Position numbers and translations under genes: made by a program
The notes under the pieces: model-generated
What the model saw: the letters and a program-made list of their open reading frames with translations, nothing else
What the model was told of the DNA's origin: nothing
Databases searched by the model: none
Shown: one piece after another, positions 1-64,000 of the stretch
How the letters are laid out: each line of letters starts with the position of its first letter
Numbering within the stretch: position 1 is the first letter of the stretch
Assembly: GCA_030427295.1 (NCBI GenBank)
Contig: JAUHWS010000001.1
Coordinates: forward strand, 14,079-78,078
Reading direction: 5' to 3'
DNA: 64,000 nucleotides
Source of the DNA: a bacterium
GTDB taxonomy: Bacteria > Patescibacteriota > Gracilibacteria > UM-FILTER-43-11

Positions 1-954
1 GGTAAAACCTACCAACGCGTCACCCCCAAAACCATCGACGAAATTGGGATCATGACCCATTTCTTTAATGAAATCACCCAGGATCTCGAAAAGATTTCTT
101 ACGATGTCAAAGAGCGCCGCCGCATGTCTTCCGAACTCGACATTGCCGCCAACATTCAGCGAGATGTGTTACCTAAAGAGGTCCCACAAACCCCTGCCTT
201 GGACATTGTGGCCAAAACCCGATCCGCTGCAGAGGTGGGTGGAGATATTTTTGACTTCTTAGAGTCTCAAGACAAAACTCAGCTATTCATTTACATTGGG
301 GACGTGACCGGTCACGGAGTCCCTTCTGGGCTTATTATGATGATGGTGGAAACCCTTGTTACGGCCATGGTGGACCGGGGGATTAACAATACGCAAGAGC
401 TCGTCACGCACACCAATAACCTATTACAACCCCGCATCAGCTCTCGTCTTTTCATGACCTCAGTCATGCTGCGTTGGGACAAGCAAAAACGCCAACTTTT
501 TTATACCGGGGCCGGACACGAACACATTTTAGTTTATCGACACAAAACCGAATCTGTCCAAGCCATCACTTCTGGCGGCATTGCCTTGGGGATGGTTCCC
601 GACGTCAGTCAAATTGCCAAAGAAAATCAAATCCCACTCGAAGTGGGGGATTGCGTTGTGCTTTATACCGACGGGATCACAGAAGCAAAGAATCAAGCGG
701 GCGAGATGTACAGTCTAGACCGTTTAGCCCGTTCCCTCAAAAAAAATGGCTTCAAACCCTCAGCCGAGAGCATCTTTGACGGCATGACCAACGACTTTTC
801 CGCCTTCGTGCGAGAGTATGTCCAAACCGACGACATCACCATGATGGTCATCAAATACACCGGCGACGAATCCACCGAAAACAAGGTCAAGTTGACCATC
901 AGTAAAGATCAAGCCAGTGCCGAACTCAAAAATAGAAATTGGAATTGGAGCTAG
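1..954 (+). CDS. HAMP-domain / PP2C-family (SpoIIE, RsbU-like) serine phosphatase, 5' end outside window
   Basis: Frame 1 is open from nt 1 (..TIDEIGIMTHFFNEI, HAMP-like). PP2C/SpoIIE motifs follow: AANIQRDVLP, GGDIFDF, GDVTGHGVPSG, LYTDGITEA, DDITMMV. Confidence 0.85.
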   Translation, partial: GKTYQRVTPKTIDEIGIMTHFFNEITQDLEKISYDVKERRRMSSELDIAANIQRDVLPKEVPQTPALDIVAKTRSAAEVGGDIFDFLESQDKTQLFIYIGDVTGHGVPSGLIMMMVETLVTAMVDRGINNTQELVTHTNNLLQPRISSRLFMTSVMLRWDKQKRQLFYTGAGHEHILVYRHKTESVQAITSGGIALGMVPDVSQIAKENQIPLEVGDCVVLYTDGITEAKNQAGEMYSLDRLARSLKKNGFKPSAESIFDGMTNDFSAFVREYVQTDDITMMVIKYTGDESTENKVKLTISKDQASAELKNRNWNWS

Positions 955-1025
955 TCTTAGAGCTGGTAGCTTGTAGCTGAGAGCTGGTAGGCTAGTCGGT
1001 ATTTGGAATAACTTAAATTATTCCA
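955..1025 (-). repeat. AGCTNNN heptamer word array; inverted partial copy of the interior of modules 36931-37149 and 60134-60352
   Basis: agctggt agcttgt agctgag agctggt aggctag tcggtatttggaataacttaaatta is the reverse complement of ..taatttaagttattctaaataccgactagtctaccagctaacagctaatagctacc.. at about 60255-60310. It begins 6 nt after the phosphatase stop. Confidence 0.75.
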
Positions 1026-1143
1026 TCAGGGCCTCCCCCTTAATCTTATTAAGTTCACCTTATTGTCCCCCTCCTCAGGGAGGGGGAAAGAGATTAACGG
1101 ATGAATCACTTTTAGGGGGGGTCTAAATGAAAATTGAAATCAT

Positions 1144-1343
1144 CCCTGAAGGCGAGGTTTGCAAACCTCGCCTTCATTGAAAAATAAGAAAACCATTTGT
1201 CATCCTTGGAACCCAAAGGGCCCCCTTAGGGGCTTGATCCAAGAGTCGTCTGTATTTGGAACTTCTGAATTCAAAAAGACTCCCGAGTTCACCTTTCTGG
1301 TAAACCACTCGCTAAGCTCGTGGACCATAAAGGCTCGGGAGTG
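1144..1343 (+). repeat. About 200-bp structured repeat R, copy 1 (second copy at 49811-50009)
   Basis: Near-identical by eye to 49811-50009. Contains a 10-bp-stem hairpin gaaggcgagg..cctcgccttc, a tgtcat-ccttgga..tccaaga-gtcgtc hairpin, and a 9-bp inverted repeat actcccgag..ctcgggagt. Confidence 0.85.
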
Positions 1344-1362
1344 GTAGTGGGGTGTAGGGTGA

Positions 1363-1626
1363 GTATATACTTTGGATTGGGGTGGGTATATACTTTTTCT
1401 CAATGACCAATTTCCAATGTCTCAGTTTCCAAATAAAATCGAATTCTGAATATCTAATTTTTAAACCTTATTCAGACTTTAAATGGCTTAAATAAAACAA
1501 ATTATAAACCATTTGGACATTAAAAATTCAAATTTAGAATTTGTTTGGAAAGTATTGGAATGAATTAGTGAGTATTGGAATGAATTAAGACATAGGTATA
1601 TAGATGAGGAGAGGGTGAGTATATAC
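1363..1626 (+). repeat. GTATATAC double-box module M1 (interior type 1)
   Basis: Boxes at 1363-1370, 1386-1393, 1596-1603 (GTATATAG) and 1619-1626. The interior is an AT-rich word array (ccaatttccaa.. / ..attggaatgaatta) homologous in inverted orientation to 14407-14680. The last box directly abuts the stop codon (1627-1629) of the minus-strand glycosyltransferase gene. Confidence 0.85.
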
Positions 1627-2703
1627 TCACTCCTCCCTCAAGACCTCATACACCTGTTGGGCACAAGTTTCCCAGCGGTATTTTTTGAGGGTTTCAGGAT
1701 GTTTTTTTGTTTTCAAATCCTCTCCTTTTTTAGCCCCTGCAACCCGCTCCATCAACTGGCTCAATTGGACAGCATCGTCGACCTCAAAAAAGAAAGCATT
1801 TTCTGAGGCAATTTCTTTTGAGGTCGGAATCGCTGAAGCAATGATGGGGATGTCTGCATCCATGGCTTCTAAAAGGGGGATTCCAAAACCTTCTTCTCGA
1901 GAGGGAAAGACAAAAGCCAAGGCATGATGTAAAAACACCTGTTTCTCTTCCTCCGAAATGAAGCCTGGCAATACCACTTGGTCTTTCACATGGGGGGGAA
2001 TGGTTTTTAAAATGGCCTCCCCGCCATGGCCTGGAAACCCCGCCAGGACCAATTTAACCTCCTTGTTCCCCTCTCCAAAAAGACCAAAAGCCTGAATCAG
2101 CCGATCTGAGTTTTTTTTATATTCAATCCGTCCCACATACAAAAAATACCCCTTATCCTTCAAATCATATTTCTCTAGGATCTTTTTCTCTTCAATGGGC
2201 TGGACCGAAACCGTTGAAGGGGAAAAGCCCAAAGGAATCACTCTAATTTTCTCAGGATCACAGTCATAATAATGGATCAAATCAGCTTTGGTTTTCTCGG
2301 ACGGCGTGATGATGCGATGAGCCCGTTTGACCGCAAATCGAGTGGCCCAATCCAAATACCAGCGCGATTTCCGGCTGTAGCTTTTAGGCGAGTATTTAAA
2401 CACCACATCATGAATGGTGATGATCGATTTTTTGGGATGAATCAGGGGTAAAACATGAGAAGGAACAAAGAGCGTTTGAATTTCCTTATTCCTCAAAACC
2501 TCCCAACTCAAACGAAGATGGGTCCAAAGTCTCCGAAAAGGAATGGTAATCTGTTTCACTGGTAAATCAATCTTTCGAGGGCTAATCAAGGTGATGTCAT
2601 CCCCATAAGCCTTCACCAAATGCTGGATCAAAAAATAGGAATAATTCTCCACACCCGTGCGCTTTTCGGTGTTGTTGTAACGCGAGGCGTCGATAAATAT
2701 CAT
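1627..2703 (-). CDS. Glycosyltransferase family 4 (GT-B, group 1)
   Basis: 358-aa ORF with a C-terminal EEGFGIPLLEAMDADIPIIAS motif typical of GT4/group-1 glycosyltransferases. Confidence 0.85.
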   Translation of the reverse strand: MIFIDASRYNNTEKRTGVENYSYFLIQHLVKAYGDDITLISPRKIDLPVKQITIPFRRLWTHLRLSWEVLRNKEIQTLFVPSHVLPLIHPKKSIITIHDVVFKYSPKSYSRKSRWYLDWATRFAVKRAHRIITPSEKTKADLIHYYDCDPEKIRVIPLGFSPSTVSVQPIEEKKILEKYDLKDKGYFLYVGRIEYKKNSDRLIQAFGLFGEGNKEVKLVLAGFPGHGGEAILKTIPPHVKDQVVLPGFISEEEKQVFLHHALAFVFPSREEGFGIPLLEAMDADIPIIASAIPTSKEIASENAFFFEVDDAVQLSQLMERVAGAKKGEDLKTKKHPETLKKYRWETCAQQVYEVLREE

Positions 2704-2768
2704 TTCGGATGGGTTACGGATGGGATGCGAATTGTTTTCGAATAGGTTGCGAATGGCTTACGAATAGT
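2704..2768 (+). repeat. 11-nt periodic array, about 6 units (ttcggatgg gttacggatgg gatgcgaattg ttttcgaatag gttgcgaatgg cttacgaatag)
   Basis: Exact 11-nt phasing read from the sequence. On the minus strand it runs directly into the start codon of the GT4 gene (ccatccgaaATG). Confidence 0.85.
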
Positions 2769-2872
2769 TGTTATCAACGGAATATCAGCCACCATCCGGC
2801 CAAAAATGCGGCCCACTAATCAGAGTACACTTAACGAATTAATCCAAAGCTAGTCCTTACAAAAAAGTTGCA

Positions 2873-2901
2873 TTGATGAATCTCTTCACTGCCATTATAA
2901 T
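2873..2901 (+). promoter_or_regulatory. Sigma-70-like promoter (TTGATG-17-TATAAT) upstream of the PUR-like gene
   Basis: TTGATG at 2873-2878, a 17-nt spacer, TATAAT at 2896-2901, about 29 nt before the ATG at 2930. Confidence 0.5.
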
Positions 2902-2929
2902 AGCCTAGCAATACTTTTTTAACCCCAAA

Positions 2930-3274
2930 ATGAAAATGGAAGGAGATAGTACAGATTATCAATTTGATGACGTAGATATGTCAGCTGAACCTCAAACAAC
3001 TGGAGACGATCATGGTCACAGTGATGCCGGTGCTGGTTCAATGAGTTCAGGAAGCCAAGGTCAAGATGGCGGCGGACGCTATGCTGATGAGCTATTTTCA
3101 AAGCAAATTCGAGCCAAATTCCGCACTTTTTATATCGATCTCAAGGAAAGTTCTAACGGAAAATTCATAAAGATCAGCGAAAAAAGTCATGGACGAAAGA
3201 GCACCATCATGATGGATGCTGAAGACGTGGCACCCTTTATCGAAGCGCTTCAAGAAGTGCAAGGTCAACTCTAA
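2930..3274 (+). CDS. PUR-alpha-like ssDNA/RNA-binding protein (DUF3276-like)
   Basis: An acidic/Gly-rich N-terminus, then ELFSKQIRAKFRTFYIDLKESSNGKFIKISEKS..STIMMDAEDVAPFIEAL. This resembles the bacterial PUR repeat family from memory. Confidence 0.6.
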   Translation: MKMEGDSTDYQFDDVDMSAEPQTTGDDHGHSDAGAGSMSSGSQGQDGGGRYADELFSKQIRAKFRTFYIDLKESSNGKFIKISEKSHGRKSTIMMDAEDVAPFIEALQEVQGQL

Positions 3275-3291
3275 ATTTGATCTCAATTCAT

Positions 3292-4548
3292 TCACTGGCC
3301 GCCCGGCGAAACCGCTTGGCGGCTTTTGAGTTTAGATTGTTTGCGCTTATCAAATCCCCAGAGCAAGTAGGGAATCAACAAAATAGAAGCAAAAATGGGA
3401 AAAGCTCCCAAGCTCAAGCCCCCGTATAAAAACCCTCCAAACATCGGCGCCAAGCCATTACTCCCCGCCATAATGGATTCGTCCACTCCCGTCACCCGCC
3501 CTTGTTCTTTTTCACTCACCGCACCGGTCAACATGGTCTTAAAGGTTGGCATACTGAGGCCCATCCCCAAATTAGTCAAATACATCAACGCGAAATAGAC
3601 CATCAAGTTCACCCTGAAAAATAATGCAGCAATGCTCAAAGCTAAAACCAATTGACCCAGATTAAACGTTTTTCGATTTCCTAATTTTTTAGCCAATTTA
3701 GGAGCGATCAGGGCATGATTAAAGACAGAAAAAATACCGATCACCAACATCAAAAGGCCCAACTCCTTAGCATCCAACCCTAAAAAATCTTTTGCATATA
3801 AGGCAAACGTCGAGGTAAAAGTTCCAAAAGCGAAGGCGAAGATAAAGTGCCTCCAAAAAAGGTGGGTGACCAGCTTATTATCTTTAAATTCTCGAATTTT
3901 CTTCACTATATTGATCTCAGACCACAAATGGATTTCCAGTTCCTTGTCTCGTTTTTCATCCGTCAGCGATTCTTTTAAATACAAAATAATCATCAGCAGA
4001 GTAAACAATGAAATTGCCGCAGCAGCGATGACGGTTCCCAAATAACCAATTGAAAACGAAGTGGTGTAGCCTCCTAAAACGGGGCCAACAATAAAACCTA
4101 GGCCAAAGATAGCCCCCACCATGCCATAAAATTTGGTCCTCTCTTCCCGCGTACTGATATCAGCGATGTAGGCATTAGCGACTGAGTTATTCCCCCCCGT
4201 GATGCCATCAATCATGCGGGACAAAAAGATCACTAAAATGGGCAACGAAATTCCCAAAATATCAATGTTGGGTAAAAAATAAGCGATCCCAAAAATCACC
4301 CAACTCAACAAAGTCCCTGCCTGACTCAAAATCAAGGTAGGCCGTCGGCCATATTTATCACTCAGTGAGCCAATGATCGGGGCACCCAAAAACTGAAAAA
4401 AAGCATAAGCTGAAAGCAGTAATCCATACGTAATTGCTCCCGCCCCATAACGCTCGGTCACAAAAGGGAGGACGGGAATCAAAATACTGAATCCAATGGT
4501 GTTCACAAAAGTCAGCAGACCAATGGGGAGGAATTTTTTGCTTGTCAT
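3292..4548 (-). CDS. MFS transporter (drug/H+ antiporter, tetracycline-efflux-like)
   Basis: 418 aa, about 12 hydrophobic segments, MFS loop motif SDKYGRRPTLIL. Confidence 0.85.
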   Translation of the reverse strand: MTSKKFLPIGLLTFVNTIGFSILIPVLPFVTERYGAGAITYGLLLSAYAFFQFLGAPIIGSLSDKYGRRPTLILSQAGTLLSWVIFGIAYFLPNIDILGISLPILVIFLSRMIDGITGGNNSVANAYIADISTREERTKFYGMVGAIFGLGFIVGPVLGGYTTSFSIGYLGTVIAAAAISLFTLLMIILYLKESLTDEKRDKELEIHLWSEINIVKKIREFKDNKLVTHLFWRHFIFAFAFGTFTSTFALYAKDFLGLDAKELGLLMLVIGIFSVFNHALIAPKLAKKLGNRKTFNLGQLVLALSIAALFFRVNLMVYFALMYLTNLGMGLSMPTFKTMLTGAVSEKEQGRVTGVDESIMAGSNGLAPMFGGFLYGGLSLGAFPIFASILLIPYLLWGFDKRKQSKLKSRQAVSPGGQ

Positions 4549-4663
4549 GATTAATTTTTTATCCGAATTTATTTGGAGCCTATTCGAGATTTATAAGCGA
4601 TCACCTGCCTGTCGGCAGGGCGGCTAGCGACAAGCGTTTAGGTACCGCCTCAAAACGATGCAT

Positions 4664-4906
4664 TAACCATCCGTAAAACCATCCATAAACCGTACTTTCA
4701 ATGGTGGGCCGAAGGCTGGCCGCATAGTGGCTGATATTAGTTTTATAACCACCATTGGGTCCACAACTCGGTCCACCATCCGCCCCACGATTCGTAAGCT
4801 ATCCGTAGAACAATTCGTTAACCATTCGTAAAACCATCCGAAAACAATTCGTAGGCTATTCGTAAACAATTCGTTAACCATCCGCAACCCATCCGTAACC
4901 CATTCG
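4664..4906 (-). repeat. 11-nt periodic arrays (CCATTCGTAAN on the + strand): about 3 units, a hairpin-containing gap, then about 12 units
   Basis: ..aagctatccgt agaacaattcgt taaccattcgt aaaaccatccg aaaacaattcgt aggctattcgt aaacaattcgt taaccatccgc aacccatccgt aacccattcg. On the minus strand it begins 1 nt after the rny stop. The central gap carries a 9-bp inverted repeat, caatggtgg..ccaccattg. Confidence 0.85.
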
Positions 4907-4908
4907 AT

Positions 4909-6471
4909 CTACTTCGCCACATCCATCGCACGAATTTCACGAATCACCTGCACCTTGATGGTTCCAGGATAAGCGAGTTCTTGCTCAATCTTTCGCGCAA
5001 TCTCATGAGAGAGTTTGATGGCCTGCATGTCATCCACATCCTTTGGACGAACAAACACCCGGATTTCACGACCCGCTTGGATGGCATACGCCTTTTCCAC
5101 TCCCTCAAACGAGGTGCCCACGCGTTCCAAATCCTTCAAGCGTCTCAAATAAGTCTCAACGGTTTCGCTACGAGCCCCCGGACGAGCCGCTGAAATCGCA
5201 TCAGCCGCTTGAACCACCAAAGCTTCAGCGGTATTCACCGGTATTTCTTCATGATGGGCCTCCACGGCGTGAACCACCTTCTCGGGCAAACCATATTTTC
5301 GCAAAATATCGGCCCCAATCAAGGCATGACTCCCTTCAATGTCGTGATCGACGGCCTTCCCAATGTCGTGCAAGAAGCCAGCGGTCTTAGCCGCTTGGGC
5401 ATCCGCCCCAATGCTGTCAGCAATTTGGCCTGCCAAAAAACCAACTTCCATACTGTGTTTCATCACATTTTGACCATAGCTGGTTCGAAAGCGTAGTCGT
5501 CCAATGATCTTGATCAAGTCTGGATGCAACCCTGTGATTCCCATTTCAAAGGCGGCCTTCTCCCCAAATTCTTTCATCATTTGATGAATTTCTTCCTTCG
5601 TTTCTTCCACAACCGACTCAATGCGGGCTGGGTGAATGCGACCATCTTCCACTAATTTTTCTAAAGCCCGCTTAGCGACGTAGCGACGCACCAAGTCAAA
5701 GCCAGAAATCATGATGGCATTTGGAGTGTCATCCACAATCACATCCACTCCCGTCAAATGTTCAAAGGCGTTAATGTTCCGCCCCTCCTTACCGATCACC
5801 CGGCCTTTAATATCATCATTTGGCAAAGCCACCATGGTCTGGGTCGATTCTGAGGTGACATCCGAAGCCATCTTCTGAATCGCAGATGCAATCACATTGG
5901 TCGCTTCTTTTTTGGCCTCCTCCTTAACTTCCTCATTCATTTGTTTGTAATGCTCCACCAGTTCATCTTTGTACTCCCGTTCCATATTATTCAAAAGCAT
6001 TTGACGGGCTTCTTCTTTCGTCAATTTGGTGATGTTAGCCAGTTTTTCCTCTTGTTCTTGATACAACGCTTCAATTTTATCTTCGGTCTGCTTGAGTTTT
6101 TCTTCACGTTGCTCATAAGCCAACTTCTGTTTCTCGATATCCGAAAGTTTTTTCTCTAAATTATCCTCCTTGGTGATGAGGCGTTCTTCATGTTTTTCAA
6201 GTTGTCGGCGCATGGACTGCTCTTCCTTTTTAGCCTCCTCAACAATTTCCAAGGCCTTGTTTTTAGCATCGACAATTTTCTCTTTCAGTTTGGTCTCGGC
6301 GTCAGCGGCTTTTCGTTCAAGTTCACTCAACTTCTTATCGGCCTGGGCAATCTTTTTTTGATTGGCCTCCTCAATCTTTCTTAGGTAATTGTTACCCTCC
6401 GACTTGAAGTAGATGTAAACACCAGCTGCACCAATGATTAAGCCAATAATGGCATAAATTAGGCTGCTCAT
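4909..6471 (-). CDS. rny: Ribonuclease Y
   Basis: N-terminal TM helix, long coiled-coil, KH domain (GRVIGKEGRNI) and HD domain (FLHDIGK). The ORF opens at TTG 6495; ATG 6471 (MSSLIYAIIG..) is the more likely start. Confidence 0.93.
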   Translation of the reverse strand: MSSLIYAIIGLIIGAAGVYIYFKSEGNNYLRKIEEANQKKIAQADKKLSELERKAADAETKLKEKIVDAKNKALEIVEEAKKEEQSMRRQLEKHEERLITKEDNLEKKLSDIEKQKLAYEQREEKLKQTEDKIEALYQEQEEKLANITKLTKEEARQMLLNNMEREYKDELVEHYKQMNEEVKEEAKKEATNVIASAIQKMASDVTSESTQTMVALPNDDIKGRVIGKEGRNINAFEHLTGVDVIVDDTPNAIMISGFDLVRRYVAKRALEKLVEDGRIHPARIESVVEETKEEIHQMMKEFGEKAAFEMGITGLHPDLIKIIGRLRFRTSYGQNVMKHSMEVGFLAGQIADSIGADAQAAKTAGFLHDIGKAVDHDIEGSHALIGADILRKYGLPEKVVHAVEAHHEEIPVNTAEALVVQAADAISAARPGARSETVETYLRRLKDLERVGTSFEGVEKAYAIQAGREIRVFVRPKDVDDMQAIKLSHEIARKIEQELAYPGTIKVQVIREIRAMDVAK

Positions 6472-6867
6472 AAATACAATAAGGTTACAGGTCAACCTTA
6501 AAGTTAATAAAACCGTTTTTTATTAATGATGATGGTGCTTTTCTTGCTTGAGTCTCGGTTTTTAGTTTGAACAGTGGGTCAAATGGATCAGTTATTTCAG
6601 AGTGCAAACAATCGGGGGATTCTACCATTCATTAGTCAAGGATAGCGCTTAGTCAACAGTTATTAACTCTAGGTCGATGTGATTAAAATAGTGCTGAATG
6701 ATCTCTCATTTAAATACAACAGAATATCAACAGACAAGATCAATCACCCTAATTATAGAATCATAAAATTTATTGTCAAATCATATTTTTTGGCTTAAGC
6801 AAGCTGAGCTTTTTTAAGGATGACTCAAACAAAAGATATTCCCAATAAAAAAAAGTACAAAAAAGAC

Positions 6868-6896
6868 TTGCATAATAAAAAATAATTTGGTATAAT
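6868..6896 (+). promoter_or_regulatory. Near-consensus sigma-70 promoter (TTGCAT-17-TATAAT)
   Basis: TTGCAT at 6868-6873, a 17-nt AT-rich spacer, TATAAT at 6891-6896. No ORF lies downstream on this strand. Confidence 0.65.
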
Positions 6897-6902
6897 GAAA
6901 TA

Positions 6903-7322
6903 TAACGTTAAGAAGAAGATCTTTAAAAACACAGTGCTGGTGAGAGAAACCTGCTAATGGAAACAAAAAATAAAAATTGATTTATTTTGATTGGCAAGTG
7001 ATGGGTCACATGTTGATCAATTGCTTTGCCCATCTTCCTTGGCAGGTTCCTCTCACTAATTGGATGGAGTTAATCAATCCTTCAAGACAAAAATAAAAGC
7101 GTGTTTTTCTTATCTCAACCCCCTTGAGGTCGGAGGATATGCACAATGTGTTTTGCTTCACTTCGGTGGACGCAAGACGTTTGACTTGTTGGAACTTAGG
7201 ATCCTGGACAGTTATCTCTTAGTCGGATAAGTGTTTGAGCCCTACGTTTTAACCACCACCTCTTGGTGAGAGAATAAAAAAACGGTACCACGATCCCTTC
7301 AATCGTGCGTACGGTTTTTTTG
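6903..7322 (+). ncRNA. Candidate orphan structured ncRNA (about 420 nt), class unknown
   Basis: It sits inside an 850-bp stretch (6496-7347) with no ORF of 60 aa or more in any frame, bounded by the promoter at 6868-6896 and an intrinsic terminator at about 7281-7322. Structural elements read by eye are a long-range pairing (ggtgagagaaacctgc at 6939-6954 with gcaggttcctctcac at 7042-7056), a UUCG-tetraloop hairpin (ttcacTTCGgtgga, about 7157-7170) and a 7-bp hairpin (atctcaaCCCCCttgaggt, about 7111-7129). Confidence 0.5.
7281..7322 (+). terminator. Intrinsic terminator (imperfect GC-containing hairpin plus T7 run)
   Basis: acggtaccacgat-cccttca-atcgtgcgtacggt followed by ttttttt. Confidence 0.6.
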
Positions 7323-7347
7323 TTTTAAAAATTATTTTGAAGCCCTT

Positions 7348-7959
7348 TTAAACACGTTGGACGTGATAAATTCCAGTCCTTTTAAATAGCCTATAAAATG
7401 CATAAACTGTTTGTCCATTTTGAGGTCCGGCTATTGCAAAAACAAAAGGTTGATTCGGTGAAATAAGACCATTCTCATAGTCTCTAGCAACATCTTCCAA
7501 ATCAGCCTGAGATGGATCGCAAGGATGTTGACCAGGGTTTAAATCATACACTGTTGTCGGATGAGTGTGCATGTCTCCAATCAATTGAACGTGACGATAT
7601 TCAGAAAATGACCCTTGTATGCCTCTCACGTACTCTTGCACTCCAGCCATGTCAACTGAAACATGATTCGAACCTTCGTTGTAAGCAAAAAGTCGCTGAT
7701 TTTCTTCGGGTGTAATTTCCACCACATGAGTGATTTCCACGTGAGCACTTGAATCTTCTAAATTCGTCCTTCCAAGAAGAATTCGATATCTTTCACGGCC
7801 AGCCTCCAAATCTTGTGGGTTCACTTCTGGAAAATACTGCCCAACATTTTCTGAGTATCCAATGCTTAGCTGTAAATTCTCATCTAAAAAATCCACCCCT
7901 TCCCTCTTTAGCTCGGGATTCTGATAATCATCGTTATGAAAATTTTCTCCAGTTCTCAT
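7348..7959 (-). CDS. JAB/MPN (JAMM) metallopeptidase-domain protein
   Basis: JAMM-like motif GDMHTHPTT..(insert)..PSQADLEDV (H-x-H ... S-x-x-D) in the C-terminal half. The N-terminal 120 aa have no recognisable domain. Confidence 0.6.
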   Translation of the reverse strand: MRTGENFHNDDYQNPELKREGVDFLDENLQLSIGYSENVGQYFPEVNPQDLEAGRERYRILLGRTNLEDSSAHVEITHVVEITPEENQRLFAYNEGSNHVSVDMAGVQEYVRGIQGSFSEYRHVQLIGDMHTHPTTVYDLNPGQHPCDPSQADLEDVARDYENGLISPNQPFVFAIAGPQNGQTVYAFYRLFKRTGIYHVQRV

Positions 7960-8008
7960 TGCAACTTAATTAAGCTCAAGGGCAGTATAGCCCAAAATCG
8001 CCACTGAA

Positions 8009-8245
8009 CTAATATACCCCCCCTACTGTTTCCAAAGCCAAAGGCGTATTATGCTGAGTTACTGCAAAATCTTCCCCGTCGCGCTCTACGGTGAGTCGCA
8101 ACGCACCACGCACGTCTTTGATCATTTTAGGCATCACCCCCCGTTTCACATGGGCTACAAACCCCTGCTTGCTGATGATTCCTCGATAATCTTCCATTTC
8201 AATCAGATCGAGTAATTCGAGTAGGGTGAGTTTTTTTGCAACCAT
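8009..8245 (-). CDS. Small hypothetical protein (78 aa) ending ..ALETVGGVY; possible ubiquitin-like/processed partner of the JAB protein
   Basis: Co-directional and 49 nt upstream of the JAB gene. A GG dipeptide lies 2 residues from the C-terminus. The fold assignment is not supported by any motif I can recognise. Confidence 0.35.
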   Translation of the reverse strand: MVAKKLTLLELLDLIEMEDYRGIISKQGFVAHVKRGVMPKMIKDVRGALRLTVERDGEDFAVTQHNTPLALETVGGVY

Positions 8246-8538
8246 AGTGTTTTTGTTGTTATTTTTTATTTCCCCCCGCTCAAAACAGTCTCAATCTCTT
8301 TTTGCATATCTCCTCATTATACCTGAACAAAAACAATTAATCAAGCCTTTTTAGGCTTTTTAAGAGGAAGAACGGATCATTTGAAGAGTATTTTTTATTG
8401 ACTTTTTGGGTGAAAATTGATAGGGTGGTTTCTTCATTCCGGGTATGAAGTTTTGCTCCTGGGCGCAAAAAAATTCATCCACGGTTTTTTTGTTTCCCAT
8501 TCATTTCTATATCGGTAACCCCCTCTCGATATAAAATC

Positions 8539-11500
8539 ATGAAGAAACTTCTTTCATTTTTGCTTGCCTTCCAAGTCCTTTTTCAATTTCCCGCAGCTGT
8601 TTTAGCCGAGGGAGAAGAGACCCTTCAGGATCCACCCCAAGACGAACAAGTGGAGGACATCCCTAATGAGCCCGTTCCCGAAAACGAGCCTGAGCCCCTT
8701 CTCGAAGAGCCCGAAATCAAGATTGTACTCAACGAAATCCTTCCCGATCCTCTCGAATCCGATGCTGAAAATGAGTTTATCGAACTCTATAATGCTGGAG
8801 AAGCAGAAGTCGATCTAGCAGGGTGGTCATTGGATGATGTCGATTTAGACGACGAAGATATCTATCACTTCGACAACCCCGAACTCAATTATGTGCTTGA
8901 GCCCGATGGCTATCTCACTTTATTCAGACCAGAAACCAATATCACCCTGAACAACACAGGGGACATGGTTTATTTGTTCGATGATCAAGGCGATGAAATC
9001 GACTATTTTGAGTATTTAGACAGCTCAGCAGGAAGGTCGTGGGGACGCAACCTAGAAAATCCCGAAGAGTGGATCCTCTTGCCCAGTCCCAGTCCTGATG
9101 AAGCCAATGAATTTTTAAATGATCCGCCCACGGCAGTCATCACCCTTCAAGGAGGAACAGAGAACATGTCTATCAATGTGACTGGCGAAGACAGCAGTGA
9201 TCCCAATGGGGACAAGCTCAGTTACGTATGGGAATTTGAACCAGGAGTGACAGAAGAAAGTAAAAATCCTCTCACCTATATATATGCCACCGAAGGCCCC
9301 AAAACCATCACTCTCACTGTCACCGATGAGTTTGGTTTATCGGATGAGGTCACCCTCGACTTTATGGCTCAATCACCTCAACAAGAAGATCCAGAGGACG
9401 AAGAAGCTGAAGAGGGGGCTGAATCAGAATCCGATGAGGAAGAGGCGCCCGAGACTTATCCCACCCACCAACTCATCAATGAAATTCTTCCCAATCCTGA
9501 AGGGGCTGATGGAGAAGGGGAATGGATTGAACTCTTCAATTCGACTAACGAAATCATCGATCTGTCAGACTGGTATTTAGATGATGAAGAAGGTGCCAGT
9601 AGCCCCTTTCAAATCCCTCAGGATACTCAACTCCAACCTCAAACCTACTTGGTTTTTAAAGGGCTTGACCTCAACCTCTCCCTCAAAAATTCGGACGATG
9701 TGGTCAGACTCCTTAATCCCAACAAAGAAGAGGTCGAGCGAATTGAATACACAGAAGCCAAGGAGGCTCAAAGTTATGCCAAGCAGTCTGATGACTTATT
9801 CTCCTGGACCTCAACGGTGACCCCAAATGCAGAAAACAGCTTTCCGCCCCCACCCAAAACCTACCAAAAAGGCGATGTTTTGATCGACTCCGCGCTGCCT
9901 AATCCCGAAGGGGCTGACACCGGAAAGGAAAAGATAAAACTTAAGAACACCACTCCAGAGACCATCGACCTGTCCTACTGGAAAATCGCGGATAGCAGCA
10001 GCGAAACCGAGCTGCTCAACCTTTCCATTCCAGCCTATGGAATCAAAGAGCTCAATGCAGAGGATTTTAAATTCTCCCTCAACAACAGTGATGAATCGCT
10101 CACGCTCTACGACCCAACAGGCAACGTCATCGATGAGATAAGTTGGACCAGCTCAACATCAGGACTTTGGACCTTCAATCTCAACCTTCTTTCAGAAGGA
10201 ATGTCAGTCAGTGTGGTTGAGGTGGTCGATGGAGACACCTTCAAAGTGCAGGCAGGTAACAGAGAGCTGACCGTGCGACTGATTGGCGTGGACACCCCCG
10301 AAACCGTTCACCCCTCCAAACCGGTTGAGTATTACGGTAAACAAGCATCAGACTTCCTCAAAAACTTACTTCAAAACCAAACTGTTCGTTTGTATTTTGA
10401 TGAACGTAAAACAGACAGTTATGGTCGAGTTTTAGCTTATGTTTACCTCCACGACACCCTAGTGAATGTCAAAATGATCCAAGAAGGCTATGGCTATGCC
10501 TACACCCGATTTCCCTTTGTTCGCCTAGATGAATTTATTGCTTACGAAGAAGAGGCGAGGACTGCCGGGCGAGGGCTTTGGGCAGATGAAGACGTGGTGG
10601 AGGTGATCGAGGAATTGATTGAAGAAAACGCTCAAAATAAAGGCAAAGTGGAAGCTGAAGTCAAGTCAATTCCTGAGAATGAGGAAGAAATTGATGATGA
10701 AGACGGAGCTCCCAAAAATACTGATGAAGAAAAGGTTGACGATGAGTTGGGAAAAGATTGTGATTCCGACACCCTCAAAATCGATTCCTTCTTGGCGTAT
10801 GCGGAAAAAGGGGTTTCCGAGGAATTTATCACCCTCATCAATACGGGGGACCAGCCTGTCTGTTTGTCTGGATGGCAGTTGGATGACGAATTGGAGGGAG
10901 GTTCAAAACCTTTCACCATAAAGGAGGGTGAAATCGCTCCAGGGAAAACCATGGAATTTGGGAAAGAGATCAGCAAAATTTCCCTCAATAATTCCAATGA
11001 CTGTGCCAGCTTAATTCGGCCCAACGGAGAATTAGCAGATCAGATCTGCTATGGCAAAACGAGTAAAGGGGAAATCCTCACTCACGCTGGAAGCGCCGGA
11101 GCTTCCGAAAAATCAAGTTCCAAAAAAACCACTTCGTCGTCCAAAAAATCCTCTAAAAAAAATGAGGAAAAACCTGCCAAGCACACCTTCAAACGTGACA
11201 GTACTTCCTATCGAGGAGAGTTGGTCAATAAAAGTTACGCAGGATGGGTCGTGGGCTTTGATCAAGATGAGCAAGTATTGGTACTCAAGCTAGACGATGA
11301 AAAGCTCAAGCCCATTTCCTATGCTCACAGTTTGTTCGATATCGATACGATTAAAGATTTAGCTGATTTGTCCGAGGAGGTTGTGTTGGATGTTTATGAA
11401 ACCCCTGATGAAGCACACTTGATTTCCATGCACTCCTCGGCACCAGAACAGATCAAAAAACACTCATGGGCTCACCTATTTCCATTTATCCTGATTCCTG

Positions 11501-11547
11501 TCCTTCTCACAGGACTCATTGCCTACAAAAAATTTGGCCTCAAGTGA
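8539..11547 (+). CDS. Membrane-anchored extracellular multidomain nuclease (signal peptide, 4-5 lamin-tail domains, PKD domain, staphylococcal-nuclease/thermonuclease domain, C-terminal TM anchor)
   Basis: LTD motifs (LNEILPDP..EFIELYN..DLAGWSLDD, repeated); PKD (DPNGDKLSYVWEF..TITLTVTDEFGLSDEV); SNase (VVDGDTFKV..VRLIGVDTPE..YGRVLAYVY..QEGYGYAY..ARTAGRGLWA); N-terminal signal peptide; C-terminal hydrophobic helix. Confidence 0.88.
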   Translation: MKKLLSFLLAFQVLFQFPAAVLAEGEETLQDPPQDEQVEDIPNEPVPENEPEPLLEEPEIKIVLNEILPDPLESDAENEFIELYNAGEAEVDLAGWSLDDVDLDDEDIYHFDNPELNYVLEPDGYLTLFRPETNITLNNTGDMVYLFDDQGDEIDYFEYLDSSAGRSWGRNLENPEEWILLPSPSPDEANEFLNDPPTAVITLQGGTENMSINVTGEDSSDPNGDKLSYVWEFEPGVTEESKNPLTYIYATEGPKTITLTVTDEFGLSDEVTLDFMAQSPQQEDPEDEEAEEGAESESDEEEAPETYPTHQLINEILPNPEGADGEGEWIELFNSTNEIIDLSDWYLDDEEGASSPFQIPQDTQLQPQTYLVFKGLDLNLSLKNSDDVVRLLNPNKEEVERIEYTEAKEAQSYAKQSDDLFSWTSTVTPNAENSFPPPPKTYQKGDVLIDSALPNPEGADTGKEKIKLKNTTPETIDLSYWKIADSSSETELLNLSIPAYGIKELNAEDFKFSLNNSDESLTLYDPTGNVIDEISWTSSTSGLWTFNLNLLSEGMSVSVVEVVDGDTFKVQAGNRELTVRLIGVDTPETVHPSKPVEYYGKQASDFLKNLLQNQTVRLYFDERKTDSYGRVLAYVYLHDTLVNVKMIQEGYGYAYTRFPFVRLDEFIAYEEEARTAGRGLWADEDVVEVIEELIEENAQNKGKVEAEVKSIPENEEEIDDEDGAPKNTDEEKVDDELGKDCDSDTLKIDSFLAYAEKGVSEEFITLINTGDQPVCLSGWQLDDELEGGSKPFTIKEGEIAPGKTMEFGKEISKISLNNSNDCASLIRPNGELADQICYGKTSKGEILTHAGSAGASEKSSSKKTTSSSKKSSKKNEEKPAKHTFKRDSTSYRGELVNKSYAGWVVGFDQDEQVLVLKLDDEKLKPISYAHSLFDIDTIKDLADLSEEVVLDVYETPDEAHLISMHSSAPEQIKKHSWAHLFPFILIPVLLTGLIAYKKFGLK

Positions 11548-11572
11548 CTGAAATTGAAATGATTCACCGTTT

Positions 11573-11614
11573 GCAAAAGTATATACTAGGTATATACCTA
11601 GTATATACTTTTGC
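11573..11614. repeat. Perfect 42-bp palindrome with three GTATATAC boxes spaced 11 bp apart
   Basis: GCAAAAGTATATACTAGGTATATACCTAGTATATACTTTTGC equals its own reverse complement. Boxes at 11579-86, 11590-97 and 11601-08. Confidence 0.9.
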
Positions 11615-11661
11615 TTGACAAAAAAATTTGAAAGAATAAAATCAAATGACTGATTGATAAC

Positions 11662-12111
11662 TTGTTTATTGTAATGGGTCAGCCTTCAATTAACGTATTG
11701 TTTTTAAGCCAGAGGCCTGAGGCACCTGATGAAGGTGACCTCAAGACTATCAGAGGATACTTGCACGGAGTCCTGATGAGAATTGCATCTGTGGCAGCTT
11801 CGAGTGAAGATATGAGTGAAATTCGAAATGGCGTCGATAACTTTGTACACTCAGGCATGACAACTGCCAGGCAAAGAGGTCACTATGTGCAGACCGGTAA
11901 TGATGGCCGCTGGGAATACATAACTCATGATTTAGAAGGGGTTGATGTACGCAGACAAGTGATGTGTGTCCTAGAGGTGGCTGCACAACTTTTACATACA
12001 GCTGGCTCCTTTGTTCCCGCTCTATCTGGTCAGGACAAGAATGCTATTAAGCGCTTGGCAGGAGAAATTCGACGGCAGTCATCAGGTTCCAATGCACATG
12101 CAACTGCTTAA
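11662..12111 (+). CDS. Hypothetical protein (ORFan)
   Basis: 149-aa ORF (TTG start; an ATG alternative at 11674) with no recognisable motif. Called coding only from ORF length and absence of competing ORFs. Confidence 0.45.
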   Translation: MFIVMGQPSINVLFLSQRPEAPDEGDLKTIRGYLHGVLMRIASVAASSEDMSEIRNGVDNFVHSGMTTARQRGHYVQTGNDGRWEYITHDLEGVDVRRQVMCVLEVAAQLLHTAGSFVPALSGQDKNAIKRLAGEIRRQSSGSNAHATA

Positions 12112-12161
12112 AAGTCAAAACTCCCCCTTTATTCTCTCGCCAAAAACCATTACCATGGTGG

Positions 12162-13133
12162 GTGGTATTTTTCACCACGTCCATGACCTACCTACTCCTC
12201 ATCCTCGGTTTTGTTTTGCTCATTAAAGGGGCAGACTTTTTGGTGGACGGAGCCAGTTCCATTGCCAAGCGAGTAGGAATTTCGGATCTCATCATTGGGC
12301 TAACTATTGTTTCATTTGGAACCTCAGCGCCCGAACTGGTGGTCAACCTCATTTCCAGCTTACAGGGAGAAGGGGATATCGCCGTGGGGAGTATTGTGGG
12401 GAGTAACATTTCTAACATCCTGCTCATTTTAGGGATTTCAGCCATGATTTATCCCCTCAAAATCAAAAGTCAGACCACGTGGAAGGAGATCCCACTCAAC
12501 CTTTTAGCCGCCATCGTCTTATTCCTTGTTGCCAACGATCAATTGATCGATGGAGCTGAAACCTCGCTCTTGACCCGTATTGATGGACTAGTACTCATCT
12601 CCTTTTTCACTATTTTTATCTACTACACCATCCATATTGCTCGCTCGGAGCGAGAATTAACGGAGCAAACTCATTCTCGTCCCATCTGGCTGGCTCTAGT
12701 CATGACGGCAGTTGGAATTGTAGGGCTCACCTACGGAGGGCGTTGGGTAGTCAATAGCTCAATTGAAATTGCCTCCTCGCTCGGATTGAGTGAGGCGCTC
12801 ATTGGTTTAACTGTTGTCGCCCTAGGAACTTCATTACCAGAACTCGCCACCTCAGCTGTAGCCGCTTACAAAAGGAATACCGACATCGCCGTGGGAAATG
12901 TCGTGGGCTCCAACATCTTCAATATCTTTTGGGTCCTTGGCTTCAGCTCAAGTATCAATGACATCAATTTTTCCCCAAGCATCAACACCGACATCCTTAT
13001 CTTCGTTGGGGCGACCATTTTACTCTTTTTCTTCTCATTCACAGGAGGTCACCACCGAGTCACCAAACAAGAGGGTTTCATGATGCTTTTTGCCTACGTT
13101 GGCTACATCGTCTTTTTAGTATTGCGAGGATAA
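12162..13133 (+). CDS. Ca2+/Na+ (CaCA family, YrbG-like) antiporter
   Basis: Two alpha-repeat motifs, GTSAPELVVN and GTSLPELATS, and about 10 TM segments. Confidence 0.88.
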   Translation: MVFFTTSMTYLLLILGFVLLIKGADFLVDGASSIAKRVGISDLIIGLTIVSFGTSAPELVVNLISSLQGEGDIAVGSIVGSNISNILLILGISAMIYPLKIKSQTTWKEIPLNLLAAIVLFLVANDQLIDGAETSLLTRIDGLVLISFFTIFIYYTIHIARSERELTEQTHSRPIWLALVMTAVGIVGLTYGGRWVVNSSIEIASSLGLSEALIGLTVVALGTSLPELATSAVAAYKRNTDIAVGNVVGSNIFNIFWVLGFSSSINDINFSPSINTDILIFVGATILLFFFSFTGGHHRVTKQEGFMMLFAYVGYIVFLVLRG

Positions 13134-13145
13134 CTTTCAAAACAA

Positions 13146-14405
13146 ATGAAATCGATCTTTAAACACCTCATTCAATTTTTGCTGGGATTTAAAGCACATC
13201 GTTTCCTTAAAAAAAATCGTATCCAAGTCATTGCCATCACAGGCAGTGTGGGGAAAACCAGTACCAAAGAAGCCATTTACACGGTCTTGAAGGATCGATT
13301 CTCCGTGATGCGAAGCCGCAAGAGTTTTAACACGCCCATCGGCATGAGTCTAGCCATTCTAGGTGAGGAAGAGTCCGGTTTTTCATCTACAAAAGCCTGG
13401 GTCAAAATCTTATGGCGGGTGTTTGTAAAGAAAGGGGAAATTCCTCAAAAGATCATTCTCGAAATGGGGGCCGACAAACCCGGAGATATCAAGGCGCTCA
13501 TGCGCATTGCTCCACCTCATATTTCCATCGTCACAGCAGTTAAACCGGTTCATTTGGCAGAGGGACAATTCAAAGACATCGATGATATTGCCAAAGAGAA
13601 AGGTCGACTCGTCAACGATCTCCCTCGATTTGGTTTGGCCATTTTAAACCAAGATGACCCCCGTGTCAGTCAAATGAAAACCGTCGCCAAAAAGCTGACC
13701 TACGGCATTGATAGATCGTCAGATTTACAAGCCTCCGAAATCAAAATGACCCCCAAAAAAATCCATTTTGAAGTGCTCTATAAAGGAGAATCAGCCCGTT
13801 GTGAACTACCAGTGGTGGGCGCCTATCATATCTATGTGGCGCTCCCTGCCATTGCGGTGGGCATTTCGATGGGCATGAGTTTAGCCGAATCGTGTAAGAC
13901 ATTGGCTCATTTTCATCTCCCTTCAGGGCGCATGAACCCGATTGAAGGCCTTAATGGGGCGCACATTTTGGATGGTTCCTATAATGCCAGCCCCTCCACC
14001 ATGAAAGCGGCACTACAGATGTTAGAAGAGCTCAAAGCTCCTCGAAAAATAGCAGCCTTAGGGACCATGAATGAGTTAGGAAAACAATCCTTCGACGCCC
14101 ACATTGAAGTGGGAAAAATGGCAGGAGCGATTGCAGATCTAATCATTGCCGTAGGGCCAGAAGCCCAAAATCTCAAGCAGGGTGCCGTGGTCGCAGGGAT
14201 GAATGCTGAGTCTATTTTTACCTTTGACGATTCAAAAGAAGCAGGAGACTTACTCGCCAAAAAACTTCAAGAAGGGGACCTGGTTCTAGTGAAGGGGTCT
14301 CAAAATAAAGTACGCATGGAACGTTTAGTCAAACAAATCATGAAGGACCCCAAGCGCGCCCCCGAACTCCTCTGCCGACAAGGAAAAGCCTGGACTGAAC
14401 GGTGA
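13146..14405 (+). CDS. murF: UDP-N-acetylmuramoyl-tripeptide--D-alanyl-D-alanine ligase
   Basis: Mur ligase P-loop ITGSVGKTSTKE, plus central and C-terminal Mur ligase domains (DGSYNASP). Confidence 0.88.
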   Translation: MKSIFKHLIQFLLGFKAHRFLKKNRIQVIAITGSVGKTSTKEAIYTVLKDRFSVMRSRKSFNTPIGMSLAILGEEESGFSSTKAWVKILWRVFVKKGEIPQKIILEMGADKPGDIKALMRIAPPHISIVTAVKPVHLAEGQFKDIDDIAKEKGRLVNDLPRFGLAILNQDDPRVSQMKTVAKKLTYGIDRSSDLQASEIKMTPKKIHFEVLYKGESARCELPVVGAYHIYVALPAIAVGISMGMSLAESCKTLAHFHLPSGRMNPIEGLNGAHILDGSYNASPSTMKAALQMLEELKAPRKIAALGTMNELGKQSFDAHIEVGKMAGAIADLIIAVGPEAQNLKQGAVVAGMNAESIFTFDDSKEAGDLLAKKLQEGDLVLVKGSQNKVRMERLVKQIMKDPKRAPELLCRQGKAWTER

Positions 14406-14406
14406 A

Positions 14407-14680
14407 GTATATACTCATCCTCTCCCCAACTATATACCTAAGTCTTAAATTTCCAATTCACACCAATTCATTCCAATTCACCCCAAACAAATTTTAAAGT
14501 CTAATTCTTAATTTCTAAATTGGTTTGAATTTGCTTTATTTAAGCTATCTTTATTCCAAATAATGTTTAAAAATTAGACATTCGGAATTCGGTTTTATTT
14601 GGAAATTGTGACATTGGAAATTGGTCATTGAGAAAAAGTATATACCCACCCTCACAAAAAGTATATACCTAAGTATATGG
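14407..14680 (-). repeat. GTATATAC double-box module M2 (interior type 1, inverted relative to M1)
   Basis: Boxes at 14407-14, 14430-37 (CTATATAC), 14638-45 and 14661-68, plus a degenerate box at 14673-80. The first box starts 1 nt after the murF TGA (ggTGAaGTATATAC). Confidence 0.85.
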
Positions 14681-14714
14681 TTGTCATTCCCCCGCCACGG
14701 CGGGGGAATCGTCC
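14681..14714 (+). repeat. GTCATTCC-hairpin-GGAATCGTCC element
   Basis: ttgtcattcccccgccacggcgggggaatcgtcc. The architecture matches the elements at 19738, 20128 (inverted) and 20198. Confidence 0.75.
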
Positions 14715-14764
14715 AAATTCAGAAAAACTAAATACAGGTCACCCTCGGACTCACGTTCAGCAAC

Positions 14765-15271
14765 TCAGACCTTCCTCACCACCAAATAAACCACCGTGAT
14801 GAAACCTACCGAGATCAAGATCCAAAAAAACGGCTGATCCTTAATAGGGCTTGGATAGCCTTCCATCGAATACCCCTCCCCCAAGGCTTGTAAATCCTCT
14901 TCAGCATCGGTCAAAAGCATGGTGCGGCTACACAAATTGACCGCAAATTCCCCACTGTATTCTCCCGCGTAAATCAAGTATTCCTCACCGTCTACGAAGG
15001 GATACCCACAAGCCGCTGAATCAGAAGCGGTGGTAAACGTCACGGTTGGGCCCATTTCACCTTGCCACACCTCGTATACCTCAAAATTCACTTCAATGCG
15101 CTCCTCTTTAAAGCGAGTTTCCTTCACTTGCCCAGAGAAAACCGCGTTAGACTTCCCCATCTCCTCTAAAGCCGATCCTGGCTGAAGGCACGAGCAGGCA
15201 TGCGCTTGAGGCAAATAAAAGCCGAAGGAAAAAATAAACAGGGCAATGGTGGCAAAAAAGCGCTTTTTCAT
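14765..15271 (-). CDS. TIMP/NTR-module-like secreted protein with C-terminal TM anchor
   Basis: The signal peptide ends ..AHA and the mature N-terminus starts CSCLQPGS..AVFSGQV. Later comes ..SAACGYPFVDGEEYLIYAG..VNLCSRT. This matches the pattern of TIMP N-domains (CTCxP..., ..SVCGY..EEFLIAG..TTCS). Confidence 0.55.
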   Translation of the reverse strand: MKKRFFATIALFIFSFGFYLPQAHACSCLQPGSALEEMGKSNAVFSGQVKETRFKEERIEVNFEVYEVWQGEMGPTVTFTTASDSAACGYPFVDGEEYLIYAGEYSGEFAVNLCSRTMLLTDAEEDLQALGEGYSMEGYPSPIKDQPFFWILISVGFITVVYLVVRKV

Positions 15272-15301
15272 AAGATTATTTTGGTCAATTTTAAGTCAAA
15301 T

Positions 15302-16201
15302 TTATTTTTTAGAAGCCATCTTTTCCAGTCCAATAATAAAGAGGGCTCCGACGATCATCAGGGCAATGCTCCACACCACCTCTACATTAAATTGCTGAGG
15401 CAAAAACCACTCATAACCCACCACTTTTTCACGGCCGTTAAAATTTTCGAAAAGCGCCTCTTTCCAGGGCCACAAAATACTCAGTGACCCCAAAATAAAA
15501 CCTGTCAAAAGACTGATGATCGGATCCTTGTAGCTTTTTAAGGCCCAGGCCAGCAATCGAGAGAAAGCTAAAATGCCAAACACGGCCCCCAAGCCCACGG
15601 GCACCAAAATACGCATGTCCATATTCTGGACCCCCTCAATCATGATCAATTGGTAGTTTCCCATCAAAATCAAAACAAAAGAGCCTGAAAGTCCCGGCAG
15701 GATCATGCTCATGATGGCCACCATCCCACATAAAAATAAGTAACCCATACTACTATTGGCCGCGGCGGGTTCGATCAAAGTACTCAAGCTCAAAGCAATC
15801 AACGCTCCCACAATAAAAAACCCAATCACCAAAGCGGTCCAGCGTTTGACTGTTTTTCCCACAAAATAAACAGAGGCAGCAATCAATCCAAAAAAGAAAG
15901 CCCACACAAAAACAGGATAACTCTCCAGTAGAGGTTCCAAAACAAAGGTTAAACTATAAATGCCCGTCAAGGCTCCCACAAGCACTGTCAGCAAAAAAAG
16001 CAGGTCAGTATGTTTAGCAAAGGCTTTAAATCGACCCGAAAAGAACAGTTTCAAAGCTTCTAAATCAAAAGATTTGATCGAATGGATCAAGCGTTCAAAC
16101 AGATTGGTCAGTAAGGCAATCGTCCCTCCGGATACGCCAGGCACGATGTTGGCTGCCCCAATGCCCAAACCTTTTAAAAATACAATCAATGTCGATCTCA
16201 T
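15302..16201 (-). CDS. DUF368-family membrane protein (polyprenyl-phosphate transporter family)
   Basis: GIGAANIVPGVSGGTIALLTNLFERLI signature and a second PGLSGSFVLILMG repeat; about 8 TM segments. Confidence 0.85.
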   Translation of the reverse strand: MRSTLIVFLKGLGIGAANIVPGVSGGTIALLTNLFERLIHSIKSFDLEALKLFFSGRFKAFAKHTDLLFLLTVLVGALTGIYSLTFVLEPLLESYPVFVWAFFFGLIAASVYFVGKTVKRWTALVIGFFIVGALIALSLSTLIEPAAANSSMGYLFLCGMVAIMSMILPGLSGSFVLILMGNYQLIMIEGVQNMDMRILVPVGLGAVFGILAFSRLLAWALKSYKDPIISLLTGFILGSLSILWPWKEALFENFNGREKVVGYEWFLPQQFNVEVVWSIALMIVGALFIIGLEKMASKK

Positions 16202-16365
16202 GGGAATGAATTATCTGGTTGCCGTTTAAGGTCAGCCAACGTAAAATAGTAACACGTTTTAATGAACTCAAATACAGGCCGTCCCTATTTTAGCAGGGGT
16301 CCTCGTCGTTAGCTACGGTTTTGCGTGGACGGCCAACAGAATTTTCTCTTTTTAACACACCCAGC

Positions 16366-17625
16366 ATGCACGCTCATCGTTTTTTAGTCACCGGAGGACA
16401 GATTTTAAGCGGTTCAGTCAAAGTCAGTGGTTCCAAAAATGCCGCCTTACCCATCATCGCCGCAGCACTTTTAACTGACGAAGAAGTCATTCTCAGTAAT
16501 GTCCCCAATATCGCGGACATCGAGGTCTTTTCAGGCATTCTCGATGTCCTCGGGGTTGAAAATCATTTTGATGGAGGCATATTTAAAATTAAAGCAAGCA
16601 CTGTCAAAGCCATCGAAATCAAACACGAGTTGGTCAGTAAACTCCGTGGATCCAGCCTGATGATGGGCCCTCTTCTAGCTCGAAATGGAGAAGTGCGCTT
16701 GGCTTATCCCGGAGGATGTGTCTTGGGAAAACGTCCCATGAACGCCCATTTGGAAGCTTTGGAGGCTCTTGGGGCCCATGTGGTGGAACAAGATGAAGTC
16801 CTCCATCTCAAGGCCAATAAACTTATTGGATCGGATTTTACCATGACCGAAGCCAGTGTGACCGCGACTGAAAATGCCATCATGGCTGCGGTGCTGGCAG
16901 AAGGGGAAACCACCATTCGACTCGCTGCCTCTGAGCCTCACGTCCAAGACCTCTGCCACTTCCTCAATGCCATGGGGGCTCAAATTGAAGGCATTGGCAA
17001 TCACACCCTCCACATCAAAGGAGTTGAAAAGTTGCACGGCACAGAATATCGCGTCACCTCTGACTACCTCGAAGCCGGCACGCTCGTTTTGGCAGCTGCT
17101 ATCACAGGGGGGACCGTTGAAGTGCAAGACATCGTCCCTCACCACCTGGACATCTTCTGGCAAAAATTGCGCGAGGTGGGCGTTCAGTTTGAACTTTCTG
17201 AAAATGCCGTCAAAGTCTTTCCCTCTAAAAATCTCAAAGCCATCAAGCTTCAAACCGCTATTTTCCCGAGTTTTCCCACCGACTTACAAGCGCCCTTTGC
17301 CGCGCTCCTCACTCAGGCTGAAGGCACCAGTACCGTTTTTGAAACCTTGTTTGATGGACGCCTTCAATACCTCTACGAACTTGAAAAAATGGGGCTCCAA
17401 CCTAAAATTCTCAACCCCTACCAAGCCGAAATCACCGGTCCGGTTCAGCTCAAAGGTGCTTCGGTAGCCAGTTGTGACATTCGGGCTGGGGCTGGAGTCG
17501 TCTTAGCCGCCCTCGCCGCCGAAGGAGAAACGGAAATCACTAGCATTTACTACATCGATCGCGGTTATGATAAAATAGACGAGAAATTAAACCGCTTGGG
17601 CGCTAAAATCAAGCGGATTAAATAA
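16366..17625 (+). CDS. murA: UDP-N-acetylglucosamine 1-carboxyvinyltransferase
   Basis: VSGSKNAALPIIAAALL, GGCVLGKRPMNAHL, DRGYDKIDEKL. The ORF opens at 16321, but ATG 16366 (MHAHRFLVTGG) fits MurA N-termini. Confidence 0.93.
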   Translation: MHAHRFLVTGGQILSGSVKVSGSKNAALPIIAAALLTDEEVILSNVPNIADIEVFSGILDVLGVENHFDGGIFKIKASTVKAIEIKHELVSKLRGSSLMMGPLLARNGEVRLAYPGGCVLGKRPMNAHLEALEALGAHVVEQDEVLHLKANKLIGSDFTMTEASVTATENAIMAAVLAEGETTIRLAASEPHVQDLCHFLNAMGAQIEGIGNHTLHIKGVEKLHGTEYRVTSDYLEAGTLVLAAAITGGTVEVQDIVPHHLDIFWQKLREVGVQFELSENAVKVFPSKNLKAIKLQTAIFPSFPTDLQAPFAALLTQAEGTSTVFETLFDGRLQYLYELEKMGLQPKILNPYQAEITGPVQLKGASVASCDIRAGAGVVLAALAAEGETEITSIYYIDRGYDKIDEKLNRLGAKIKRIK

Positions 17626-17644
17626 TTTTTTTAACCCTCTTAAC

Positions 17645-18952
17645 ATGCTCGACAAAATTAAAAACCGTCAGTCAAGCATCACGACCAAAATTGTGGTGAT
17701 TGGTGTTTTAGTGGTAGCCTTAATGATTCCCGCAGTCTTCATTCAAGGGCTCGTGTCCGAACGCAAGTCTCGCCAAGCCGAAGCCATGATGGACGTGAGT
17801 CAAAAATGGGGCACCTATCAAGTGGTTGAAGGCCCTGTGATCACCGTGCCCTATGCCCGATTCCCCATTACCGAAGACAATGCGGCCAATCAACTCCTTG
17901 GAACCGTCCACATCCTTCCCGATGAGCTAAGTGTCAACGGAGAAGTTCTTCCCGAAATCCGCTCTCGAGGCATTTTCGATGTGCCACTTTACACCACAGA
18001 CCTCAACGTCTCAGGAACTTTTTCAAAAAACACCTCAGAATTCCCCGTGCCCGAGGAGCAGATTTTGTGGGACCAGGCTAAAATTTCCATGGGAATTTCT
18101 GATATCCGAGGGTTGCGTGAGCAAGTTGAAATGGATTTTGATGGCAATAAAGTCACTCTCGAATCAGGCATGACTGAAAAACAGCTATTCGATTCGGGTG
18201 TGGGCGTTGACCTTTCTTCATTTGGAAAGAAAAGCACTCACGAATTTTCAATCGACCTTATGTTGAACGGAAGTGAAATGCTCGACTTCGTTCCGATGGG
18301 AAAAGAGAGTAAGGTTACCCTCAATTCTGCGTGGCAAGACCCTAGTTTTGATGGCTCCTTTTTGCCCACCGAACACGAAATTACTGAAGATGGCTTCAAG
18401 GCCAGCTGGTCTATTTTGGATGTGAATCGTAACTATCCTCAAGTGTGGATCGACGAAACCTATCCAACTCACGAGTCCCAGTTCGGCGTGAAATTATTCA
18501 TGCCAGTGGATCATTATCAACAAACAACTCGCTCAGTTAAATATGCAATTTTGTTCATCGTTCTCACTTTCTTAGCTTTCTTTTTAGTCGAGGTGCTCAA
18601 TCGCTACCGCATTCACCCGATTCAATACCTGTTGGTTGGATTTGCCATCGTCCTATTCTATCTTCTCCTCCTTTCACTCTCCGAACATCTAGGCTTCCAA
18701 ACCGCTTACCTAGTCGCTTCAGTTGCTACTGTAGGGATGGTCAGTCTCTATGCCGGTAGTATGCTCCACATCCGACGCCTGGGCTACCTGATTGGCTTAT
18801 TTTTAGCCGTGCTTTATGTTTTCCTTTACTTCCTGCTTCAGATGGAAGACCTGGCTCTGGTTCTAGGTAGTGTAGGGCTCTTCATCATCCTTGGCTTGGT
18901 CATGTTCCTGACCCGCAACATCGATTGGTATGCCATGAAGAGCGGAGAATAA
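17645..18952 (+). CDS. creD: CreD-family inner-membrane protein
   Basis: N-terminal TM helix followed by GLVSERKSRQ, a periplasmic domain and C-terminal multi-TM region typical of CreD. Confidence 0.75.
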   Translation: MLDKIKNRQSSITTKIVVIGVLVVALMIPAVFIQGLVSERKSRQAEAMMDVSQKWGTYQVVEGPVITVPYARFPITEDNAANQLLGTVHILPDELSVNGEVLPEIRSRGIFDVPLYTTDLNVSGTFSKNTSEFPVPEEQILWDQAKISMGISDIRGLREQVEMDFDGNKVTLESGMTEKQLFDSGVGVDLSSFGKKSTHEFSIDLMLNGSEMLDFVPMGKESKVTLNSAWQDPSFDGSFLPTEHEITEDGFKASWSILDVNRNYPQVWIDETYPTHESQFGVKLFMPVDHYQQTTRSVKYAILFIVLTFLAFFLVEVLNRYRIHPIQYLLVGFAIVLFYLLLLSLSEHLGFQTAYLVASVATVGMVSLYAGSMLHIRRLGYLIGLFLAVLYVFLYFLLQMEDLALVLGSVGLFIILGLVMFLTRNIDWYAMKSGE

Positions 18953-18967
18953 TCTGTCTCAATCACC

Positions 18968-19008
18968 AAAAAACTGGAGTTCTACTTTTGTCAGAGCTCC
19001 AGTTTTTA
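18968..19008. terminator. Bidirectional intrinsic terminator between convergent creD and the relE-like gene
   Basis: aaaaaaCTGGAGttct..agaGCTCCAGttttt: the stem is flanked by an A-run and a T-run. Confidence 0.7.
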
Positions 19009-19014
19009 AATAGC

Positions 19015-19296
19015 TCAATAGACTTCGTCGTGTGAACCAATGTTAAGCAGCCAAATTCCATCTTTTTTTCGTCGAAAAATAACTCTTAGGTCGTAAGTCA
19101 GTGAAAAAGCATAACGGTCTTTCATATCACCCTTTAATTTGTGTATTTTTAAAGATTCTGATTGAAATTCAAGGTGAGATAAAAGCGCAATGGCGTTTAA
19201 CAATAGTGAGATGACTGAAGGTCTTTTCTTAATTAGCTTCTGAAAATTTCGATCAAATTGCTTACTGATTTTTATGACAATCCTCATTTGCTTCAA
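19015..19296 (-). CDS. RelE/YafQ-family type II toxin (mRNA interferase)
   Basis: HKLKGDMKDRYAFSLTYDLRVIFRR..LLNIGSHDEVY, a RelE/ParE-superfamily C-terminal pattern. It overlaps the upstream antitoxin gene. Confidence 0.75.
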   Translation of the reverse strand: MKQMRIVIKISKQFDRNFQKLIKKRPSVISLLLNAIALLSHLEFQSESLKIHKLKGDMKDRYAFSLTYDLRVIFRRKKDGIWLLNIGSHDEVY

Positions 19297-19585
19297 TTAT
19301 TGTTTCAAAATGTTTTTCTAATGCTTCTATGCTATTAAAAGAGCCCGCAACTTTCCCTCGTTCCATGTCACGTTCAGCTTCCAAAGTTTCTTGTACAAAC
19401 AATTCGTGCTTCAAATCCTTGATCATCTCATGGAGTCGATTGAGCTCGTTAATATCGATCATGGCGACGTCAAATTCCGAATGAGTTAAAACAGGCACGA
19501 CCTTCTCTTTTTTAACCCGTTCTAAAAGCGATTTAGGATCCCGCCGCATGTCGGTAACGGTGGCAGGTTGGACAATATAAGTCAT
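19262..19585 (-). CDS. Phd/YefM-like type II antitoxin
   Basis: N-terminal ..TVTDMRRDPKSLLERVKKEKVVPVLTHSEFDVAMIDINELNRL (Phd/YefM-like). It lies directly upstream of the toxin and overlaps it. Confidence 0.65.
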   Translation of the reverse strand: MTYIVQPATVTDMRRDPKSLLERVKKEKVVPVLTHSEFDVAMIDINELNRLHEMIKDLKHELFVQETLEAERDMERGKVAGSFNSIEALEKHFETIIEANEDCHKNQ

Positions 19586-19737
19586 TTTGCGATATTTATT
19601 GCTAATATTTGTATTATATATGATGCTATATTTAATGTCAAATTTAGTGCTATTTTTAAGTTATCCTAGTTCAATAGCTCAAAAACTAAGCAGTTCCTCT
19701 ATTTGTAGTGAAATGACAGTTAGAGCCAACTACACAA

Positions 19738-19780
19738 TGTCATTCCACACCGAAGCGAAGCGGAAAGCGTGGAATCGTCC
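19738..19780 (+). repeat. GTCATTCC-hairpin-GGAATCGTCC element
   Basis: tgtcattccacaccgaagcgaagcggaaagcgtggaatcgtcc. Confidence 0.8.
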
Positions 19781-19794
19781 ATAAGCTAAAGCAC

Positions 19795-20084
19795 TCAATA
19801 CCAATTCTCTGACAGATCCTTCCACTCAGGATTATTTTTTTCAATCAAATCCGTTTTCCATTTCCGTTTATACCGCTTGAATTGTTTTTCTCTTCGAATG
19901 GCTTCGGATACATCGTTCGTTTCCTCAAAATACACCAACCTGTTGATGCTGTATTTAGCAGTGAAACCATTGGGGTTTAATTTTTCCTTATGCTGACTCT
20001 AGCTAAAAGATTATTGGTGACTCCAACGTAGATGGTTTTATGCTCATTGGCCAAGATGTAGGTGTAGTAAGTTTTTTCCTTCAT
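19795..20084 (-). pseudogene. Frameshifted GIY-YIG nuclease superfamily gene (UPF0213/YhbQ-like)
   Basis: The minus strand reads MKEKTYYTYILANEHKTIYVGVTNNLLAR, then a stop. Another frame continues SQHKEKLNPNGFTAKYSINRLVYFEETNDVSEAIRREKQFKRYKRKWKTDLIEKNNPEWKDL. The frame break is at about 19995-20000. Confidence 0.75.
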
Positions 20085-20127
20085 TTGGTACAGGAAAAGT
20101 ATTGAGTAAGGATGAATTATAGTCATT

Positions 20128-20159
20128 GGACGATTCCATGGTCAAGCCATGGAATGACA
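20128..20159 (-). repeat. GTCATTCC-hairpin-GGAATCGTCC element (inverted orientation)
   Basis: The reverse complement reads tgtcattccatggcttgaccatggaatcgtcc. Confidence 0.8.
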
Positions 20160-20197
20160 ATCAAAAATTTAAGCTCAAAAATAAAAATAATTACAAA

Positions 20198-20240
20198 TGT
20201 CATTCCACACCGGAGCAAAGCGGAGAGCGTGGAATCGTCC
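20198..20240 (+). repeat. GTCATTCC-hairpin-GGAATCGTCC element
   Basis: tgtcattccacaccggagcaaagcggagagcgtggaatcgtcc, near-identical to 19738-19780. Confidence 0.8.
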
Positions 20241-20312
20241 CAATACAAATTTCCTAACCCTTTGCTTGCACCCACCCTTCTGCTATCATGTTTTCCGACT
20301 AACTTGATCGAC

Positions 20313-21359
20313 ATGCAATCCAAAATTGAATCCCTCAAAAAAGACACCCTCACGGCTTTAGAAAAGGCTAAAACCGAAGACGAGGTACGCGAGCTCGAGA
20401 TCAAATATTTAGGTCGAAAAGGGCCGTTCAGCGATCTGATGCGTGGACTCAAAGACCTCTCCGATGAGGAAAAGCGAACCGTAGGAAAGTTAGCCAACAT
20501 GGTGAAAAAAGAATTAGAGCTCGCGGTCCAACAAAAATACGCTGCCCTCGAAACTGCTGCCATGGATGAAATTGTCGAAACGGAGTGGCTCGATGTCACG
20601 GTGCCAGGCAAAAAACCCCAAATGGGACACCGGCACCTCATCTCCAAATTTATCGACGACCTCGAAGTCATTTTTGGACGCATGGGCTTTTCCGTCGCCG
20701 AAGGCCCTGACATCGAAACCGAACACTTCAACTTCGATCAGCTCAACATGCCCGACGACCATCCCGCCCGGGACATGCAAGATACCTTCTGGCTCAAAAA
20801 TTTAGACAAATCCGTCCTCCGCACCCAAACCTCCCCCGTCCAGATCCGCTATATGGAGGCGCATAACCCCCCCCTTCGCATCATCAGCATGGGAAAAACC
20901 TTTCGTAAAGACAGCGATGCCACCCATTCCCCCATGTTCCATCAATGTGAAGGCTTGATGGTCGGCGAAAACATTTCCATCGCTAATCTAAAAGGTGTGA
21001 TGACCGCCTTTCTTCAGCAAGTATTTGAAGACGATTCCATTAAAACCCGTTTTCGCACCAGTTATTTTCCCTTCGTCGAACCCGGGCTCGAAGTCGACTG
21101 CACCTGCCCCATCTGCCATGGTGAAGGTCGTCTCCCGGATCACTCGCCTTGCCGACTCTGCAAACAATGTGGCTGGCTCGAGATTGGCGGAGCAGGGATG
21201 GTTCATCCAAAAGTCCTTGAAAATGTGGGCTATGATCCTCAAAAATTTACCGGTTTTGCCTTTGGAATGGGGCTCGATCGCATGGTGATGATCAAATACC
21301 GAGTCAATCACCTCCGCCTCCTGTTTGAAAATGATTTGAGATTCATTGAACAATTCTAA
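20313..21359 (+). CDS. pheS: Phenylalanine--tRNA ligase alpha subunit
   Basis: Class II aaRS motifs (HPARDMQDTFW, LRTQTSPVQIRYM, FRKDSDATHSPMFHQCEG, GFAFGMGLDRMVMIKY). The ORF opens at 20112, but the first 67 codons translate the hairpin repeats. ATG 20313 (MQSKIESLKKD) is the likely start. Confidence 0.93.
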   Translation: MQSKIESLKKDTLTALEKAKTEDEVRELEIKYLGRKGPFSDLMRGLKDLSDEEKRTVGKLANMVKKELELAVQQKYAALETAAMDEIVETEWLDVTVPGKKPQMGHRHLISKFIDDLEVIFGRMGFSVAEGPDIETEHFNFDQLNMPDDHPARDMQDTFWLKNLDKSVLRTQTSPVQIRYMEAHNPPLRIISMGKTFRKDSDATHSPMFHQCEGLMVGENISIANLKGVMTAFLQQVFEDDSIKTRFRTSYFPFVEPGLEVDCTCPICHGEGRLPDHSPCRLCKQCGWLEIGGAGMVHPKVLENVGYDPQKFTGFAFGMGLDRMVMIKYRVNHLRLLFENDLRFIEQF

Positions 21360-21488
21360 TTCGAATGGTTTACGGATTGCTGCGAATCGCTAACGGATCG
21401 TTTAACGAATAGATTGTCACTCTGAATGCAAACCATTCGTAAGCCATTCGTAAAACAACTCGTTAAACCATGCGTGGAACAATCCGAA
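21360..21488. repeat. Two opposed 11-nt periodic arrays (CGAATGG-type, then CCATTCG-type) filling the whole spacer
   Basis: ttcgaatgg tttacggattg ctgcgaatcg ctaacggatcg tttaacgaatag ... aaaccattcgt aagccattcgt aaaacaactcgt taaaccatgcgt ggaacaatccgaaATG. Confidence 0.85.
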
Positions 21489-22097
21489 ATGAAAAATCAC
21501 TACCAAACCCTCGGCCTCACTCCACAAGCCTCGCACGAGGAGATTAAAAAAGCGTATTTTGACTTAGCCAAGAAATACCATCCCGATGCCGGAGATGCCG
21601 CTGAAGTCCGAAAATTCCACGAGCTCACCGAAGCGTACAAAACCCTGACTGACAAAGAGCTCAGGCAGGCGTATGATCTCAGTTTAAAATCGGGTCTCGA
21701 GCAAATTGACCATGTGGAGGAAGAGCTCACCCAAAAAAACCCCGCTGATCCTCTTTTTTCAAAGCAAAAACGCGAATCTTATCGTGATGAAGAACTCCGT
21801 GAATTTCATCAAAACCGTTTCAAAAAAGCAGTCTTTCGGGTCATCTTGCTTTCCATCATCTTCTCCCTACTCGGTGCCTTTTTCGGAATCTTACTCGAAC
21901 ATCCCACCCTCATCACGGGAACAGCCGGCTTGTTGATTGGGCTCAGCTTATCCATCCGCAAAAATTTTGACCTCAGCTCCTTTTTCCCATCCGCAAAACA
22001 ACAAAAAAAACTCAAGCTCCTCCTTTGGTTTGCCATGACGGTAGGGATTTTATACTTTGTCGGTTTGATTTTATTTAGTATTCTATCAAGTGGATAA
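21489..22097 (+). CDS. J-domain (DnaJ-like) membrane protein
   Basis: J domain NHYQTLGL..EIKKAYFDLAKKYHPD, then 3 TM helices at the C-terminus. The ORF opens at 21426 inside the repeat array; ATG 21489 is preferred. Confidence 0.8.
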   Translation: MKNHYQTLGLTPQASHEEIKKAYFDLAKKYHPDAGDAAEVRKFHELTEAYKTLTDKELRQAYDLSLKSGLEQIDHVEEELTQKNPADPLFSKQKRESYRDEELREFHQNRFKKAVFRVILLSIIFSLLGAFFGILLEHPTLITGTAGLLIGLSLSIRKNFDLSSFFPSAKQQKKLKLLLWFAMTVGILYFVGLILFSILSSG

Positions 22098-22127
22098 GCC
22101 CTCGGATATTTTCTAACATCCAGAATC

Positions 22128-22319
22128 ATGACCTCATTTTTCAAAAAAATCTCACTGCTAATTTCTGTAACCCTTTTTCCAACGATGGCTAATGCTCATT
22201 TGATTGGGGGCCACAGTCATGTGACAGAGGCCACCCACTCAGCGCTTGGGCTGGAGCACTTCTTTTTAGCCGGAGTGGTTGGATTCATCCTATACAGCAT
22301 CATTAAAAAATTAAGTTAA
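22128..22319 (+). CDS. Small His-rich membrane/secreted protein (63 aa)
   Basis: Signal-like N-terminus (..PTMANA), HLIGGHSHVTEATH and a C-terminal TM helix. No family recognised. Confidence 0.4.
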   Translation: MTSFFKKISLLISVTLFPTMANAHLIGGHSHVTEATHSALGLEHFFLAGVVGFILYSIIKKLS

Positions 22320-22323
22320 ATTC

Positions 22324-22824
22324 ATGACAAAAGTTTTTATTGGTTCCGATCACGTTGGATTCGAACTCAAAGAAAAGCTCATTGTTTATTTGCAGGAACT
22401 CGGTTACGACGTCGAAGACAAAGGAGCTTTTGATTACGACAAGGCGGATGATTATCCCGACTTCATCCTTCCCGTGGCGCGTGCTGTGGCTGAAAATCCC
22501 GATGAACATCGCGGCATTGTCATGGGAGGTTCTGGTCAAGGAGAGGCCATGGCAGCCAACGCGGTTAAAGGCGTTCGGGCCGCTCTCTTCTATGCCCCCG
22601 CCTTGCCCGAAGCAGCGGTCGATGTGAGCGGTCGTCAAAGCGAAGACCCCTTCGAAATGATTCGCCTCACGCGCGAGCACAACAACGCCAACGTCCTCTC
22701 TCTCGGGGTCCGATTCCTGACGGAAGAAGAAGCTAAAAAAGCCGTCAAACTTTGGCTCGAAGCCCCATTTACGGAAGAAGAACGACATGTGCGCCGAATT
22801 GATAAATTTAAGGAGGTTTCTTAA
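22324..22824 (+). CDS. rpiB: Ribose-5-phosphate isomerase B
   Basis: KVFIGSDHVGFELKEKL..GIVMGGSGQGEAMAANAVKGVRAAL, RpiB/LacAB family. Confidence 0.9.
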   Translation: MTKVFIGSDHVGFELKEKLIVYLQELGYDVEDKGAFDYDKADDYPDFILPVARAVAENPDEHRGIVMGGSGQGEAMAANAVKGVRAALFYAPALPEAAVDVSGRQSEDPFEMIRLTREHNNANVLSLGVRFLTEEEAKKAVKLWLEAPFTEEERHVRRIDKFKEVS

Positions 22825-22826
22825 AA

Positions 22827-22855
22827 GTGGTTAGGGGTCAGTGGCTAGCGAGTGG
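22827..22855 (+). repeat. Heptamer word array (gtggtta ggggtca gtggcta gcgagtg)
   Basis: Starts 2 nt after the rpiB stop. It is an inverted partner of 23560-23589. Confidence 0.7.
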
Positions 22856-22899
22856 ATTTCTTTTGTGCTAAAATTGAAGCAATTAATATAGCCGTTCTC

Positions 22900-23217
22900 A
22901 TGAATTCAATCGTTCAAAACAAAGACGATTTGTTGGCTCGTTTACTCGAAAAAAGAGCAGAAATTGAAAAGCATGGCATCAGGCGCTTGGGCCTCTTTGG
23001 CTCCTTTATGAAAAACCAGGTCACTCAAGCAAGTGACGTTGATTTTTTAGTGGAATTTCACACAGGGAAAAAAAATTATCAAAATTTTATCGAGTTGGCC
23101 GAGTTCCTAGAATCCCTTTGTCAACGAAGGGTAGAGCTTGTCACCCCAGAATCACTCAGCCCCTACCTTGCCGACAGTATTAACTCCGAAGTCGAATATA
23201 TCCTTGGATCCGATTAA
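22900..23217 (+). CDS. MNT-type nucleotidyltransferase antitoxin
   Basis: RRLGLFGSFMKNQVTQASDVDFLVEF (GS-x10-DxD minimal nucleotidyltransferase motif). ATG 22900 is preferred over the ORF opening at 22852. Confidence 0.85.
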   Translation: MNSIVQNKDDLLARLLEKRAEIEKHGIRRLGLFGSFMKNQVTQASDVDFLVEFHTGKKNYQNFIELAEFLESLCQRRVELVTPESLSPYLADSINSEVEYILGSD

Positions 23218-23530
23218 ATATCTGCAACATATCTTGGACGAAATCCTTTATTTAGAAAAGGCTTCTAAAGATTTGAGCTATGAGAATTTTTTAAAGGATG
23301 AGAATTTAATAAGGGCGTTCGCAAGAAGTCTTGAAATCATAGGTGAAGCCAGCAAAAAAATCCCAGATGAATTTAAGCAGAATCATGAAGAAATTGAGTG
23401 GAAATCCATGGCTGGGATGAGAGATAGGCTCATTCATGATTATTTTGGAGTGGATTTTGAGTTGGTGTGGGATGTGATTAAAAATCATCTGCCCGCCTTG
23501 AAGTTAAAATTGGAAAAATTGATGAATTAA
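23204..23530 (+). CDS. HepT (DUF86) RNase toxin
   Basis: The RDRLIHDY (RxxxxH) HEPN motif. The probable TTG start at 23204 overlaps the MNT stop, a typical MNT-HepT operon arrangement. Confidence 0.85.
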   Translation: MDPIKYLQHILDEILYLEKASKDLSYENFLKDENLIRAFARSLEIIGEASKKIPDEFKQNHEEIEWKSMAGMRDRLIHDYFGVDFELVWDVIKNHLPALKLKLEKLMN

Positions 23531-23559
23531 ATCGAATGTCATTCTCGTTTCGCAAAAAG

Positions 23560-23589
23560 CTAACCACTGATCACTAGCCACTATCCACT
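23560..23589 (-). repeat. Heptamer word array (reverse complement: gtggata gtggcta gtgatca gtggtta)
   Basis: Runs directly into the rpe ATG at 23590. Inverted partner of 22827-22855. Confidence 0.7.
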
Positions 23590-24216
23590 ATGCAATTAAA
23601 AATCACCCCCTCCATCCTCGGCATCGACTATGGTCGGATGAATGAACATCTAGCCGAACTCGCGCCGCATTCCGACATGTTTCATGTGGATGTGATGGAT
23701 GGCAATTTTGTCCCAAATCTGACGATCGGGGCGCCTGTGGTGGCTTGTATCAAAACCGAGGTACCGCTCGACTGCCATTTGATGATCCGCAATCCACACC
23801 GTTACATCGAGGATTTTGCCAAGGCCGGGGCGGCCTCGATCACCATCCATGCCGAGGCCAGTTTGCATCTGGCTCCCGATGTAGAAAAAATCAAAAAAGC
23901 CGGTTGTAAGGCCTGCGTAGCCATCAGCCCGGACACCCCGGTTGAAAAAATCTCAGCCGTCTTGCCCATGCTCGACATGGTGCTGGTCATGTCCGTGGTT
24001 CCCGGTTTTGGAGGCCAAGCCTTCATTCCCGAAGTCCTCGACAAGGTCCGTTGGATCCGCGAACACTACCCCGAACTCGACATTCAAATCGACGGAGGCA
24101 TCAACGACAAAACCGCCCCGCTAGCCATCGAAGCCGGCGCCAACGTCCTCGTCGCAGGGTCCTACATCCTCAAATCTGAGGATTATGGGAAGGCGGTGGA
24201 GAGCCTAAAAAAATAA
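23590..24216 (+). CDS. rpe: Ribulose-phosphate 3-epimerase
   Basis: PSILGIDYG, FHVDVMDGNFVPNLTIG, VMSVVPGFGGQAFIP, DGGIN. Confidence 0.93.
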   Translation: MQLKITPSILGIDYGRMNEHLAELAPHSDMFHVDVMDGNFVPNLTIGAPVVACIKTEVPLDCHLMIRNPHRYIEDFAKAGAASITIHAEASLHLAPDVEKIKKAGCKACVAISPDTPVEKISAVLPMLDMVLVMSVVPGFGGQAFIPEVLDKVRWIREHYPELDIQIDGGINDKTAPLAIEAGANVLVAGSYILKSEDYGKAVESLKK

Positions 24217-24227
24217 TGTAAATCAAA

Positions 24228-24794
24228 ATGAACCTGAAGAAAATTTTTTTTGGAGAACCTGAAACACCAAGTTATATTCTTCATGTGGCAGTTAGTCCGC
24301 TTTTTTTAAAGAATGCCAAAGCTGAATGGACTCATTTAAGAGTTTTTAAACTTAAAAAAGAAGGTTTAGAAATAAATTGGGATCCAAAAAGAAAGGATTT
24401 TGGCCAAATACTTCTTGATGATCGCTATGAAGAAAAGAGCTATGAAATAAGTTTATCAGGAAAATCAGTGACTTTTATTGATAAACGGGTAAAAAATAGC
24501 GAAAAATATTATACAGTTTTTTATTCTGACTTTATTGACTTTATTGTTCGTAGTTATCAAAAAGGGAAGTTGTCAGTTGAAATTAAAGACTTTTTAAAAT
24601 TTGCAGAATCTACATATGATAAAAAATATTTTGAAGCTAACTATAATTTAAAAAAAGAATATGAAGAGCTCTACTCCATTAACTATCTTGCTAAAATGAA
24701 AATGGAGGGTAGTGGCTACAGAGATTCAAATTCAATTAGGCTAATAATGCAAGACATCTTTGAAATTAGTATCGCAACATACAACATAATTTAG
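24228..24794 (+). CDS. Hypothetical protein, markedly AT-rich gene
   Basis: 188-aa Lys/Tyr/Ile/Asn-rich ORF. Its base composition is visibly more AT-rich than the flanking genes. Confidence 0.5.
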   Translation: MNLKKIFFGEPETPSYILHVAVSPLFLKNAKAEWTHLRVFKLKKEGLEINWDPKRKDFGQILLDDRYEEKSYEISLSGKSVTFIDKRVKNSEKYYTVFYSDFIDFIVRSYQKGKLSVEIKDFLKFAESTYDKKYFEANYNLKKEYEELYSINYLAKMKMEGSGYRDSNSIRLIMQDIFEISIATYNII

Positions 24795-24954
24795 CTAGAA
24801 CCAAAGTTGATCTATTAGATTTTTCAAGTTGAGACATGCTCTTTGGTAGAACGTGTCTGTTCCTCGGTAAGTTCAGACTCCAGCCCTCCTCTTGATTATT
24901 TTATAAATGCACTCTATTTTGTACACAAATAAGTACATTTTAACGTACCTAATC

Positions 24955-25191
24955 ATGCTACCCATCATCGTCTCACCCACCACATTCCGTCGAAAACTAG
25001 CTCACTACCTCGATCTTGCCGCCCATCAAATCGTCGTCGTGACCGATAAAGAATCCAACAAAGTCATCCTAGACGAAAGGGAATACAATCGCTTGTGTCG
25101 CCTCAGTCAAAGCCATCCTCAAACCCTCAAACGCCGAAAATATCCGCGCTCCCGCCTACTAGCCGGACGACGAGGAAAGCTTAAATCATAA
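24955..25191 (+). CDS. Possible orphan Phd/YefM-like antitoxin-fold protein
   Basis: MLPIIVSPTTFRRKLAHYLDLAAHQIVVVTDKESNKVILDEREYNRL resembles Phd/YefM N-domains, with a basic C-terminal tail. No toxin gene is adjacent. Confidence 0.4.
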   Translation: MLPIIVSPTTFRRKLAHYLDLAAHQIVVVTDKESNKVILDEREYNRLCRLSQSHPQTLKRRKYPRSRLLAGRRGKLKS

Positions 25192-25194
25192 AGC

Positions 25195-25572
25195 ATGAAA
25201 AAATGGACCGTTCACATATGGGACGAAGGAAAATATGTTGACCTCTGGACGCTCAATCACACTCTAGCCGGCTCACTGCCTGCAGGTGTCATCTTTTTTC
25301 TAGACATGCCCTACAGCTATGGATTCCTATTCACGGTCATAGTGGCACTAGCTTGGGAAGTCATCGAATTGACACTCGGCATTCGTGAACAAGCTTGGAA
25401 TAAATTTTTTGATGTCATCACAGCCATTCTTGGTTTCATAGGAACCTATGAGCTCATGGCAAAAAATGTCCTCAACAACAAAATTCTCTTCATCATACTC
25501 CTAGCAATTTACGTCATTTTAGAGCTGTGGGGATACTTAACAGTCAAGTGGCGGCATCAGAAAGAAAGTTAG
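25195..25572 (+). CDS. Small integral membrane protein (3-4 TM)
   Basis: Hydrophobic segments; no family recognised. Confidence 0.5.
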   Translation: MKKWTVHIWDEGKYVDLWTLNHTLAGSLPAGVIFFLDMPYSYGFLFTVIVALAWEVIELTLGIREQAWNKFFDVITAILGFIGTYELMAKNVLNNKILFIILLAIYVILELWGYLTVKWRHQKES

Positions 25573-25710
25573 CATTAAGTCTTTTATAAAATAGAAACCA
25601 GACGCAAGTATTTCCTTTTTTGAAATATGGTTTTTTGCATCTCCACACAGGCTATGAAAGTAATCTTGACATAATTAATAAAATAATTTATTTTAATTTT
25701 CACATAATAA

Positions 25711-27258
25711 TTGAATAACGCATTGATCATGGAAGAAGAAGGGCTTCAACAAATCGGCGGACCAGAAAAAACTCAAAACCCTGAAGCTAGAACGGCTGAA
25801 GAAATTCGGGCGGAGATAGACGTGCTACTCGATAAATATCGAGAGGCTTTTGAAAGAGGGGGTATTGTTGATCAGCCTAGTATTCATGATCTGGGGCCCA
25901 ATGATTTCAGAAGTCAACCATTTGGAGAATCCGGAACCGGTTATGTGATTGCAAGTGATCTGAGGCGACGGGGGTTGATAGAGGTTCCGTTCGCCGGGAG
26001 CTTAATGATTTCACAGGACACATTGTGGCAAATTCGTGAATTATTGGGTCAACCGCTCATGGACCGAGGTCGCCTACAAATTATTTTAAGTGCATTGGAA
26101 GAACATGAAGCTGTTGACGAAGACACCTTCAGTCAAATGGACATGGACCTTTTGCGCCGAGCTTTAATTAAATTTGGGAATATCGGCTATACCCCTCAGC
26201 TCTACCATGCTACAACCGGTAAATTTCTAGGAAGGCGACATTTTACTGGAGAGCGTCGCAAAGAAATCGCTGATGCGGTAGAGTTCACTGTTTTTGGCAA
26301 AGTTCGTCGTGCTTTATTTGAAAAAGGTTACGTCGATCGTGGGTCTTTAATGACAGTTGACATGAAAGAGTTTTGCCAAGAGCAATTTGAAGGGTTTGGG
26401 AGTGGGTACATGTTAATTAAGTCAATGGCAGAAGCAAATTTAATTACTGTCAATAAGGATGAAAAAAGTGGAATGCTGATTATAAATCGAAATATCTTTG
26501 CACAGATTGTTGATCGATTCGATCTTCCCAAGCTAAATAAAAGGCGGCGAATTGAGTTTTTTGCAGCCCTCGAGGAACACGGTACAACCAGCCGAATCGC
26601 ACTCCGAAAATTAAGTCGTCAATTTGAAGAGGGTTCTATTGAGCTGGGAGGATTCGAATCGGGTAAAGATTTTTATTGGAAATTAACAGGAAGACGATCT
26701 CCAGAAGGATACATTGCCTACCAGCACATGGATGAAATGGCTGACATCATGGGATTTGATTTAGTTGAAGATGCAAAAAAAGCGTTTCGCGAAAAAGGAA
26801 TTCGTAGCCAATCAGAGGTTTTGGCCATGAAAGTGAAAGAATTTTCCCGCATGGATTTCGGTAAGTACGGAACTGGGTATGAAATTGTTAAATCTTTAGC
26901 TGATGAAGGATTACTCCAGGTTGAGCGAAGGGATGGCAGTAAAGTGAGGGTCAAAAAGCCTGTATTAAAACAATTGTGTAAGCTATTAGAACTGCCACTT
27001 ATTAGCAAAAAAGAGCATGCCAAAATAAGTCATGCATTGGAAACAAAAAGAGTTGTGGACAGAGAAAGCTTAAAAGCCTTAAAAATTGATGAATTAAGAA
27101 GGGGGGGAATAAAATTTGGAGAACTTGGAACCATTCGAGCTATTTACAAAGCTATTTTTGGTGAATCAATAAAAGGTAGGCTTCAACCAAGTCACTTGGA
27201 CCAAATCGCCGATGTTATTTTCGACGGCAAAATTCCAGAAGGAGCATTGGAAAGTTAG
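25711..27258 (+). CDS. Hypothetical protein with three tandem modules of about 130 aa
   Basis: Three copies of the pattern ..F(G)xxG(T/S)GYxI(x)S(L/M)Axxx(L)(I/L)xV.. followed by ..L(x)(L/Q)P(L)..(R/K)xxIxxALE(E/T)(H/K).. at about aa 60-160, 215-300 and 375-465. TTG start at 25711, with ATG 25729 as an alternative. Confidence 0.6.
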   Translation: MNNALIMEEEGLQQIGGPEKTQNPEARTAEEIRAEIDVLLDKYREAFERGGIVDQPSIHDLGPNDFRSQPFGESGTGYVIASDLRRRGLIEVPFAGSLMISQDTLWQIRELLGQPLMDRGRLQIILSALEEHEAVDEDTFSQMDMDLLRRALIKFGNIGYTPQLYHATTGKFLGRRHFTGERRKEIADAVEFTVFGKVRRALFEKGYVDRGSLMTVDMKEFCQEQFEGFGSGYMLIKSMAEANLITVNKDEKSGMLIINRNIFAQIVDRFDLPKLNKRRRIEFFAALEEHGTTSRIALRKLSRQFEEGSIELGGFESGKDFYWKLTGRRSPEGYIAYQHMDEMADIMGFDLVEDAKKAFREKGIRSQSEVLAMKVKEFSRMDFGKYGTGYEIVKSLADEGLLQVERRDGSKVRVKKPVLKQLCKLLELPLISKKEHAKISHALETKRVVDRESLKALKIDELRRGGIKFGELGTIRAIYKAIFGESIKGRLQPSHLDQIADVIFDGKIPEGALES

Positions 27259-27278
27259 ATCGCTTTCCAGACAAAACC

Positions 27279-27307
27279 TTGCAACTTCAAGTTCCTTTAG
27301 ATAAAAT
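27279..27307 (+). promoter_or_regulatory. Sigma-70-like promoter (TTGCAA-17-TAAAAT) about 175 nt upstream of the tRNA
   Basis: TTGCAA at 27279-84, a 17-nt spacer, TAAAAT at 27302-07. Confidence 0.45.
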
Positions 27308-27481
27308 GACCAAGCTCCTTTTTTCAAAACCGCATTCCTAGAAAAAAGGGGTCCCCATGAAATGCGAAATGAATCCCGAACAAAGTGAGGGATGAATGAA
27401 TTTCGTGGGGAGGAGGAGTTCACAAAAGTTGAAGCAAATGCTGAGCAAGCAGATGCGTAAACTGAAGTGAAGCGACGACGA

Positions 27482-27558
27482 GCGCCAGTAGCTCAGGGGA
27501 TTAGAGCGTCCGGTTGCGGTCCGGGAGGTCGCAGGTTCGATTCCTGCCTGGCGCACCA
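27482..27558 (+). tRNA. tRNA-Arg (anticodon GCG), CCA encoded
   Basis: Cloverleaf read by hand: acceptor GCGCCAG/CTGGCGC, D arm GCTC-AGGGGATTA-GAGC, anticodon arm TCCGG-TTGCGGT-CCGGG, variable loop AGGTC, T arm GCAGG-TTCGATT-CCTGC, discriminator A, then CCA. Confidence 0.9.
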
Positions 27559-27682
27559 TCGCAAAATAATGCTTCAGCTTGCACATGAGTCTCATTCTAA
27601 GCCTCCTGTTTCAGCTTATGTACCATTTTGCTCTTTCCCATGAAATATGCCTTCGACTTCGCATTTTATGGGGACCTCTGAC

Positions 27683-27773
27683 TAATCGCTAATCGCTAAT
27701 CGCTAATCGCTAATCACTAATCGCTAATCACTAATCGCTAATCACTAATCACTAATCGCTAATCACTAATCGC
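27683..27773 (+). repeat. Perfect-phase heptamer microsatellite, 13 units of TAATCGC/TAATCAC
   Basis: Read directly. The order of G/A unit variants is G G G G A G A G A A G A G. Confidence 0.92.
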
Positions 27774-27873
27774 TCTTTAAAAATCATTGATATTTCCGCA
27801 AAGCCGAAAACGCACACCAGCCGAACAAAGAATTCCCCTTCCTCTCCCGCCCGCTTTACACTACAATACAGCC

Positions 27874-28521
27874 ATGATCAGCTTTCAAAATGTCAGCAAA
27901 AAATTCGGGTCGCATTTAGTGCTCGACGACATCACGTTTTACATCGATAAGAACGAATTCGTCATCCTAACTGGTTCCTCTGGGGCCGGGAAGTCCACCG
28001 TGATCGCGCTCCTCATTGGAGCTGAAAAACCCACCCATGGGGTCATCGAAGTCGACGACATGCACATCAGCGACATGGACACCTCCACCCTACAACTCCT
28101 GCGCCGAAAAATCGGAGTGGTTTATCAAGATTACAAACTCCTCGATAAAAAAACCGTTTTCGAAAACGTCGCGTTTGCCATGGAGGTCTGCAACGAAGAC
28201 GATGATAAAATCAAGGAACGCGTCCCCGAAGTGCTCGAAAAAGTCGGACTACTTCATTTTCAGGATAAATTTCCCGACGAACTTTCTGGAGGGGAAAAAC
28301 AACGCCTTTCCATCGCCCGAGCCCTCGTGCACAACCCCTACCTCATCATCGCCGATGAACCCACGGGGAACCTGGACGAAGAAAATGTTCGAGGGATCAT
28401 CCACCTCCTTCAAAAACTCCACAAAGAAGGCGCCACCGTGCTCCTGACCACCCACGATCCCAAAGTTAAAGAACTCGTCAAAGGCCGGATGTTAACGTTG
28501 GAGAAAGGGAAAATTAACTGA
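27874..28521 (+). CDS. ftsE: Cell-division ABC transporter ATP-binding protein FtsE
   Basis: Walker A GSSGAGKST, signature LSGGEKQRLSIARAL, Walker B LIIADEPTGNLD. About 215 aa from ATG 27874. No ftsX gene is adjacent. Confidence 0.85.
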   Translation: MISFQNVSKKFGSHLVLDDITFYIDKNEFVILTGSSGAGKSTVIALLIGAEKPTHGVIEVDDMHISDMDTSTLQLLRRKIGVVYQDYKLLDKKTVFENVAFAMEVCNEDDDKIKERVPEVLEKVGLLHFQDKFPDELSGGEKQRLSIARALVHNPYLIIADEPTGNLDEENVRGIIHLLQKLHKEGATVLLTTHDPKVKELVKGRMLTLEKGKIN

Positions 28522-28650
28522 TGAAGCGACTAGCGAGTAGCGACGAGCGATTAGCTAAAATAGATCTTAGAATAGAGCTAAACACTACACGCCAATCGCT
28601 AAACGCTCTAAAAATTCGTAATTCGTAATTTGTAACTCGTAATTAAAAAG
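28522..28650 (-). repeat. Box-less copy of module interior type 2 (AGCGNNN and ATTCGTA heptamer blocks)
   Basis: tgaagcgact agcgagt agcgacg agcgatt agc ... aattcgt aattcgt aatttgt aactcgt aatt aligns with the reverse complement of 31140-31270. It fills the ftsE-purM spacer. Confidence 0.75.
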
Positions 28651-29697
28651 ATGACCACCTACAAAGAATCCGGCGTTGATGTTGATTTGGGCGATCGTTG
28701 TTCCAAAATCGCCTACCAGGCGGCCAAAAATACCTTCTCGGGTCGAACTGGAATGATTGGTCAGGCCGTCACCGATGAAGGAGGATTTGCCGGACTTTTG
28801 GACATGGGCGATTTTTATTTGGTCCAGAATGACGATGGCGTGGGAACCAAAATCGAAGTGGCTGAAAAAATGAAGCAATTCGACACGCTGGGTTACGACC
28901 TGATCGCCATGGTGGCCGATGACGCAATTTGCCTGGGCGCTGAAACCATCTCCATCACCAACACCCTGGATTCTCCAGGTCTGGATGAGCCAATGATCAA
29001 AGGTCTCATGGAAGGGCTAGAAAAAGCCGCCCTAGAACAAAAAATCGTCATTCCTGGGGGTGAACTCGCTGAGCTTGGCGGGGCCCTCAACGGCAACGTA
29101 TGGAATGCTACCGCCGTGGGCATCCTCAAAAAAGATCGCGTGATTACAGGTTCGGATATCCAAGTGGGGGATGCGATTTTAGGCTTCAAATCCAAGGGCG
29201 TTCGTTCCAATGGATTGTCACTGGCGAGACACATCCTCCACAAAAACTTTGGAGACAATTGGGTCGACGAACCCTACAACGACCAAGAAACATGGGGGCA
29301 AGTCGTTCTCACTCCCTCCAAAATCTACAGCCGCGCTCTACTCAATATCATCGGCACCTTCGACGAACCCAAAGCCCACTTCATCAAAGGCCTGGTTCAC
29401 AACACAGGCGGAGGCATCAAGGGCAACTTACCTCGACTTCTCAAAAAACAGGACTTCGGAGCCACGCTGGACCACCTGATTCAACCACACCCTTTCATGC
29501 TCAAATTGATGGAATTGGGCAGTGTTTCCTTTGAAGAAGCTTACAAAACCTGGAACATGGGTGTCGGCATGATGGCCGTTTGCCACCAGGATAAGGCCGA
29601 TGAGCTCATCGCTCAACTCCGCGAAAATAACATCGACGCTCAGATCATTGGAGACGTGACTGATACAGGAAACATTGAATTCGTGTATCCCCATTAG
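28651..29697 (+). CDS. purM: Phosphoribosylformylglycinamidine cyclo-ligase (AIR synthetase)
   Basis: TYKESGVDVDLGD.., DDGVGTKIEVA, PGGELAE: the PurM family pattern. Confidence 0.88.
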   Translation: MTTYKESGVDVDLGDRCSKIAYQAAKNTFSGRTGMIGQAVTDEGGFAGLLDMGDFYLVQNDDGVGTKIEVAEKMKQFDTLGYDLIAMVADDAICLGAETISITNTLDSPGLDEPMIKGLMEGLEKAALEQKIVIPGGELAELGGALNGNVWNATAVGILKKDRVITGSDIQVGDAILGFKSKGVRSNGLSLARHILHKNFGDNWVDEPYNDQETWGQVVLTPSKIYSRALLNIIGTFDEPKAHFIKGLVHNTGGGIKGNLPRLLKKQDFGATLDHLIQPHPFMLKLMELGSVSFEEAYKTWNMGVGMMAVCHQDKADELIAQLRENNIDAQIIGDVTDTGNIEFVYPH

Positions 29698-29726
29698 ACA
29701 TCAGAAATTAGCCATCAGACATCAAA
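29698..29726 (+). repeat. Heptamer word array (acatcag aaattag ccatcag acatcaa) filling the entire purM / DUF1704 spacer
   Basis: Begins at the nt after the purM TAG and ends at the ATG at 29727. Related words (agacatc/agacatt) recur at 56471-56554. Confidence 0.7.
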
Positions 29727-31088
29727 ATGCAGTCTAAAAAAACCCACACCACTCCACTCGACACCCAATGGCTTGCTCAATTCGAACCCCTGGGAGCCTT
29801 TCAAGCTCACCAATTTTTTTCAAATGTCAAAGGGGGATTGTCCACGATTAAAAAATCATTTCTTTCAGATGAAATCGAAAACCCCCATTTTGAGTACATA
29901 GACATCAATCCCTCCGATTTGGATGAGAAGAAGCAAGCACTCCTGGATCTAAAAAAAGAACTGCTCAAAAGCGAAAAAAATGAGGTGGTTCAATCGGCTT
30001 ACGAATGGAAAATTGACGAGAAGCTTACTGAGCTCAAACTCCTTCAAGCCGTCTTGCAAAACGACATGGAGACATTTCAGAAAACCAACGAATCACTCTA
30101 TGGCTCACCCGCTCCCGACTTATTTGCTCACAGTCTCCAAGTCATCCACCATGAAATCCAGGTCGCTCAAAATCCCGATCATGCTGATTTAATGCACGCG
30201 GCCACTGATTTAAAAGAGAAGCTCCCACCACTTTCTTCCACCAAAACCGAGATTGCCCTGCCGTCTAAAACACGGATTGAAAGCATCAAAGTTTATGTCC
30301 AAAAACAACTCCAGCTTCTTTTAGGCGAAGCGTATGAAAGTCTTCAAGAAGGCATCCAAGCGAAAAAAAATTATTCAAATGTCGAATTAAAAGCTCTTTT
30401 TCAAAGCGTTTTAGGGCATCTAAACGCCAATGATTGGACGGTCATTGCTCATGATCATTCGGAACGGGGTGTTTTTAGTATCGATCAAGGCAAAAAAGAC
30501 ATTCACATCCCCGAACGTGTTTACCCTGCCCAACGGGTTCTCGAGCTGGTGGCACACGAAATTGGTGTCCATGTTGTCAGGCGACTTCATGGAGATCGGG
30601 CCCCCCTCAAACTTCTAAGTATTGGCCTCGATCGTTACACACGAGGGGACGAAGGCTTGGCAGCCACCTTGGAAGATGCCATCAAACCAGAGCTCCACGA
30701 TTTTTTTGGTCTCGATCGCTACCTGGCCATCAGTTTAGCACTAGGATTGGATGGTAAAAAAAGAAATTTTAGGCAGGTCTTCGAGATCATGAAATCCTTT
30801 CACATTTTTAGGGGATGGCAAGCCAATCTCCCCTCCGAAAAAATTCCCGAACTTGCTCAAGAAAAAGCCTGGATGAATACCTACCGCACGTTCCGAGGCA
30901 CCAATGGTCAGCAAGCCGGTTTTTGCTACACCAAAGACATGCTTTACCGCGAAGGAAATATTGGCGTTTGGGATCTCCTAGCAAATGTCCCCACGTCTAA
31001 TGTGGAAGATCACATTGAAACACTCCTCCTCGGAAAATACGATCCCCTCAACTCTCGCCATCAATGGGTGATGGAGCAATTGGGGTGA
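29727..31088 (+). CDS. DUF1704 (QEGLA-motif, MATCAP-like) putative metallocarboxypeptidase
   Basis: HEIGVHVVR zinc-binding-like motif and RGDEGLAATLE (QEGLA-type motif). Confidence 0.7.
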   Translation: MQSKKTHTTPLDTQWLAQFEPLGAFQAHQFFSNVKGGLSTIKKSFLSDEIENPHFEYIDINPSDLDEKKQALLDLKKELLKSEKNEVVQSAYEWKIDEKLTELKLLQAVLQNDMETFQKTNESLYGSPAPDLFAHSLQVIHHEIQVAQNPDHADLMHAATDLKEKLPPLSSTKTEIALPSKTRIESIKVYVQKQLQLLLGEAYESLQEGIQAKKNYSNVELKALFQSVLGHLNANDWTVIAHDHSERGVFSIDQGKKDIHIPERVYPAQRVLELVAHEIGVHVVRRLHGDRAPLKLLSIGLDRYTRGDEGLAATLEDAIKPELHDFFGLDRYLAISLALGLDGKKRNFRQVFEIMKSFHIFRGWQANLPSEKIPELAQEKAWMNTYRTFRGTNGQQAGFCYTKDMLYREGNIGVWDLLANVPTSNVEDHIETLLLGKYDPLNSRHQWVMEQLG

Positions 31089-31102
31089 GAGTGTGCACTT
31101 AG

Positions 31103-31343
31103 GTATATACTTTGGGTTGGGGTGGGTATATACTTTCGCCTCAATTACGAGTTACTAATTACGAATTACGAGTTTATTTTTTGAGCGTATAGCGATCAGC
31201 GTATAGCGTTTAGCTTTTTAAAATAAGGTTTTTAGCTAATCGCTACTCGCTATTCGCTAATCGCTTGTTGAAAAATGTATTGAGATGGTGCTCAGCATTT
31301 TGAAGAGGGTGAGTATATAGTTGAGGCGAGGATGAGTATATAC
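31103..31343 (+). repeat. GTATATAC double-box module M3 (interior type 2)
   Basis: Boxes at 31103-10, 31126-33, 31313-20 (GTATATAG) and 31336-43. The interior has ATTACGA x4, AGCGNNN x5 and CGCTANT x4 heptamer blocks, homologous to 50039-50270. Confidence 0.85.
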
Positions 31344-31404
31344 TCTTGGCACTCTCCTAAAATTATGTTAGCCTAAAGGCACTTTATTAACCTATTTTTT
31401 CTTT

Positions 31405-32082
31405 ATGGAAAACCAAGCTTTATTCGACGACATCAAACAAAAAATTGACGAAAAACACATGCTCAACCACCCGTTCTACCAAGTGTGGTCCAAAGGAACC
31501 TTGACTAAAGAAGAGTTGGCGGATTACTTGGCTCAATATTTTTATCTCGAAGCAGCCTTCCCACGCTTCATGAGTGGGCTCCATGCGCGCACCCTCGACG
31601 CGGACATGCGTCAAAAAATGTTGGACAATCTCGTTCATGAAGAAATGGGTCCCAACAATCACGTCGCACAACTCGTCCATCTCGCGGAAAAAGCCTTCGG
31701 GATGACCAAAGAAATGATCATGGAAATTGGCCCCAACGAAAAGACCAAAGCCATCATTAAAGCTTTCGAAGAAGCCACTCAATCGGACGACATTCAAGAA
31801 GGATTGGCAGCCATGATCGTTTACAAACAACAAGTTTCTGACGTGGCTCAAACCAAGCTCGACGGACTCAAAGAGCACTACGGGGTCACGGATCAAAAGT
31901 CTCTTGAATTCTACGAAACTCATGCCGAAATCAACCGTGACTACCACCAAATGCTCGATCAAGTGTACCAACCCCTTTCTCGCGACAAGGTGCTCAAAAA
32001 AACCGAAACCATCCGCGATGCCTTCTGGGGCTTTTTGGATGGCGTGACCACTCCAGAAATTCTAGAACGCTGCGAGATGTAA
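31405..32082 (+). CDS. Heme-oxygenase-like di-iron oxidase (CADD/PqqC/TenA-like family)
   Basis: HPFYQVWSKGTLTKEELADYLAQYFYLEAAFPRFMS..HEEMGPNNH: the pattern of CADD/PqqC-like proteins. Confidence 0.7.
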   Translation: MENQALFDDIKQKIDEKHMLNHPFYQVWSKGTLTKEELADYLAQYFYLEAAFPRFMSGLHARTLDADMRQKMLDNLVHEEMGPNNHVAQLVHLAEKAFGMTKEMIMEIGPNEKTKAIIKAFEEATQSDDIQEGLAAMIVYKQQVSDVAQTKLDGLKEHYGVTDQKSLEFYETHAEINRDYHQMLDQVYQPLSRDKVLKKTETIRDAFWGFLDGVTTPEILERCEM

Positions 32083-32203
32083 TCATTACTCATCACTGAA
32101 AAGAACTTAAAGTCAGCCCTGCCTTAAGTGGATAGGGCTGATTTGACATGTAGATAAATTTATGAAATAATCAATCCCAAAAACATGCTCAATTGATTAA
32201 AGA

Positions 32204-32854
32204 ATGATGGATGAACTCCAAAGCAATCCTCTTATAGAGGTAGGTTGGGCAAGTTACGAAGAGTATTTTGGTCGACAAGAACAAGAAGTCGCTGCTTTCA
32301 GGGATCACGTCATGACCACTTTGGAGCGGGTTTATGGCGATCAACCAGAACGATTTCGCCAACGACTCCATGAAATCTTAGAATTGGGAATGCAGGTCAA
32401 GAACGATTTAATAAAGCGCTACTTCAGGGTGGCCTGCTTAGCAGAAGGGGAGGACAGGGAGCTTTCCCCCGAAGAGGTTTTGCAGATCATTGGTGAAAGA
32501 CCTTTAAAAAGAGGTGACAAGATTTATCATTTTTCAGCCATCAAACGCGCTATTGGATTTGAGGGGCACAAACGCATGTATTTTTCCTCATCACCAAATC
32601 GCCGTGATGTTGAAGCGGATAACTTGAATAAAGCGGAAATGAAAGGTTTGAGTATTTGGCGGCACACTTGCGTAGTTCAAGAGCCCGACAGTATCATAGA
32701 TCATGATGCACATGCTTTAACCGCAGAAAGTAGGGATAGTTTAATTCGAGAATATATATTGGGTAAGCTAAAAGAAGAGGCAAGGTGGTATATTGTTCAG
32801 AAGAAAGGTGCCATCAAAGTTGTCTTGGTTGAGAAAGTGTTAGAAGAAGACTAA
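32204..32854 (+). CDS. Hypothetical protein (ORFan)
   Basis: 216-aa ORF with no recognisable motif. Confidence 0.5.
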   Translation: MMDELQSNPLIEVGWASYEEYFGRQEQEVAAFRDHVMTTLERVYGDQPERFRQRLHEILELGMQVKNDLIKRYFRVACLAEGEDRELSPEEVLQIIGERPLKRGDKIYHFSAIKRAIGFEGHKRMYFSSSPNRRDVEADNLNKAEMKGLSIWRHTCVVQEPDSIIDHDAHALTAESRDSLIREYILGKLKEEARWYIVQKKGAIKVVLVEKVLEED

Positions 32855-32924
32855 GTATCTTTACCTCATGTCTTTTTTCTGCTAAGCTAGAGCTCCGGGT
32901 CTTACTTCATCATTCCATCAATTC

Positions 32925-33995
32925 ATGGCAGACCCGTACCGTTTTTTCTGGGCCCAGTGGGGGATTCTCAAGCTCAAATCGCTCCGCGCCATTCTTCAAT
33001 TATTTGGCTCTTTTGAACGTGCCTGGAAAAAAACCATGCCCGAGCACCTCCGCCACCTCAATTTACGGGAGGACACCATCAAACGCGCCTTCGAACAGCG
33101 AGACAGTCAGACCTTTCAAAACGCCATCTCCATTGCCGACGAGCTCAACATTCAACTCCTTTTTGTCGACGACGAAAACTACCCTCACCTTCTCAAGCAA
33201 CTCGACACCGCGCCTCCATTCCTTTTTGTACGAGGAAGACTTCCCAGCTTCCACAAGTCCATGGCCATCGTAGGCACTCGGGCTGCCACCGATTATGGGC
33301 GGCGCATCACGCAAAAGCTCACCACCGATTTGGTCCACGAAGGCTTTGTGATTGTCAGTGGTTTGGCCCTAGGGATCGATGCCGCCGCCCACCGTGCCAC
33401 CCTCCAAAGCAAGGGCATCACCGTGGCTGTTTTGGGATCTGGCGTCGATCAAATTTATCCCCGCAGTCACCATCGCCTCGCCTCCGAAATGCTAGAATCC
33501 GGTGGTGCCCTGGTCTCCACCTATCCCATCGGCACCCTCCCCGAAACCTATCACTTCCCTCAACGCAACGAAATTGTGGCCGGGCTCACCCGAGGCACCC
33601 TCGTGATCGAAGGGGGTATCAAGTCTGGCGCCCTCATCACGGCCAAGCTCGCCCTCGAACAAGGTCGAGAGGTTTTTGCCGTGCCCGGCAATGTCACTCA
33701 ATTGGGGCTCAGCGGCACCAATCATCTCATCCGAAATGGGGAAGCCAAACTCATCGAAAATGTCGATCACCTCATTGACGATTTAGGATTCAAAACCAGC
33801 GAAAAAAAACCTCAAGCCCACGACTTCAACTCCGACGAGCGCAAAATCCTCGAATCCCTCTCCACCCAAGCCAAAAACGTTGACCAACTCTTTGCTTGCA
33901 CCGAATTTGACATTCCTCAACTCTCCGAACACCTCCTCAACCTGCAACTCAAAGGTGCCATTGCTCAACAAGGCGAGCGGTGGGTACTTGTTTAA
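32925..33995 (+). CDS. dprA: DNA-processing protein A
   Basis: MAIVGTRAATDYGRRIT..GFVIVSGLALGIDAAAHRATL..EIVAGLTRGTLVIEGGIKSGALITAKLALEQGREVFAVPG, with a C-terminal winged-helix-like domain. Confidence 0.92.
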   Translation: MADPYRFFWAQWGILKLKSLRAILQLFGSFERAWKKTMPEHLRHLNLREDTIKRAFEQRDSQTFQNAISIADELNIQLLFVDDENYPHLLKQLDTAPPFLFVRGRLPSFHKSMAIVGTRAATDYGRRITQKLTTDLVHEGFVIVSGLALGIDAAAHRATLQSKGITVAVLGSGVDQIYPRSHHRLASEMLESGGALVSTYPIGTLPETYHFPQRNEIVAGLTRGTLVIEGGIKSGALITAKLALEQGREVFAVPGNVTQLGLSGTNHLIRNGEAKLIENVDHLIDDLGFKTSEKKPQAHDFNSDERKILESLSTQAKNVDQLFACTEFDIPQLSEHLLNLQLKGAIAQQGERWVLV

Positions 33996-34110
33996 ACGAA
34001 TGGGATGCGGATAGGTTGCGAATGGGCGACGGATAGTTTTACGAATGGCTTCACGGATGGTTTACGGATTGTTTTTGAATAGGGTGCGAATAGGTTACGA
34101 ATTGATTTCG
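33996..34110 (+). repeat. 11-nt periodic array, about 10 units (acgaatgg gatgcggatag gttgcgaatgg gcgacggatag ...)
   Basis: Starts at the nt immediately after the dprA TAA. It lies between convergent genes. Confidence 0.88.
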
Positions 34111-34189
34111 CTTAGTCCTTAGTCCTACAAAAAAATCCCAACACCGCCTCCAAAAGAAACGATGCTGGGATTTTCAAAATTTAAAAGTG

Positions 34190-35836
34190 CTAAAGTTCTT
34201 CAAATAAATGGGTCAATTCATCGATGCTATTCACGTCAGTGGGAGCGGTGATTTTATTGTCCGCTTCTGCATTCACAAGGTCAAATTGATAGCGAATGGT
34301 CATGTCGACAAAGTCTCCTTCAGTAAATCTAAATCGCGCTTTCAAGTCATCCAAAAGACCCTCTTCATTCAGATGATAGAGACCACCCAAACGCATCTTC
34401 CCGAATTCTCGACGCAGTTGATCAAATCCTCCAGGGGGGGGTGTTTCCCCTGTGATCAAAGCCACTTGATAGATAAAATCAGCCAATTTGTTGTGATTTA
34501 AGCTGAAAAACTGATAACCTGCATGCTCGCCCCGAGCGACTGTTTTGTGTCTAAAAAAGTCAGTGTCAAAAAATAGGTTCACACCTCGTCGGGCTTGAGC
34601 GACTTTGGCAGCAATGGCCGTTTCATCATAATCAAACGTTTCTCTCAAGGCTTGCTGTTCTTCAAAGTCTGGATAGTGGGGATATACTTCCACAATGTAC
34701 CAGTCTCCATCCACATGAAGCCATTCACCCCCTCTTTTCTCAATAAAATCCAGCACCGATTGCTCCTCTTGAATCAACTCTCCCTGATATTTTTCATTGG
34801 GAAAACAATACATGTGTTGAAATCCATTCTCAAAAGATTCAGGTTTTTTCATGAGTTCTTCATCCAAGTTAATATCCTCAATTTCCTCAACATCAAACCC
34901 TTCAATCAACTCCATATCAATCTCGTCACCCTTCATGGGTAGTTCTTGGGGCAGTTCATCTTCCAATTCTTCTTTGAGCTCAGGTTCGGGCACAAGACCA
35001 ATTTCAGCTTCCTCCATCAAAATTTCCTCGTCAAACACAGGGAAATAATGACAAATCAAGACGCCCTTTTCTTCTAGGGCATCCTTATCAATCTTCGTTT
35101 TTTCAACCTCATCATCCTCTAAATAAGTATTGTAATCCACAGAAAACGGGTCAACAAAATCTTCTTCAAAGCGAGGGTAAAGGGCTTCAAAAAATTGTGA
35201 ATCTTTTTCATTTTGTTCAACAATTTCTTCGATCATCTTATGAATCGCTTCCTCAGGGTTCATCTTAAAATCAGCCAAAAAAGCAAGCTGATCTAAATCA
35301 GGTCCAAAGCCTCGCATATCTTCAAGTTGATCCAAGGCATACCACTTACCCACAATAGTACGAATGAGATCAGAGACCTTCATCAATTCCACTTCCATAC
35401 TGGTATCATTTCCTTCAAAATCAAAGTCAAATCGGTCAAGTTTAATGTAGGCTTTGTCCATTTCTAGACCAATCACTTCAGCAGCGCCTTGCAGGCGAAG
35501 ATATTCGAATTCCGGTTCGTAGCCCGGCATGTCTTCAGCGTAAATTTCTGAGTCCATTCGGAGTTCGATGTAGCCTTCCATCGCGGTGCTGACAGCGTAA
35601 CCATCTTTATTGTCTAAATTATTTTTAGCTGTCAATTCAAACACGACATCCACAAAGTCGGTGTCGAATTCACCGTGAAGAATCTCGGCGGTGTCATAAT
35701 TTTCAAGTGATGCCACTCGTCTGACAGCTTCCAAAAAACCGACGCTCTCAGTCTCACTCACATCTTGAGCACGAGCCGGTCCAACCATCACCATCATCAT
35801 GGCAAACGAGCTCAGCAGGGCAAATAATTTCTTCAT
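34190..35836 (-). CDS. Secreted, highly acidic hypothetical protein
   Basis: Signal peptide MKKLFALLSSFAMMMVMVGPARA, very Glu/Asp-rich, no recognisable domain. Confidence 0.6.
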   Translation of the reverse strand: MKKLFALLSSFAMMMVMVGPARAQDVSETESVGFLEAVRRVASLENYDTAEILHGEFDTDFVDVVFELTAKNNLDNKDGYAVSTAMEGYIELRMDSEIYAEDMPGYEPEFEYLRLQGAAEVIGLEMDKAYIKLDRFDFDFEGNDTSMEVELMKVSDLIRTIVGKWYALDQLEDMRGFGPDLDQLAFLADFKMNPEEAIHKMIEEIVEQNEKDSQFFEALYPRFEEDFVDPFSVDYNTYLEDDEVEKTKIDKDALEEKGVLICHYFPVFDEEILMEEAEIGLVPEPELKEELEDELPQELPMKGDEIDMELIEGFDVEEIEDINLDEELMKKPESFENGFQHMYCFPNEKYQGELIQEEQSVLDFIEKRGGEWLHVDGDWYIVEVYPHYPDFEEQQALRETFDYDETAIAAKVAQARRGVNLFFDTDFFRHKTVARGEHAGYQFFSLNHNKLADFIYQVALITGETPPPGGFDQLRREFGKMRLGGLYHLNEEGLLDDLKARFRFTEGDFVDMTIRYQFDLVNAEADNKITAPTDVNSIDELTHLFEEL

Positions 35837-35945
35837 GATCTTAATTTAATGAGATAAAACAGCTCCATTGTACACAATTTGTGTTAAAATAGCATCCACT
35901 AAAATCGTTCACGTGAATGAGGGGATCAAAAACATCGGCCACTTA

Positions 35946-36350
35946 ATGCTGTTCGTCCTACTCTCCATCCATTTGGGATTCATGTTTCTCATCCTTTCAC
36001 CCACCCCCCTACTCTTTCGAATGAACTACGAATCCCTCCCCCTGGTAGAGGCTTCTCTGATTCCCAAAAAGGTCCAACGTTTTTTAGAGGATTCAAGCAC
36101 ACCTCTTTCCATTTCCTCAGATGGGGCGGTCAATTTCTCCGACCAACTCAAGGCCAAATTCCTCGAATTCCGTCGCGAAAAATTTTTGGATGACACCGAA
36201 CGTCTCGCCCTCGATCTCAGTCTGGTCAACTTTGGCTCAGACATTTTGGGTATGGAAGCCGGCGCTCAATATTATTTTCAAAAACCTCTCAGTGATCTCA
36301 CCGAGGACCAATGGATGTCGCTGATTTATTTTCAGGCGATTTTTAATTGA
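35946..36350 (+). pseudogene. Truncated/degenerate GT51 peptidoglycan transglycosylase-like gene
   Basis: TM helix, then ..IPKKVQRFLEDSS.. where EDxxFxxHxG is expected, then LDLSLVNFGSDILGMEAGAQYYFQKPLSDLTEDQWMSL (GT51 motif-3-like). The ORF ends about 80 aa early, directly at an 11-mer array. Confidence 0.45.
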
Positions 36351-36436
36351 GCGGATAGGTTACGAATGGGTTGCGGATAGCTGCGAATGGTTTACGAATA
36401 GTTAACGGATAGGTTGCGGATGGGTAGCGAATGGTT
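36351..36436 (+). repeat. 11-nt periodic array, about 8 units (gcggatag gttacgaatgg gttgcggatag ctgcgaatgg tttacgaatag ttaacggatag gttgcggatgg gtagcgaatgg)
   Basis: Starts at the nt after the TGA at 36348-50. Confidence 0.88.
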
Positions 36437-36465
36437 AAGGAGTTATCCCTTTTAATAACATAGTA

Positions 36466-36849
36466 ATGTCTAAAAAAATCATTCACAATCGAGGTGAATT
36501 TAAAACTAGAAGAAGATTGCTTAGGGCAAATCAAACGCGTGCTGAGCAATTGCTTTGGGATAGAATAAGAAACAGAATGTTTCATGGCTTAAAATTTAGG
36601 CGTCAACATAGTGTGGGTCCATTCATTCTTGATTTTTATTGCGTTTCTTTAAAATTAGCCATTGAGGTTGATGGCCCGACTCACTTGAGTGATGAGGCAA
36701 AAGCATACGATCAGCATCGCGAGGACCATATTAAAAACTATAATATTCATTTTTTGAGATTCACCAATCAAGAAATCTACGAAAATTTAGAAGGTGTTTT
36801 AGAAGTCATTTGGAATTGGGTTCAGGACCTCCCCCAAACCCCCTCCTAA
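36466..36849 (+). CDS. DUF559 (Vsr-like endonuclease fold) domain protein
   Basis: RANQTRAEQLLWDRIRNR..KFRRQHSVGPFILDFYC..LAIEVDG..H..D..R...L...G...LRF.N.E. Two cccctcc..ggagggg-type hairpins follow at 36838-36895. Confidence 0.85.
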   Translation: MSKKIIHNRGEFKTRRRLLRANQTRAEQLLWDRIRNRMFHGLKFRRQHSVGPFILDFYCVSLKLAIEVDGPTHLSDEAKAYDQHREDHIKNYNIHFLRFTNQEIYENLEGVLEVIWNWVQDLPQTPS

Positions 36850-36930
36850 CCTAGGAGGGGGCTGTTATTTTTCCCTCTCCTAACATTTTAGGAGAGGGAC
36901 ACAGGGTGAGGTCCTGGATAAAAGAATGAA

Positions 36931-37149
36931 GTATATACTCACCCTCTCCTCAACTATATACCTATCCTCCTCAAAAAGCTGAGAGCTCGCAGCTTGTCGC
37001 TGGGAGTGAAATTCAGTTGATACAATTCTCTATTCATCTTAAATAAGAGATAATTTGAGTTATTCTAAATATTGAATAGTCTACCAGCTAACAGCTAATA
37101 GCTACCAGCTAGAAAAAAGTATATACTAACCCCACCATAAAGTATATAC
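36931..37149 (-). repeat. GTATATAC double-box module M4 (interior type 3)
   Basis: Boxes at 36931-38, 36954-61 (CTATATAC), 37119-26 and 37142-49. The interior, with ACCAGCT/AACAGCT/AATAGCT heptamers, is homologous to 60134-60352. Confidence 0.85.
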
Positions 37150-37256
37150 GCTAGCTACCAAGTTGCCCGCTTAAAAAATACTATTTAAAAACTTGACAAA
37201 TAAAAGAATATAGTTAATAATATCAACCTTTGTGTAAAAAATAGCTCAATATTAAA

Positions 37257-38270
37257 ATGCCAGAAAAACTGCCCACAATCGCCGCACTTGCCATCCCAAA
37301 TTCTGATAGGCAAGGAGACGCGCAGCATGATGCAGATAGAATAAAAGCTTTGGTAGAGCTCAGTTCATACGAGCCCAGGCTCGTCACGACCGATGGCGGA
37401 GAAGAAGCCTTCGAACAGGGAACCGTTGAACGCGAGGCAGCCGAGATCGTTTTGGCGCGCCGGCACGAAATCGCTGATTTAGACACAGTTGACAATGCTG
37501 ATTATTCAGTACTGTATGGAGAAATACCTTCGGATGCTGAGTTGGGAAAATACATTCAAGAATTAATTCCACATGTCCTCAGTAGCATTGCACCAACCCT
37601 TAGAGAGGGGCTAGTTTATGAGTTGGTCACCCAAATCATAGAAGGGGGGAGGCCGAATGCGGTCGATCAATACAAAGATCTAGAAAATCTGCCCAAAAAC
37701 TTAACCGAAGAAAGCCTTAAAAAAGCCGTTAGTGAAAGAATAGGGGCAGAATTAAATCGAATGCACCCCATCCTAAATAAAGCACTCGGGGCCCTAATAG
37801 GAGCAATAATCATTAGTGCATTTTTGGTCGCAATTGGAGGTGTTTTGACAGAGAATTTCCTAACCATTGTCATCGCGCTTTCAGGTACCGTTGCCGGTAT
37901 GGCAGGTGCAATGACTGGGCTTGAACGATTTAGAAAAAATTATGAATCCCTGGCCGCAGCTGATCCAAGTCGATATCGAATTGGAATTCCTGGACTACCT
38001 CCAACACTAGAAAACAGCGATATCACGTCAGTTGCCAATCAGCTCATCGAACTAAGTAGTCTGATTGGTCAGTTCCGAGCCCGTTTTGATAACGCCACCC
38101 TGAGGGGTCTAACGGCAAATGGAATGTTGGACGAGCAAAAACACATAGACATTGCCTTTGAAATTGAGACAATCAGAGTCCTTTCAAGAAGAATTCAAGA
38201 GCGTCTAGAGCCGCTTGTCAGCTTACAGCTGGATAGGCAACCTGCAACAAAAGCTCTAAAAAGTAAATAA
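37257..38270 (+). CDS. Hypothetical membrane protein (2 central TM helices)
   Basis: 337-aa ORF with hydrophobic segments ALIGAIIISAFLVAIGGVL and FLTIVIALSGTVAGMAGAM. No family recognised. Confidence 0.55.
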   Translation: MPEKLPTIAALAIPNSDRQGDAQHDADRIKALVELSSYEPRLVTTDGGEEAFEQGTVEREAAEIVLARRHEIADLDTVDNADYSVLYGEIPSDAELGKYIQELIPHVLSSIAPTLREGLVYELVTQIIEGGRPNAVDQYKDLENLPKNLTEESLKKAVSERIGAELNRMHPILNKALGALIGAIIISAFLVAIGGVLTENFLTIVIALSGTVAGMAGAMTGLERFRKNYESLAAADPSRYRIGIPGLPPTLENSDITSVANQLIELSSLIGQFRARFDNATLRGLTANGMLDEQKHIDIAFEIETIRVLSRRIQERLEPLVSLQLDRQPATKALKSK

Positions 38271-38479
38271 TAATAATATACTAATTTAGTCAAGCCATTT
38301 TAGTCAAAGCCATTGACTATGTTAGACAGCTTGACTACAATAAATCAGCTATAATCGCGCTACCGATTGTGTTGTGGTTGCTTGCGCATTGGCCATCTGA
38401 GCTTTGTACAAGCCCTATTTTGGTGTCCAAGCGTGCTCGGATGTGAACTGAATTATTCATCCTTCAAAACCTCAACAAC

Positions 38480-41400
38480 ATGGCTAAAACCAAGCAAGCT
38501 GCTTTGACTCTTGAGCCCACGAAAGTTATCAATGGGCGACATTACTTCACCGAGACCGAAGACAGCTACCGTTTACCCCCACTGATTGAGATCCAACTCA
38601 ATTCCTATCAGTGGTTTTTGACCGATGGACTCAAAGAGCTCCTCCAAGAAGTCTCTCCCATCACCGACTTTTCGGGCAAGAAGATGGAACTCCACTTCCT
38701 CAGTCATAGCTTGGACAAGCCAAAACACGATCCTCTCACCGTCAAACGCAAAAATCTCACCTACGAAGGATCGCTTAAGGCCCACGTTCAGCTCATCAAC
38801 AAAGAAACCGGCGAAATTAAAGAGCAAGACATCTTCTTGGGTTCCATCCCTTTAATGACCGACAAAGGAACCTTCATCATCAACGGAATCGAACGGGTGG
38901 TCGTCAATCAAATTGTTCGAAGTCCGGGCGTGTTCTATTCCAAAAATCCTGCCGCCCCGCAGTACTTCAACGCCAAAATCATTCCAAAACGAGGGGCCTG
39001 GCTCGAAATTGAAACCGATAAAAAAGGCGTCATCTACGTCAAAATTGATCGAAAACGCAAAATCCCAGTCACGCAACTCCTCCGCATCTTCGGGATGGAG
39101 AAAGATGCTGACATGCTAGACATGTTTAAAGACGTGAATGTCGATTTAAACAACGATTACATTCAAAACACGCTCGAAAAAGACAGTGCGCGCACCTTGG
39201 ATGATGCCTATCAATCCATCTATAAAAAAATCCGCCCCGGTGATCTGGCCACACCCGAAAACGCCAAGCAGCTTATCGAAGGGCTTTTCTTCGACTTTAA
39301 GCGCTACGACATGGGGCTGATTGCGCGTTACAAACTCAATAAACGATTCGGCACCTCCATCGGTACCGAAATGAAAGATCGCATTTTCCAAACTGAAGAT
39401 TTTGTCAATATTCTCAAGCAACTCATCGAGCTCAACAACGGCGAAGGAGGTCCAGACGACATTGATCATCTGTCCAACCGTCGGGTTCGCAGTGTCGGAG
39501 AACTAGTTCAAAACAAGTTCCGCATGGGGCTACTCCGTACCGACCGCATTGCCAAAGATCGCATGACCATCATGGATCTAGAAGCAGCTACGCCGACCCA
39601 GCTCATCAACTGCCGACCGATCACGGCGGCGCTACGCGAATTCTTCGCCAGCTCTCAGTTGTCTCAGTTCATGGACCAAACTAACCCATTGTCTGAACTG
39701 GCGCACAAACGCCGTATTTCAGCCATGGGTCCTGGAGGGTTATCACGTGAACGCGCCTCCTTTGACGTGCGTGATGTGCACGCTTCTCACTACGGACGTA
39801 TTTGTCCCATCGCCACGCCCGAAGGACCGAACATCGGACTTGTGGTACATCTGGCCGCTTATGCTAGAGTCAACGAATATGGATTCATCGAAACACCCTA
39901 TCGAACCGTTGAGCACTTTAAAGAACCGGTCGCTTCAGAGCTCACGGGTTTGATGATTGATGAAGAAGTGAAAGATGGTCGAAAAATAATCGCCAAACCC
40001 GGTGATCGCTTGACCAAGACACAAGCCAGTGCGGTTGCAAAGATTAAAAAAGCCATCAAAAACCCACCGGTTGAAAAACTAGACAAACCCATTCCTGTTC
40101 AACTCATTGGGAAACTTGCTGCTGAAGACCTAAAAGTGGGTCGAAAAATCATTCTCAAGAAAGGGGAAGAAATCACTCCAGAAAAAGCACGGGCAGCCGT
40201 CAATGGAGGAAAATTAAAATCCATTAAAGTCCAAGAAAAGGCTCAAAATCTCGTCCGCATTCGAGCCCGCCTTATCGACGAAGTCAAATATTACGATGCC
40301 GACGCTGAGCGACATTTCGTCGTGGCTGAAACCAATGCAGAAATTGATGAAAACGGACAATTTGTAAGCACTCGTGTGGCTGCTCGTAAGCAGGGTGAGC
40401 CCAACATCGTGCACATCCGTGACCTGACCCACATCGACATCGCACCGAAACAAATTGTATCGGTCACCACTTCGCTCATTCCCTTCCTCGAACACGATGA
40501 CAACACTCGTGCGTCCATGGGATCAAACATGCAACGTCAAGCCGTCAGCCTCCTTTCCCCCGAAGCACCCATCGTCGGAACCGGGATGGAAGGACTCACC
40601 GCTTCCAGTTCAGGGCAAGCGGTGGTGGCACGTGGAAGTGGAACCGTTGAGATGGTGGATGCGGACCACGTGGTCGTCAAATACGCTGACGGAAAAAAAG
40701 AAGAATATCCCATTCTCTCTTTCCAACGCTCCAACCAAGCCACGGCCATCAACATGCGTCCCGCTGTGACCAAAGGTCAAAAAGTCAAAAAAGGAGACAC
40801 ACTCATCGATGGCGCCGCCGTACAAAAAGGCGAACTCGCGCTCGGTCGAAACTTGATGGTAGCCTATATGTCTTGGGGGGGATACAACTACGAAGACGCG
40901 ATCATCATTTCCGATCGTGTGGCCCGCGAAGGATTCTACGATTCAGTGCACATCGAATCCTTCACCGTCGATGTCCGCGACACCAAACTCGGTCCCGAAA
41001 TTGTCACGCGCGACATTCCAAATGTCGGAGAGGCTCGCTTAAAAGATCTTGATGTCGATGGAATTGTTCGCATCGGAGCGACGGTTCACGAAGGAGACAT
41101 CCTCGTAGGTAAAATCACACCAAAAGGAGAAACGGAACTCACGGCTGAAGAACGGCTTTTACAAGCCATTTTCGGTGATAAAGCCAAGGATGTTAAAGAC
41201 ACTTCACTCCGGCTTCCCGGAGGAGAAGGGGGGAAAGTGGTCGACGTTCAAATTTTCAGTAGACAAGAAGGCGATGAGCTCCCCACCGGAGTCATCCGAC
41301 AAATCAAAGTCTTTGTGTCCCAAACCCGTAAAGTTCAAGTGGGGGATAAAATGGCCGGTCGGCACGGGAACAAAGGGGTGATCTCTCGCATTGTTCCTTC

Positions 41401-42310
41401 TGAAGACATGCCGTTCATGGCGGATGGAACACCTGTAGACATCATCCTCAACCCACTCGGGGTATCCAGCCGTATGAACATTGGGCAGATTCTCGAAACC
41501 CATCTCGGTTGGGCAGCAGGTAAACTTGGTATTAAAGTGGCTACCCCAGCGCTCAATGGGATCAGTCTCGATCAAATTGGTCAACTCATGAAAGACGCTG
41601 GACTCCCAGAAGATGGAAAAATTCAACTCTTCGACGGTCGAACCGGAGAACCCTTCCAATACCCAACCGTGGTCGGAAAGGTTTACATGCTCAAGCTCCT
41701 TCACTTGGTTGAGGATAAGTTGCATGCCCGTTCAGTGGGGCCATACTCTCTGGTCACTCAGCAGCCTCTCGGGGGGAAAGCGCAGCATGGAGGACAGCGT
41801 TTCGGAGAAATGGAAGTATGGGCCTTGGAAGCTTATGGGGCCGCCTACACGCTTCAAGAAATGCTGACCATCAAATCCGATGATGTGGTGGGACGTGCCA
41901 AAGCCTACGAATCGATCGTTAAAGGAGAATCTATCAAAACCCCAAGTGTCCCTGAATCATTCAACGTCTTGGTCAAAGAGCTGAAGAGCTTGTGTTTGGA
42001 TGTTGAACTCCTCAAAACCGCTGGAGGCCATATAGAAGAAGTGGAGGTAGAGGATGTCATTGATGCTGGAGATGAAGATGAATTGATTCCATCTGCCGAT
42101 CAAATCGACGAACTCAATGAAGGAAAAGAGTCCGAAGAAGACGTTGAGAAAGAAGTGGAAGGCGAAAATCTTGGCGCCCATGATGCCATTGAAGAAATGG
42201 AAGAGGCAGCCACTGAAGATGAAGGCTCCGATGGACAGCTCTCTCAAAAAGAAATCAGCGATTTAGAAGAAGCAGCCATCGACGAAGAAGATAAGAAGAA
42301 TAAAAAATAA
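38480..42310 (+). CDS. rpoB: DNA-directed RNA polymerase subunit beta, with a lineage-specific insertion and a 90-aa acidic C-terminal tail
   Basis: Conserved blocks throughout (GTFIINGIERVVVNQ, SQLSQFMDQTNPLSELAHKRRISA, NMQRQAVSL, GRHGNKGVISR, GGQRFGEMEVWALEAYGAAYTLQE). Confidence 0.97.
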   Translation: MAKTKQAALTLEPTKVINGRHYFTETEDSYRLPPLIEIQLNSYQWFLTDGLKELLQEVSPITDFSGKKMELHFLSHSLDKPKHDPLTVKRKNLTYEGSLKAHVQLINKETGEIKEQDIFLGSIPLMTDKGTFIINGIERVVVNQIVRSPGVFYSKNPAAPQYFNAKIIPKRGAWLEIETDKKGVIYVKIDRKRKIPVTQLLRIFGMEKDADMLDMFKDVNVDLNNDYIQNTLEKDSARTLDDAYQSIYKKIRPGDLATPENAKQLIEGLFFDFKRYDMGLIARYKLNKRFGTSIGTEMKDRIFQTEDFVNILKQLIELNNGEGGPDDIDHLSNRRVRSVGELVQNKFRMGLLRTDRIAKDRMTIMDLEAATPTQLINCRPITAALREFFASSQLSQFMDQTNPLSELAHKRRISAMGPGGLSRERASFDVRDVHASHYGRICPIATPEGPNIGLVVHLAAYARVNEYGFIETPYRTVEHFKEPVASELTGLMIDEEVKDGRKIIAKPGDRLTKTQASAVAKIKKAIKNPPVEKLDKPIPVQLIGKLAAEDLKVGRKIILKKGEEITPEKARAAVNGGKLKSIKVQEKAQNLVRIRARLIDEVKYYDADAERHFVVAETNAEIDENGQFVSTRVAARKQGEPNIVHIRDLTHIDIAPKQIVSVTTSLIPFLEHDDNTRASMGSNMQRQAVSLLSPEAPIVGTGMEGLTASSSGQAVVARGSGTVEMVDADHVVVKYADGKKEEYPILSFQRSNQATAINMRPAVTKGQKVKKGDTLIDGAAVQKGELALGRNLMVAYMSWGGYNYEDAIIISDRVAREGFYDSVHIESFTVDVRDTKLGPEIVTRDIPNVGEARLKDLDVDGIVRIGATVHEGDILVGKITPKGETELTAEERLLQAIFGDKAKDVKDTSLRLPGGEGGKVVDVQIFSRQEGDELPTGVIRQIKVFVSQTRKVQVGDKMAGRHGNKGVISRIVPSEDMPFMADGTPVDIILNPLGVSSRMNIGQILETHLGWAAGKLGIKVATPALNGISLDQIGQLMKDAGLPEDGKIQLFDGRTGEPFQYPTVVGKVYMLKLLHLVEDKLHARSVGPYSLVTQQPLGGKAQHGGQRFGEMEVWALEAYGAAYTLQEMLTIKSDDVVGRAKAYESIVKGESIKTPSVPESFNVLVKELKSLCLDVELLKTAGGHIEEVEVEDVIDAGDEDELIPSADQIDELNEGKESEEDVEKEVEGENLGAHDAIEEMEEAATEDEGSDGQLSQKEISDLEEAAIDEEDKKNKK

Positions 42311-42364
42311 GCAATCTAAGGTAAAAGCTAATTAAGAAAATAGTAATACGTAACCATTACGATC

Positions 42365-42790
42365 ATGAGAAGTGTTAATAAGGTCATCCTTGTTGGAAAC
42401 CTCACACGAGATCCTGAGCTCAAGCAAACGACAGGAGGACAATCCATTGTCACCTTTGGCATGGCCACCAATCGAGAATGGGTCACGGGAGACAATGAAA
42501 AAAAATCACTTGCCGAATACCACAATATTGCTGCTTGGGGACCCCTCGCTGAAATTTGTGGAAAATACCTCAAAAAAGGAAAATTAGTCTACATCGAAGG
42601 CTACTTAAAAACACGCTCATGGGACAGTCCGGAAGGGGTAAAAATCTTCAAGACTGAGATTGTCGCCACTGACATGATCATGCTCGACAAGCGCCCTCAA
42701 GATGAGGGCTTGCCAAATAACGACCATTTTGAAGATCATATGAGCAGCCCTGAAGAGCCGGATGACAATGTATTTGATCCCGCTGCCTAA
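42365..42790 (+). CDS. ssb: Single-stranded DNA-binding protein
   Basis: OB-fold pattern VNKVILVGNLTRDPELK..TFGMATNREW..EYHNIAAWGPLAEICGKYLKKGKLVYIEGYLKTRSWD. The acidic tail ends DDNVFDPAA. Confidence 0.9.
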   Translation: MRSVNKVILVGNLTRDPELKQTTGGQSIVTFGMATNREWVTGDNEKKSLAEYHNIAAWGPLAEICGKYLKKGKLVYIEGYLKTRSWDSPEGVKIFKTEIVATDMIMLDKRPQDEGLPNNDHFEDHMSSPEEPDDNVFDPAA

Positions 42791-42835
42791 AGCCAGTGTT
42801 TTAGAACTTTTTTAATCGTCCATAATCATTCAACA

Positions 42836-45800
42836 ATGACACAATTAAAAGGCCCAAAGAAGCACGAAGACTTTGACTCCATCAGTCTTTCGATTGCGAG
42901 TCCTGACTCCGTGCTCGCCTGGTCTCATGGAGAAGTCACCAAGCCAGAAACCATCAACTACAGAACCCAAAAACCAGAACGAGACGGGCTTTTCTGCGAA
43001 AAAATCTTTGGCCCCACCAAAAACTGGGAGTGTTACTGTGGGAAGTACAAACGCATTCGCTACAAAGGTGTGGTGTGTGAAAAATGTGGAGTTGAAGTCA
43101 CTCGTAGCATCGTTCGCCGTGAACGTATGGGGCATATCAGTCTAGCAGTACCGGTCACTCACATCTGGTTTCTCCGTTCCACACCAAGCCGACTTGGTCT
43201 ACTTTTAGATCTACCGATCAAAGCCATCGAACAAGTGATTTATTTTGCCGCCTACATCATCACCAATGTCGATGGAGAGGCTAAAAAAGAAGCCCTCGAG
43301 AATTTGGACAAAGACTTCCAAACCTACAAAAAACAAATTCAAGAAGAGTTCAAAGCCAAATCCAATGATTTAAAGATCAAGGCCCGAGCCAAAAATGAAG
43401 AATTGTCTGAAGAAGAAATGGAAGCCATCGATCACGATGATTCCGAAGCAGAGGCCGTGCTGAAATCAGAAGATTCCTTTGCTCAAAAGATCGAGGAACT
43501 GACCATGCAACACAATCAGGCCAAAGATGATCTAGAAAACCTTGCCATCGGAAAGGTTTTGGGAGAAATCGAATACCGAGAACTTTCCATGAAATTTGGT
43601 CATGTCTTCCATGCCGGAACCGGGGCAGAGTCCATCCGAAAAATTCTCGAACAAATGGACTTAAAAGCCTTTATTAAAGAATTAGAAGAACTTCGAAAAA
43701 AGAGCACGGGTCAAAAGTATAAAAAACTCCTTCGCCGTATCCGGCTTGCTTCTGCACTGATCAAAGCCAAAATTCGCCCTGAATGGATGGTGATTAGCCA
43801 ATTGCCTGTCATTCCACCAGATTTAAGACCAATGGTTCAACTCGATGGCGGGCGTTTCGCCGCCTCAGATCTCAATGACCTTTATCGTCGTGTGATCAAT
43901 CGTAACAACCGTCTAAAACGCCTCATGGCCATCGGAGCTCCTGAGGTCATCTGCCGAAATGAAAAACGCATGCTGCAAGAAGCTGTCGACACCCTCTTCA
44001 ACAATGCTGCTCGTGCGGGCCGTGCCGTCTTCACAGCAGGGGACAAGCGTAAGCTCCGCTCTCTTTCTGACATGCTTAAAGGGAAGCAAGGGCGCTTCCG
44101 TCAAAATCTCTTGGGTAAACGTGTGGACTACTCTGGTCGTTCCGTGATCGTGGTCGGTCCTCAGCTCAAGCTTAATGAATGTGGGCTACCTAAAGAAATG
44201 GCCCTCAAACTCTTCAAACCCTTTGTCGTCGGAGAGCTCATCCGCCAAGAGTTAGCTCACAATGTTAAAGGAGCCGAACGTCTCATCGATGAAGGGAAAA
44301 AAGAAGTGTGGGACATCCTAGAAAATGAAACTCAAAAGCGATTGGTCTTGCTCAACCGGGCACCGACCCTTCACCGCTTAGGGATTCAAGCTTTCAAACC
44401 TGTCCTGATCGATGGGAAGGCCATCCAAATCCATCCGCTTGTTTGTGCAGCCTTCAACGCCGACTTTGATGGAGACCAAATGGCCGTTCATCTGCCACTT
44501 TCTGTAAAAGCCCAAGATGAGGCTAAAGAACTCATGTTGGCCACCACCAACTTGCTCAAGCCATCGGCTGGGGAACCGATCATCACACCGTCTCAAGACA
44601 TGGTATTAGGGGTATACTACCTTACTCAGGGCTTCAAAGGAAAGAAAGGGGAAGGCATGACCTTTGCCAATGTCAACGAAGCCATCAATGCGTATCGGAT
44701 GGGGTATGTTGATTTACAAGCCTTTGTCAACGGACGTGCAGAAGGACAAATCATTGAAAACACCACAGTAGGACGCCTGATTTTTAACACCTTCCTTCCC
44801 GAAGAGATTGGTTATGTCAACGAAACCGTCGGAAAAAATGGGCTCAAAGGCTTATTGGCAGACATTCTCGACAAAGCCGGCCCAGAAAAAACTGCATTGG
44901 TCGCCGACGAGTTCAAACGAATCGGATTTAAATTTGCCACCAAATCAGGGATCACTATCTCAGCCTTCGACATGCTGGTGCCAGAATCTCGTGAAGAGCT
45001 CATTGCTGAGGCAGACGAAACGGTTCGAAAGATCAACAATCAGTACTGGAAAGGATGGATCACAGAAGACGAACGTTACCATCATGCCATCCGTCTGTGG
45101 TCTTCCCTCAAAAACAGTGTGACGGGCCAAATGATTGAAAAATTTCAAGGAAACCCCGAAAACAACATTTATTACATGATCGACTCAGGTGCCCGTGGGA
45201 ACTGGGGGCAGATCACCCAGCTCTGTGGAATGAAAGGGTTGGTAGCCAACCCCTCTGGTAAAACCATTGAGCTCCCGATCAAGTCCAATCTAAAAGGAGG
45301 ATTCTCCATCCTCGAATACTTCATCGCAACGCATGGAGGACGTAAAGGAAAATCGGATACTGCGCTTAAAACAGCGGAAGCCGGTTACCTCACCCGTCGT
45401 TTGGTGGATGCCGTGCAAGATATCGTCATCAAAGAGTCTGATTGTGGAACCATTGTAGAACACATCATCACACGTGAAGAAAGTGAGCAAATTGGGGAAG
45501 ATTTCGAAAACCGTATCTTTGGGCGAACCTTGGCAGTCAATATCGAGGATCCAAAAACCAAGAAAGTCATTGCCAAGAATGGTGTGCAGCTAGACAACGA
45601 TATCACCGCAGCCGTCAAAGGTGCTCAAATTGAGGAAGTGGCCGTTCGATCCATCATGACCTGTACCACCGAAAATGGCATTTGCCAACAATGTTACGGA
45701 TTCGACTTGGGAACCAACAAGTTGGTCGATTTAGGAACTGCTGTCGGGATCATTGCCGCGCAAAGTATCGGAGAGCCTGGAACGCAGCTCACCATGCGGA

Positions 45801-46732
45801 CCTTCCACATGGGAGGGGTGGCCGAAGGGTCTGATATCACCCAAGGGCTGACTCGGGTGGAAGAACTTTTTGAAGCCCGTTCACCAAAAGGCGCCGCAGT
45901 TTTGGCTGATATCTCTGGGAAAATATCGATTAAAAATAACAAAGATCAGATTGAAGTCACCATCAAAGCTCAAGAATTAGGAGGTGACACCTACCGCATC
46001 CCACCCGATTTTGAAGCTGTGGTTAAAAAAGGCGACAAGATCAAGCCAAAGCAAATCATTGCACGAGCCATTGGAGAAAAGAATACTTTCAAATCGACCG
46101 ATGAAGGAGAAGTGGTGAAAGTGACCGAGACCGAAATCATCACAAAGCACACTGAAAAGCACGAAAAAACCTATCTTTTCGGTCCAAAGGAAAAAATCAC
46201 TGTCAAGAACAACGATCTCATCGCTCGGGGGACCCCTCTCAACCGTGGTCACCTCAACCTGCAAGAGTTGATGCAAGCCACCGATGTGTACACCACTCAG
46301 AAGTATATCATGACGGATGTGCAGCACATCTATGCGTCTCAAGGTCAAACCATTAACGATAAACACATCGAGATCATCGTGAAACAAATGTTCTCCAAGG
46401 TGCGGATCATGAATCCAGGGGATTCAGATTTCTTGCCAGGCGAATTGGCCAATACCGAGCAGTTCAACAACACCAATAATGAACTAAAGAAAGCCAAAAA
46501 GACCCTGGCCCACGGAGAACGCCTGCTCTTAGGAATCTCACGTGTGGCTATCACCACCAACAGCTGGCTATCAGCCGCTTCCTTCCAAGAAACCATCCGT
46601 GTTTTGGTGGAAGCAGCGACCACTCGAAAGATTGATAACCTAAAAGGCTTGAAAGAAAACGTAATTATTGGTAAACTCATCCCCGCTGGCCACGTCTATA
46701 AGAGTAATTATGAAGCAAAAAGCCAGGAATAA
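42836..46732 (+). CDS. rpoC: DNA-directed RNA polymerase subunit beta'
   Basis: Zn-finger [23 protein letters not shown], catalytic [12 protein letters not shown], trigger-loop and bridge-helix blocks. Confidence 0.97.
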
Positions 46733-46816
46733 AGCCAAATTTTGACCATCGATACAACTTAGACAAGCTGTCTAAAACCCTCCATGTAATAATAATAAGT
46801 AATAAAGAATTAAGTC

Positions 46817-47236
46817 ATGCCAACCATCAACCAATTGGTCCGAAAATCTCGAAGAAAGCAAAAGAAGAAAAGTAAGGCACCTGCGCTTCAATATACTTTC
46901 AACACCTTGAAGAATAAAACAGTAGCCTTTAAAAAAGGAGCCCCTCAAAAACGGGGTGTTTGTGTCAAAGTAACCACGATGACTCCTAAAAAGCCAAACT
47001 CGGCCTTGCGTAAAATTGCACGTGTTCGATTGACCAACGGAAAAGAGGTAAATGCTTACATCATGGGAGAAGGTCACAATCTTCAAGAGCACTCGGTAGT
47101 CACACTTTATGGAGGTCGTGTGAAGGATTTGCCAGGGGTGCCTTATCACATCACTCGTGGGGTGCTCGACTGCCAAGGGGTTCAAGACCGAAAGCAAGGC
47201 CGCAGCCGTTATGGAGCCAAAAAACCTAAAAAATAA
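46817..47236 (+). CDS. rpsL: 30S ribosomal protein S12
   Basis: [44 protein letters not shown]. Confidence 0.97.
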
Positions 47237-47281
47237 TTTTACAGAACTCGCTAATCACTAACCGCTAATCGCTCTAATTCT

Positions 47282-47743
47282 ATGAGTAAAGTTAAACATC
47301 AATACATTCCTGCAGGATCTACCGCGTGGCAAGAAAAGTTCATCAATTGCATGATGCTCCGTGGTAAAAAATCAGTCGCTCGGTCCATTTTTGCTGAAGC
47401 CATGAGACACATGCGTGACCAAGGCATTAAGAATCCTGAAGAGATATTTGAAAAAGCCATCCGGAATGTCATGCCAAACATGGAAGTACGAGCAAAGCGT
47501 GTCGGGGGTAGTGTGTACCAAATTCCAGTCGAAGTAAAACCAAAGCGACAATTAGCACTCAGTATTCGATGGATCATCAACGCATGTCGCAGTAAAAAAG
47601 GAAGTCCTATGGGAAAACGACTGGCGAATGAATTGATGGAAGCTAGTAAAGAAGCTGGTTCTGCTTTCAAGAAACGAGAAGACACCCACCGTATGGCTGC
47701 TGCCAACAAAGCCTTTGCTCACTTGGCCCGATACAGTCGCTAA
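47282..47743 (+). CDS. rpsG: 30S ribosomal protein S7
   Basis: FINCMMLRGKKSVA..NVMPNMEVRAKRVGGSVYQIPVEV...HRMAAANKAFAH. Confidence 0.95.
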   Translation: MSKVKHQYIPAGSTAWQEKFINCMMLRGKKSVARSIFAEAMRHMRDQGIKNPEEIFEKAIRNVMPNMEVRAKRVGGSVYQIPVEVKPKRQLALSIRWIINACRSKKGSPMGKRLANELMEASKEAGSAFKKREDTHRMAAANKAFAHLARYSR

Positions 47744-47838
47744 TTTTTAGAGACCTTTTTTTCATTTATAGGCGTACTGCTTTAGACTTGCTTTAGTAAA
47801 ATAATTGTGGTACTTTGAGGCAAGATTAACATTTCATT

Positions 47839-48867
47839 ATGTCCAATAAGATCAGCCTAAAAAAATGTGTGAGTCTTTTTTTGGCGACCATGGCATTGGT
47901 GGTTTATCTGCCTACCTTTGCCCAAGGTCAAGACGAAGCAAAAAAGGGATTTTTGGATGTCGCCAGGACGCACGAATATTATGTGCCCATCACCTATTTG
48001 GCGAGCCAAGAAGTGATCAAGGGGTATGATGATGGCAATTTCAAATCTGACAAATTTGTCAATAAGGCTGAGGCCCTAAAAATCATCATTGAAGGCTCAG
48101 ACATTCCAACCGATGTTGTCTTTAGCCCCCTTTTTCCGGATGTCACTCAAGCTGATTGGTTTTGGAGTTACGTGATGAAGGCTCATGGACTGGGCATCGT
48201 CAACGGGAATGACGAAGATGGAACGTTCACTGGTTACGAAGTCGTCAATTTGGCGGAGTTCCTAAAGATGCTCCTCTTAGCCAACGAGATTGATGTCACG
48301 ATTTTTGAAGGCAAGCAAATTGTTCCGAATGTCGATCCCGCCGTGTGGTTTTCGAATTACGCCAGCTACGCCGCTCAAACTGGGATCATCAGTCTGAATG
48401 AAAATGGAGAAATCGACCCCTCTGCCACCCTAACTCGTGGAGAAGTGGTCAATCTGATGTACCTCCTCATTATTGTCATGAATGGCTCAGACACCGATTT
48501 TCTGACCGAACAAATGGAGCAACAAGTTGGACAAATTGAGATCTACATTGCCGACAATCGCTTGGATTTAGCCAAAACCGCCTCCAAACTGGCCGATGAC
48601 ATCGGGCAGCAAATCATCAAAAATGACGGAGAAGATCTCACGGTTGTGGCAGCCGCCAAGGTGGCCCGTGCCTATGATTTATTGGTGGATGCTTACATTG
48701 CAGGCACCGAAGGTAACAATGAAAAGGCCACTGATCTGGCCAATCAAGTCATCCAAAAGGCCAATGAAGCTCAAGAGACCGACGGAGCCCAAGAAAGCAT
48801 CGCCATCCACCTAAAAGAAATCGCCCAGGACATTCTAGAAGAGGTCGAAGCCGATACTACTCAGTAA
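47839..48867 (+). CDS. Secreted protein with three S-layer-homology (SLH) domains and a C-terminal helical region
   Basis: Signal peptide, then three SLH-like repeats: FLDVARTHEYYVPITYLASQEVIKGYDDGNFKSDKFVNKAEALKII; FPDVTQADWFWSYVMKAHGLGIVNG..; VDPAVWFSNYASYAAQTGII..LTRGEVVNLM. Confidence 0.75.
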   Translation: MSNKISLKKCVSLFLATMALVVYLPTFAQGQDEAKKGFLDVARTHEYYVPITYLASQEVIKGYDDGNFKSDKFVNKAEALKIIIEGSDIPTDVVFSPLFPDVTQADWFWSYVMKAHGLGIVNGNDEDGTFTGYEVVNLAEFLKMLLLANEIDVTIFEGKQIVPNVDPAVWFSNYASYAAQTGIISLNENGEIDPSATLTRGEVVNLMYLLIIVMNGSDTDFLTEQMEQQVGQIEIYIADNRLDLAKTASKLADDIGQQIIKNDGEDLTVVAAAKVARAYDLLVDAYIAGTEGNNEKATDLANQVIQKANEAQETDGAQESIAIHLKEIAQDILEEVEADTTQ

Positions 48868-48900
48868 AACCAACTAAAAACCAGCTAAAAACCAGACAAA
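48868..48900 (+). repeat. 3 x 11-nt array (aaccaactaaa aaccagctaaa aaccagacaaa)
   Basis: Starts at the nt after the SLH-protein TAA. Confidence 0.8.
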
Positions 48901-48958
48901 TTTTTTAAAAATTGATCATGTTTTTTTGTTACTCTAAAAACCAATAACAACCAATCTT

Positions 48959-49369
48959 ATGGCGTTAGAAGGAGAAAGAGGTGATGATATCAGCCTTCAT
49001 GGTCTTAATAAAAGTCAGCTTCTCACGGATTTGGGAGAATATGAGCGAGTTTCAAGATTATTAGAGCAACAAGATGAGGTCGGTCCAGAATTGGATCAAC
49101 TGATCCTCCGAATGGCAAAAATCAGAGCACGTATCAATGCAGTTATTCTTACATGGTGGAGCGGTGATGACCCAAGTGGACAACCAAGGCATAAACGCTT
49201 AGGACTCCGGGCTGAACACATGGGTCATATTTTATTAGGGGTAGCATTCCATTATCCTCCAGAGCTCATTACTACAATGCGCAACTACGTTAATCGATCT
49301 TTGGCTGAAGACAGTGGCTCGCGATTGCCTGCCGCCGTAGCGCGACAAGAAATTAGCGCAGCCACCTAG
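48959..49369 (+). CDS. Hypothetical protein (ORFan)
   Basis: 136-aa ORF with no recognisable motif. Confidence 0.45.
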   Translation: MALEGERGDDISLHGLNKSQLLTDLGEYERVSRLLEQQDEVGPELDQLILRMAKIRARINAVILTWWSGDDPSGQPRHKRLGLRAEHMGHILLGVAFHYPPELITTMRNYVNRSLAEDSGSRLPAAVARQEISAAT

Positions 49370-49400
49370 TTAAGATAATTTTTTATTTTAATATTACAAC

Positions 49401-49757
49401 ATGACCAATCCCGACACCCGTGACCCCACTTTAGAGGATCTTGTCGAAGAAGTGGCAGGAACAATAATTGGCCCTAATATCAACATAAAACCGCAAGGGT
49501 TAAGGGTAAGAGCAGAAGCACTTGAAAATGACAGCTATTTGAGAGAGAAAGTTTTAGCTGGCGCACGCAGAGCAATTATGGATGTCGACAGAAAGAGTGA
49601 TTGGTTTCCTAGACTGATGGAGGGGATAGCGCAAGGCACCGACGCAGAGAGGTTAAGGCTAGCGGCCTTTTACCGAGCTCTCGCAGAAAAACTGACAAAA
49701 ATAAGTTCCCAAGCTGGTTCTGTTGACCAGTCAATTTCTGCTGCTGCATCAGCTTAA
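49401..49757 (+). CDS. Hypothetical protein (ORFan)
   Basis: 118-aa ORF with no recognisable motif. Confidence 0.45.
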   Translation: MTNPDTRDPTLEDLVEEVAGTIIGPNINIKPQGLRVRAEALENDSYLREKVLAGARRAIMDVDRKSDWFPRLMEGIAQGTDAERLRLAAFYRALAEKLTKISSQAGSVDQSISAAASA

Positions 49758-49810
49758 TCTCTCAACAGGAGTGCACGTAAGTAGGCTTCGGCATTGAATT
49801 TTTTGGCAAA

Positions 49811-50009
49811 CCCTGAAGGCGAGATTGGCTAATCTCGCCTTCATTGAAAAATAAGAAAACCATTTGTCATCCTTGGAACCCTAAGGGCCCCTTAGGGGCT
49901 TGATCCAAGAGTTGTCTGTATCTGGAACCTCTGAATTCAAAAAGACTCCCAAGTTCACCTTTTTGGTAAACCACTCGCTAAGCTCGTGGACCATAAAGGC
50001 TCGGGAGTG
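49811..50009 (+). repeat. About 200-bp structured repeat R, copy 2
   Basis: Near-identical to 1144-1343 and likewise followed directly by a GTATATAC module. Confidence 0.85.
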
Positions 50010-50038
50010 ACATTAAGGTGTGGGGTAGGTATATACTT

Positions 50039-50270
50039 TGTGTGAGGGTTAGTATATACTTTATTCTTAGTTACGAATTACGAGTGACGAATTACGAGTT
50101 GATTTTTTGAGCGTTTAGCGGTCAGCGTATAGCGTTTAGCTCTATTCTAAGCTCTATTTCAGCTAATCGCTAGCCACTCACCACTGACCACTTGCCGAAA
50201 AAGGAAGCGGGACGATTCCCAGCATTTCGAAGAAGGTAGGTATATAGTTGGGAAGAAGGTGAGTATATAC
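50039..50270 (+). repeat. GTATATAC double-box module M5 (interior type 2)
   Basis: Boxes at 50039-46, 50062-69, 50240-47 (GTATATAG) and 50263-70. The interior is homologous to M3. Confidence 0.85.
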
Positions 50271-50282
50271 TTCTTTTCCAGC

Positions 50283-50310
50283 TTGTCTTTTTCGCTCCAA
50301 TCGGTATACT
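50283..50310 (+). promoter_or_regulatory. Candidate promoter for fusA (TTGTCT-16-TATACT)
   Basis: TTGTCT at 50283-88, a 16-nt spacer, TATACT at 50305-10, about 105 nt upstream of the fusA ATG. Confidence 0.4.
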
Positions 50311-50414
50311 ATCTTCGCCTTTTTATTGAAGTGACAACGAGTGGAAAGCAATTCCAGCTGCCCAGGGTCACTCACTATAAACAGTAAGTAATCAATAATA
50401 ATTAATAATTCAAT

Positions 50415-52502
50415 ATGTCAGACTACAAGGAAGCACTCAAGAAGGTCCGAAACTTTGGGATCATTGCCCATATCGATGCAGGGAAGACCACCTGTACCGA
50501 ACGTATTTTGTACTACACCGGTAAATCTTACAAAATCGGGGAAGTGCACGAAGGAGAAGCCACCATGGACTGGATGGAACAAGAGCAAGAACGCGGGATC
50601 ACCATCACTGCTGCCGCCACCACTTGTTTCTGGAAAGATCATCACTACAACATTATCGATACTCCAGGTCACGTGGACTTCACCGCTGAAGTAGAACGTT
50701 CCATGCGTGTGCTCGATGGGGGGGTAGTGGTTTTTGATGGGGTGGCTGGGGTAGAACCTCAGTCTGAAACCGTATGGCGCCAAGCTGACAAATACCATGT
50801 ACCTCGCATGTGTTTTATCAACAAGCTCGACCGTACTGGAGCCAGTTTTGAGCGTTCGTTCCAAAGTATCTTGGATCGCTTGACCAAAAATGCCTCACCC
50901 ATTCAATTGCCGATTGGAATGGAGTCAGACTTCAAAGGGCTGGTTGACTTGGTCGAAATGAAAGCCACCATCTACACCAACGACTTGGGAACCGACATGG
51001 AAGAAACCGACATTCCCGAAGACATGAAGGCCGATGTAGAAAAATGGCGCGCTCAGATGCTCGAAAAAGTCGCCGAAGGGGACGAGCAATTCATGGAAAA
51101 GTATTTGGGAGGTGAAGAATTCACCACCGAAGAACTCAAAGCCGCCATTCGCCGTGCTGTGATTGCCAACAATTTTGTCCCGGTCCTCACCGGGACAGCC
51201 CTCAAAAACAAGGGGGTACAACTGCTTTTGGATGCCGTAAACGACTACCTACCTTCTCCACTCGACATTCCTGCCATCAAAGGACACATGGCAGATGATC
51301 CAGAAAAAACCGTGGAACGCCACACTGATCCAAATGAACCTCTTGGAGCCCTCGTCTTCAAAATTGCTACGGACCCTTTTGTAGGACGCCTCTGTTTCGT
51401 TCGTGTCTATTCAGGAGTCCTCAAATCTGGATCTTATGTGTACAACTCCTCTCAAGATGCCAAAGAACGAATTGGACGCTTGGTGGAAATGCACGCCAAC
51501 GATCGAAAAGAAATTCAAGAAATTTCAGCGGGACACATTGGGGCCGTCATTGGTCTCAAATCAGTGCGAACCGGATCCACTCTCGTGGGAGATGGTCAAC
51601 CAAAAGTGATTCTCGAATCCATCGAGTTCCCCGAACCCGTGATCTCGATTGCCATCGAACCTAAAACCAAAGCCGACCAAGAAAAGATGGGGCTAGCGCT
51701 TCAAAAATTGGCCGAAGAAGATCCAACCTTCCGTGTACGCTCGGATGAAGAAACCAATCAAACCATCATCTCAGGAATGGGTGAGCTTCACCTCGAAGTC
51801 CTCGTAGACCGCATGAAACGCGAATTTAAAGTGGAAGCAAACATTGGTAAGCCTCAAGTGGCCTATCGTGAAACCATCCAAAAAGAAGTGGAAGAAGAAG
51901 AGAAATACTCCAAGCAAACCGGTGGACGCGGTCAATACGGTCACGTGCTCATCCGTGTCATGCCAAACGAAGCCGGAAAAGGATACGAGTTCATTGACTC
52001 GATCGTGGGAGGGCGTATTCCTAAAGAATACATCCCTGGGGTGCAAAAAGGTCTCGACGAAGCCCTCACGCGTGGGGTGATTGCTGGCTACCCAGTCGTC
52101 GATGTCAAAGTAGAGCTCTACGACGGGTCTTACCATGACGTCGACTCTTCTGAGTTAGCCTTTAAGATGGCTTCTAGCATTGCCTTCAAGAACGCCTGTA
52201 AAAAAGCCAGTCCAGTACTTCTAGAGCCCACCATGCACGTGGAAGTCGTGACTCCAGAAGATTACATGGGGGATGTGATGGGGGACATCAACTCTCGTCG
52301 GGGGCAAATCGATTCGATGGGGGATCGTGGACAAGCCAAAACCATCGAAGCCAAAGTCCCACTCTCCGAAATGTTCGGTTATGTTGGTGACCTCCGCTCG
52401 ATGACCCAAGGAAGGGCTTCATACACCATGGAATTCTCTCACTACGCCAAAGTGCCTAACAACGTGGCTGAGAAGATCCGTGAAGAACGAGGGATGGCGT
52501 AA
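50415..52502 (+). CDS. fusA: Elongation factor G
   Basis: [27 protein letters not shown], and domain IV/V blocks. Confidence 0.97.
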
Positions 52503-52545
52503 GTCTAATTCATTCCAATACGTTCCAATTCATTACAATTTCCAA

Positions 52546-52582
52546 ACGAAGGCGAGGATATATATCCTCGCCTTCGTTTTTT
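52546..52582 (+). terminator. Intrinsic terminator after fusA
   Basis: acgaaggcgagga-tatata-tcctcgccttcgt followed by tttttt. The stem sequence gaaggcgagg is shared with the first hairpin of repeat R. Confidence 0.85.
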
Positions 52583-52708
52583 GGAATATAAAATATGTAG
52601 GTCTTCACACACGAGCTTTCAAAATCTCAATTTTTCCTCTTAATAAAAGCCAAAAATCACATTAAAGAATGACGTAATTAATTACATAATTTTGTATTTT
52701 CATCGACA

Positions 52709-53422
52709 TCATTTATTACTTTGCTTCTGTCTTCTGATCTCCGCATTCACTTGCTCAAGAGTATCAAAAAAGGCTTTACGAGACCCAGACGCTCTATCTA
52801 ACATTGACATGTAAGTAAGGACCTCTGGATCATTTAGAGGTCCCCTTAAGGCATCTCTCCACAGAGTTTCAGTTTTTGTATCAATGCTTCCACTCGACAA
52901 ACCCTCATTTAAACGGTTAAGTATAAACATAGCTGCCATTATTTTACCAGATGACTCACCATGAAGTCGCAGTCTGTCTTTGATATGCAGCCGTCTTGCA
53001 TATTGAGTGAATATAGACTGAATTGTTCCCACCTGTTCTTTATGGGGCAGACTTGCTACGTAATCTATGGCAGACATGACAAAGTTCTCGCCCTCACTTG
53101 CATCCGAAGCCAAAATTTCATCCACTAATGGCTCAGTTTCGTGCTGAAGTCTATCGCCCAAAGCGTTAATCCATCGATTTCGAATGTCATCAGGCAATTG
53201 CCTAATATAACCCATTATTTGATGAACAAATTTGCGTTGAACGTGCTCAGGTGTAATCCAATCGTGATGATGTGAAGATGCGTTCCTCATTCCTCTATCA
53301 AAGGCTGCTTGCATCGCATCAGCATCTCGAGCTGCATCCATCTCGTATAAAAATTGTTCAAAGTAATCGCGCTTGGGTTCAGGTGCGGGAATCCGATAGG
53401 TGTCTTTTGATCTTTCATTCAT
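52709..53422 (-). CDS. Hypothetical protein (ORFan)
   Basis: 237-aa ORF that looks helical, with no signal peptide and no recognisable motif. Confidence 0.5.
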   Translation of the reverse strand: MNERSKDTYRIPAPEPKRDYFEQFLYEMDAARDADAMQAAFDRGMRNASSHHHDWITPEHVQRKFVHQIMGYIRQLPDDIRNRWINALGDRLQHETEPLVDEILASDASEGENFVMSAIDYVASLPHKEQVGTIQSIFTQYARRLHIKDRLRLHGESSGKIMAAMFILNRLNEGLSSGSIDTKTETLWRDALRGPLNDPEVLTYMSMLDRASGSRKAFFDTLEQVNAEIRRQKQSNK

Positions 53423-53529
53423 CCCTTAATTATAACATTTTCTTAGTTAAAACACAAAAAATAACCCTTAATTCCCATTTGAAACGCCTTTGTCTTTCTG
53501 CTACACTCCAAACAGAAAAAAACAAAAAA

Positions 53530-54018
53530 ATGAAAAGCGTAGTAAGCACATCACTTTCTCGTAAACTCAAATCCGGCGTCCTGTGGGGGCTGGGATTTTT
53601 TGCGGCTTTTGGGTTGGCATTTTATGCCTACGCCATTGGATTTCCTGACACCCAACCGGGTCCCGCCTCTGGCGTCGTGGGGATGTTTGTAGGAGCCACG
53701 CCCCAGGTTTATACTGGAAACATCAGCAATTACGACAAGGCCAATGGAAATTGCATCGACGCCTACGAAGACAGCCACATTTGCACGACCACCGAAATAA
53801 TCAATACTTACAATCACAATTCAGCTACCCTTCTGGGTCAAACCGATAGTTTTTGGGTCAACGGTGGCAGCCCTGCAAATCTAGAAGACTTCAGCAGTGA
53901 TTGTTTAGGATGGAGCACGGATCTTAGTGTTGCTTTCGGATATGTATGGGATACCGGTGATCAGCGGGCCTACCTCACCTCCTGCGACCAACAGCGCGCT
54001 TTTGCTTGTTGCAAGTAG
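53530..54018 (+). CDS. Membrane-anchored/secreted Cys-rich protein
   Basis: ATG 53530 (MKSVVSTS..) precedes a TM/signal helix. The C-terminal domain has 6 Cys (..NGNCIDAYEDSHICTT..SSDCLGWST..YLTSCDQQRAFACCK). A C-type-lectin/endostatin-like fold is only a guess. Confidence 0.55.
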   Translation: MKSVVSTSLSRKLKSGVLWGLGFFAAFGLAFYAYAIGFPDTQPGPASGVVGMFVGATPQVYTGNISNYDKANGNCIDAYEDSHICTTTEIINTYNHNSATLLGQTDSFWVNGGSPANLEDFSSDCLGWSTDLSVAFGYVWDTGDQRAYLTSCDQQRAFACCK

Positions 54019-54072
54019 GTCCGAATGGGTTGCGAATTGGCCGCGAATAGTTCACGGATAGATTACGAATTG
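54019..54072 (+). repeat. 11-nt periodic array, about 5 units, followed by three TGGACCNNNTGG 12-mers
   Basis: gtccgaatgg gttgcgaattg gccgcgaatag ttcacggatag attacgaattg. Starts at the nt after the TAG at 54016-18. Confidence 0.85.
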
Positions 54073-54184
54073 TGGGACGGGTGGTGGACCGAGTTGTGGA
54101 CCAAATGGTTGTCTTAACTGAATAGAAACCACAACCCGGCCAACAATGCGGCCCACGGATTGACTTGGATAAAACAAAATAAAT

Positions 54185-55945
54185 ATGACGCTCAAAAAAT
54201 TTCTCCCTATCGCTACCTTTTTCATGGCTTTGCTTGCGTTTCCCACCCTCACGCAGGCGGGCTTGAGTGATCGTTGTTTTCCCTCCATTCAATGTGATGA
54301 AAGCAGTGACTACTACGCGGGCAGCTGTCAGAAAAAAATCGATACGATCAACGATTGTCCTGTGCCTCCTTTTGGGCAATTCTCTGCCTTTAGTTGTGAT
54401 TACGGATGTTATTTTCGGACGCGCCCCGAATTTCAAGAATGCGCAGGGGGTTTCATGGTCAATGGTACCTGCATGACCTCCCTCGAAATCGTCAACGACG
54501 AAAATCAAAGTAAGATTTGGGATGGGGTCGAACTCGAATCCATCGGAGCCGGTGGTGAAGGGTTGTGGGAAACCGACGGAGTCCACGTGTATCGCAGCTC
54601 CGGAAATGTCGGGATTGGTGTCGAAAATCCCGAAGACTACCCGCTGGATGTAGCAGGCCCTATCAATGTAAATCATGACGTTGAGGGGGCGGCGATTTAT
54701 GCCAACCAGCGTCAAATGCTTTGGTATAATAAGGAATTTGGACTTGCGGGGTGGGGCTTTGACGCCGATGTCAATCTCTTTCCAAAGCGCGTGGGAATTG
54801 GAGCAATGCCTCCAGAAGAAACCAATCTGTATGTCGAAAAAGATGAGGAAGTCAACGCGTTAGGAGGCAATTATACTGGTTATTTCTATAACAAAAATAG
54901 TGGGACCACAGCTACGACTGGCATCTTCACACGCGGAGAGGCAGCCAACGCTTCAACGTATGGGCTCACTAGCTACGCCTGGAGCACCGGATCCAATGAT
55001 GCACACGGGATTTATAGCTATGCCTTAGTACAAGACAACAACAATGCAGACATTGCTTACGGACTGTACTCCATATCAATGAACAATTCCAATAACTGTG
55101 ACAATGAAGGGTGTGCCCACAGCTACGGAGTGTATTCCAAGGCTAATGGACCACTTTCAACAGGGGTGTATGGGGAAGCGCGTCAAACCGCAGGGCATTT
55201 TGTAGGTGCTTCAAACGGAAATAGCAATACCGTTGGATTAAAAGTAGAGAGTGAAGCATCTGGTTCGACCGGAGCCACCTTTAACTGTGACGGCCCTTGT
55301 ACCTCAGCCATTTTTTATGATGGGGATGATGTGGCTTACAACGAATACAAGTCTGGCATGGTGATCATTGGCAGTCCGACATCAAACCATCTCAGTTTCG
55401 ACAACAATGAAATCATGGCTAAACAATTGGGGAGTTTTTCCACCCTCCACCTCAATGCCGATGGAGGGAGTGTGATGCTCACCAAGGGCAATCCAGCTTA
55501 CAAGCTCCAATTGGCGAATGACAGTAATAATTTAAAAGGACGAGGGTTGGCATTCTCGTGGGATACCTTTTCTGACAGTCGGGTCAAGATGAATCAAAGA
55601 GATCTAAAATATGGATTAGATACTCTTATGAAATTACGACCCAAATCTTACGATCATTACAGTGGTACCGTCCAAAACGGCCAAGTCATGCTAGGAGAGG
55701 ATTATGAACCCACCATCGGATTCATTGCTCAAGAGGTTTACGACGTTATTCCTGAGGCTGTCAGAAAGCCAGCGGATGAGTCCAATGAACTCTGGACCAT
55801 GGACAGCGACAAATTGGTCCCGGTGCTGGTCAATGCCATCCAAGAACAACAAACCACCATCGATCAGTTGACTTCTGCCGTCTGCGATCTCAATCCCAAG
55901 GCTGACATCTGCAGCGAATCCAATCAAAAAGCACCCTCAATTTAG
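54185..55945 (+). CDS. Secreted tail-fibre-like protein with C-terminal peptidase S74 intramolecular-chaperone domain
   Basis: Signal peptide; Cys-rich N-domain; central repeats of the xYG(L/V/I)YS type. The C-terminus reads FSDSRVKMNQRDLKYGLDTLMKLRPKSYDH..PTIGFIAQEVYDVIPEAV...DKLVPVLVNAIQEQQ, the endosialidase/tail-fibre chaperone pattern. Confidence 0.8.
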   Translation: MTLKKFLPIATFFMALLAFPTLTQAGLSDRCFPSIQCDESSDYYAGSCQKKIDTINDCPVPPFGQFSAFSCDYGCYFRTRPEFQECAGGFMVNGTCMTSLEIVNDENQSKIWDGVELESIGAGGEGLWETDGVHVYRSSGNVGIGVENPEDYPLDVAGPINVNHDVEGAAIYANQRQMLWYNKEFGLAGWGFDADVNLFPKRVGIGAMPPEETNLYVEKDEEVNALGGNYTGYFYNKNSGTTATTGIFTRGEAANASTYGLTSYAWSTGSNDAHGIYSYALVQDNNNADIAYGLYSISMNNSNNCDNEGCAHSYGVYSKANGPLSTGVYGEARQTAGHFVGASNGNSNTVGLKVESEASGSTGATFNCDGPCTSAIFYDGDDVAYNEYKSGMVIIGSPTSNHLSFDNNEIMAKQLGSFSTLHLNADGGSVMLTKGNPAYKLQLANDSNNLKGRGLAFSWDTFSDSRVKMNQRDLKYGLDTLMKLRPKSYDHYSGTVQNGQVMLGEDYEPTIGFIAQEVYDVIPEAVRKPADESNELWTMDSDKLVPVLVNAIQEQQTTIDQLTSAVCDLNPKADICSESNQKAPSI

Positions 55946-56031
55946 CTTGGTAGTTTAGTCGTTTCGCTAGCTTATTAAGCTCTGTATGCTGCTATGGTGG
56001 CTTCAGCAATAAACAATAGAAATCAGTAAAC

Positions 56032-56469
56032 ATGAAAAAAATAGCCAAAAAAATCAGTGCCGTGCTCCTTGCCACCTTCATCCTCTCCGCTTGTGCCAAT
56101 CAGGATGAAGCGCCAAATATAGAATCAGAGGTCACGACCGAGCCTGATCAAAGTACGACAGATAACTCAAATGCCGAAACTGAAGCCGTTCAAAACACTG
56201 GTACACCAGCCCTTCCCACCACTCCCGACCCCACAGAAGTCCTGGTTCAAGACCTGATGAATGAAACCCAGCCCACCGAAACGGGCACCCTCGATGACCT
56301 CCCTCAAGATCTCCCAGAAGCCACCGACAGTCCCGAATACAGCCAAGCGACCACTCCCGAATCTCCCCAAGATTGTGAAGCCATTCAAGATGCAGAGTTG
56401 AAATCAATCTGCTATCACGCCGCAGGCTACAGCGACAATTCACCCTCTGTCGAGGAAGATGCTTTGTAA
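56032..56469 (+). CDS. Acidic Pro/Thr-rich lipoprotein
   Basis: Lipobox ..FILSAC at aa 15-20. The remainder is low-complexity and acidic. Confidence 0.65.
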   Translation: MKKIAKKISAVLLATFILSACANQDEAPNIESEVTTEPDQSTTDNSNAETEAVQNTGTPALPTTPDPTEVLVQDLMNETQPTETGTLDDLPQDLPEATDSPEYSQATTPESPQDCEAIQDAELKSICYHAAGYSDNSPSVEEDAL

Positions 56470-56470
56470 A

Positions 56471-56554
56471 ATGTCTGATGTCTAATGGGCTAATGTCTAA
56501 TGGGGACAATCATTTGGAAAATACAAAAAGCATAAGACATTAGACATCAGACAT
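56471..56554. repeat. Perfect 17-bp inverted repeat (atgtctgatgtctaatg / cattagacatcagacat) with a 50-nt loop
   Basis: Left arm 56471-56487, right arm 56538-56554. Built from agacatc/agacatt heptamer words. It starts 1 nt after the lipoprotein stop and is followed by an A-run, not a T-run. Confidence 0.85.
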
Positions 56555-56566
56555 CAAAAAAACCCT

Positions 56567-56595
56567 TTGACAGGCGAGGGGGCATTTGCTAAAAT
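56567..56595 (+). promoter_or_regulatory. Strong sigma-70-like promoter for tuf (TTGACA-17-TAAAAT)
   Basis: TTGACA at 56567-72, a 17-nt spacer, TAAAAT at 56590-95, about 100 nt upstream of the tuf ATG. Confidence 0.65.
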
Positions 56596-56695
56596 CCAGC
56601 TTGCTTGTTTTTCAGATTGGCAAAGTTCGTATTGAATGAACGACGCAAATGTGTAAGAATAGGCGTGACTATTAACTATTTAATCAATACATATT

Positions 56696-57883
56696 ATGGC
56701 TGAAGGAACATTTGATCGCAGCAAGCCACACGTGAATGTTGGGACCATTGGTCACGTCGACCATGGTAAAACAACACTCTCTGCTGCACTTTGTACAGTT
56801 GCTGCTGCACAAGGACATGGTAAGGCAGTAAGCTTCCAGGACATTGATAATGCTCCTGAAGAAAAGGCTCGTGGTATTACCATTGCCACCTCTCACCAAG
56901 AGTACGAAACAAACAAGCGTCACTACGCTCACGTGGATTGTCCTGGGCATGCTGACTACGTTAAGAACATGATTACGGGTGCCGCTCAAATGGATGGTGC
57001 CATCTTGGTGGTTTCTGCTGCTGATGGACCAATGCCACAAACTCGAGAACACATCCTATTGGCTCGCCAAGTAGAAGTACCTCACATTGTGGTCTTCTTG
57101 AACAAATGCGACATGGTAGACGATCCAGAACTTCTCGACTTGGTTGAAATGGAGATCCGTGAACTTCTCAACAAATACGAATTCCCTGGAGACGACACGC
57201 CAATCATCCGTGGTTCTGCGCTTAAAGCGCTTGAAAACCCATCTGGAGATGATGCTAAGCCAGTGGTTGAACTCCTCAACAAGTTGGATGAATACATTCC
57301 AGATCCAAAACGTGATATCGATAAAGACATGTTGATGCCCGTTGAAGATATCTTCTCTATCAAAGGTCGTGGTACCGTTGCCACGGGTCGTATCGAACAA
57401 GGGGTGGTTAACGTGAATGACGAAGTTGAAATCGTCGGTCTACGTGACACCAAGAAAGTGGTTGTGACGGGAGTAGAAATGTTCCGAAAACTGCTTGATC
57501 GTGGTCAAGCTGGAGATAACGTTGGCTTGCTCCTTCGTGGGGTAGAGCGTGACGATATCGAACGTGGACAAGTGATCGCTAAACCAGGAACCATCACACC
57601 TCACAGTGAATTCGAAGCTGAAATCTACGTTTTGAGTAAAGAAGAAGGAGGGCGTCACACGCCATTCTTCAAAGGTTACAAACCTCAGTTCTACATCCGA
57701 ACGACTGACGTAACCGGTGAAGTTCATCTTCCAGAAGGAACCGAAATGGTGATGCCTGGAGATAACATCAAACTCCGTGTGACCCTTGGTAAAAACATCG
57801 CCCTAGAAGACGGAACCCGTTTCGCGATCCGCGAAGGAGGTCGAACCGTTGGAGCGGGTGTGGTCACCAAGATCATCAAATAG
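56696..57883 (+). CDS. tuf: Elongation factor Tu
   Basis: [22 protein letters not shown], and full-length similarity to EF-Tu. Confidence 0.98.
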
Positions 57884-57891
57884 ACCTTTTG

Positions 57892-57935
57892 TCCCGATAG
57901 GCTTCCGAGCTTATCGGGATTATAAGTTTTATTTG
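57892..57935 (+). terminator. Hairpin plus T-rich tract after tuf (terminator/attenuator)
   Basis: tcccgatag-gcttccgagc-ttatcggga followed by ttataagttttattt. Confidence 0.55.
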
Positions 57936-58036
57936 ACTGGAGCAATTCCCTTTGTGGAAACTCCTACCACATTTAAGCTTAGTAAGCTCCATAAGCTCTG
58001 TAAGCTAAAATGTACAATTCGTAACCTCTCAAACCC

Positions 58037-58369
58037 ATGGCTGCTAAAAAAGATTCTGGCAATAAACAACGCATTCGCATTACCCTAAAAGCCTTCGATC
58101 ATACCATCATCGATAAGGCTGTTGAAACCATTATCAGCACAGCAGAACGCACGGGGGCTATTGTGGCTGGGCCAATTCCGCTTCCTACCAAGATTAAAAA
58201 ATTCACGGTTCTCAAATCAACTTTTGTCTCTAAAGACTCTCGTGAACAATTCGAAATGCGCATCCACAAACGTTTGATTGACCTGCGCGAAACCACCTCT
58301 TCAACCATCGACTCACTCACCAACCTCTCGCTTCCTGCCGGAGTGGACATTGAGATTAAAATGCTTTAA
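58037..58369 (+). CDS. rpsJ: 30S ribosomal protein S10
   Basis: [11 protein letters not shown]......I...A...GA...GPIPLPT......VL.S....[15 protein letters not shown]. Confidence 0.96.
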
Positions 58370-58402
58370 TAGCGATTAACGATTAGCGAGTAACGAATAA
58401 CA
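58370..58402 (-). repeat. Heptamer word array (tagcgat taacgat tagcgag taacgaa taac)
   Basis: Starts at the nt after the rpsJ TAA. Confidence 0.75.
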
Positions 58403-58472
58403 TAAAAGCAGTTGTCCAACTTATAAAGTACCTCCTTTGAGTGGTGCTTTTTAGTTTTTAATCCTAAATATA

Positions 58473-58832
58473 ATGAAAACCTTTAAAGATGTGCTTGTTT
58501 GGAAAGAGTCATATAAATTCACATTGCTGATTTATAAACTGACAAATAACTTTCCCACATCCGAGGAATTCGGGCTAAAATCTCAAATGAGACGAGCCGC
58601 TGTATCTATTATTTCAAACTTCGCTGAAGGGTTCAAGAAGGCTAGTTTTAAAGAAAAAAATCATTTTTATAAAATCTCTGAAGGATCCTTAGAAGAAATC
58701 AAATGTCAAACGATGCTCTCCAAGGATTTGTCCTATTTGAGTGAGCAGGAGTACGAACAAATCGCATTGTTAGAAAATACCATCAGAAGACTGCTTCATG
58801 GTTGGATAAAATCCCAAAAATCTCACTACTAG
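58473..58832 (+). CDS. Four-helix-bundle protein (23S rRNA intervening-sequence protein family)
   Basis: FKDVLVWKESYKFTLLIYKLTNNFP..E.FGLKSQMRRAAVSIISNFAEGF.....KEK.HFY.IS.GSL.E, the TIGR02436-type pattern. Confidence 0.85.
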   Translation: MKTFKDVLVWKESYKFTLLIYKLTNNFPTSEEFGLKSQMRRAAVSIISNFAEGFKKASFKEKNHFYKISEGSLEEIKCQTMLSKDLSYLSEQEYEQIALLENTIRRLLHGWIKSQKSHY

Positions 58833-58863
58833 CTAATCGATAATCGTTACTCGTTAATCGTTA
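58833..58863 (+). repeat. Heptamer word array (ctaatcg ataatcg ttactcg ttaatcg tta)
   Basis: Starts at the nt after the TAG at 58830-32. Confidence 0.75.
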
Positions 58864-58901
58864 TAAGGATTTGCTATAATTTCAGTAAGCGCTTTAAAGA
58901 A

Positions 58902-59921
58902 ATGACATCAAAAAAAACCATCATCATTGGCGCAGGGCCTTCAGGGTTGGCGACGGCCTACTATCTCAAACGTGCAGGAGTGGATTTTGTGATGTTCGAA
59001 AAAGGGGATCGGCCGGGATTTTCCTATGCGAGTATGCACGAGAGCCTCAGGCTCCTCACGCCGGCCTGCTACTCCAACTTGCCAGGATTCAAACTCTCTC
59101 CCAAAAAACTTCCCTACTACACCCGTCCTCAGCTGATCGATTACTATGAGGATTACGCCGAACACTTTGAACTCCCCATTCAATTTGGTCAGGAGGTTGA
59201 ATCGGTCACAACTCACTCCGGTGGGTTTGAGGTGAAGACCAAAACTGACATCTATCAAGCCAAGTCCCTGGTTTGTGCGACGGGGCAATTTACTCACCCA
59301 TTTATCCCGCCTCTGAAGGGCCTAGCATCCACTGCCATCACGGTGATGCATTCGTCTGCCTATCAGTCGCCCCAAGCGCTCAAATCAACTCTAAACGGCA
59401 AGCAACGGGTGCTAGTGGTTGGAGGAGGAAACACGGGTACCGAAATCGCTTGTGAACTGGCCGAGGCAGGATTCAAGGTGGGTCTCTCGACCAAGCGCCC
59501 TCTCCACGTGCTCCCGCACCGTATTGTAGGGCTGGATGTTCATTTTATCGCCCGCCCTTTTGAGCACCTCACTCGCCTTGTCACCCGCATCACGGGTAAG
59601 CCTTTTGAGGTCAAAAAGACGCCGGTTTTAGGCCGACAGATCTTGCAGAAGATCAAGTCGGGTCAAATCCACGCGTATACTCAATTGCTAGGATTCGACC
59701 ACGATCAAGTCCAATTCAAGTCCGAATCCGTTCCTTTCGATGCTGTCATTTTGGCGACGGGTTATCGTTACGAAACGCCCTATCTCAAATTCTCCAGCGC
59801 CCCTCCCGGCCTCTTCTATGTCGGCAAGCCCGGCCAATCCGGCCTCGACTCGGCCTTCCTTCGCGGAATCAACTTGGATGCCAAGCGAGCCGCGAAGCAA
59901 GTGTTGCGGTATTTGAAGTGA
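58902..59921 (+). CDS. NAD(P)/FAD-dependent oxidoreductase (flavin-monooxygenase-like)
   Basis: Two Rossmann GxGxxG motifs, IIIGAGPSGLATAYYL and VLVVGGGNTGTEIACEL, plus an ATGY motif. Confidence 0.8.
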   Translation: MTSKKTIIIGAGPSGLATAYYLKRAGVDFVMFEKGDRPGFSYASMHESLRLLTPACYSNLPGFKLSPKKLPYYTRPQLIDYYEDYAEHFELPIQFGQEVESVTTHSGGFEVKTKTDIYQAKSLVCATGQFTHPFIPPLKGLASTAITVMHSSAYQSPQALKSTLNGKQRVLVVGGGNTGTEIACELAEAGFKVGLSTKRPLHVLPHRIVGLDVHFIARPFEHLTRLVTRITGKPFEVKKTPVLGRQILQKIKSGQIHAYTQLLGFDHDQVQFKSESVPFDAVILATGYRYETPYLKFSSAPPGLFYVGKPGQSGLDSAFLRGINLDAKRAAKQVLRYLK

Positions 59922-59922
59922 A

Positions 59923-60164
59923 GTATATACTCACCTTCTCCTCATCTATATACCTACCCTCTATGAAATGCTGAAGTTCATTTCGATACCTTTTTCAACA
60001 AGCGAATAGCGAGTAGCGAGTAGCGATTAGCTAAAATACAGCTTTCAGAAGCCCCCTCTAACTCCCCCGAAGGGGGAGGGTAAATAATGCTTCCTTGCAC
60101 CTCGCACTTAGCCCGCCGCACTTGTGACGAAAAGTATATACTTATCATCTTCCTAACTATATAC
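59923..60164 (-). repeat. GTATATAC double-box module M6 (interior partly type 2)
   Basis: Boxes at 59923-30, 59946-53 (CTATATAC), 60134-41 and 60157-64 (CTATATAC). The first box starts 1 nt after the oxidoreductase TGA (gTGAaGTATATAC). The interior contains agcgaat agcgagt agcgagt agcgatt agc and a ctcccccgaagggggag hairpin. Confidence 0.85.
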
Positions 60165-60352
60165 TCACCCTCTGAAAAAAGCTGGGGGCTCAGAGCTTGT
60201 TGCTGGGAGTAAAATTCGGTTAGTATAGCTCTTCATTCGTCTTAAATAAGAGGTAATTTAAGTTATTCTAAATACCGACTAGTCTACCAGCTAACAGCTA
60301 ATAGCTACCATCTCGAATAAAGTATATACCCACCCTACCTTCAAGTATATAC
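60134..60352 (-). repeat. GTATATAC double-box module M7 (interior type 3), sharing its left box pair with M6
   Basis: Boxes at 60134-41, 60157-64, 60322-29 and 60345-52. The interior is homologous to 36931-37149. Confidence 0.85.
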
Positions 60353-60426
60353 CTAAGTGTACCGTTATCACTCTCCTGCCTGAGCAAGACAATCATCTGA
60401 ATTTTACAATGTCGGAGACAGAATGC

Positions 60427-61083
60427 CTATTCAGCGAATTCCAGAAAGGGATTGTTGTCCTCGTGATCTGGATCTGCTGGTCTTTTAAGGTCATCATCCA
60501 TCCAGCCCCGAGTTAATTGTTCAGCTTCAACAACTTTATCCCTTTTAATGATAAAACTAGTACTTGCCTCGCCATTTAGTTTGGATTTTGCCTTCCGCAG
60601 TTGGTTTTCCTCACGGGTCAAATTCCCTTCGTTTAACCCATCAAAAAATGAAGCTAGTCCAGCCTTTCGATTCAAAGTCATGACTTGATTGCCAGCTTCA
60701 TCCAAAGTAACTGATTGGATGATCACTCTAACATAGGGGGTGCCCCCGACCATATCAACTCGCTCCACAAGCGCAAGATTTTCTGAAGAAGTTCCATCTT
60801 CATTGTGTTCGTAACGAACCATTGTGCCAGGAAGGTATTTATCTCTAGTGTCTAAATATTCCAATAAATCACCCCCCATATCTCCATCCCTAAATTGAAT
60901 CACACAATCTGCAAAAGCAGCTCGCTGCTCTTCAATTAATTGCGCTTCACAAGATCTTTCAGCTGCAGCTTGCCGTTCAGCGTCAATTCTTCTTACCATA
61001 TCACCCACTGTGCTGACTAAGCTCAGCCCTCCTGCTTGAGACATTTCAACATCTCTACGTTCGAATGTTCTTCCATCAGGCAT
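60427..61083 (-). CDS. Hypothetical protein (ORFan; shares a beta-rich segment with the 61145-61846 product)
   Basis: 218-aa ORF. The segment GTMVRYEHNEDGTSSENLALVERVDMVGGTPYVRVIIQSV aligns by eye with GSEVLHARLEDGSADPDRVALVDDVETIEGLRLVRCLVERV in the next gene. Confidence 0.5.
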   Translation of the reverse strand: MPDGRTFERRDVEMSQAGGLSLVSTVGDMVRRIDAERQAAAERSCEAQLIEEQRAAFADCVIQFRDGDMGGDLLEYLDTRDKYLPGTMVRYEHNEDGTSSENLALVERVDMVGGTPYVRVIIQSVTLDEAGNQVMTLNRKAGLASFFDGLNEGNLTREENQLRKAKSKLNGEASTSFIIKRDKVVEAEQLTRGWMDDDLKRPADPDHEDNNPFLEFAE

Positions 61084-61144
61084 ATCATCGTGAGTTATGA
61101 GCTAAGAGTTTATTTTTACACACCAACTGACCTTAAGACAAGTT

Positions 61145-61846
61145 TTATTGAGGGTTTCTTCCACGTACAGCCCCAACAAATTCATTGATAAATCGTTGAG
61201 TTGTCCACCCAGGGATCTCCAATGATTGGGCAACTCTCTTATCACCATTCTTAGCTAATCGGGCCTTGGCTTCTGCAAGCCTCTCTAAATTGACTGCTAA
61301 ATCATCTGGGTTCAATTCGTCTAAATCCACAGGACGACCATAAAGGACTTCAATTATGGTGGTTCTCTGGCCATCTTTACCTTGAACCACCCGTTCGACA
61401 AGGCATCGGACGAGACGAAGGCCTTCAATGGTTTCCACATCATCAACCAGGGCCACTCTGTCAGGGTCAGCGGAACCATCCTCCAAGCGGGCATGTAAGA
61501 CTTCAGAGCCTCTTGCGTAGCGCTTTTCTGCTCTTTTTTCTGCTTCTGTCCTTTGGCGATCATTCTCATCTAATTGAGCCAGAGTTTGGTCTGCTAAGGC
61601 CTGATATTCCTCGGCAGCTGCCTCGTCCATTCTGGGGCCACCTAAAGACTGACCTTTTCCGTCCATCAAATCAGCAAATTTACCTCTTTTAGAAGTAACT
61701 GCAGCATGAGCAGTATCTTGCCCATCTTTTTCAGCTAAAAACCGTGAACCACTTTCCGAAGCCAGACGGAGCTCTCTCTGTCTCTGTCTATCAGCAGCCG
61801 CTGGGTCGATAAGGTCTTCATAGGTTTCTAGTTTTCTGGCACCCAT
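61145..61846 (-). CDS. Hypothetical protein (ORFan, putative paralog of the 60427-61083 product)
   Basis: 233-aa ORF, rich in charged residues, with no signal peptide. Confidence 0.5.
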   Translation of the reverse strand: MGARKLETYEDLIDPAAADRQRQRELRLASESGSRFLAEKDGQDTAHAAVTSKRGKFADLMDGKGQSLGGPRMDEAAAEEYQALADQTLAQLDENDRQRTEAEKRAEKRYARGSEVLHARLEDGSADPDRVALVDDVETIEGLRLVRCLVERVVQGKDGQRTTIIEVLYGRPVDLDELNPDDLAVNLERLAEAKARLAKNGDKRVAQSLEIPGWTTQRFINEFVGAVRGRNPQ

Positions 61847-61918
61847 AATTTGAAAAGTTAGTAATTTAGTAAGTTTTTAAGCGCTTTAAACTGGAAAAAT
61901 GAATCTAGAATCTTAAAT

Positions 61919-62617
61919 TTAATCATTTTCAACATCAATCTGAATTTGCTCACCCATATATTCATTAACAACTTCATCAAGCTCCCTAGTATCATTGACG
62001 TTATCAACAGGACCATGTGGACATGGTATGATCGAAAGTTGATTGATTATTTCTTTTGGAAAAGAAGCTGGGACATTAGCTCCAGTCTGGGATCGGGTAT
62101 AGACAATCACTGAGCCATCTTTTTCCGGATCAAGGCCAAGGTAAATCATGCAGGCCACTACTTTTTCAGCTTGATCACAAACCAAAAGTACATCACCCGG
62201 TTCACATGTTTGAATATCAAAACCAAGGTCTGCAACATCCAATGGATATTCATCCTCTTCTTTCACGAGTGTTGCATCATTCACAATTTCATGGGCATCA
62301 CTTGGCTCTACTTGAGGAACGCCGTAACATGGCGCGGCCGCGATTGGCTCAGACCCGATAGTCCGATTTTCAGGTCTAGCAAGGACAAACCCACCACTTA
62401 CCTTTAAAGAAGTGACCCCACGGGCAGCCGCTAAAAATTTAGCTCGATTGCTGTTTGCCGCGCGCAACAAATCAGCACCAGAAACATCTCCTAAAATACT
62501 AAATCTGTTCCTAATGGCCTTAGTCACATTTGGGCCAAGTTGAACTAAGCCCTCAAAACTTTTTGGTTCTTCTATGATGTCAGTTTCAGTATATAAATCT
62601 TCTGCTGCGCCAGCCAT
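61919..62617 (-). CDS. Hypothetical protein (ORFan)
   Basis: 232-aa ORF with no recognisable motif. Confidence 0.5.
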   Translation of the reverse strand: MAGAAEDLYTETDIIEEPKSFEGLVQLGPNVTKAIRNRFSILGDVSGADLLRAANSNRAKFLAAARGVTSLKVSGGFVLARPENRTIGSEPIAAAPCYGVPQVEPSDAHEIVNDATLVKEEDEYPLDVADLGFDIQTCEPGDVLLVCDQAEKVVACMIYLGLDPEKDGSVIVYTRSQTGANVPASFPKEIINQLSIIPCPHGPVDNVNDTRELDEVVNEYMGEQIQIDVEND

Positions 62618-62726
62618 GGTAGCTAAATTTAATTTTTTAAAATTATTTAACCATTAACTTTATACAATAATATATTGAAAAATGTCAAGAGGAAGTTGGC
62701 AAGGAGAAGGTGAAAATTTCAGCGTG

Positions 62727-63560
62727 TTAGAGTTGTTTTCTACCGAAACCTGCTAAAAGTTCTTGAAAGAGACTAATAAGTCTTTTGCTCAGTCTAGATA
62801 ATTTTTCAATCACAGAGTCAAATGATAAACCTGCAGAAACTACTGGTTTATTTGACTGTCTTAAGGCAATCGCCTTATTTAACTCTTCAACATTAACAAC
62901 TCTTGTCATCCGATTTTCATCGCATTCTGCATTAACAATTTGGCTAATAGAGCCTGTTCTAGACCTAACATCGGAGATTACACCCATGCGAACCAAGTCC
63001 AGACGCCCAGTCCTTTCCATAGCCGCTAGTAGTTCTCCAATCTTAGCTCGTGATTCATCAAATCGAGTCACAGCTTCACGACCTCTCTCTTGATCGTCAG
63101 CCAGTCTTAATGCCGCCCTAGCCAACGTCACCATCCGTTCGACAGAATCATAAAGATCTGTATGCTCAAACCCTTTAGAAATAAGCTTATCAGCCAATCT
63201 AAGCCCATGTCTTTGGATTTCTTGCAATTGTTCATCCAATCGATTATCAGATTCACCATTGTACTCCAGTTCATTAGGAATGCCTGGTGCAAGTTCCGCC
63301 AATTCAATAACTGGCGTGCCATGCTGACTTATAATATCTTCAAAATGGACATCTTTGTGACCCGTTTCACCCCCAGGAGTTTCAAACTCAATTCTTATAA
63401 AAGGGTACTCCAGCTGAGTGGTGGCAACTCCCTGATACCAGTTGCCGTCGCTCCGTTTAAACTGAACTGGCCGTTTATTCACAAGAATAAAAATACGATC
63501 AAAGCGAGCGATATCAGCACCGCTTGGCTGTTCACTTGGATTAGTTCGGGGAGCATGCAT
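62727..63560 (-). CDS. Hypothetical protein (ORFan)
   Basis: 277-aa ORF with an N-terminal beta-rich segment (FILVNKRPVQFKRSDGNWYQGVATTQLEYPFIRIEFE) and a helical C-terminal half. Confidence 0.5.
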   Translation of the reverse strand: MHAPRTNPSEQPSGADIARFDRIFILVNKRPVQFKRSDGNWYQGVATTQLEYPFIRIEFETPGGETGHKDVHFEDIISQHGTPVIELAELAPGIPNELEYNGESDNRLDEQLQEIQRHGLRLADKLISKGFEHTDLYDSVERMVTLARAALRLADDQERGREAVTRFDESRAKIGELLAAMERTGRLDLVRMGVISDVRSRTGSISQIVNAECDENRMTRVVNVEELNKAIALRQSNKPVVSAGLSFDSVIEKLSRLSKRLISLFQELLAGFGRKQL

Positions 63561-63921
63561 GGCTAGAGGGTTAATGAATTAAGTAATTAACCTTATACCC
63601 CACCATACCACACCTTAAATTTTTGTAAAATTTTTTCTCCAAAAAAGTCATGCCACTCAAAGCCTTGACTTCTGCAGTCAATCTGATACACTCATTTTAA
63701 TAACTCCCTCATACATACCCACCACAGCACTTAAGCACAGACAAAAATGAACTAAACGCTAAACGCTGACCGCTACTCAAAAAATTGAGCACAGCCAAAA
63801 CCCAAAGCGGTGTGTAGAAGAGTTAATAACATATCACGAATGGATTCGCGCTCCACGTTGGTTTGTTTTTATTTAAAAATCAATGTCGGATTCGACATTC
63901 CATCCACAACCCCAAATAAAC

Positions 63922-64000
63922 ATGGAAATGCCCCTTTACCTCACCTACGACGACGTCCTCCTCTTACCCCAATACTCCGAGATCTTACCTCGGCAAGTCG
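63922..64000 (+). CDS. guaB: IMP dehydrogenase / GMP reductase family protein, N-terminal 26 codons only
   Basis: MEMPLYLTYDDVLLLPQYSEILPRQV matches the conserved IMPDH N-terminus (LTFDDVLLxPxxSxVLPxxV). It runs off the window end. Confidence 0.6.
   Translation, partial: MEMPLYLTYDDVLLLPQYSEILPRQV

Follow-up and report, generated by a model that had tools for sequence, protein, structure and literature searches.

Envelope genes, ORFans and repeat modules in the gaps of a split str gene cluster from a putative Candidatus Peregrinibacteria genome

The str genes and the genes in their gaps

The window, i.e., the whole 64-kb stretch of DNA that was analysed, carries the str genes and rpsJ with the same genes, order, and orientation as the canonical str and S10 operons and with rpoB-rpoC upstream. 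Unlike in these operons, rpsG and fusA are set apart by 2.7 kb of other genes (island 1) and fusA and tuf by 4.2 kb (island 2), further genes instead of rplC come after rpsJ (island 3), fusA and tuf are each preceded by a conserved promoter, and fusA is in addition followed by a terminator of its own. The identities of rpsL, rpsG, fusA, tuf, and rpsJ were confirmed by Pfam. The str genes and the island genes other than ORFans are:

46817-47236, + strand, rpsL (Pfam Ribosom_S12_S23)
47282-47743, + strand, rpsG (Pfam Ribosomal_S7)
47839-48867, + strand, secreted SLH-domain protein of 342 aa (Pfam SLH, 3 repeats)
50415-52502, + strand, fusA (EF-G, 695 aa; Pfam)
53530-54018, + strand, Cys162, N-terminal membrane anchor plus six-cysteine domain, first gene of a conserved cassette
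54185-55945, + strand, secreted tail-fibre-like protein with C-terminal Peptidase_S74 chaperone domain (Pfam PF13884)
56032-56469, + strand, small lipoprotein (lipobox ILSAC, direct reading)
56696-57883, + strand, tuf (Pfam)
58037-58369, + strand, rpsJ (Pfam)
58473-58832, + strand, IVS-family four-helix-bundle protein (Pfam 23S_rRNA_IVP; TIGR02436)
58902-59921, + strand, FMO-like flavoprotein (Pfam)

The genes rpsL and rpsG (46817-47743, + strand) form the first unit of the str cluster and lie directly 3' of rpoB-ssb-rpoC, an order (rpoB-ssb-rpoC-rpsL-rpsG) that is also found in the loci L084, L089, and L004. The genes tuf and rpsJ (56696-58369, + strand) are adjacent in every relative showing both. 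The splitting of the string into rpsL-rpsG, fusA, and tuf-rpsJ by extra genes, as described in an earlier sequence-only reading of this DNA, is confirmed. The same reading had stated that the S10 operon stops after rpsJ within the window, and a tblastn search with Bacillus RplC, RplD, RplW, RplB, RpsS, RplV, and RpsC, queries that matched in other fetched loci, indeed gave no match in the 64 kb.

Homologues with 77-94% identity to the EF-G of the window (among them those at 82-88%) bear the source name Candidatus Peregrinibacteria, which places the window genome in this group of CPR bacteria. Eleven of these relatives were compared, whereby fusA is visible in ten of them; the closest one on a long contig shows about 94% identity in EF-G (about 88% in EF-Tu). 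Sequence comparison points to the SLH gene as a conserved component of island 1, since its product shows 46.5% identity over the full length to the SLH protein encoded immediately 3' of rpsG in L089, and 46% to the one encoded 5' of fusA in L082; the GC3 of the gene, 0.528, is backbone-like.

In island 2, the start of the Cys-rich gene was corrected from the ORF start at 53272 to 53530 (162 aa), because only the part from there is conserved in relatives. Homologues of Cys162 (33-65% identity, L092 included) are located immediately after fusA, or after fusA-IVS, in L082-L086, L088, L090, and L091; the family also occurs in L092, whose contig begins at that gene. Cys and Trp residues are invariant in the alignment. 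The six-cysteine domain is predicted to adopt a C-type-lectin-like fold, with the AF2 model being of modest confidence (pLDDT 63.6): the best 50 PDB matches listed were all C-type-lectin-like domains, at TM values of 0.3-0.45. The protein encoded next has a signal peptide (direct reading) and the S74 domain (1.8e-10), and its residues 254-569 match PHROG tail-fibre families. Homologues are found at the same position in L082 (56%), L092 (53%), L084, L086, L083, L085, and L088; in L087 and L091 the fibre position is taken by proteins with a Pfam S74 annotation. Some orthologues also carry YadA_head adhesin repeats. The lipoprotein is weakly similar (25-32%) to the product of the same-position gene in L082 and L092.

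Altogether, 10 of the 11 relatives have the same Cys-rich plus S74 cassette at the fusA-tuf junction, whereby gene homology was confirmed by tblastn and blastp clustering. Cys162-family and fibre genes follow fusA in nine of the ten relatives with visible fusA, and the cassette is followed by tuf-rpsJ in eight relatives. In L089 (85% EF-G identity) the cassette is absent after fusA, so that not all members of the clade have this arrangement. Lower EF-G identity tends to go with lower Cys162 identity (rho 0.69, n = 8), at borderline significance (p = 0.056). Furthermore, rpsL-rpsG is not located within 10 kb upstream of fusA in eight of ten relatives, which indicates that gene order is generally fluid in the clade, and part of the adjacencies in common might have arisen by convergence. 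The outgroup locus L004 retains rpoB-ssb-rpoC-rpsL-rpsG-fusA-tuf-rpsJ-rplC with small inserts only, and the canonical contiguous str/S10 form is present in many fetched loci (e.g., L003 and L011).

The region 3' of rpsJ varies among the relatives: rplC follows directly in L083, is separated from rpsJ by a single inserted gene in L085, L086, and L087, and by four inserted genes in L092. The IVS protein of the window is 64% identical to that encoded between rpsJ and rplC in L085, and its gene is flanked by inverted heptamer arrays (58369-58399 and 58834-58864; inverted repeats I9 and I12). In L082 and L092, the first gene 3' of rpsJ encodes a protein with 56% and 52% identity, respectively, to the FMO-like protein. 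The post-rpsJ junction is a recurrent site of insertion and rearrangement whose cargo varies among relatives; in the window, an old IVS gene and an old FMO-like gene are combined at it and the link to rplC has been lost.

Promoters and terminator of the split cluster

The signals that were identified around fusA, the surface cassette, and tuf are:

50283-50310, + strand, fusA promoter, TTGTCT-16-TATACT (9/12 raw consensus match)
52544-52582, + strand, fusA intrinsic terminator, perfect 18+18 nt palindrome (52544-52579), then T run (direct reading)
53479-53507, + strand, surface-cassette promoter, TTGAAA-17-TACACT with upstream TG
56567-56595, + strand, tuf promoter, TTGACA-17-TAAAAT with upstream TG (11/12 match)
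57891-57920, hairpin with 13-bp stem between tuf and rpsJ

As raw consensus matches, promoters occur in the window at chance level (25 found versus 25.7 expected, the fusA and tuf sites included). Phylogenetic footprinting in up to 11 relatives nevertheless shows promoter conservation. The window and most of the ten relatives with a readable fusA upstream region share TTG(T/C)CT-16/17-TATA(C/A)T in front of this gene, the motif being looser in L087, L088, and L090. The cassette promoter motif is also present in L082 and L092, and its TGCTACACT -10 element in L085. In front of tuf, TTGACA-17-TA(A/G)AAT with upstream TG is shared by the window, L082, L092, L083, L085, L086, L087, and L090; in L084 the -10 part is visible. 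The suggestion that fusA and tuf have their own promoters was thus borne out by footprinting, though not above chance as raw matches. The terminator proposed for fusA is likewise genuine in view of its palindrome and T run, and its stem GAAGGCGAG/CTCGCCTTC also occurs 3' of fusA in L082. Since the fusA, cassette, and tuf promoters and the fusA terminator are conserved, the cluster would, as judged by these sequence motifs, represent a set of separate transcription units.

ORFans and GTATATAC modules

The remaining features of the islands are:

48959-49757, + strand, two genome-specific ORFans, orf136 and orf118 (136 and 118 aa)
49811-50028, no strand assigned, repeat R, second copy of 1144-1362, adjoining a module
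50024-50272, + strand, GTATATAC module Me, a 38-nt direct repeat in two copies whose starts are 211 bp apart
52709-53422, - strand, ORFan orf237, inside an insertion of about 0.89 kb (52583-53469) relative to L082
59921-60355, - strand, modules Mf and Mg, three 36-nt box repeats, two interiors
60427-63560, - strand, four tandem ORFans (218, 233, 232, and 277 aa)

For orf136 and orf118 (GC3 0.36 and 0.39) there was no match in Pfam, PHROGs, PADLOC, or NCBIfam and no homologue in the 11 related loci. Neither family matches nor a viral relative were found for orf237 (GC3 0.349) or for the four tandem ORFans (GC3 0.30-0.36), whose proteins are Arg-rich and Lys-poor. Among the latter, orf218 and orf233 are remote paralogues, and orf233 has no homologue but itself among 1.84 billion representatives. 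Repeat R (copies 89.9% identical over 258 bp, adjoining box included) shows an RNA fold z-score of -4.08 and no Rfam match; a hairpin inside it has the same stem as the fusA terminator.

The GTATATAC sequence occurs 22 times versus 0.15 times expected, with modules throughout the window (1363, 11579, 14407, 31103, 36931, 50029, 59923, and 60134). The modules are multi-copy, strictly intergenic, and mosaic, i.e., composed of palindromic boxes and a few interchangeable interiors, and were not found in the 11 relatives, JGI metagenome contigs, or IMG/VR contigs. They are apparently specific to this genome and arrived after the splits. In module Me, each 38-nt repeat contains two palindromic boxes 23 bp apart, and the module ends 11 bp short of the fusA -35 hexamer; Mf/Mg start 1 nt after the FMO stop codon. 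In being multi-copy, intergenic, mosaic, restricted to one genome, and abutting stop codons, the modules resemble REP/BIME or MITE families. Unlike these, they have direct instead of inverted repeats at their ends, no target-site duplication was seen, and no RAYT/Y1 or other transposase was found in the window; their mobility is putative.

The sequence-only reading had taken the three islands for recently inserted accessory DNA linked to the modules, which together with repeat R would be insertion vehicles or scars. In favour of this, Me and repeat R lie between orf136/orf118 and fusA, Mf and Mg lie between the FMO-like gene and the four ORFans, the module-adjacent ORFans are genome-specific and of low GC3, and the modules sit precisely beside stop codons, as mobile intergenic repeats do. 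However, the island cores (SLH; Cys162, S74 fibre, and lipoprotein; IVS; FMO) are located at the same junctions in module-free relatives. Only one of six island borders (island 1/fusA) has a module near it, two modules being inside island 3, and none is found at the rpsG/SLH, fusA/island 2, island 2/tuf, and rpsJ/IVS borders. Neither border of the only cleanly delimited recent insertion, orf237m (52583-53469), carries a module; there, the blastn alignment to L082, which is contiguous at this site, stops at 52582 and is taken up again at 53470. Modules are not enriched beside atypical genes (Fisher p = 0.31 for 4/7 versus 22/53 intergenic regions). Ordinary housekeeping genes flank four of the seven full modules of the window (three of seven module-bearing intergenic regions), and the searches of the window showed neither a transposase nor an integrase. 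The anticipated compositional contrast is also missing for the shared island genes (GC3 0.506 versus 0.465 for core and 0.478 for other genes, p = 0.45). Recent insertion is thus largely refuted for the island cores and is an unlikely account of the islands. What stands of it concerns the seven ORFans, which are genome-specific and compositionally distinct (GC3 0.340 versus about 0.47 for the backbone, p = 1e-4) and of which two of three blocks adjoin a module; only these look recent, being of low GC3 and absent from relatives. As no long-contig relative closer than about 94% in EF-G was read, only loose limits can be set to the age of the ORFan blocks and of the modules. Most island genes are old, inherited cell-surface genes common to the relatives.

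It might also be that the interruptions are false and reflect a chimeric MAG contig joined at repeats, given that dispersed repeats of 240-480 bp are abundant in the window, with FMO/modules/ORFans and orf118/R as candidate false joins. The independent Logan contig L081 (2330 bp) ends in a module on one side and in the terminator palindrome on the other, so assemblers do break there. But this same contig is 100% identical to 50244-52573, covering the module end, fusA, and the terminator, and the junctions rpsG-SLH, fusA-terminator-Cys162-S74-lipoprotein-tuf-rpsJ, rpsJ-IVS, and rpsJ-FMO each recur in independently assembled relatives. Moreover, module copies are only 75-90% identical to one another and therefore resolvable by assembly. 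An artefact is thus very improbable.

Origin of the split cluster

The tail-fibre PHROG matches and endosialidase chaperone domain of the S74 protein, together with a Bro-N protein in the equivalent interval of L090, might suggest that island 2 is what is left of a decaying prophage or tailocin, kept by chance between fusA and tuf. This is hardly credible: in the window and the ten cassette-bearing relatives, the interval contains no further gene for phage structure, replication, or integration; the S74 protein carries a signal peptide; the cassette is backbone-like in composition and has a conserved sigma-70-type promoter of its own; its position is constant among relatives down to 77% EF-G identity; and an IMG/VR scan gave a single weak partial match. 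The protein resembles endosialidase-type phage tail fibres or tailspikes in domain content, but unlike these it is chromosomally encoded and has no phage neighbours, and a bacterial clade has conserved its gene at a single chromosomal junction.

The pattern as such is known, and the split cluster is a variant of it that is specific to this lineage. In the str operon of cyanobacteria and plastids (Arthrospira, cyanelle), rps10 comes after tufA, away from the other genes of the S10 operon. Similarly, rpsJ stays with tuf, apart from rplC, in the window. Here, however, the detachment is derived, as other clade members keep rpsJ at or a few genes from rplC, rpoC is unsplit, and the host is a CPR bacterium; therefore, the resemblance is convergent.

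Overall, we favour, with a probability of roughly 75%, an arrangement of separate units with old, vertically inherited envelope genes in the gaps and younger layers of ORFans and GTATATAC modules. The str/S10 string of the clade would no longer be one operon, with rpsL-rpsG, fusA, the surface cassette, and tuf-rpsJ separately promoted. Long ago, the gaps between these units would have been filled by envelope genes that were then inherited vertically: the gene of an SLH-anchored protein after rpsG, and between fusA and tuf a cassette for a membrane-anchored C-type-lectin-like protein, a secreted trimeric S74 fibre-like protein with a self-cleaving chaperone domain, and small membrane proteins or lipoproteins. 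Later additions would be the seven genome-specific ORFans with their foreign-looking codon usage and the genome-specific GTATATAC modules, which may have multiplied in intergenic regions throughout the genome. Insertion between independently promoted units would be harmless, which would explain why genes collect at these junctions. With respect to its domain content, the fibre and lectin cassette may serve the attachment of a presumably episymbiotic cell.

Gene order and transcription signals from rpoB to rpsJ

In the window, rpsL, rpsG, fusA and tuf lie on one strand in the canonical str order, and their contiguity is broken, as the stretch from rpsG to tuf holds seven other ORFs, of which one has the opposite orientation.

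Genes from rpoB to the end of the third island (window coordinates)
38480–42310: rpoB (Pfam)
42365–42790: ssb, between rpoB and rpoC (Pfam SSB, 4.5e-33)
42836–46732: rpoC (Pfam)
46817–47236: rpsL (Pfam)
47282–47743: rpsG (Pfam)
47839–48867: SLH protein
48959–49369 and 49401–49757: two ORFs without family match
50415–52502: fusA (Pfam)
52709–53422, opposite strand: ORF
53530 (start): Cys-rich gene, 162 aa
54185–55945: S74-domain protein
56032–56469: small lipoprotein
56696–57883: tuf (Pfam)
58037–58369: rpsJ (Pfam)
58473–58832: IVS-family four-helix-bundle protein (TIGR02436)
58902–59921: FMO-like flavoprotein
60427–63560, opposite strand: four ORFs

For comparison, the gene order around fusA, or around the Cys-rich gene, was read in 11 relatives (loci L082–L092), which were drawn from a large protein collection (EF-G 77–94% identical to that of the window) and by exact look-ups, and homology was assigned by tblastn and clustering. 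For several EF-G homologues at 82–88% identity, the source records give the name Candidatus Peregrinibacteria. Among the matches listed by an EF-G scan of one genome per species, most came from distant phyla, and only the loci L001, L004 and L005 were of use here.

The split of the str string that had been proposed by the sequence-only reading was confirmed by the Pfam gene identities and the seven other ORFs between rpsG and tuf, and the interruption is real. A misassembly at the island borders is not the explanation at the junctions open to checking; the EF-G of the window is also encoded on a Logan contig of 2,330 bp, which matches window positions 50244–52573 at 100% identity. A Cys-rich protein is present in the second island as had been noted, whereas its start is at 53530 and not at the ORF start 53272; the longer ORF runs into the ORF on the other strand, and nothing in the relatives corresponds to the first 85 residues of this longer version.

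The earlier observation that rpsJ is not followed by the S10 operon in this stretch also held, as tblastn with the Bacillus-locus proteins RplC, RplD, RplW, RplB, RpsS, RplV and RpsC gave no match in the 64 kb, while the same seven proteins were found in other loci. With RplC from L092 as the query, 120 Peregrinibacteria-type sequences with 72–100% identity were retrieved, none of which comes from a contig that has the 80,168-bp length of the window's source contig. Since the RpsJ of the window is 81% identical to that of L092, its RplC would be expected to fall within this range, which suggests that rplC may be absent from the source contig.

The ssb gene is also located between rpoB and rpoC in L084 (3285–3692), L089 (1628–1903) and L004 (4509–4922), that is, down to 66% EF-G identity, and to judge from these gene orders this looks like a conserved operon interruption in the Peregrinibacteria-related lineage. 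Further upstream, rpoB is not preceded by rplJ-rplL, and therefore the rif-region string is broken too in this genome; the region 35868–38270 carries instead a transglycosylase-like fragment, a DUF559 endonuclease-like gene, a repeat module and a 337-aa ORF with atypical codon usage and no family matches.

Although raw consensus matches to promoter-like sites occur at chance level in the window (25 found vs. 25.7 expected), the individual promoters that had been assigned to fusA and tuf are supported by motifs conserved across relatives. In the window and seven relatives, TTGACA-17-TA(A/G)AAT with an upstream TG precedes tuf at a distance of 60–130 nt, and the -10 part is also visible in an eighth (L084). 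Upstream of fusA, the window and most of the ten relatives with that region have the motif TTG(T/C)CT-16/17-TATA(C/A)T, which is looser in L087, L088 and L090, and the Cys-rich gene has TTGAA(A/C)-17-TACACT with an upstream TG in the window, L082 and L092. At the 3' end of fusA there is a perfect 18+18 nt palindrome with a T run, the stem of which is kept in L082, so that the terminator proposed for this gene stands as well; a hairpin with a 13-bp stem follows tuf. The strong fusA terminator together with the conserved promoters before fusA, the cassette (Cys-rich, S74 and lipoprotein genes) and tuf argues against co-transcription from rpsL to tuf, and from these predicted signals we infer that the cluster would be transcribed as separate units, which may be the reason for the tolerance of insertions at the junctions.

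The three junctions and their genes in related genomes

Between fusA and tuf, nine of the ten relatives with visible fusA carry a homologue of the Cys-rich protein (33–53% identical) directly after fusA, or sometimes after an IVS gene, followed by at least one large fibre-like protein, most of them with an S74 domain; only L089 shows a different arrangement after fusA. The fibre is followed by a variable protein and a conserved single-pass membrane protein of about 92 aa, and tuf-rpsJ closes the interval in eight relatives. These include L092, in which the Cys-rich protein is 65% identical to that of the window and the contig begins at this gene, with fusA outside the view. The interval measures 3.7–8.3 kb in relatives with both ends seen. 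The ~92-aa protein, which has two conserved cysteines, occurs in the fusA–tuf interval of nine relatives, usually just before tuf (L082 9392–9694, L083 16209–16496, L084 18177–18458; homologues in L085–L088, L090 and L091, with two gene copies in L088), and L092 has a 97-aa gene matching it by position. The ~92-aa gene is absent from the window, where the lipoprotein gene runs straight to the tuf promoter region.

At the rpsG–fusA junction, L089 (85% EF-G identity) has the order rpoB-ssb-rpoC-rpsL-rpsG and, immediately after it, an SLH protein with 46.5% full-length identity to that of the window; in L084 this place is taken by an SLH/M15 gene on the other strand, and L082 has an orthologous SLH gene upstream of fusA. 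In eight relatives, rpsL-rpsG does not lie within 10 kb of fusA, so that the order in the window is among the more conservative ones in the clade. Behind rpsJ the arrangement varies: rplC is directly adjacent in L083, separated by an IVS gene (64% identical to that of the window) in L085, by one unrelated gene each in L086 and L087, and by FMO, FolB, nucleotidyltransferase and SLH genes in L092. In L082, rpsJ is followed by FMO and an SLH gene, with which the contig ends, and in L084 by sugar-modifying genes. The FMO of the window is 56% identical to that of L082 and 52% to that of L092. The outgroup L004 (66% EF-G identity) shows the full order rpoB-ssb-rpoC-rpsL-rpsG-fusA-tuf-rpsJ-rplC with inserts of 0.8–1.1 kb at three junctions, and L005 and L001 present further variants of gene order.

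The sequence-only reading had taken the three islands for recently inserted accessory DNA. However, the SLH, Cys-rich, S74, lipoprotein, IVS and FMO genes are found at the same junctions in relatives and thus do not qualify as island genes by absence from the relatives' sites. Their composition (GC 0.472, GC3 0.506) shows no contrast to the backbone (p = 0.16 for GC and 0.45 for GC3), for which the translation/transcription core has GC 0.467 and GC3 0.465 and the other 32 window genes have GC 0.452 and GC3 0.478. The compositional contrast expected for foreign genes is seen only for seven ORFans (two in island 1, one in island 2, four in island 3), with a GC3 of 0.340 ± 0.029 (p = 1e-4); it is restricted to GC3, and the encoded proteins are Arg-rich and Lys-poor. 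Recent insertion of the islands as such is thus not supported, and of their genes only these seven look recent.

The seven ORFans have no counterpart in the 11 related loci, no matches in Pfam, PHROG, PADLOC and NCBIfam, no viral relatives in the searches made, and no paralogues within the window except for orf218 and orf233 of island 3, whose paralogy is detectable; orf233 has no homologue besides itself among 1.84 billion representative proteins. They can be regarded as real genes because of GC1 > GC2 > GC3, tight tandem spacing and the orf218/orf233 paralogy, and antisense artefacts are rejected, since this GC order differs from what would be expected of host genes read in reverse. Downstream of fusA, the ORF on the opposite strand lies in a clean insertion of ~0.89 kb (52583–53469) compared to L082, where only 10 bp separate the fusA terminator from the cassette promoter. 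Integrase or transposase domains were not detected in the window by Pfam, its sole tRNA is located at 27482, and no direct repeats were found at the island borders. Therefore, the islands are composite, and each of the three combines a core that is old and inherited vertically with young genome-specific ORFans.

Elsewhere in the window, a 188-aa ORF (24228–24794) is very atypical (GC 0.287, GC3 0.228), has a weak sub-threshold match to a Podovirus_Gp16 ATPase (E = 1.6e-4) and is probably foreign DNA. An overlapping nucleotidyltransferase/HepT-like (MNT-HEPN type) toxin-antitoxin pair lies between rpiB and rpe (22852–23530), where L082 has a HicA toxin gene near rpe in its place.

The S74 protein of the fusA–tuf cassette has a signal peptide, an endosialidase-type chaperone domain and phage tail-fibre family matches over residues 254–569; its orthologues in L083 and L086 have YadA_head repeats in addition. 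In the Cys-rich protein, an N-terminal membrane helix precedes a domain whose six cysteines are invariant. In its AlphaFold model, which is of modest confidence (pLDDT 63.6), the best 50 PDB matches listed are all C-type-lectin-like domains (best E = 8e-4), and in L088 and L090 larger fibre-like proteins end in this domain at their C-terminus. It could be thought that such a fibre gene is what is left of a prophage or tailocin. However, no further phage structural or integration genes accompany it in the interval, PHROG matches are limited to the fibre protein, and an IMG/VR scan gave one weak partial match only. In the ten cassette-bearing relatives, the neighbors are the same small membrane proteins. 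We therefore read island 2 as a cell-surface adhesion cassette and not as a prophage remnant, its function being deduced from domain content. A diversity-generating retroelement (DGR), for which the bAvd-like IVS protein and a C-type-lectin-like protein would be the components, was rejected: no RT domain and no long direct repeat over the 3' end of the Cys-rich gene were found, and the Avd equivalog scored 39 bits vs. a cut-off of 80, whereas TIGR02436 scored 109 vs. 24.

Intergenic modules and other repeats

The repeat family described from the sequence is well above chance, with 22 GTATATAC boxes in the window vs. 0.15 expected. They form seven modules and one mini-array, which are all intergenic and scattered over the whole window.

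Sites of modules and mini-array (window coordinates)
1363–1626: module
11579–11608: mini-array, three tandem boxes at 11-bp spacing
14407–14668: module
31103–31343: module
36931–37149: module
50029–50270: module, just upstream of the fusA promoter
59923–60352: two modules, between FMO and the four ORFans

All modules consist of two direct repeats of 36–38 nt, with two 8-bp palindromic boxes 23 bp apart in each repeat. The distance from repeat to repeat is 188, 211 or 233 bp, i.e., in steps of about two helical turns, the interiors are of three interchangeable types, and several modules start 0–1 nt from a stop codon. A second repeat of ~215 bp (repeat R) adjoins a module in two copies, which together with a box (1144–1400 and 49811–50067) are 89.9% identical over 258 bp. 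Repeat R has an RNA fold z-score of -4.08, and its hairpin stem GAAGGCGAG/CTCGCCTTC is that of the fusA terminator (also at 52548). Repeat R was not found in the relatives, the modules are absent from the 11 related loci, and neither gave an Rfam match even at E ≤ 1. Exact patterns of the A-box and B-box had no occurrence in JGI metagenome contigs, nor had the A-box in IMG/VR.

Like MITEs and REP/BIME elements, the modules are present in many dispersed intergenic copies above chance. In contrast to the terminal inverted repeats and target-site duplication of such elements, they end in direct repeats, have the 8-bp palindrome as their sole inverted symmetry, and show no duplication in their flanks. 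No Y1_Tnp or other transposase was found in the 64 kb window, and the small atypical gene beside the triple box (11662–12111), considered as a RAYT/Y1 mobiliser, has no Pfam match. Weak or faint Y1_Tnp matches (IS200/IS605 or RAYT-type) occur near the fusA region in L088 (9337–9918) and L091 (17296–17943), in genes homologous to each other. By nature, the modules may be a mobile repeat, an array of protein-binding sites or an RNA.

The suggested link between modules and island insertion was not borne out. Modules are not enriched beside low-GC3 genes (four of the seven module-bearing intergenic regions vs. 22 of 53 overall, p = 0.31), and three of the seven lie between ordinary housekeeping genes. 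As the island cores are common to relatives without modules, the modules are younger than the splits and cannot be their cause. For the youngest ORFan blocks, a residual link to modules may still exist.

Short tandem heptamer arrays are a further feature of many intergenic regions (e.g., 47248–47273, 50071–50097, 56470–56556, 58373–58401, 58834–58863, 60001–60031 and 63752–63775), with 22 over the 64 kb, a density of 3.4 per 10 kb vs. 0–1.4 in most relatives. Some are inverted pairs; one brackets the IVS gene (58369–58399/58834–58864), and a perfect 17-nt pair (56471–56487/56538–56554) lies just upstream of the tuf promoter.

Implications for the lineage

The interruption is probably explained by an old, lineage-wide reorganisation into separately promoted units carrying conserved surface-protein genes, overlaid by ORFans inserted recently and by the spread of a repeat family specific to this genome. 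That clusters of conserved ribosomal-protein genes can fragment is already known, and the window shows a variant of that event, which matters chiefly to CPR genomics and through the candidate attachment cassette. In the literature searched, we found no paper tying Peregrinibacteria or Patescibacteria to str-operon interruption or S74 proteins. The str/S10 string serves as a synteny anchor and marker set in CPR phylogenomics and binning. In the Peregrinibacteria clade of the window it is routinely interrupted, with rpsJ separable from rplC, which bears on the extraction of marker blocks and on calls of contig chimerism. The lineage in which the cassette occurs is uncultured and presumably episymbiotic, and the conserved lectin-like and S74-fibre cassette, which has a conserved promoter of its own and is flanked by two genes that rank among the most highly expressed, is a concrete candidate for its cell-surface apparatus. 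Moreover, a conspicuous repeat family that lies beside accessory genes is not necessarily what brought them in; in this case, the relatives date the repeats after the splits.

We would give about one chance in eight to the reading that a lectin-plus-fibre host-attachment cassette is fixed between fusA and tuf clade-wide owing to an expression tied to that of the translation factors, which would couple growth state and host attachment in an episymbiont, and/or that repeat R and the double-box modules represent an undescribed mobile or regulatory intergenic element accompanying new ORFans.

Follow-up and report, generated by a model that had tools for sequence, protein, structure and literature searches.

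A candidate trimeric surface-fibre module with a Peptidase_S74 domain in the fusA-tuf slot of a Peregrinibacteria subclade

The mosaic adhesive trimer (MAT) fibres of Bdellovibrio bacteriovorus comprise 13 S74 members, with the SDxxxK motif, and 8 non-S74 members. They are located at the surface; their signal peptide is followed by a conserved N-terminal domain, and a C-type lectin fold is among their variable tips (Caulton et al. 2024, PMC10769870). Bd3182 (S74), Bd2133 and Bd2740 are examples. The S74/ICA domain is also present in phage fibres and tailspikes such as the K1F endosialidase (3GW6), T5 pb1 (4UW8) and S16 gp37 (6F45), in "tail fiber domain-containing proteins" of Bacteroidota, Planctomycetota and others, and in the eukaryotic transcription factor MyRF (7DC3). 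Here, we describe a locus of a Peregrinibacteria subclade that lies within the str operon, flanked by fusA and tuf. We regard it, with moderate confidence, as a module specific to this lineage and inherited vertically, which encodes a trimeric attachment fibre of the cell surface. Its closest analogue, the MAT fibre, is already published, and the module would be a CPR version with an 8-Cys N-terminal domain.

The whole stretch of DNA that was analysed (the window) is 64,000 nt long and contains the module at 53530-56469. Its RpoC is 85-89% identical to those of Candidatus Peregrinibacteria, Peribacteria and Patescibacteria MAGs; by this sequence comparison the source is an uncultured CPR bacterium, a Peregrinibacteria/Peribacteria MAG, in keeping with the small-genome, possibly episymbiotic organism supposed in a sequence-only reading of the window. 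The module DNA is real. Contigs of two sequencing runs, X1 and X2, carry it in identical form; these may be the source sample or a single data set deposited twice. X3 and X4, from other samples and other studies, are near-identical, with a few substitutions and no indels within coding regions. Biofloc and aquatic metagenomes are the origin of the recovered sequence, and the search for runs gave no RNA run. The features of the module and its flanks are given below in window positions.

50415..52502, + strand: fusA (EF-G), a 695-residue ORF; upstream boundary of the insertion slot
52709..53422, - strand: 237-residue ORF, specific to this genome and outside the conserved module
53479..53507, + strand: sigma-70-like promoter candidate for the module, TTGAAA-17-TACACT, extended TG
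53530..54018, + strand: gene 1 (tm162), 162 residues; type-II membrane protein with six Cys
54185..55945, + strand: gene 2 (fibre), 586 residues; Sec-secreted type, S74 at the C-terminus
54185..54259, + strand: fibre Sec signal peptide, residues 1-25, MTLKKFLPIATFFMALLAFPTLTQA followed by GLSD; KK n-region, hydrophobic core, TQA/G site
54260..54538, + strand: 8-Cys domain at the fibre N-terminus, residues 26-118; the part conserved across the family, presumed cell-proximal anchor
54602..54658, + strand: shaft motif, residues 140-158, GNVGIGVENPEDYPLDVAG; motif GNVGIGxxxPxxxLxV
54959..55177, + strand: variable central region, residues 259-331; five YG(L/I/V)(Y/T)(S/G) repeats, located by regex
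55355..55570, + strand: pre-cleavage segment, residues 391-462, HLSFDNNEIMAK...LNADGG...; predicted distal tip of the mature fibre once cleaved
55571..55945, + strand: Peptidase_S74/ICA domain, residues 463-586 plus stop codon; Ser463 and Lys468
56032..56469, + strand: gene 3, acidic Pro/Thr-rich lipoprotein, 145 residues; lipobox ILSA/C
56471..56554, + strand: perfect 17-bp inverted repeat closing the module, ATGTCTGATGTCTAATG ... CATTAGACATCAGACAT, read from sequence
56567..56595, + strand: tuf promoter, TTGACA-17-TAAAAT, 11/12 positions
56696..57883, + strand: tuf (EF-Tu); downstream boundary of the slot

The module promoter candidate, identified by consensus match alone, agrees at 9/12 positions and lies 23 nt upstream of the tm162 start. 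No T-tract follows the inverted repeat in the sequence, and rpsJ comes after tuf at 58037-58369. The 237-residue ORF has no family in Pfam, NCBIfam and PHROG searches and no counterpart in the syntenic loci; in L032 the tm162 homologue directly follows fusA. SLH-domain envelope proteins of the lineage directly adjoin the operon.

At least 13 related contigs carry the module in the same place, with fusA on one side and tuf on the other. Their fibres show ~36-57% full-length identity to the window fibre, with lower similarity in L198 (27-28% over the S74 end) and in others that match in the N-terminal domain only. The order fusA, tm16x, fibre, membrane-anchored acidic protein, ~90-residue TM protein, tuf recurs among the relatives (L030, L031, L032/33, L194, L195, L196/197, L198, L200, L201/L042, L202 and L206; L040 partly). 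EF-G is 79-94% identical to the module-adjoining EF-G of relatives, and EF-Tu is 83-88% identical between the window and module-bearing relatives. Across ~35 more distant Peregrinibacteria/Gracilibacteria loci (RpoC identity at most 66%), the fusA-tuf gap is mostly ~100-200 bp; a few have a gap of 0.35-1.8 kb, with no detectable module homologue there. Because the same slot is filled in relatives and mostly short in distant Peregrinibacteria, the module is a clade-specific inherited insertion. Diverged fibres in a fixed slot beside well-conserved EF-G and EF-Tu therefore indicate vertical inheritance rather than a mobile prophage, and this synteny is a stronger argument against a prophage than the absence of prophage genes in the window. 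The trio of tm16x, fibre and a ~210-residue gene is also found outside the fusA-tuf slot, an arrangement that we counted for a probable functional linkage of the three genes.

The sequence-only reading had described three co-directional genes, encoding a membrane-anchored Cys-rich protein, a secreted 586-residue protein with central YG-type repeats and an S74 C-terminus, and an acidic Pro/Thr-rich lipoprotein, and each part of this description was borne out. The cleavage site of the fibre signal peptide is of the AxA type and its pattern is kept in orthologues; together with the lipobox of gene 3, the signal peptide points to an extracytoplasmic location. Behind it, the cysteines of the 8-Cys domain are residues 31, 37, 48, 58, 71, 75, 86 and 96. 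Column identity within the clade is ~0.5-0.6 at the N-terminus (about 0.58), ~0.3 in the centre and ~0.5 at the C-terminus. The shaft motif has a degenerate second copy at residues 201-215, and its residues G140, V142, G143, G145 and P149 are nearly invariant in a 50-member family alignment. The YG-type repeats (YGLTS 259, HGIYS 274, YGLYS 292, YGVYS 314 and TGVYG 326) lie in the least conserved part of the fibre. PHROG tail-fibre profiles align with approximately residues 254-569 (E down to 1.5e-18), and the AF2 monomer model has low confidence outside the S74 domain.

The fibre C-terminus is a Peptidase_S74/ICA domain by HMM, catalytic dyad and fold. PF13884 matches residues 463-527 with an E of 1.8e-10 (41.4 bits against a Pfam cut-off of 22), and the orthologous fibres also match Peptidase_S74. 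The SDxxxK dyad (SDSRVK; S463 and K468) does not vary in either of two alignments, one of 10 and one of 61 sequences. The AF2 model of the domain reaches a pLDDT of 93-96 over residues ~470-570, and its best Foldseek match is the MyRF ICA 7dc3 (E 3e-4, probability 1.00, TM(target) 0.63), followed by the endosialidase chaperone 3gw6, which is not significant (E 0.44). In profile searches the S74 end matches phage S16 gp37 6f45 (E 1e-12) and again MyRF 7dc3. The pre-cleavage segment is common to S74 proteins of Bacteroidota, Planctomycetota and others; such fair conservation across phyla is more in line with a structural function than with determining specificity.

A profile of the N-terminal 8-Cys domain has 59 matches among 1.84 billion protein cluster representatives. 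In 56/59 the match starts within the first 40 residues, and in those with a complete N-terminus it directly follows the signal peptide; lengths reach 1273 residues, and full-length members mostly have 450-1270. Among 50 family members scanned, S74 is present in 29, YadA_head in 20 and T4 Gp34_trimer in 1, and some tips have no Pfam match. The orthologous fibres of L200, L201 and L202 share only the N-terminal domain and shaft motifs and have ends without S74. At the orthologous locus, tips are replaced whole between species and are either S74 or one of two other Cys-containing C-terminal ends, whose fold is unassigned.

The fibre profile aligns the shaft motif to two copies in the Bdellovibrio Bd2133 crystal chain 8ond_A (E 1.2e-9), and it also aligns to another Bdellovibrio entry, 8ojn. 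Because the GNVGIGxxxPxxxLxV motif matches the Bd2133 chain, MAT fibres are the closest known system. Both are chromosomal and phage-tail-fibre-like with a Sec signal (export being predicted here), and in both the signal peptide is followed by a conserved N-terminal domain and variable tips, the N-terminal domains being compared by architecture alone. Both have S74 with SDxxxK in one subset and other end domains in the rest, and a repeated shaft motif with the capping-loop pattern VG..xxPxxxL. A C-type-lectin fold belongs to both toolkits, at the Bd2740 tip in Bdellovibrio and, as a prediction, in the gene 1 ectodomain here. By analogy we also counted the user: MAT fibres serve a bacterium living on other bacteria, and the same lifestyle is presumed for the CPR organism. 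In contrast to MAT, the N-terminal domain here is the 8-Cys domain confined to the ~59 cluster representatives, and the protein has 586 residues rather than the ~1,000 typical of MAT. There is one locus in a fixed fusA-tuf slot with membrane partner genes, as opposed to 21 dispersed Bdellovibrio paralogues, and the CPR organism presumably has a monoderm-type S-layer/SLH envelope instead of a diderm one.

Other S74 proteins are less close. Like those of Bacteroidota, Planctomycetota and others, the fibre is a non-phage chromosomal S74 protein, and it shares its shaft motif and pre-cleavage segment with them. The proteins of those phyla combine YadA_head and/or PF26696 with S74, some with T9SS sorting domains, and at the level of annotation they differ in their N-termini and export routes (some T9SS C-terminal domains) and in having no conserved tm16x or ~90-residue partners. 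MyRF, whose ICA is the best structural match and whose module trimerises and self-cleaves, is a transcription factor bound to the membrane; its cleavage frees the DNA-binding part, and there is no functional parallel.

Gene 1 has a hydrophobic TM helix at residues ~15-37, a tether of ~12 residues and an ectodomain ending in an invariant ACCK; its family has 28 invariant columns in a 12-sequence alignment. Pfam and NCBIfam scans gave no sequence family match for tm162. The ectodomain has an AF2 pLDDT of 85-89 over most of its length, and the top 50 Foldseek matches in the PDB all belong to C-type-lectin-like, endostatin or Legionella Lcl C-terminal domains (best match E 1.1e-3, probability 0.99). 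Viral proteins that match are C-type lectins or DUF1566 proteins. The ectodomain is thus predicted to adopt a C-type-lectin-like fold. It shares this predicted fold with C-type-lectin-like, endostatin-like and DUF1566 (Legionella Lcl C-terminal) domains, but it matches no sequence family, and its anchor is a TM helix at the N-terminus joined by a short tether. Since the tether is so short, a role at the membrane surface, in docking or assembly, is likelier than long-range adhesion. Wherever the stretch upstream of the fibre gene was recovered in a module locus, it contains a tm162 homologue, mostly immediately next to the fibre gene; L200-L202 have an extra gene of 486-552 residues with a CTLD end between the two.

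The mature part of gene 3 has a pI of 4.05, with 23% D+E and 24% P+T, and ends in a small 2-Cys motif (EDC...C.H/R/Q A.G). It shows weak matches to lipoprotein N-terminal families of NCBIfam. Orthologues with 25-30% identity occupy the same position in L030, L031 and L032, and in more distant clade members this position is taken by a non-homologous membrane-anchored acidic protein. The fourth module gene usual in relatives, for the ~90-residue TM protein, is missing in this genome and went unmentioned in the sequence-only reading.

The sequence-only reading had proposed a domesticated fibre used for attachment to a host cell or surface. It named two findings that would overturn it, an S74 assignment unconfirmed by HMM and a complete prophage around the cluster; the HMM confirmed S74, and the 64 kb contain no such prophage. 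Synteny, the Sec signal, the mosaic distal parts, the YadA-head repeats of 20/50 relatives and the shaft similarity to Bd2133 support this proposal, and we consider the product probably a domesticated trimeric adhesion fibre, with host or surface attachment as its putative role. Such a fibre would most likely resemble those with which a predatory bacterium grabs its prey. The 586-residue protein would be exported by Sec, as its signal peptide suggests. Three chains would then be registered and folded by the S74 chaperone domain, which would cut itself off at Ser463 through Ser463/Lys468, by analogy with the K1F endosialidase, phage T5 pb1, MyRF and Bdellovibrio Bd3182. The mature product would be a trimeric beta-rich fibre of residues 26-462, ~47 kDa per chain, held at the cell surface by its 8-Cys N-terminal domain. 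Strict gene linkage, topology and conserved extracytoplasmic cysteines suggest that the likeliest dock is formed by gene 1, gene 3 and, in relatives, the ~90-residue TM protein lost here. The non-homology of gene 3 across subclades and the missing fourth partner speak against such a docking role. The variable shaft and exposed distal end may bind a ligand on another cell or surface, most plausibly envelope glycans of a host bacterium given the presumed lifestyle. The mosaic tips at the orthologous locus, the YadA-head repeats, the MAT shaft similarity and the mode of action of S74 phage fibres all point to such binding.

The same fibre could instead be a structural, self-directed part of the envelope without recognition of a partner cell, acting as an S-layer spike, in biofilm or floc cohesion, or as a phage decoy. 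The adjoining SLH-domain envelope proteins, the biofloc and aquatic origin of the sequence and the conserved pre-cleavage tip are in line with this, but whole-tip replacement between species is the mark of external ligands that change and not of a self structure that stays constant, and we regard this explanation as unlikely. It is still less likely that the module encodes a secreted trimeric enzyme, a tailspike-like depolymerase degrading host capsule or EPS or remodelling the cell's own envelope. Endosialidases are the proteins on which S74 was defined, and depolymerase tailspikes often carry it (Pfam family description and literature); the P22 tailspike and K5 lyase are among the weak Foldseek matches (E >1). 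However, Pfam, NCBIfam and PHROGs give no catalytic family in residues 26-462, this region is short (~440 residues) and built of fibre-type repeats, and the family shows YadA-head adhesin repeats in place of enzyme domains.

Virion fibres lack Sec signal peptides, and eCIS parts are assembled in the cytoplasm, where a signal peptide is not expected. That the fibre gene is a remnant of an integrated phage, or part of one, is very improbable, and the prophage explanation is already largely refuted. Its appeal lies in the S74 and PHROG tail-fibre homology, in the fact that among characterised sequences phage fibres come closest to the C-terminus, and in repeat modules that bracket the cluster at a distance. 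The fibre shares with those phage proteins the S74/ICA domain with its Ser-Lys dyad and the fibre-type repeats preceding it, but it has a signal peptide, no virion genes alongside and an N-terminus that is not a baseplate or tail adaptor. The lack of phage context noted from the sequence holds within the 64-kb window: Pfam scans of 46 ORFs over 1-63.5 kb gave no capsid, portal, terminase, tail-tube or integrase family, and the sole phage-flavoured match, Podovirus_Gp16 at 24228-24794, is sub-threshold (21.6 bits against a cut-off of 25). Matches among 50,697 phage records are confined to the last 20-30% of the fibre, start at residues 395-449 and have 28-36% identity, so that no phage record covers more than 30% of it. 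A virion tail fibre was rejected on the fusA/tuf flanks and the absence of phage structural families from the 64 kb and the syntenic loci, where the slot is filled with diverged fibres; cytoplasmic virion assembly is incompatible with the conserved Sec signal peptide and its AxA site and with the membrane-protein and lipoprotein partners. S74 domains are known on eCIS tail fibres (e.g. PMC12923769), but a tailocin or eCIS fibre with its apparatus encoded elsewhere in the genome is just as improbable, as no sheath, tube or baseplate gene is linked in the window or any syntenic locus, the signal peptide is unexpected and the conserved partners are small membrane-anchored proteins.

Other identities were rejected as well. 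For a YadA-type trimeric autotransporter, no YadA_anchor was found in the window protein or the family scan, where head repeats are the only YadA element. For a DGR target, there is no suitable direct repeat in 50-64 kb and no RT family in the window scans; only a few substitutions separate the populations at the module, which was counted against it.

Returning to the attachment fibre, a joint reading that we offer tentatively, and consider rather doubtful as a whole, takes the module as the host-recognition apparatus of the clade. The 8-Cys domain would sit in a membrane socket made of the gene 1 product and the ~90-residue TM protein, possibly with disulfide links, and the exchangeable distal part would be swapped between species through recombination with phage and adhesin modules. 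A poly-G tract may make expression phase-variable in some populations, and the position between fusA and tuf would couple expression of the module to growth. If this joint reading is true, the type of tip would track host range.

The operon that holds fusA and tuf is one of the most conserved in bacteria. In the window, fusA (50415-52502) and tuf (56696-57883) are separated by a 4.2-kb insertion with four ORFs.

Open reading frames of the fusA-tuf insertion
52709-53422, minus strand: 237-aa ORFan between fusA and the module, no family match
53530-54018, plus strand: gene 1, 162-aa protein with an N-terminal TM helix and a six-Cys ectodomain
54185-55945, plus strand: fibre, 586-aa protein with a Sec signal peptide, 8 Cys and a Peptidase_S74 end
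56032-56469, plus strand: gene 3, 145-aa protein with the lipobox ILSA/C

The three co-directional genes of the module (53530-56469) had been described in the sequence-only reading as encoding a membrane-anchored Cys-rich protein, a secreted 586-aa protein and an acidic Pro/Thr-rich lipoprotein, and the ORFs, signal peptide and lipobox bear this out. A sigma-70-like promoter candidate lies 23 nt 5' of the gene 1 start, a perfect 17-bp inverted repeat is found directly 3' of gene 3, and a near-consensus promoter sequence precedes tuf. The minus-strand ORF (52709-53422) has no counterpart in any syntenic locus examined. The TM protein of ~90 aa with two conserved Cys, which is the fourth module gene in relatives, was looked for in the window and is absent.

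The fibre protein starts with a typical Sec signal peptide (...AFPTLTQA/GLSD), followed by eight Cys within residues 31-96 and the motif GNVGIGVENPEDYPLDVAG at residues 140-158. Its central region carries phage-fibre-type YG repeats, as had been noticed before; five copies of YG(L/I/V)(Y/T)(S/G) occupy residues 259-331. The HMM search confirmed the S74 assignment that had been proposed for the C-terminus: residues 463-527 match Peptidase_S74 (PF13884) with an E-value of 1.8e-10 and 41.4 bits, above the Pfam cut-off of 22. The SDSRVK motif provides an intact catalytic dyad (Ser463 and Lys468), and these two residues, G512 and A515 are the only ones invariant in an alignment of 61 sequences. In the AlphaFold2 monomer, the C-terminal domain alone is confident (pLDDT 93-96) and the rest is low, as expected of an obligate trimer. 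This domain has the fold of the intramolecular chaperone auto-processing (ICA) domains: the best PDB match of the model is that of MyRF (7dc3, E 3e-4), followed by a non-significant match to the K1F endosialidase chaperone (3gw6, E 0.44). Foldseek matches outside the S74 domain were dismissed, as the monomer is confident for that domain only. Within the clade, column identity is highest at residues 26-200 (~0.58), lowest at 226-300 (~0.3) and intermediate at the C-terminus.

PHROG tail-fibre profiles cover residues 254-569 with E-values down to 1.5e-18, indicating that homology to phage fibres extends beyond the chaperone domain. When the protein was searched against 50,697 phage records, matches were confined to its last 20-30% at 28-36% identity, and the phage genes matched carry tail-fibre annotation. 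The clade fibre profile, compared with all PDB sequences, matched the C-terminus of phage S16 gp37 (6f45, E 1e-12), Bd2133 of Bdellovibrio bacteriovorus (8ond, E 1.2e-9, via two GNVGIGxxxPxxxLxVaG copies), MyRF and another Bdellovibrio entry (8ojn). Bd2133 is a member of the "mosaic adhesive trimer" (MAT) family, described by Caulton et al. 2024 (PMC10769870) as comprising 21 trimers that are encoded on the chromosome, exposed at the surface and similar to phage fibres. Thirteen of these end in an S74 domain with an SDxxxK motif and the remaining 8 carry different tips, TNF-like and C-type-lectin folds among them; self-cleavage was demonstrated for Bd3182 and glycan binding for Bd2439 (PMC10769870). 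All MAT fibres have a conserved N-terminal domain right behind the signal peptide, presumed to bind some surface element tightly, and how they are retained on the cell is explicitly left open (PMC10769870). In every respect that could be tested, the Peregrinibacteria module resembles the MAT family. It differs in that its fibre is shorter, sits at one fixed locus within the str operon, has dedicated membrane partners and belongs to a CPR bacterium. A further apparent difference is the N-terminal domain, here an 8-Cys domain restricted to the lineage.

The 8-Cys domain defines a mosaic family. Its profile retrieved 59 proteins from 1.84 billion cluster representatives (36 at E <=1e-10). The match starts within the first 40 residues in 56 of the 59, and in those with a complete N-terminus it immediately follows the signal peptide. 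Members reach 1273 aa, most full-length ones having 450-1270 aa, and scanning of 50 members detected Peptidase_S74 in 29, YadA_head repeats in 20 and the T4 Gp34 trimerisation domain in 1. Three orthologous fibres at related loci (L200, L201 and L202; 1043, 662 and 804 aa) have the signal peptide, 8-Cys domain and GNVGIG-type shaft motifs in common with the window fibre and lack the S74 domain; their C-terminal ends are cysteine-containing sequences of two other kinds, one in L201 and L202 and another in L200. The long fibres of L198 (1060 aa) and L206 (1197 aa) are S74-terminated, that of L206 also with YadA-head repeats. The family pairs a single conserved end, presumably the one nearest the cell, with shafts and tips that can be swapped and are drawn from phage fibres and trimeric adhesins. 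Three candidate N-domain relatives (P0018, P0096 and P0097) were dropped, since their contexts are unrelated and the shaft motif alone matches.

The RpoC of the window is 85-89% identical to that of MAGs labelled Candidatus Peregrinibacteria, Peribacteria or Patescibacteria. The closest full-length fibre homologues (P0002-P0006, 36-57% identity) occupy the same place on their contigs, in the order fusA, a gene 1 homologue of 162-163 aa, fibre, a lipoprotein of ~140 aa, a TM protein of ~95 aa, tuf and rpsJ. Searches with gene 1 and the fibre N-domain added loci of the same order (L194, L195, L196, L198, L200, L201, L202, L206 and L040); L196 is identical to L197, L201 is the same contig as L042, and L040 ends after gene 1. 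Relative to the window, EF-G is 79-94%, EF-Tu 83-88% and gene 1 32-65% identical in these loci, and the fibre is 27-57% identical or has the N-terminal domain alone in common. Among ~35 more distant Peregrinibacteria/Gracilibacteria loci (RpoC <=66%), the fusA-tuf gap is ~100-200 bp in most, and no module homologue was detected in the few with gaps of 0.35-1.8 kb. The slot shared by relatives and the short gaps in distant loci mark the module as a derived trait that one subclade has inherited vertically, and not as a mobile element. One family member (P0139) has the trio elsewhere than between fusA and tuf, with proteins of 180 and 213 aa on either side of the fibre, which argues that the module genes travel as a functional unit.

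Contig JAHJDQ010000211.1, binned as "Nanoarchaeota archaeon", carries a bacterial fusA and the module, so the label is probably a binning error; its locus length, match coordinates and identities are those of a Patescibacteria contig from a related sample (L196 versus L197). In L032 (7455-7462) and L033, a +1 frameshift in a run of eight G (GCAGGGGGGGGTGATGG) breaks the orthologous fibre gene of a relative into two ORFs of 95 and 485 aa; seven G would preserve the frame. The split protein is recorded from three contigs, and the window gene has only G5 at this site (54444-54448). The split could reflect phase variation of a surface fibre, a fixed frameshift or an assembly frameshift.

Tandem intergenic modules of ~211 nt, which contain paired GTATATAC-type palindromic boxes, are present 5' of fusA (50023-50278). 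They recur in inverted orientation 3' of an FMO-like gene (59914-60355), the arms of 130 nt being 75% complementary, and so bracket a 9.6-kb block of fusA, module, tuf, rpsJ, IVP and FMO. Heptamer arrays (TAGCGAT/TAACGAT) at 58369-58399 and 58834-58864 form an inverted repeat around the 23S_rRNA_IVP/bAvd-like gene (58473-58832), with further arrays at 60001-60046, 50116-50142 and 63749-63775. This four-helix-bundle gene has a 64%-identical IVP counterpart after rpsJ in L198 and L194. At 58037-59921, the genes after rpsJ are IVP and that of an FMO-like flavoprotein, not rplC, which lies 3-4 kb further on in L030 and L031 and directly after rpsJ in L206. Four co-directional ORFans of 218, 233, 232 and 277 aa follow on the minus strand (60427-63560), with no Pfam or NCBIfam family. 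Upstream, an SSB gene (42365-42790; PF00436, E 4.5e-33) is located between rpoB and rpoC. Directly 3' of rpsG, an SLH-domain protein (47839-48867; three SLH repeats, E 3.9e-24) is encoded that clade members conserve in this position at 41-50% identity, which suggests that the lineage has an SLH-anchored envelope layer. Between the SLH gene and fusA, close relatives carry very large minus-strand genes of 697-1843 aa (L035:16347-23060 and L046:16041-23874), another variable island of the operon; owing to these insertions, the 10-kb flank of the rpoC-anchored loci of the closest relatives stops short of fusA. A 1002-aa protein at 8539-11547, with four lamin-tail domains, a PKD and a staphylococcal-nuclease domain, is by its domains likely a surface or secreted nuclease for nucleotide scavenging.

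The fibre is strictly linked to membrane-anchored partners. In the gene 1 protein, a tether of ~12 residues connects a single N-terminal TM helix to a six-Cys ectodomain. The protein is strongly conserved, its alignment having 28 invariant columns and an invariant C-terminal ...ACCK. The ectodomain was modelled with pLDDT ~85-89. The best 50 PDB matches are all C-type-lectin-like, endostatin or Legionella Lcl C-terminal domains (top match E 1.1e-3, probability 0.99), and a viral library returned C-type lectins and DUF1566 proteins. The model thus suggests a C-type-lectin-like fold, which we assign with moderate confidence because no sequence family (Pfam, NCBIfam) matches. An extra protein of 486-552 aa in L200-L202 terminates in the same domain. 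The fibre tip of L200 matches the gene 1 profile weakly (5.9 bits, E 1e-3 in an 8-sequence set), which is only suggestive of this domain there too. Such a short tether would keep the gene 1 domain from reaching far from the membrane, making docking or assembly of the fibre more plausible than long-range adhesion. The mature part of the gene 3 product is very acidic and Pro/Thr-rich (pI 4.05). Its conservation is limited to the window's own subclade, its position being taken by a different lipoprotein in L198 and L206 and by a TM-anchored acidic protein in L200-L202. The gene 1 fold and the bAvd-like gene (58473-58832) also prompted us to consider a DGR. We rejected it, as 50-64 kb contains no template/variable repeat pair, the window scans show no reverse transcriptase and the populations hardly vary. 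The window DNA is identical in contigs of two sequencing runs (X1 and X2, which may be the source sample itself or a single data set deposited twice), and two runs from other samples and studies (X3 and X4) contain near-identical DNA with a few substitutions and no coding indels.

By analogy with characterised S74 proteins and MAT fibres, the C-terminal chaperone would put three fibre chains in register, cut at Ser463 and depart. The mature trimer (residues 26-462) would be held on the cell by its N-terminal domain, probably via the gene 1 and gene 3 proteins, and its distal part would bind a ligand on another cell or surface. Cultivated representatives of the CPR radiation are all episymbionts (PMC12206443), which makes the host envelope the obvious candidate ligand. 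We are confident that the protein is a secreted, self-processing surface fibre and hold host attachment as its job less firmly. The complete scheme of a self-cleaving S74 trimer, held by its N-domain and binding another cell or surface distally, we consider fairly probable. A self-directed or structural fibre of the envelope is unlikely, and a depolymerase-type enzyme is more doubtful still. Phage-related alternatives were weighed against the gene content of the window, where Pfam scans of 46 ORFs, distributed along its full length, returned only cellular families and ORFans.

Cellular families in the window
Translation and RNA processing: PheS, RNase Y, neighbourhood of rpoB, ssb, rpoC, rpsL and rpsG
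Cell wall and carbon metabolism: MurA-like, Mur ligase, Rpe, RpiB
Envelope or secreted: SLH protein, LTD/PKD/SNase surface nuclease
Other: SpoIIE phosphatase, glycosyltransferase, MFS transporter, DprA, ABC ATPase

The absence of phage genes nearby, previously reported from the sequence, holds for these 46 ORFs of the 64-kb window: no capsid, portal, terminase, tail, baseplate or integrase family was detected, and the sole phage-flavoured Pfam match, Podovirus_Gp16 in the ORF at 24228-24794, is sub-threshold. A prophage remnant is highly improbable, and so is the fibre of an eCIS or tailocin encoded elsewhere in the genome. The earlier interpretation of a domesticated attachment fibre stands after the S74 HMM and 64-kb prophage checks.

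The fibre is not categorically new, since chromosomal S74-terminated adhesive fibres are known in Bdellovibrio and widely annotated in Bacteroidota. New here are the N-terminal anchor domain, the conserved set of membrane partners and the fixed fusA-tuf slot, and our literature searches for S74- or MAT-type fibres in CPR/Patescibacteria yielded no relevant paper. For host finding in this group, PMC12206443 names type IV pili as tested so far, only in Saccharibacteria. For Peregrinibacteria, the locus supplies a concrete candidate, conserved and defined by its sequence, for recognising a host or surface, with S74 self-cleavage as a built-in biochemical read-out and natural tip variants at an orthologous locus. 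Even if our reading is wrong, it is an unusual, stable insertion of envelope genes within a highly conserved operon. Its dedicated membrane partners might account for the retention of such fibres at the cell surface, a point that the MAT work leaves open. The module also broadens the view that phage receptor-binding modules have been domesticated repeatedly by bacteria that live on other bacteria.
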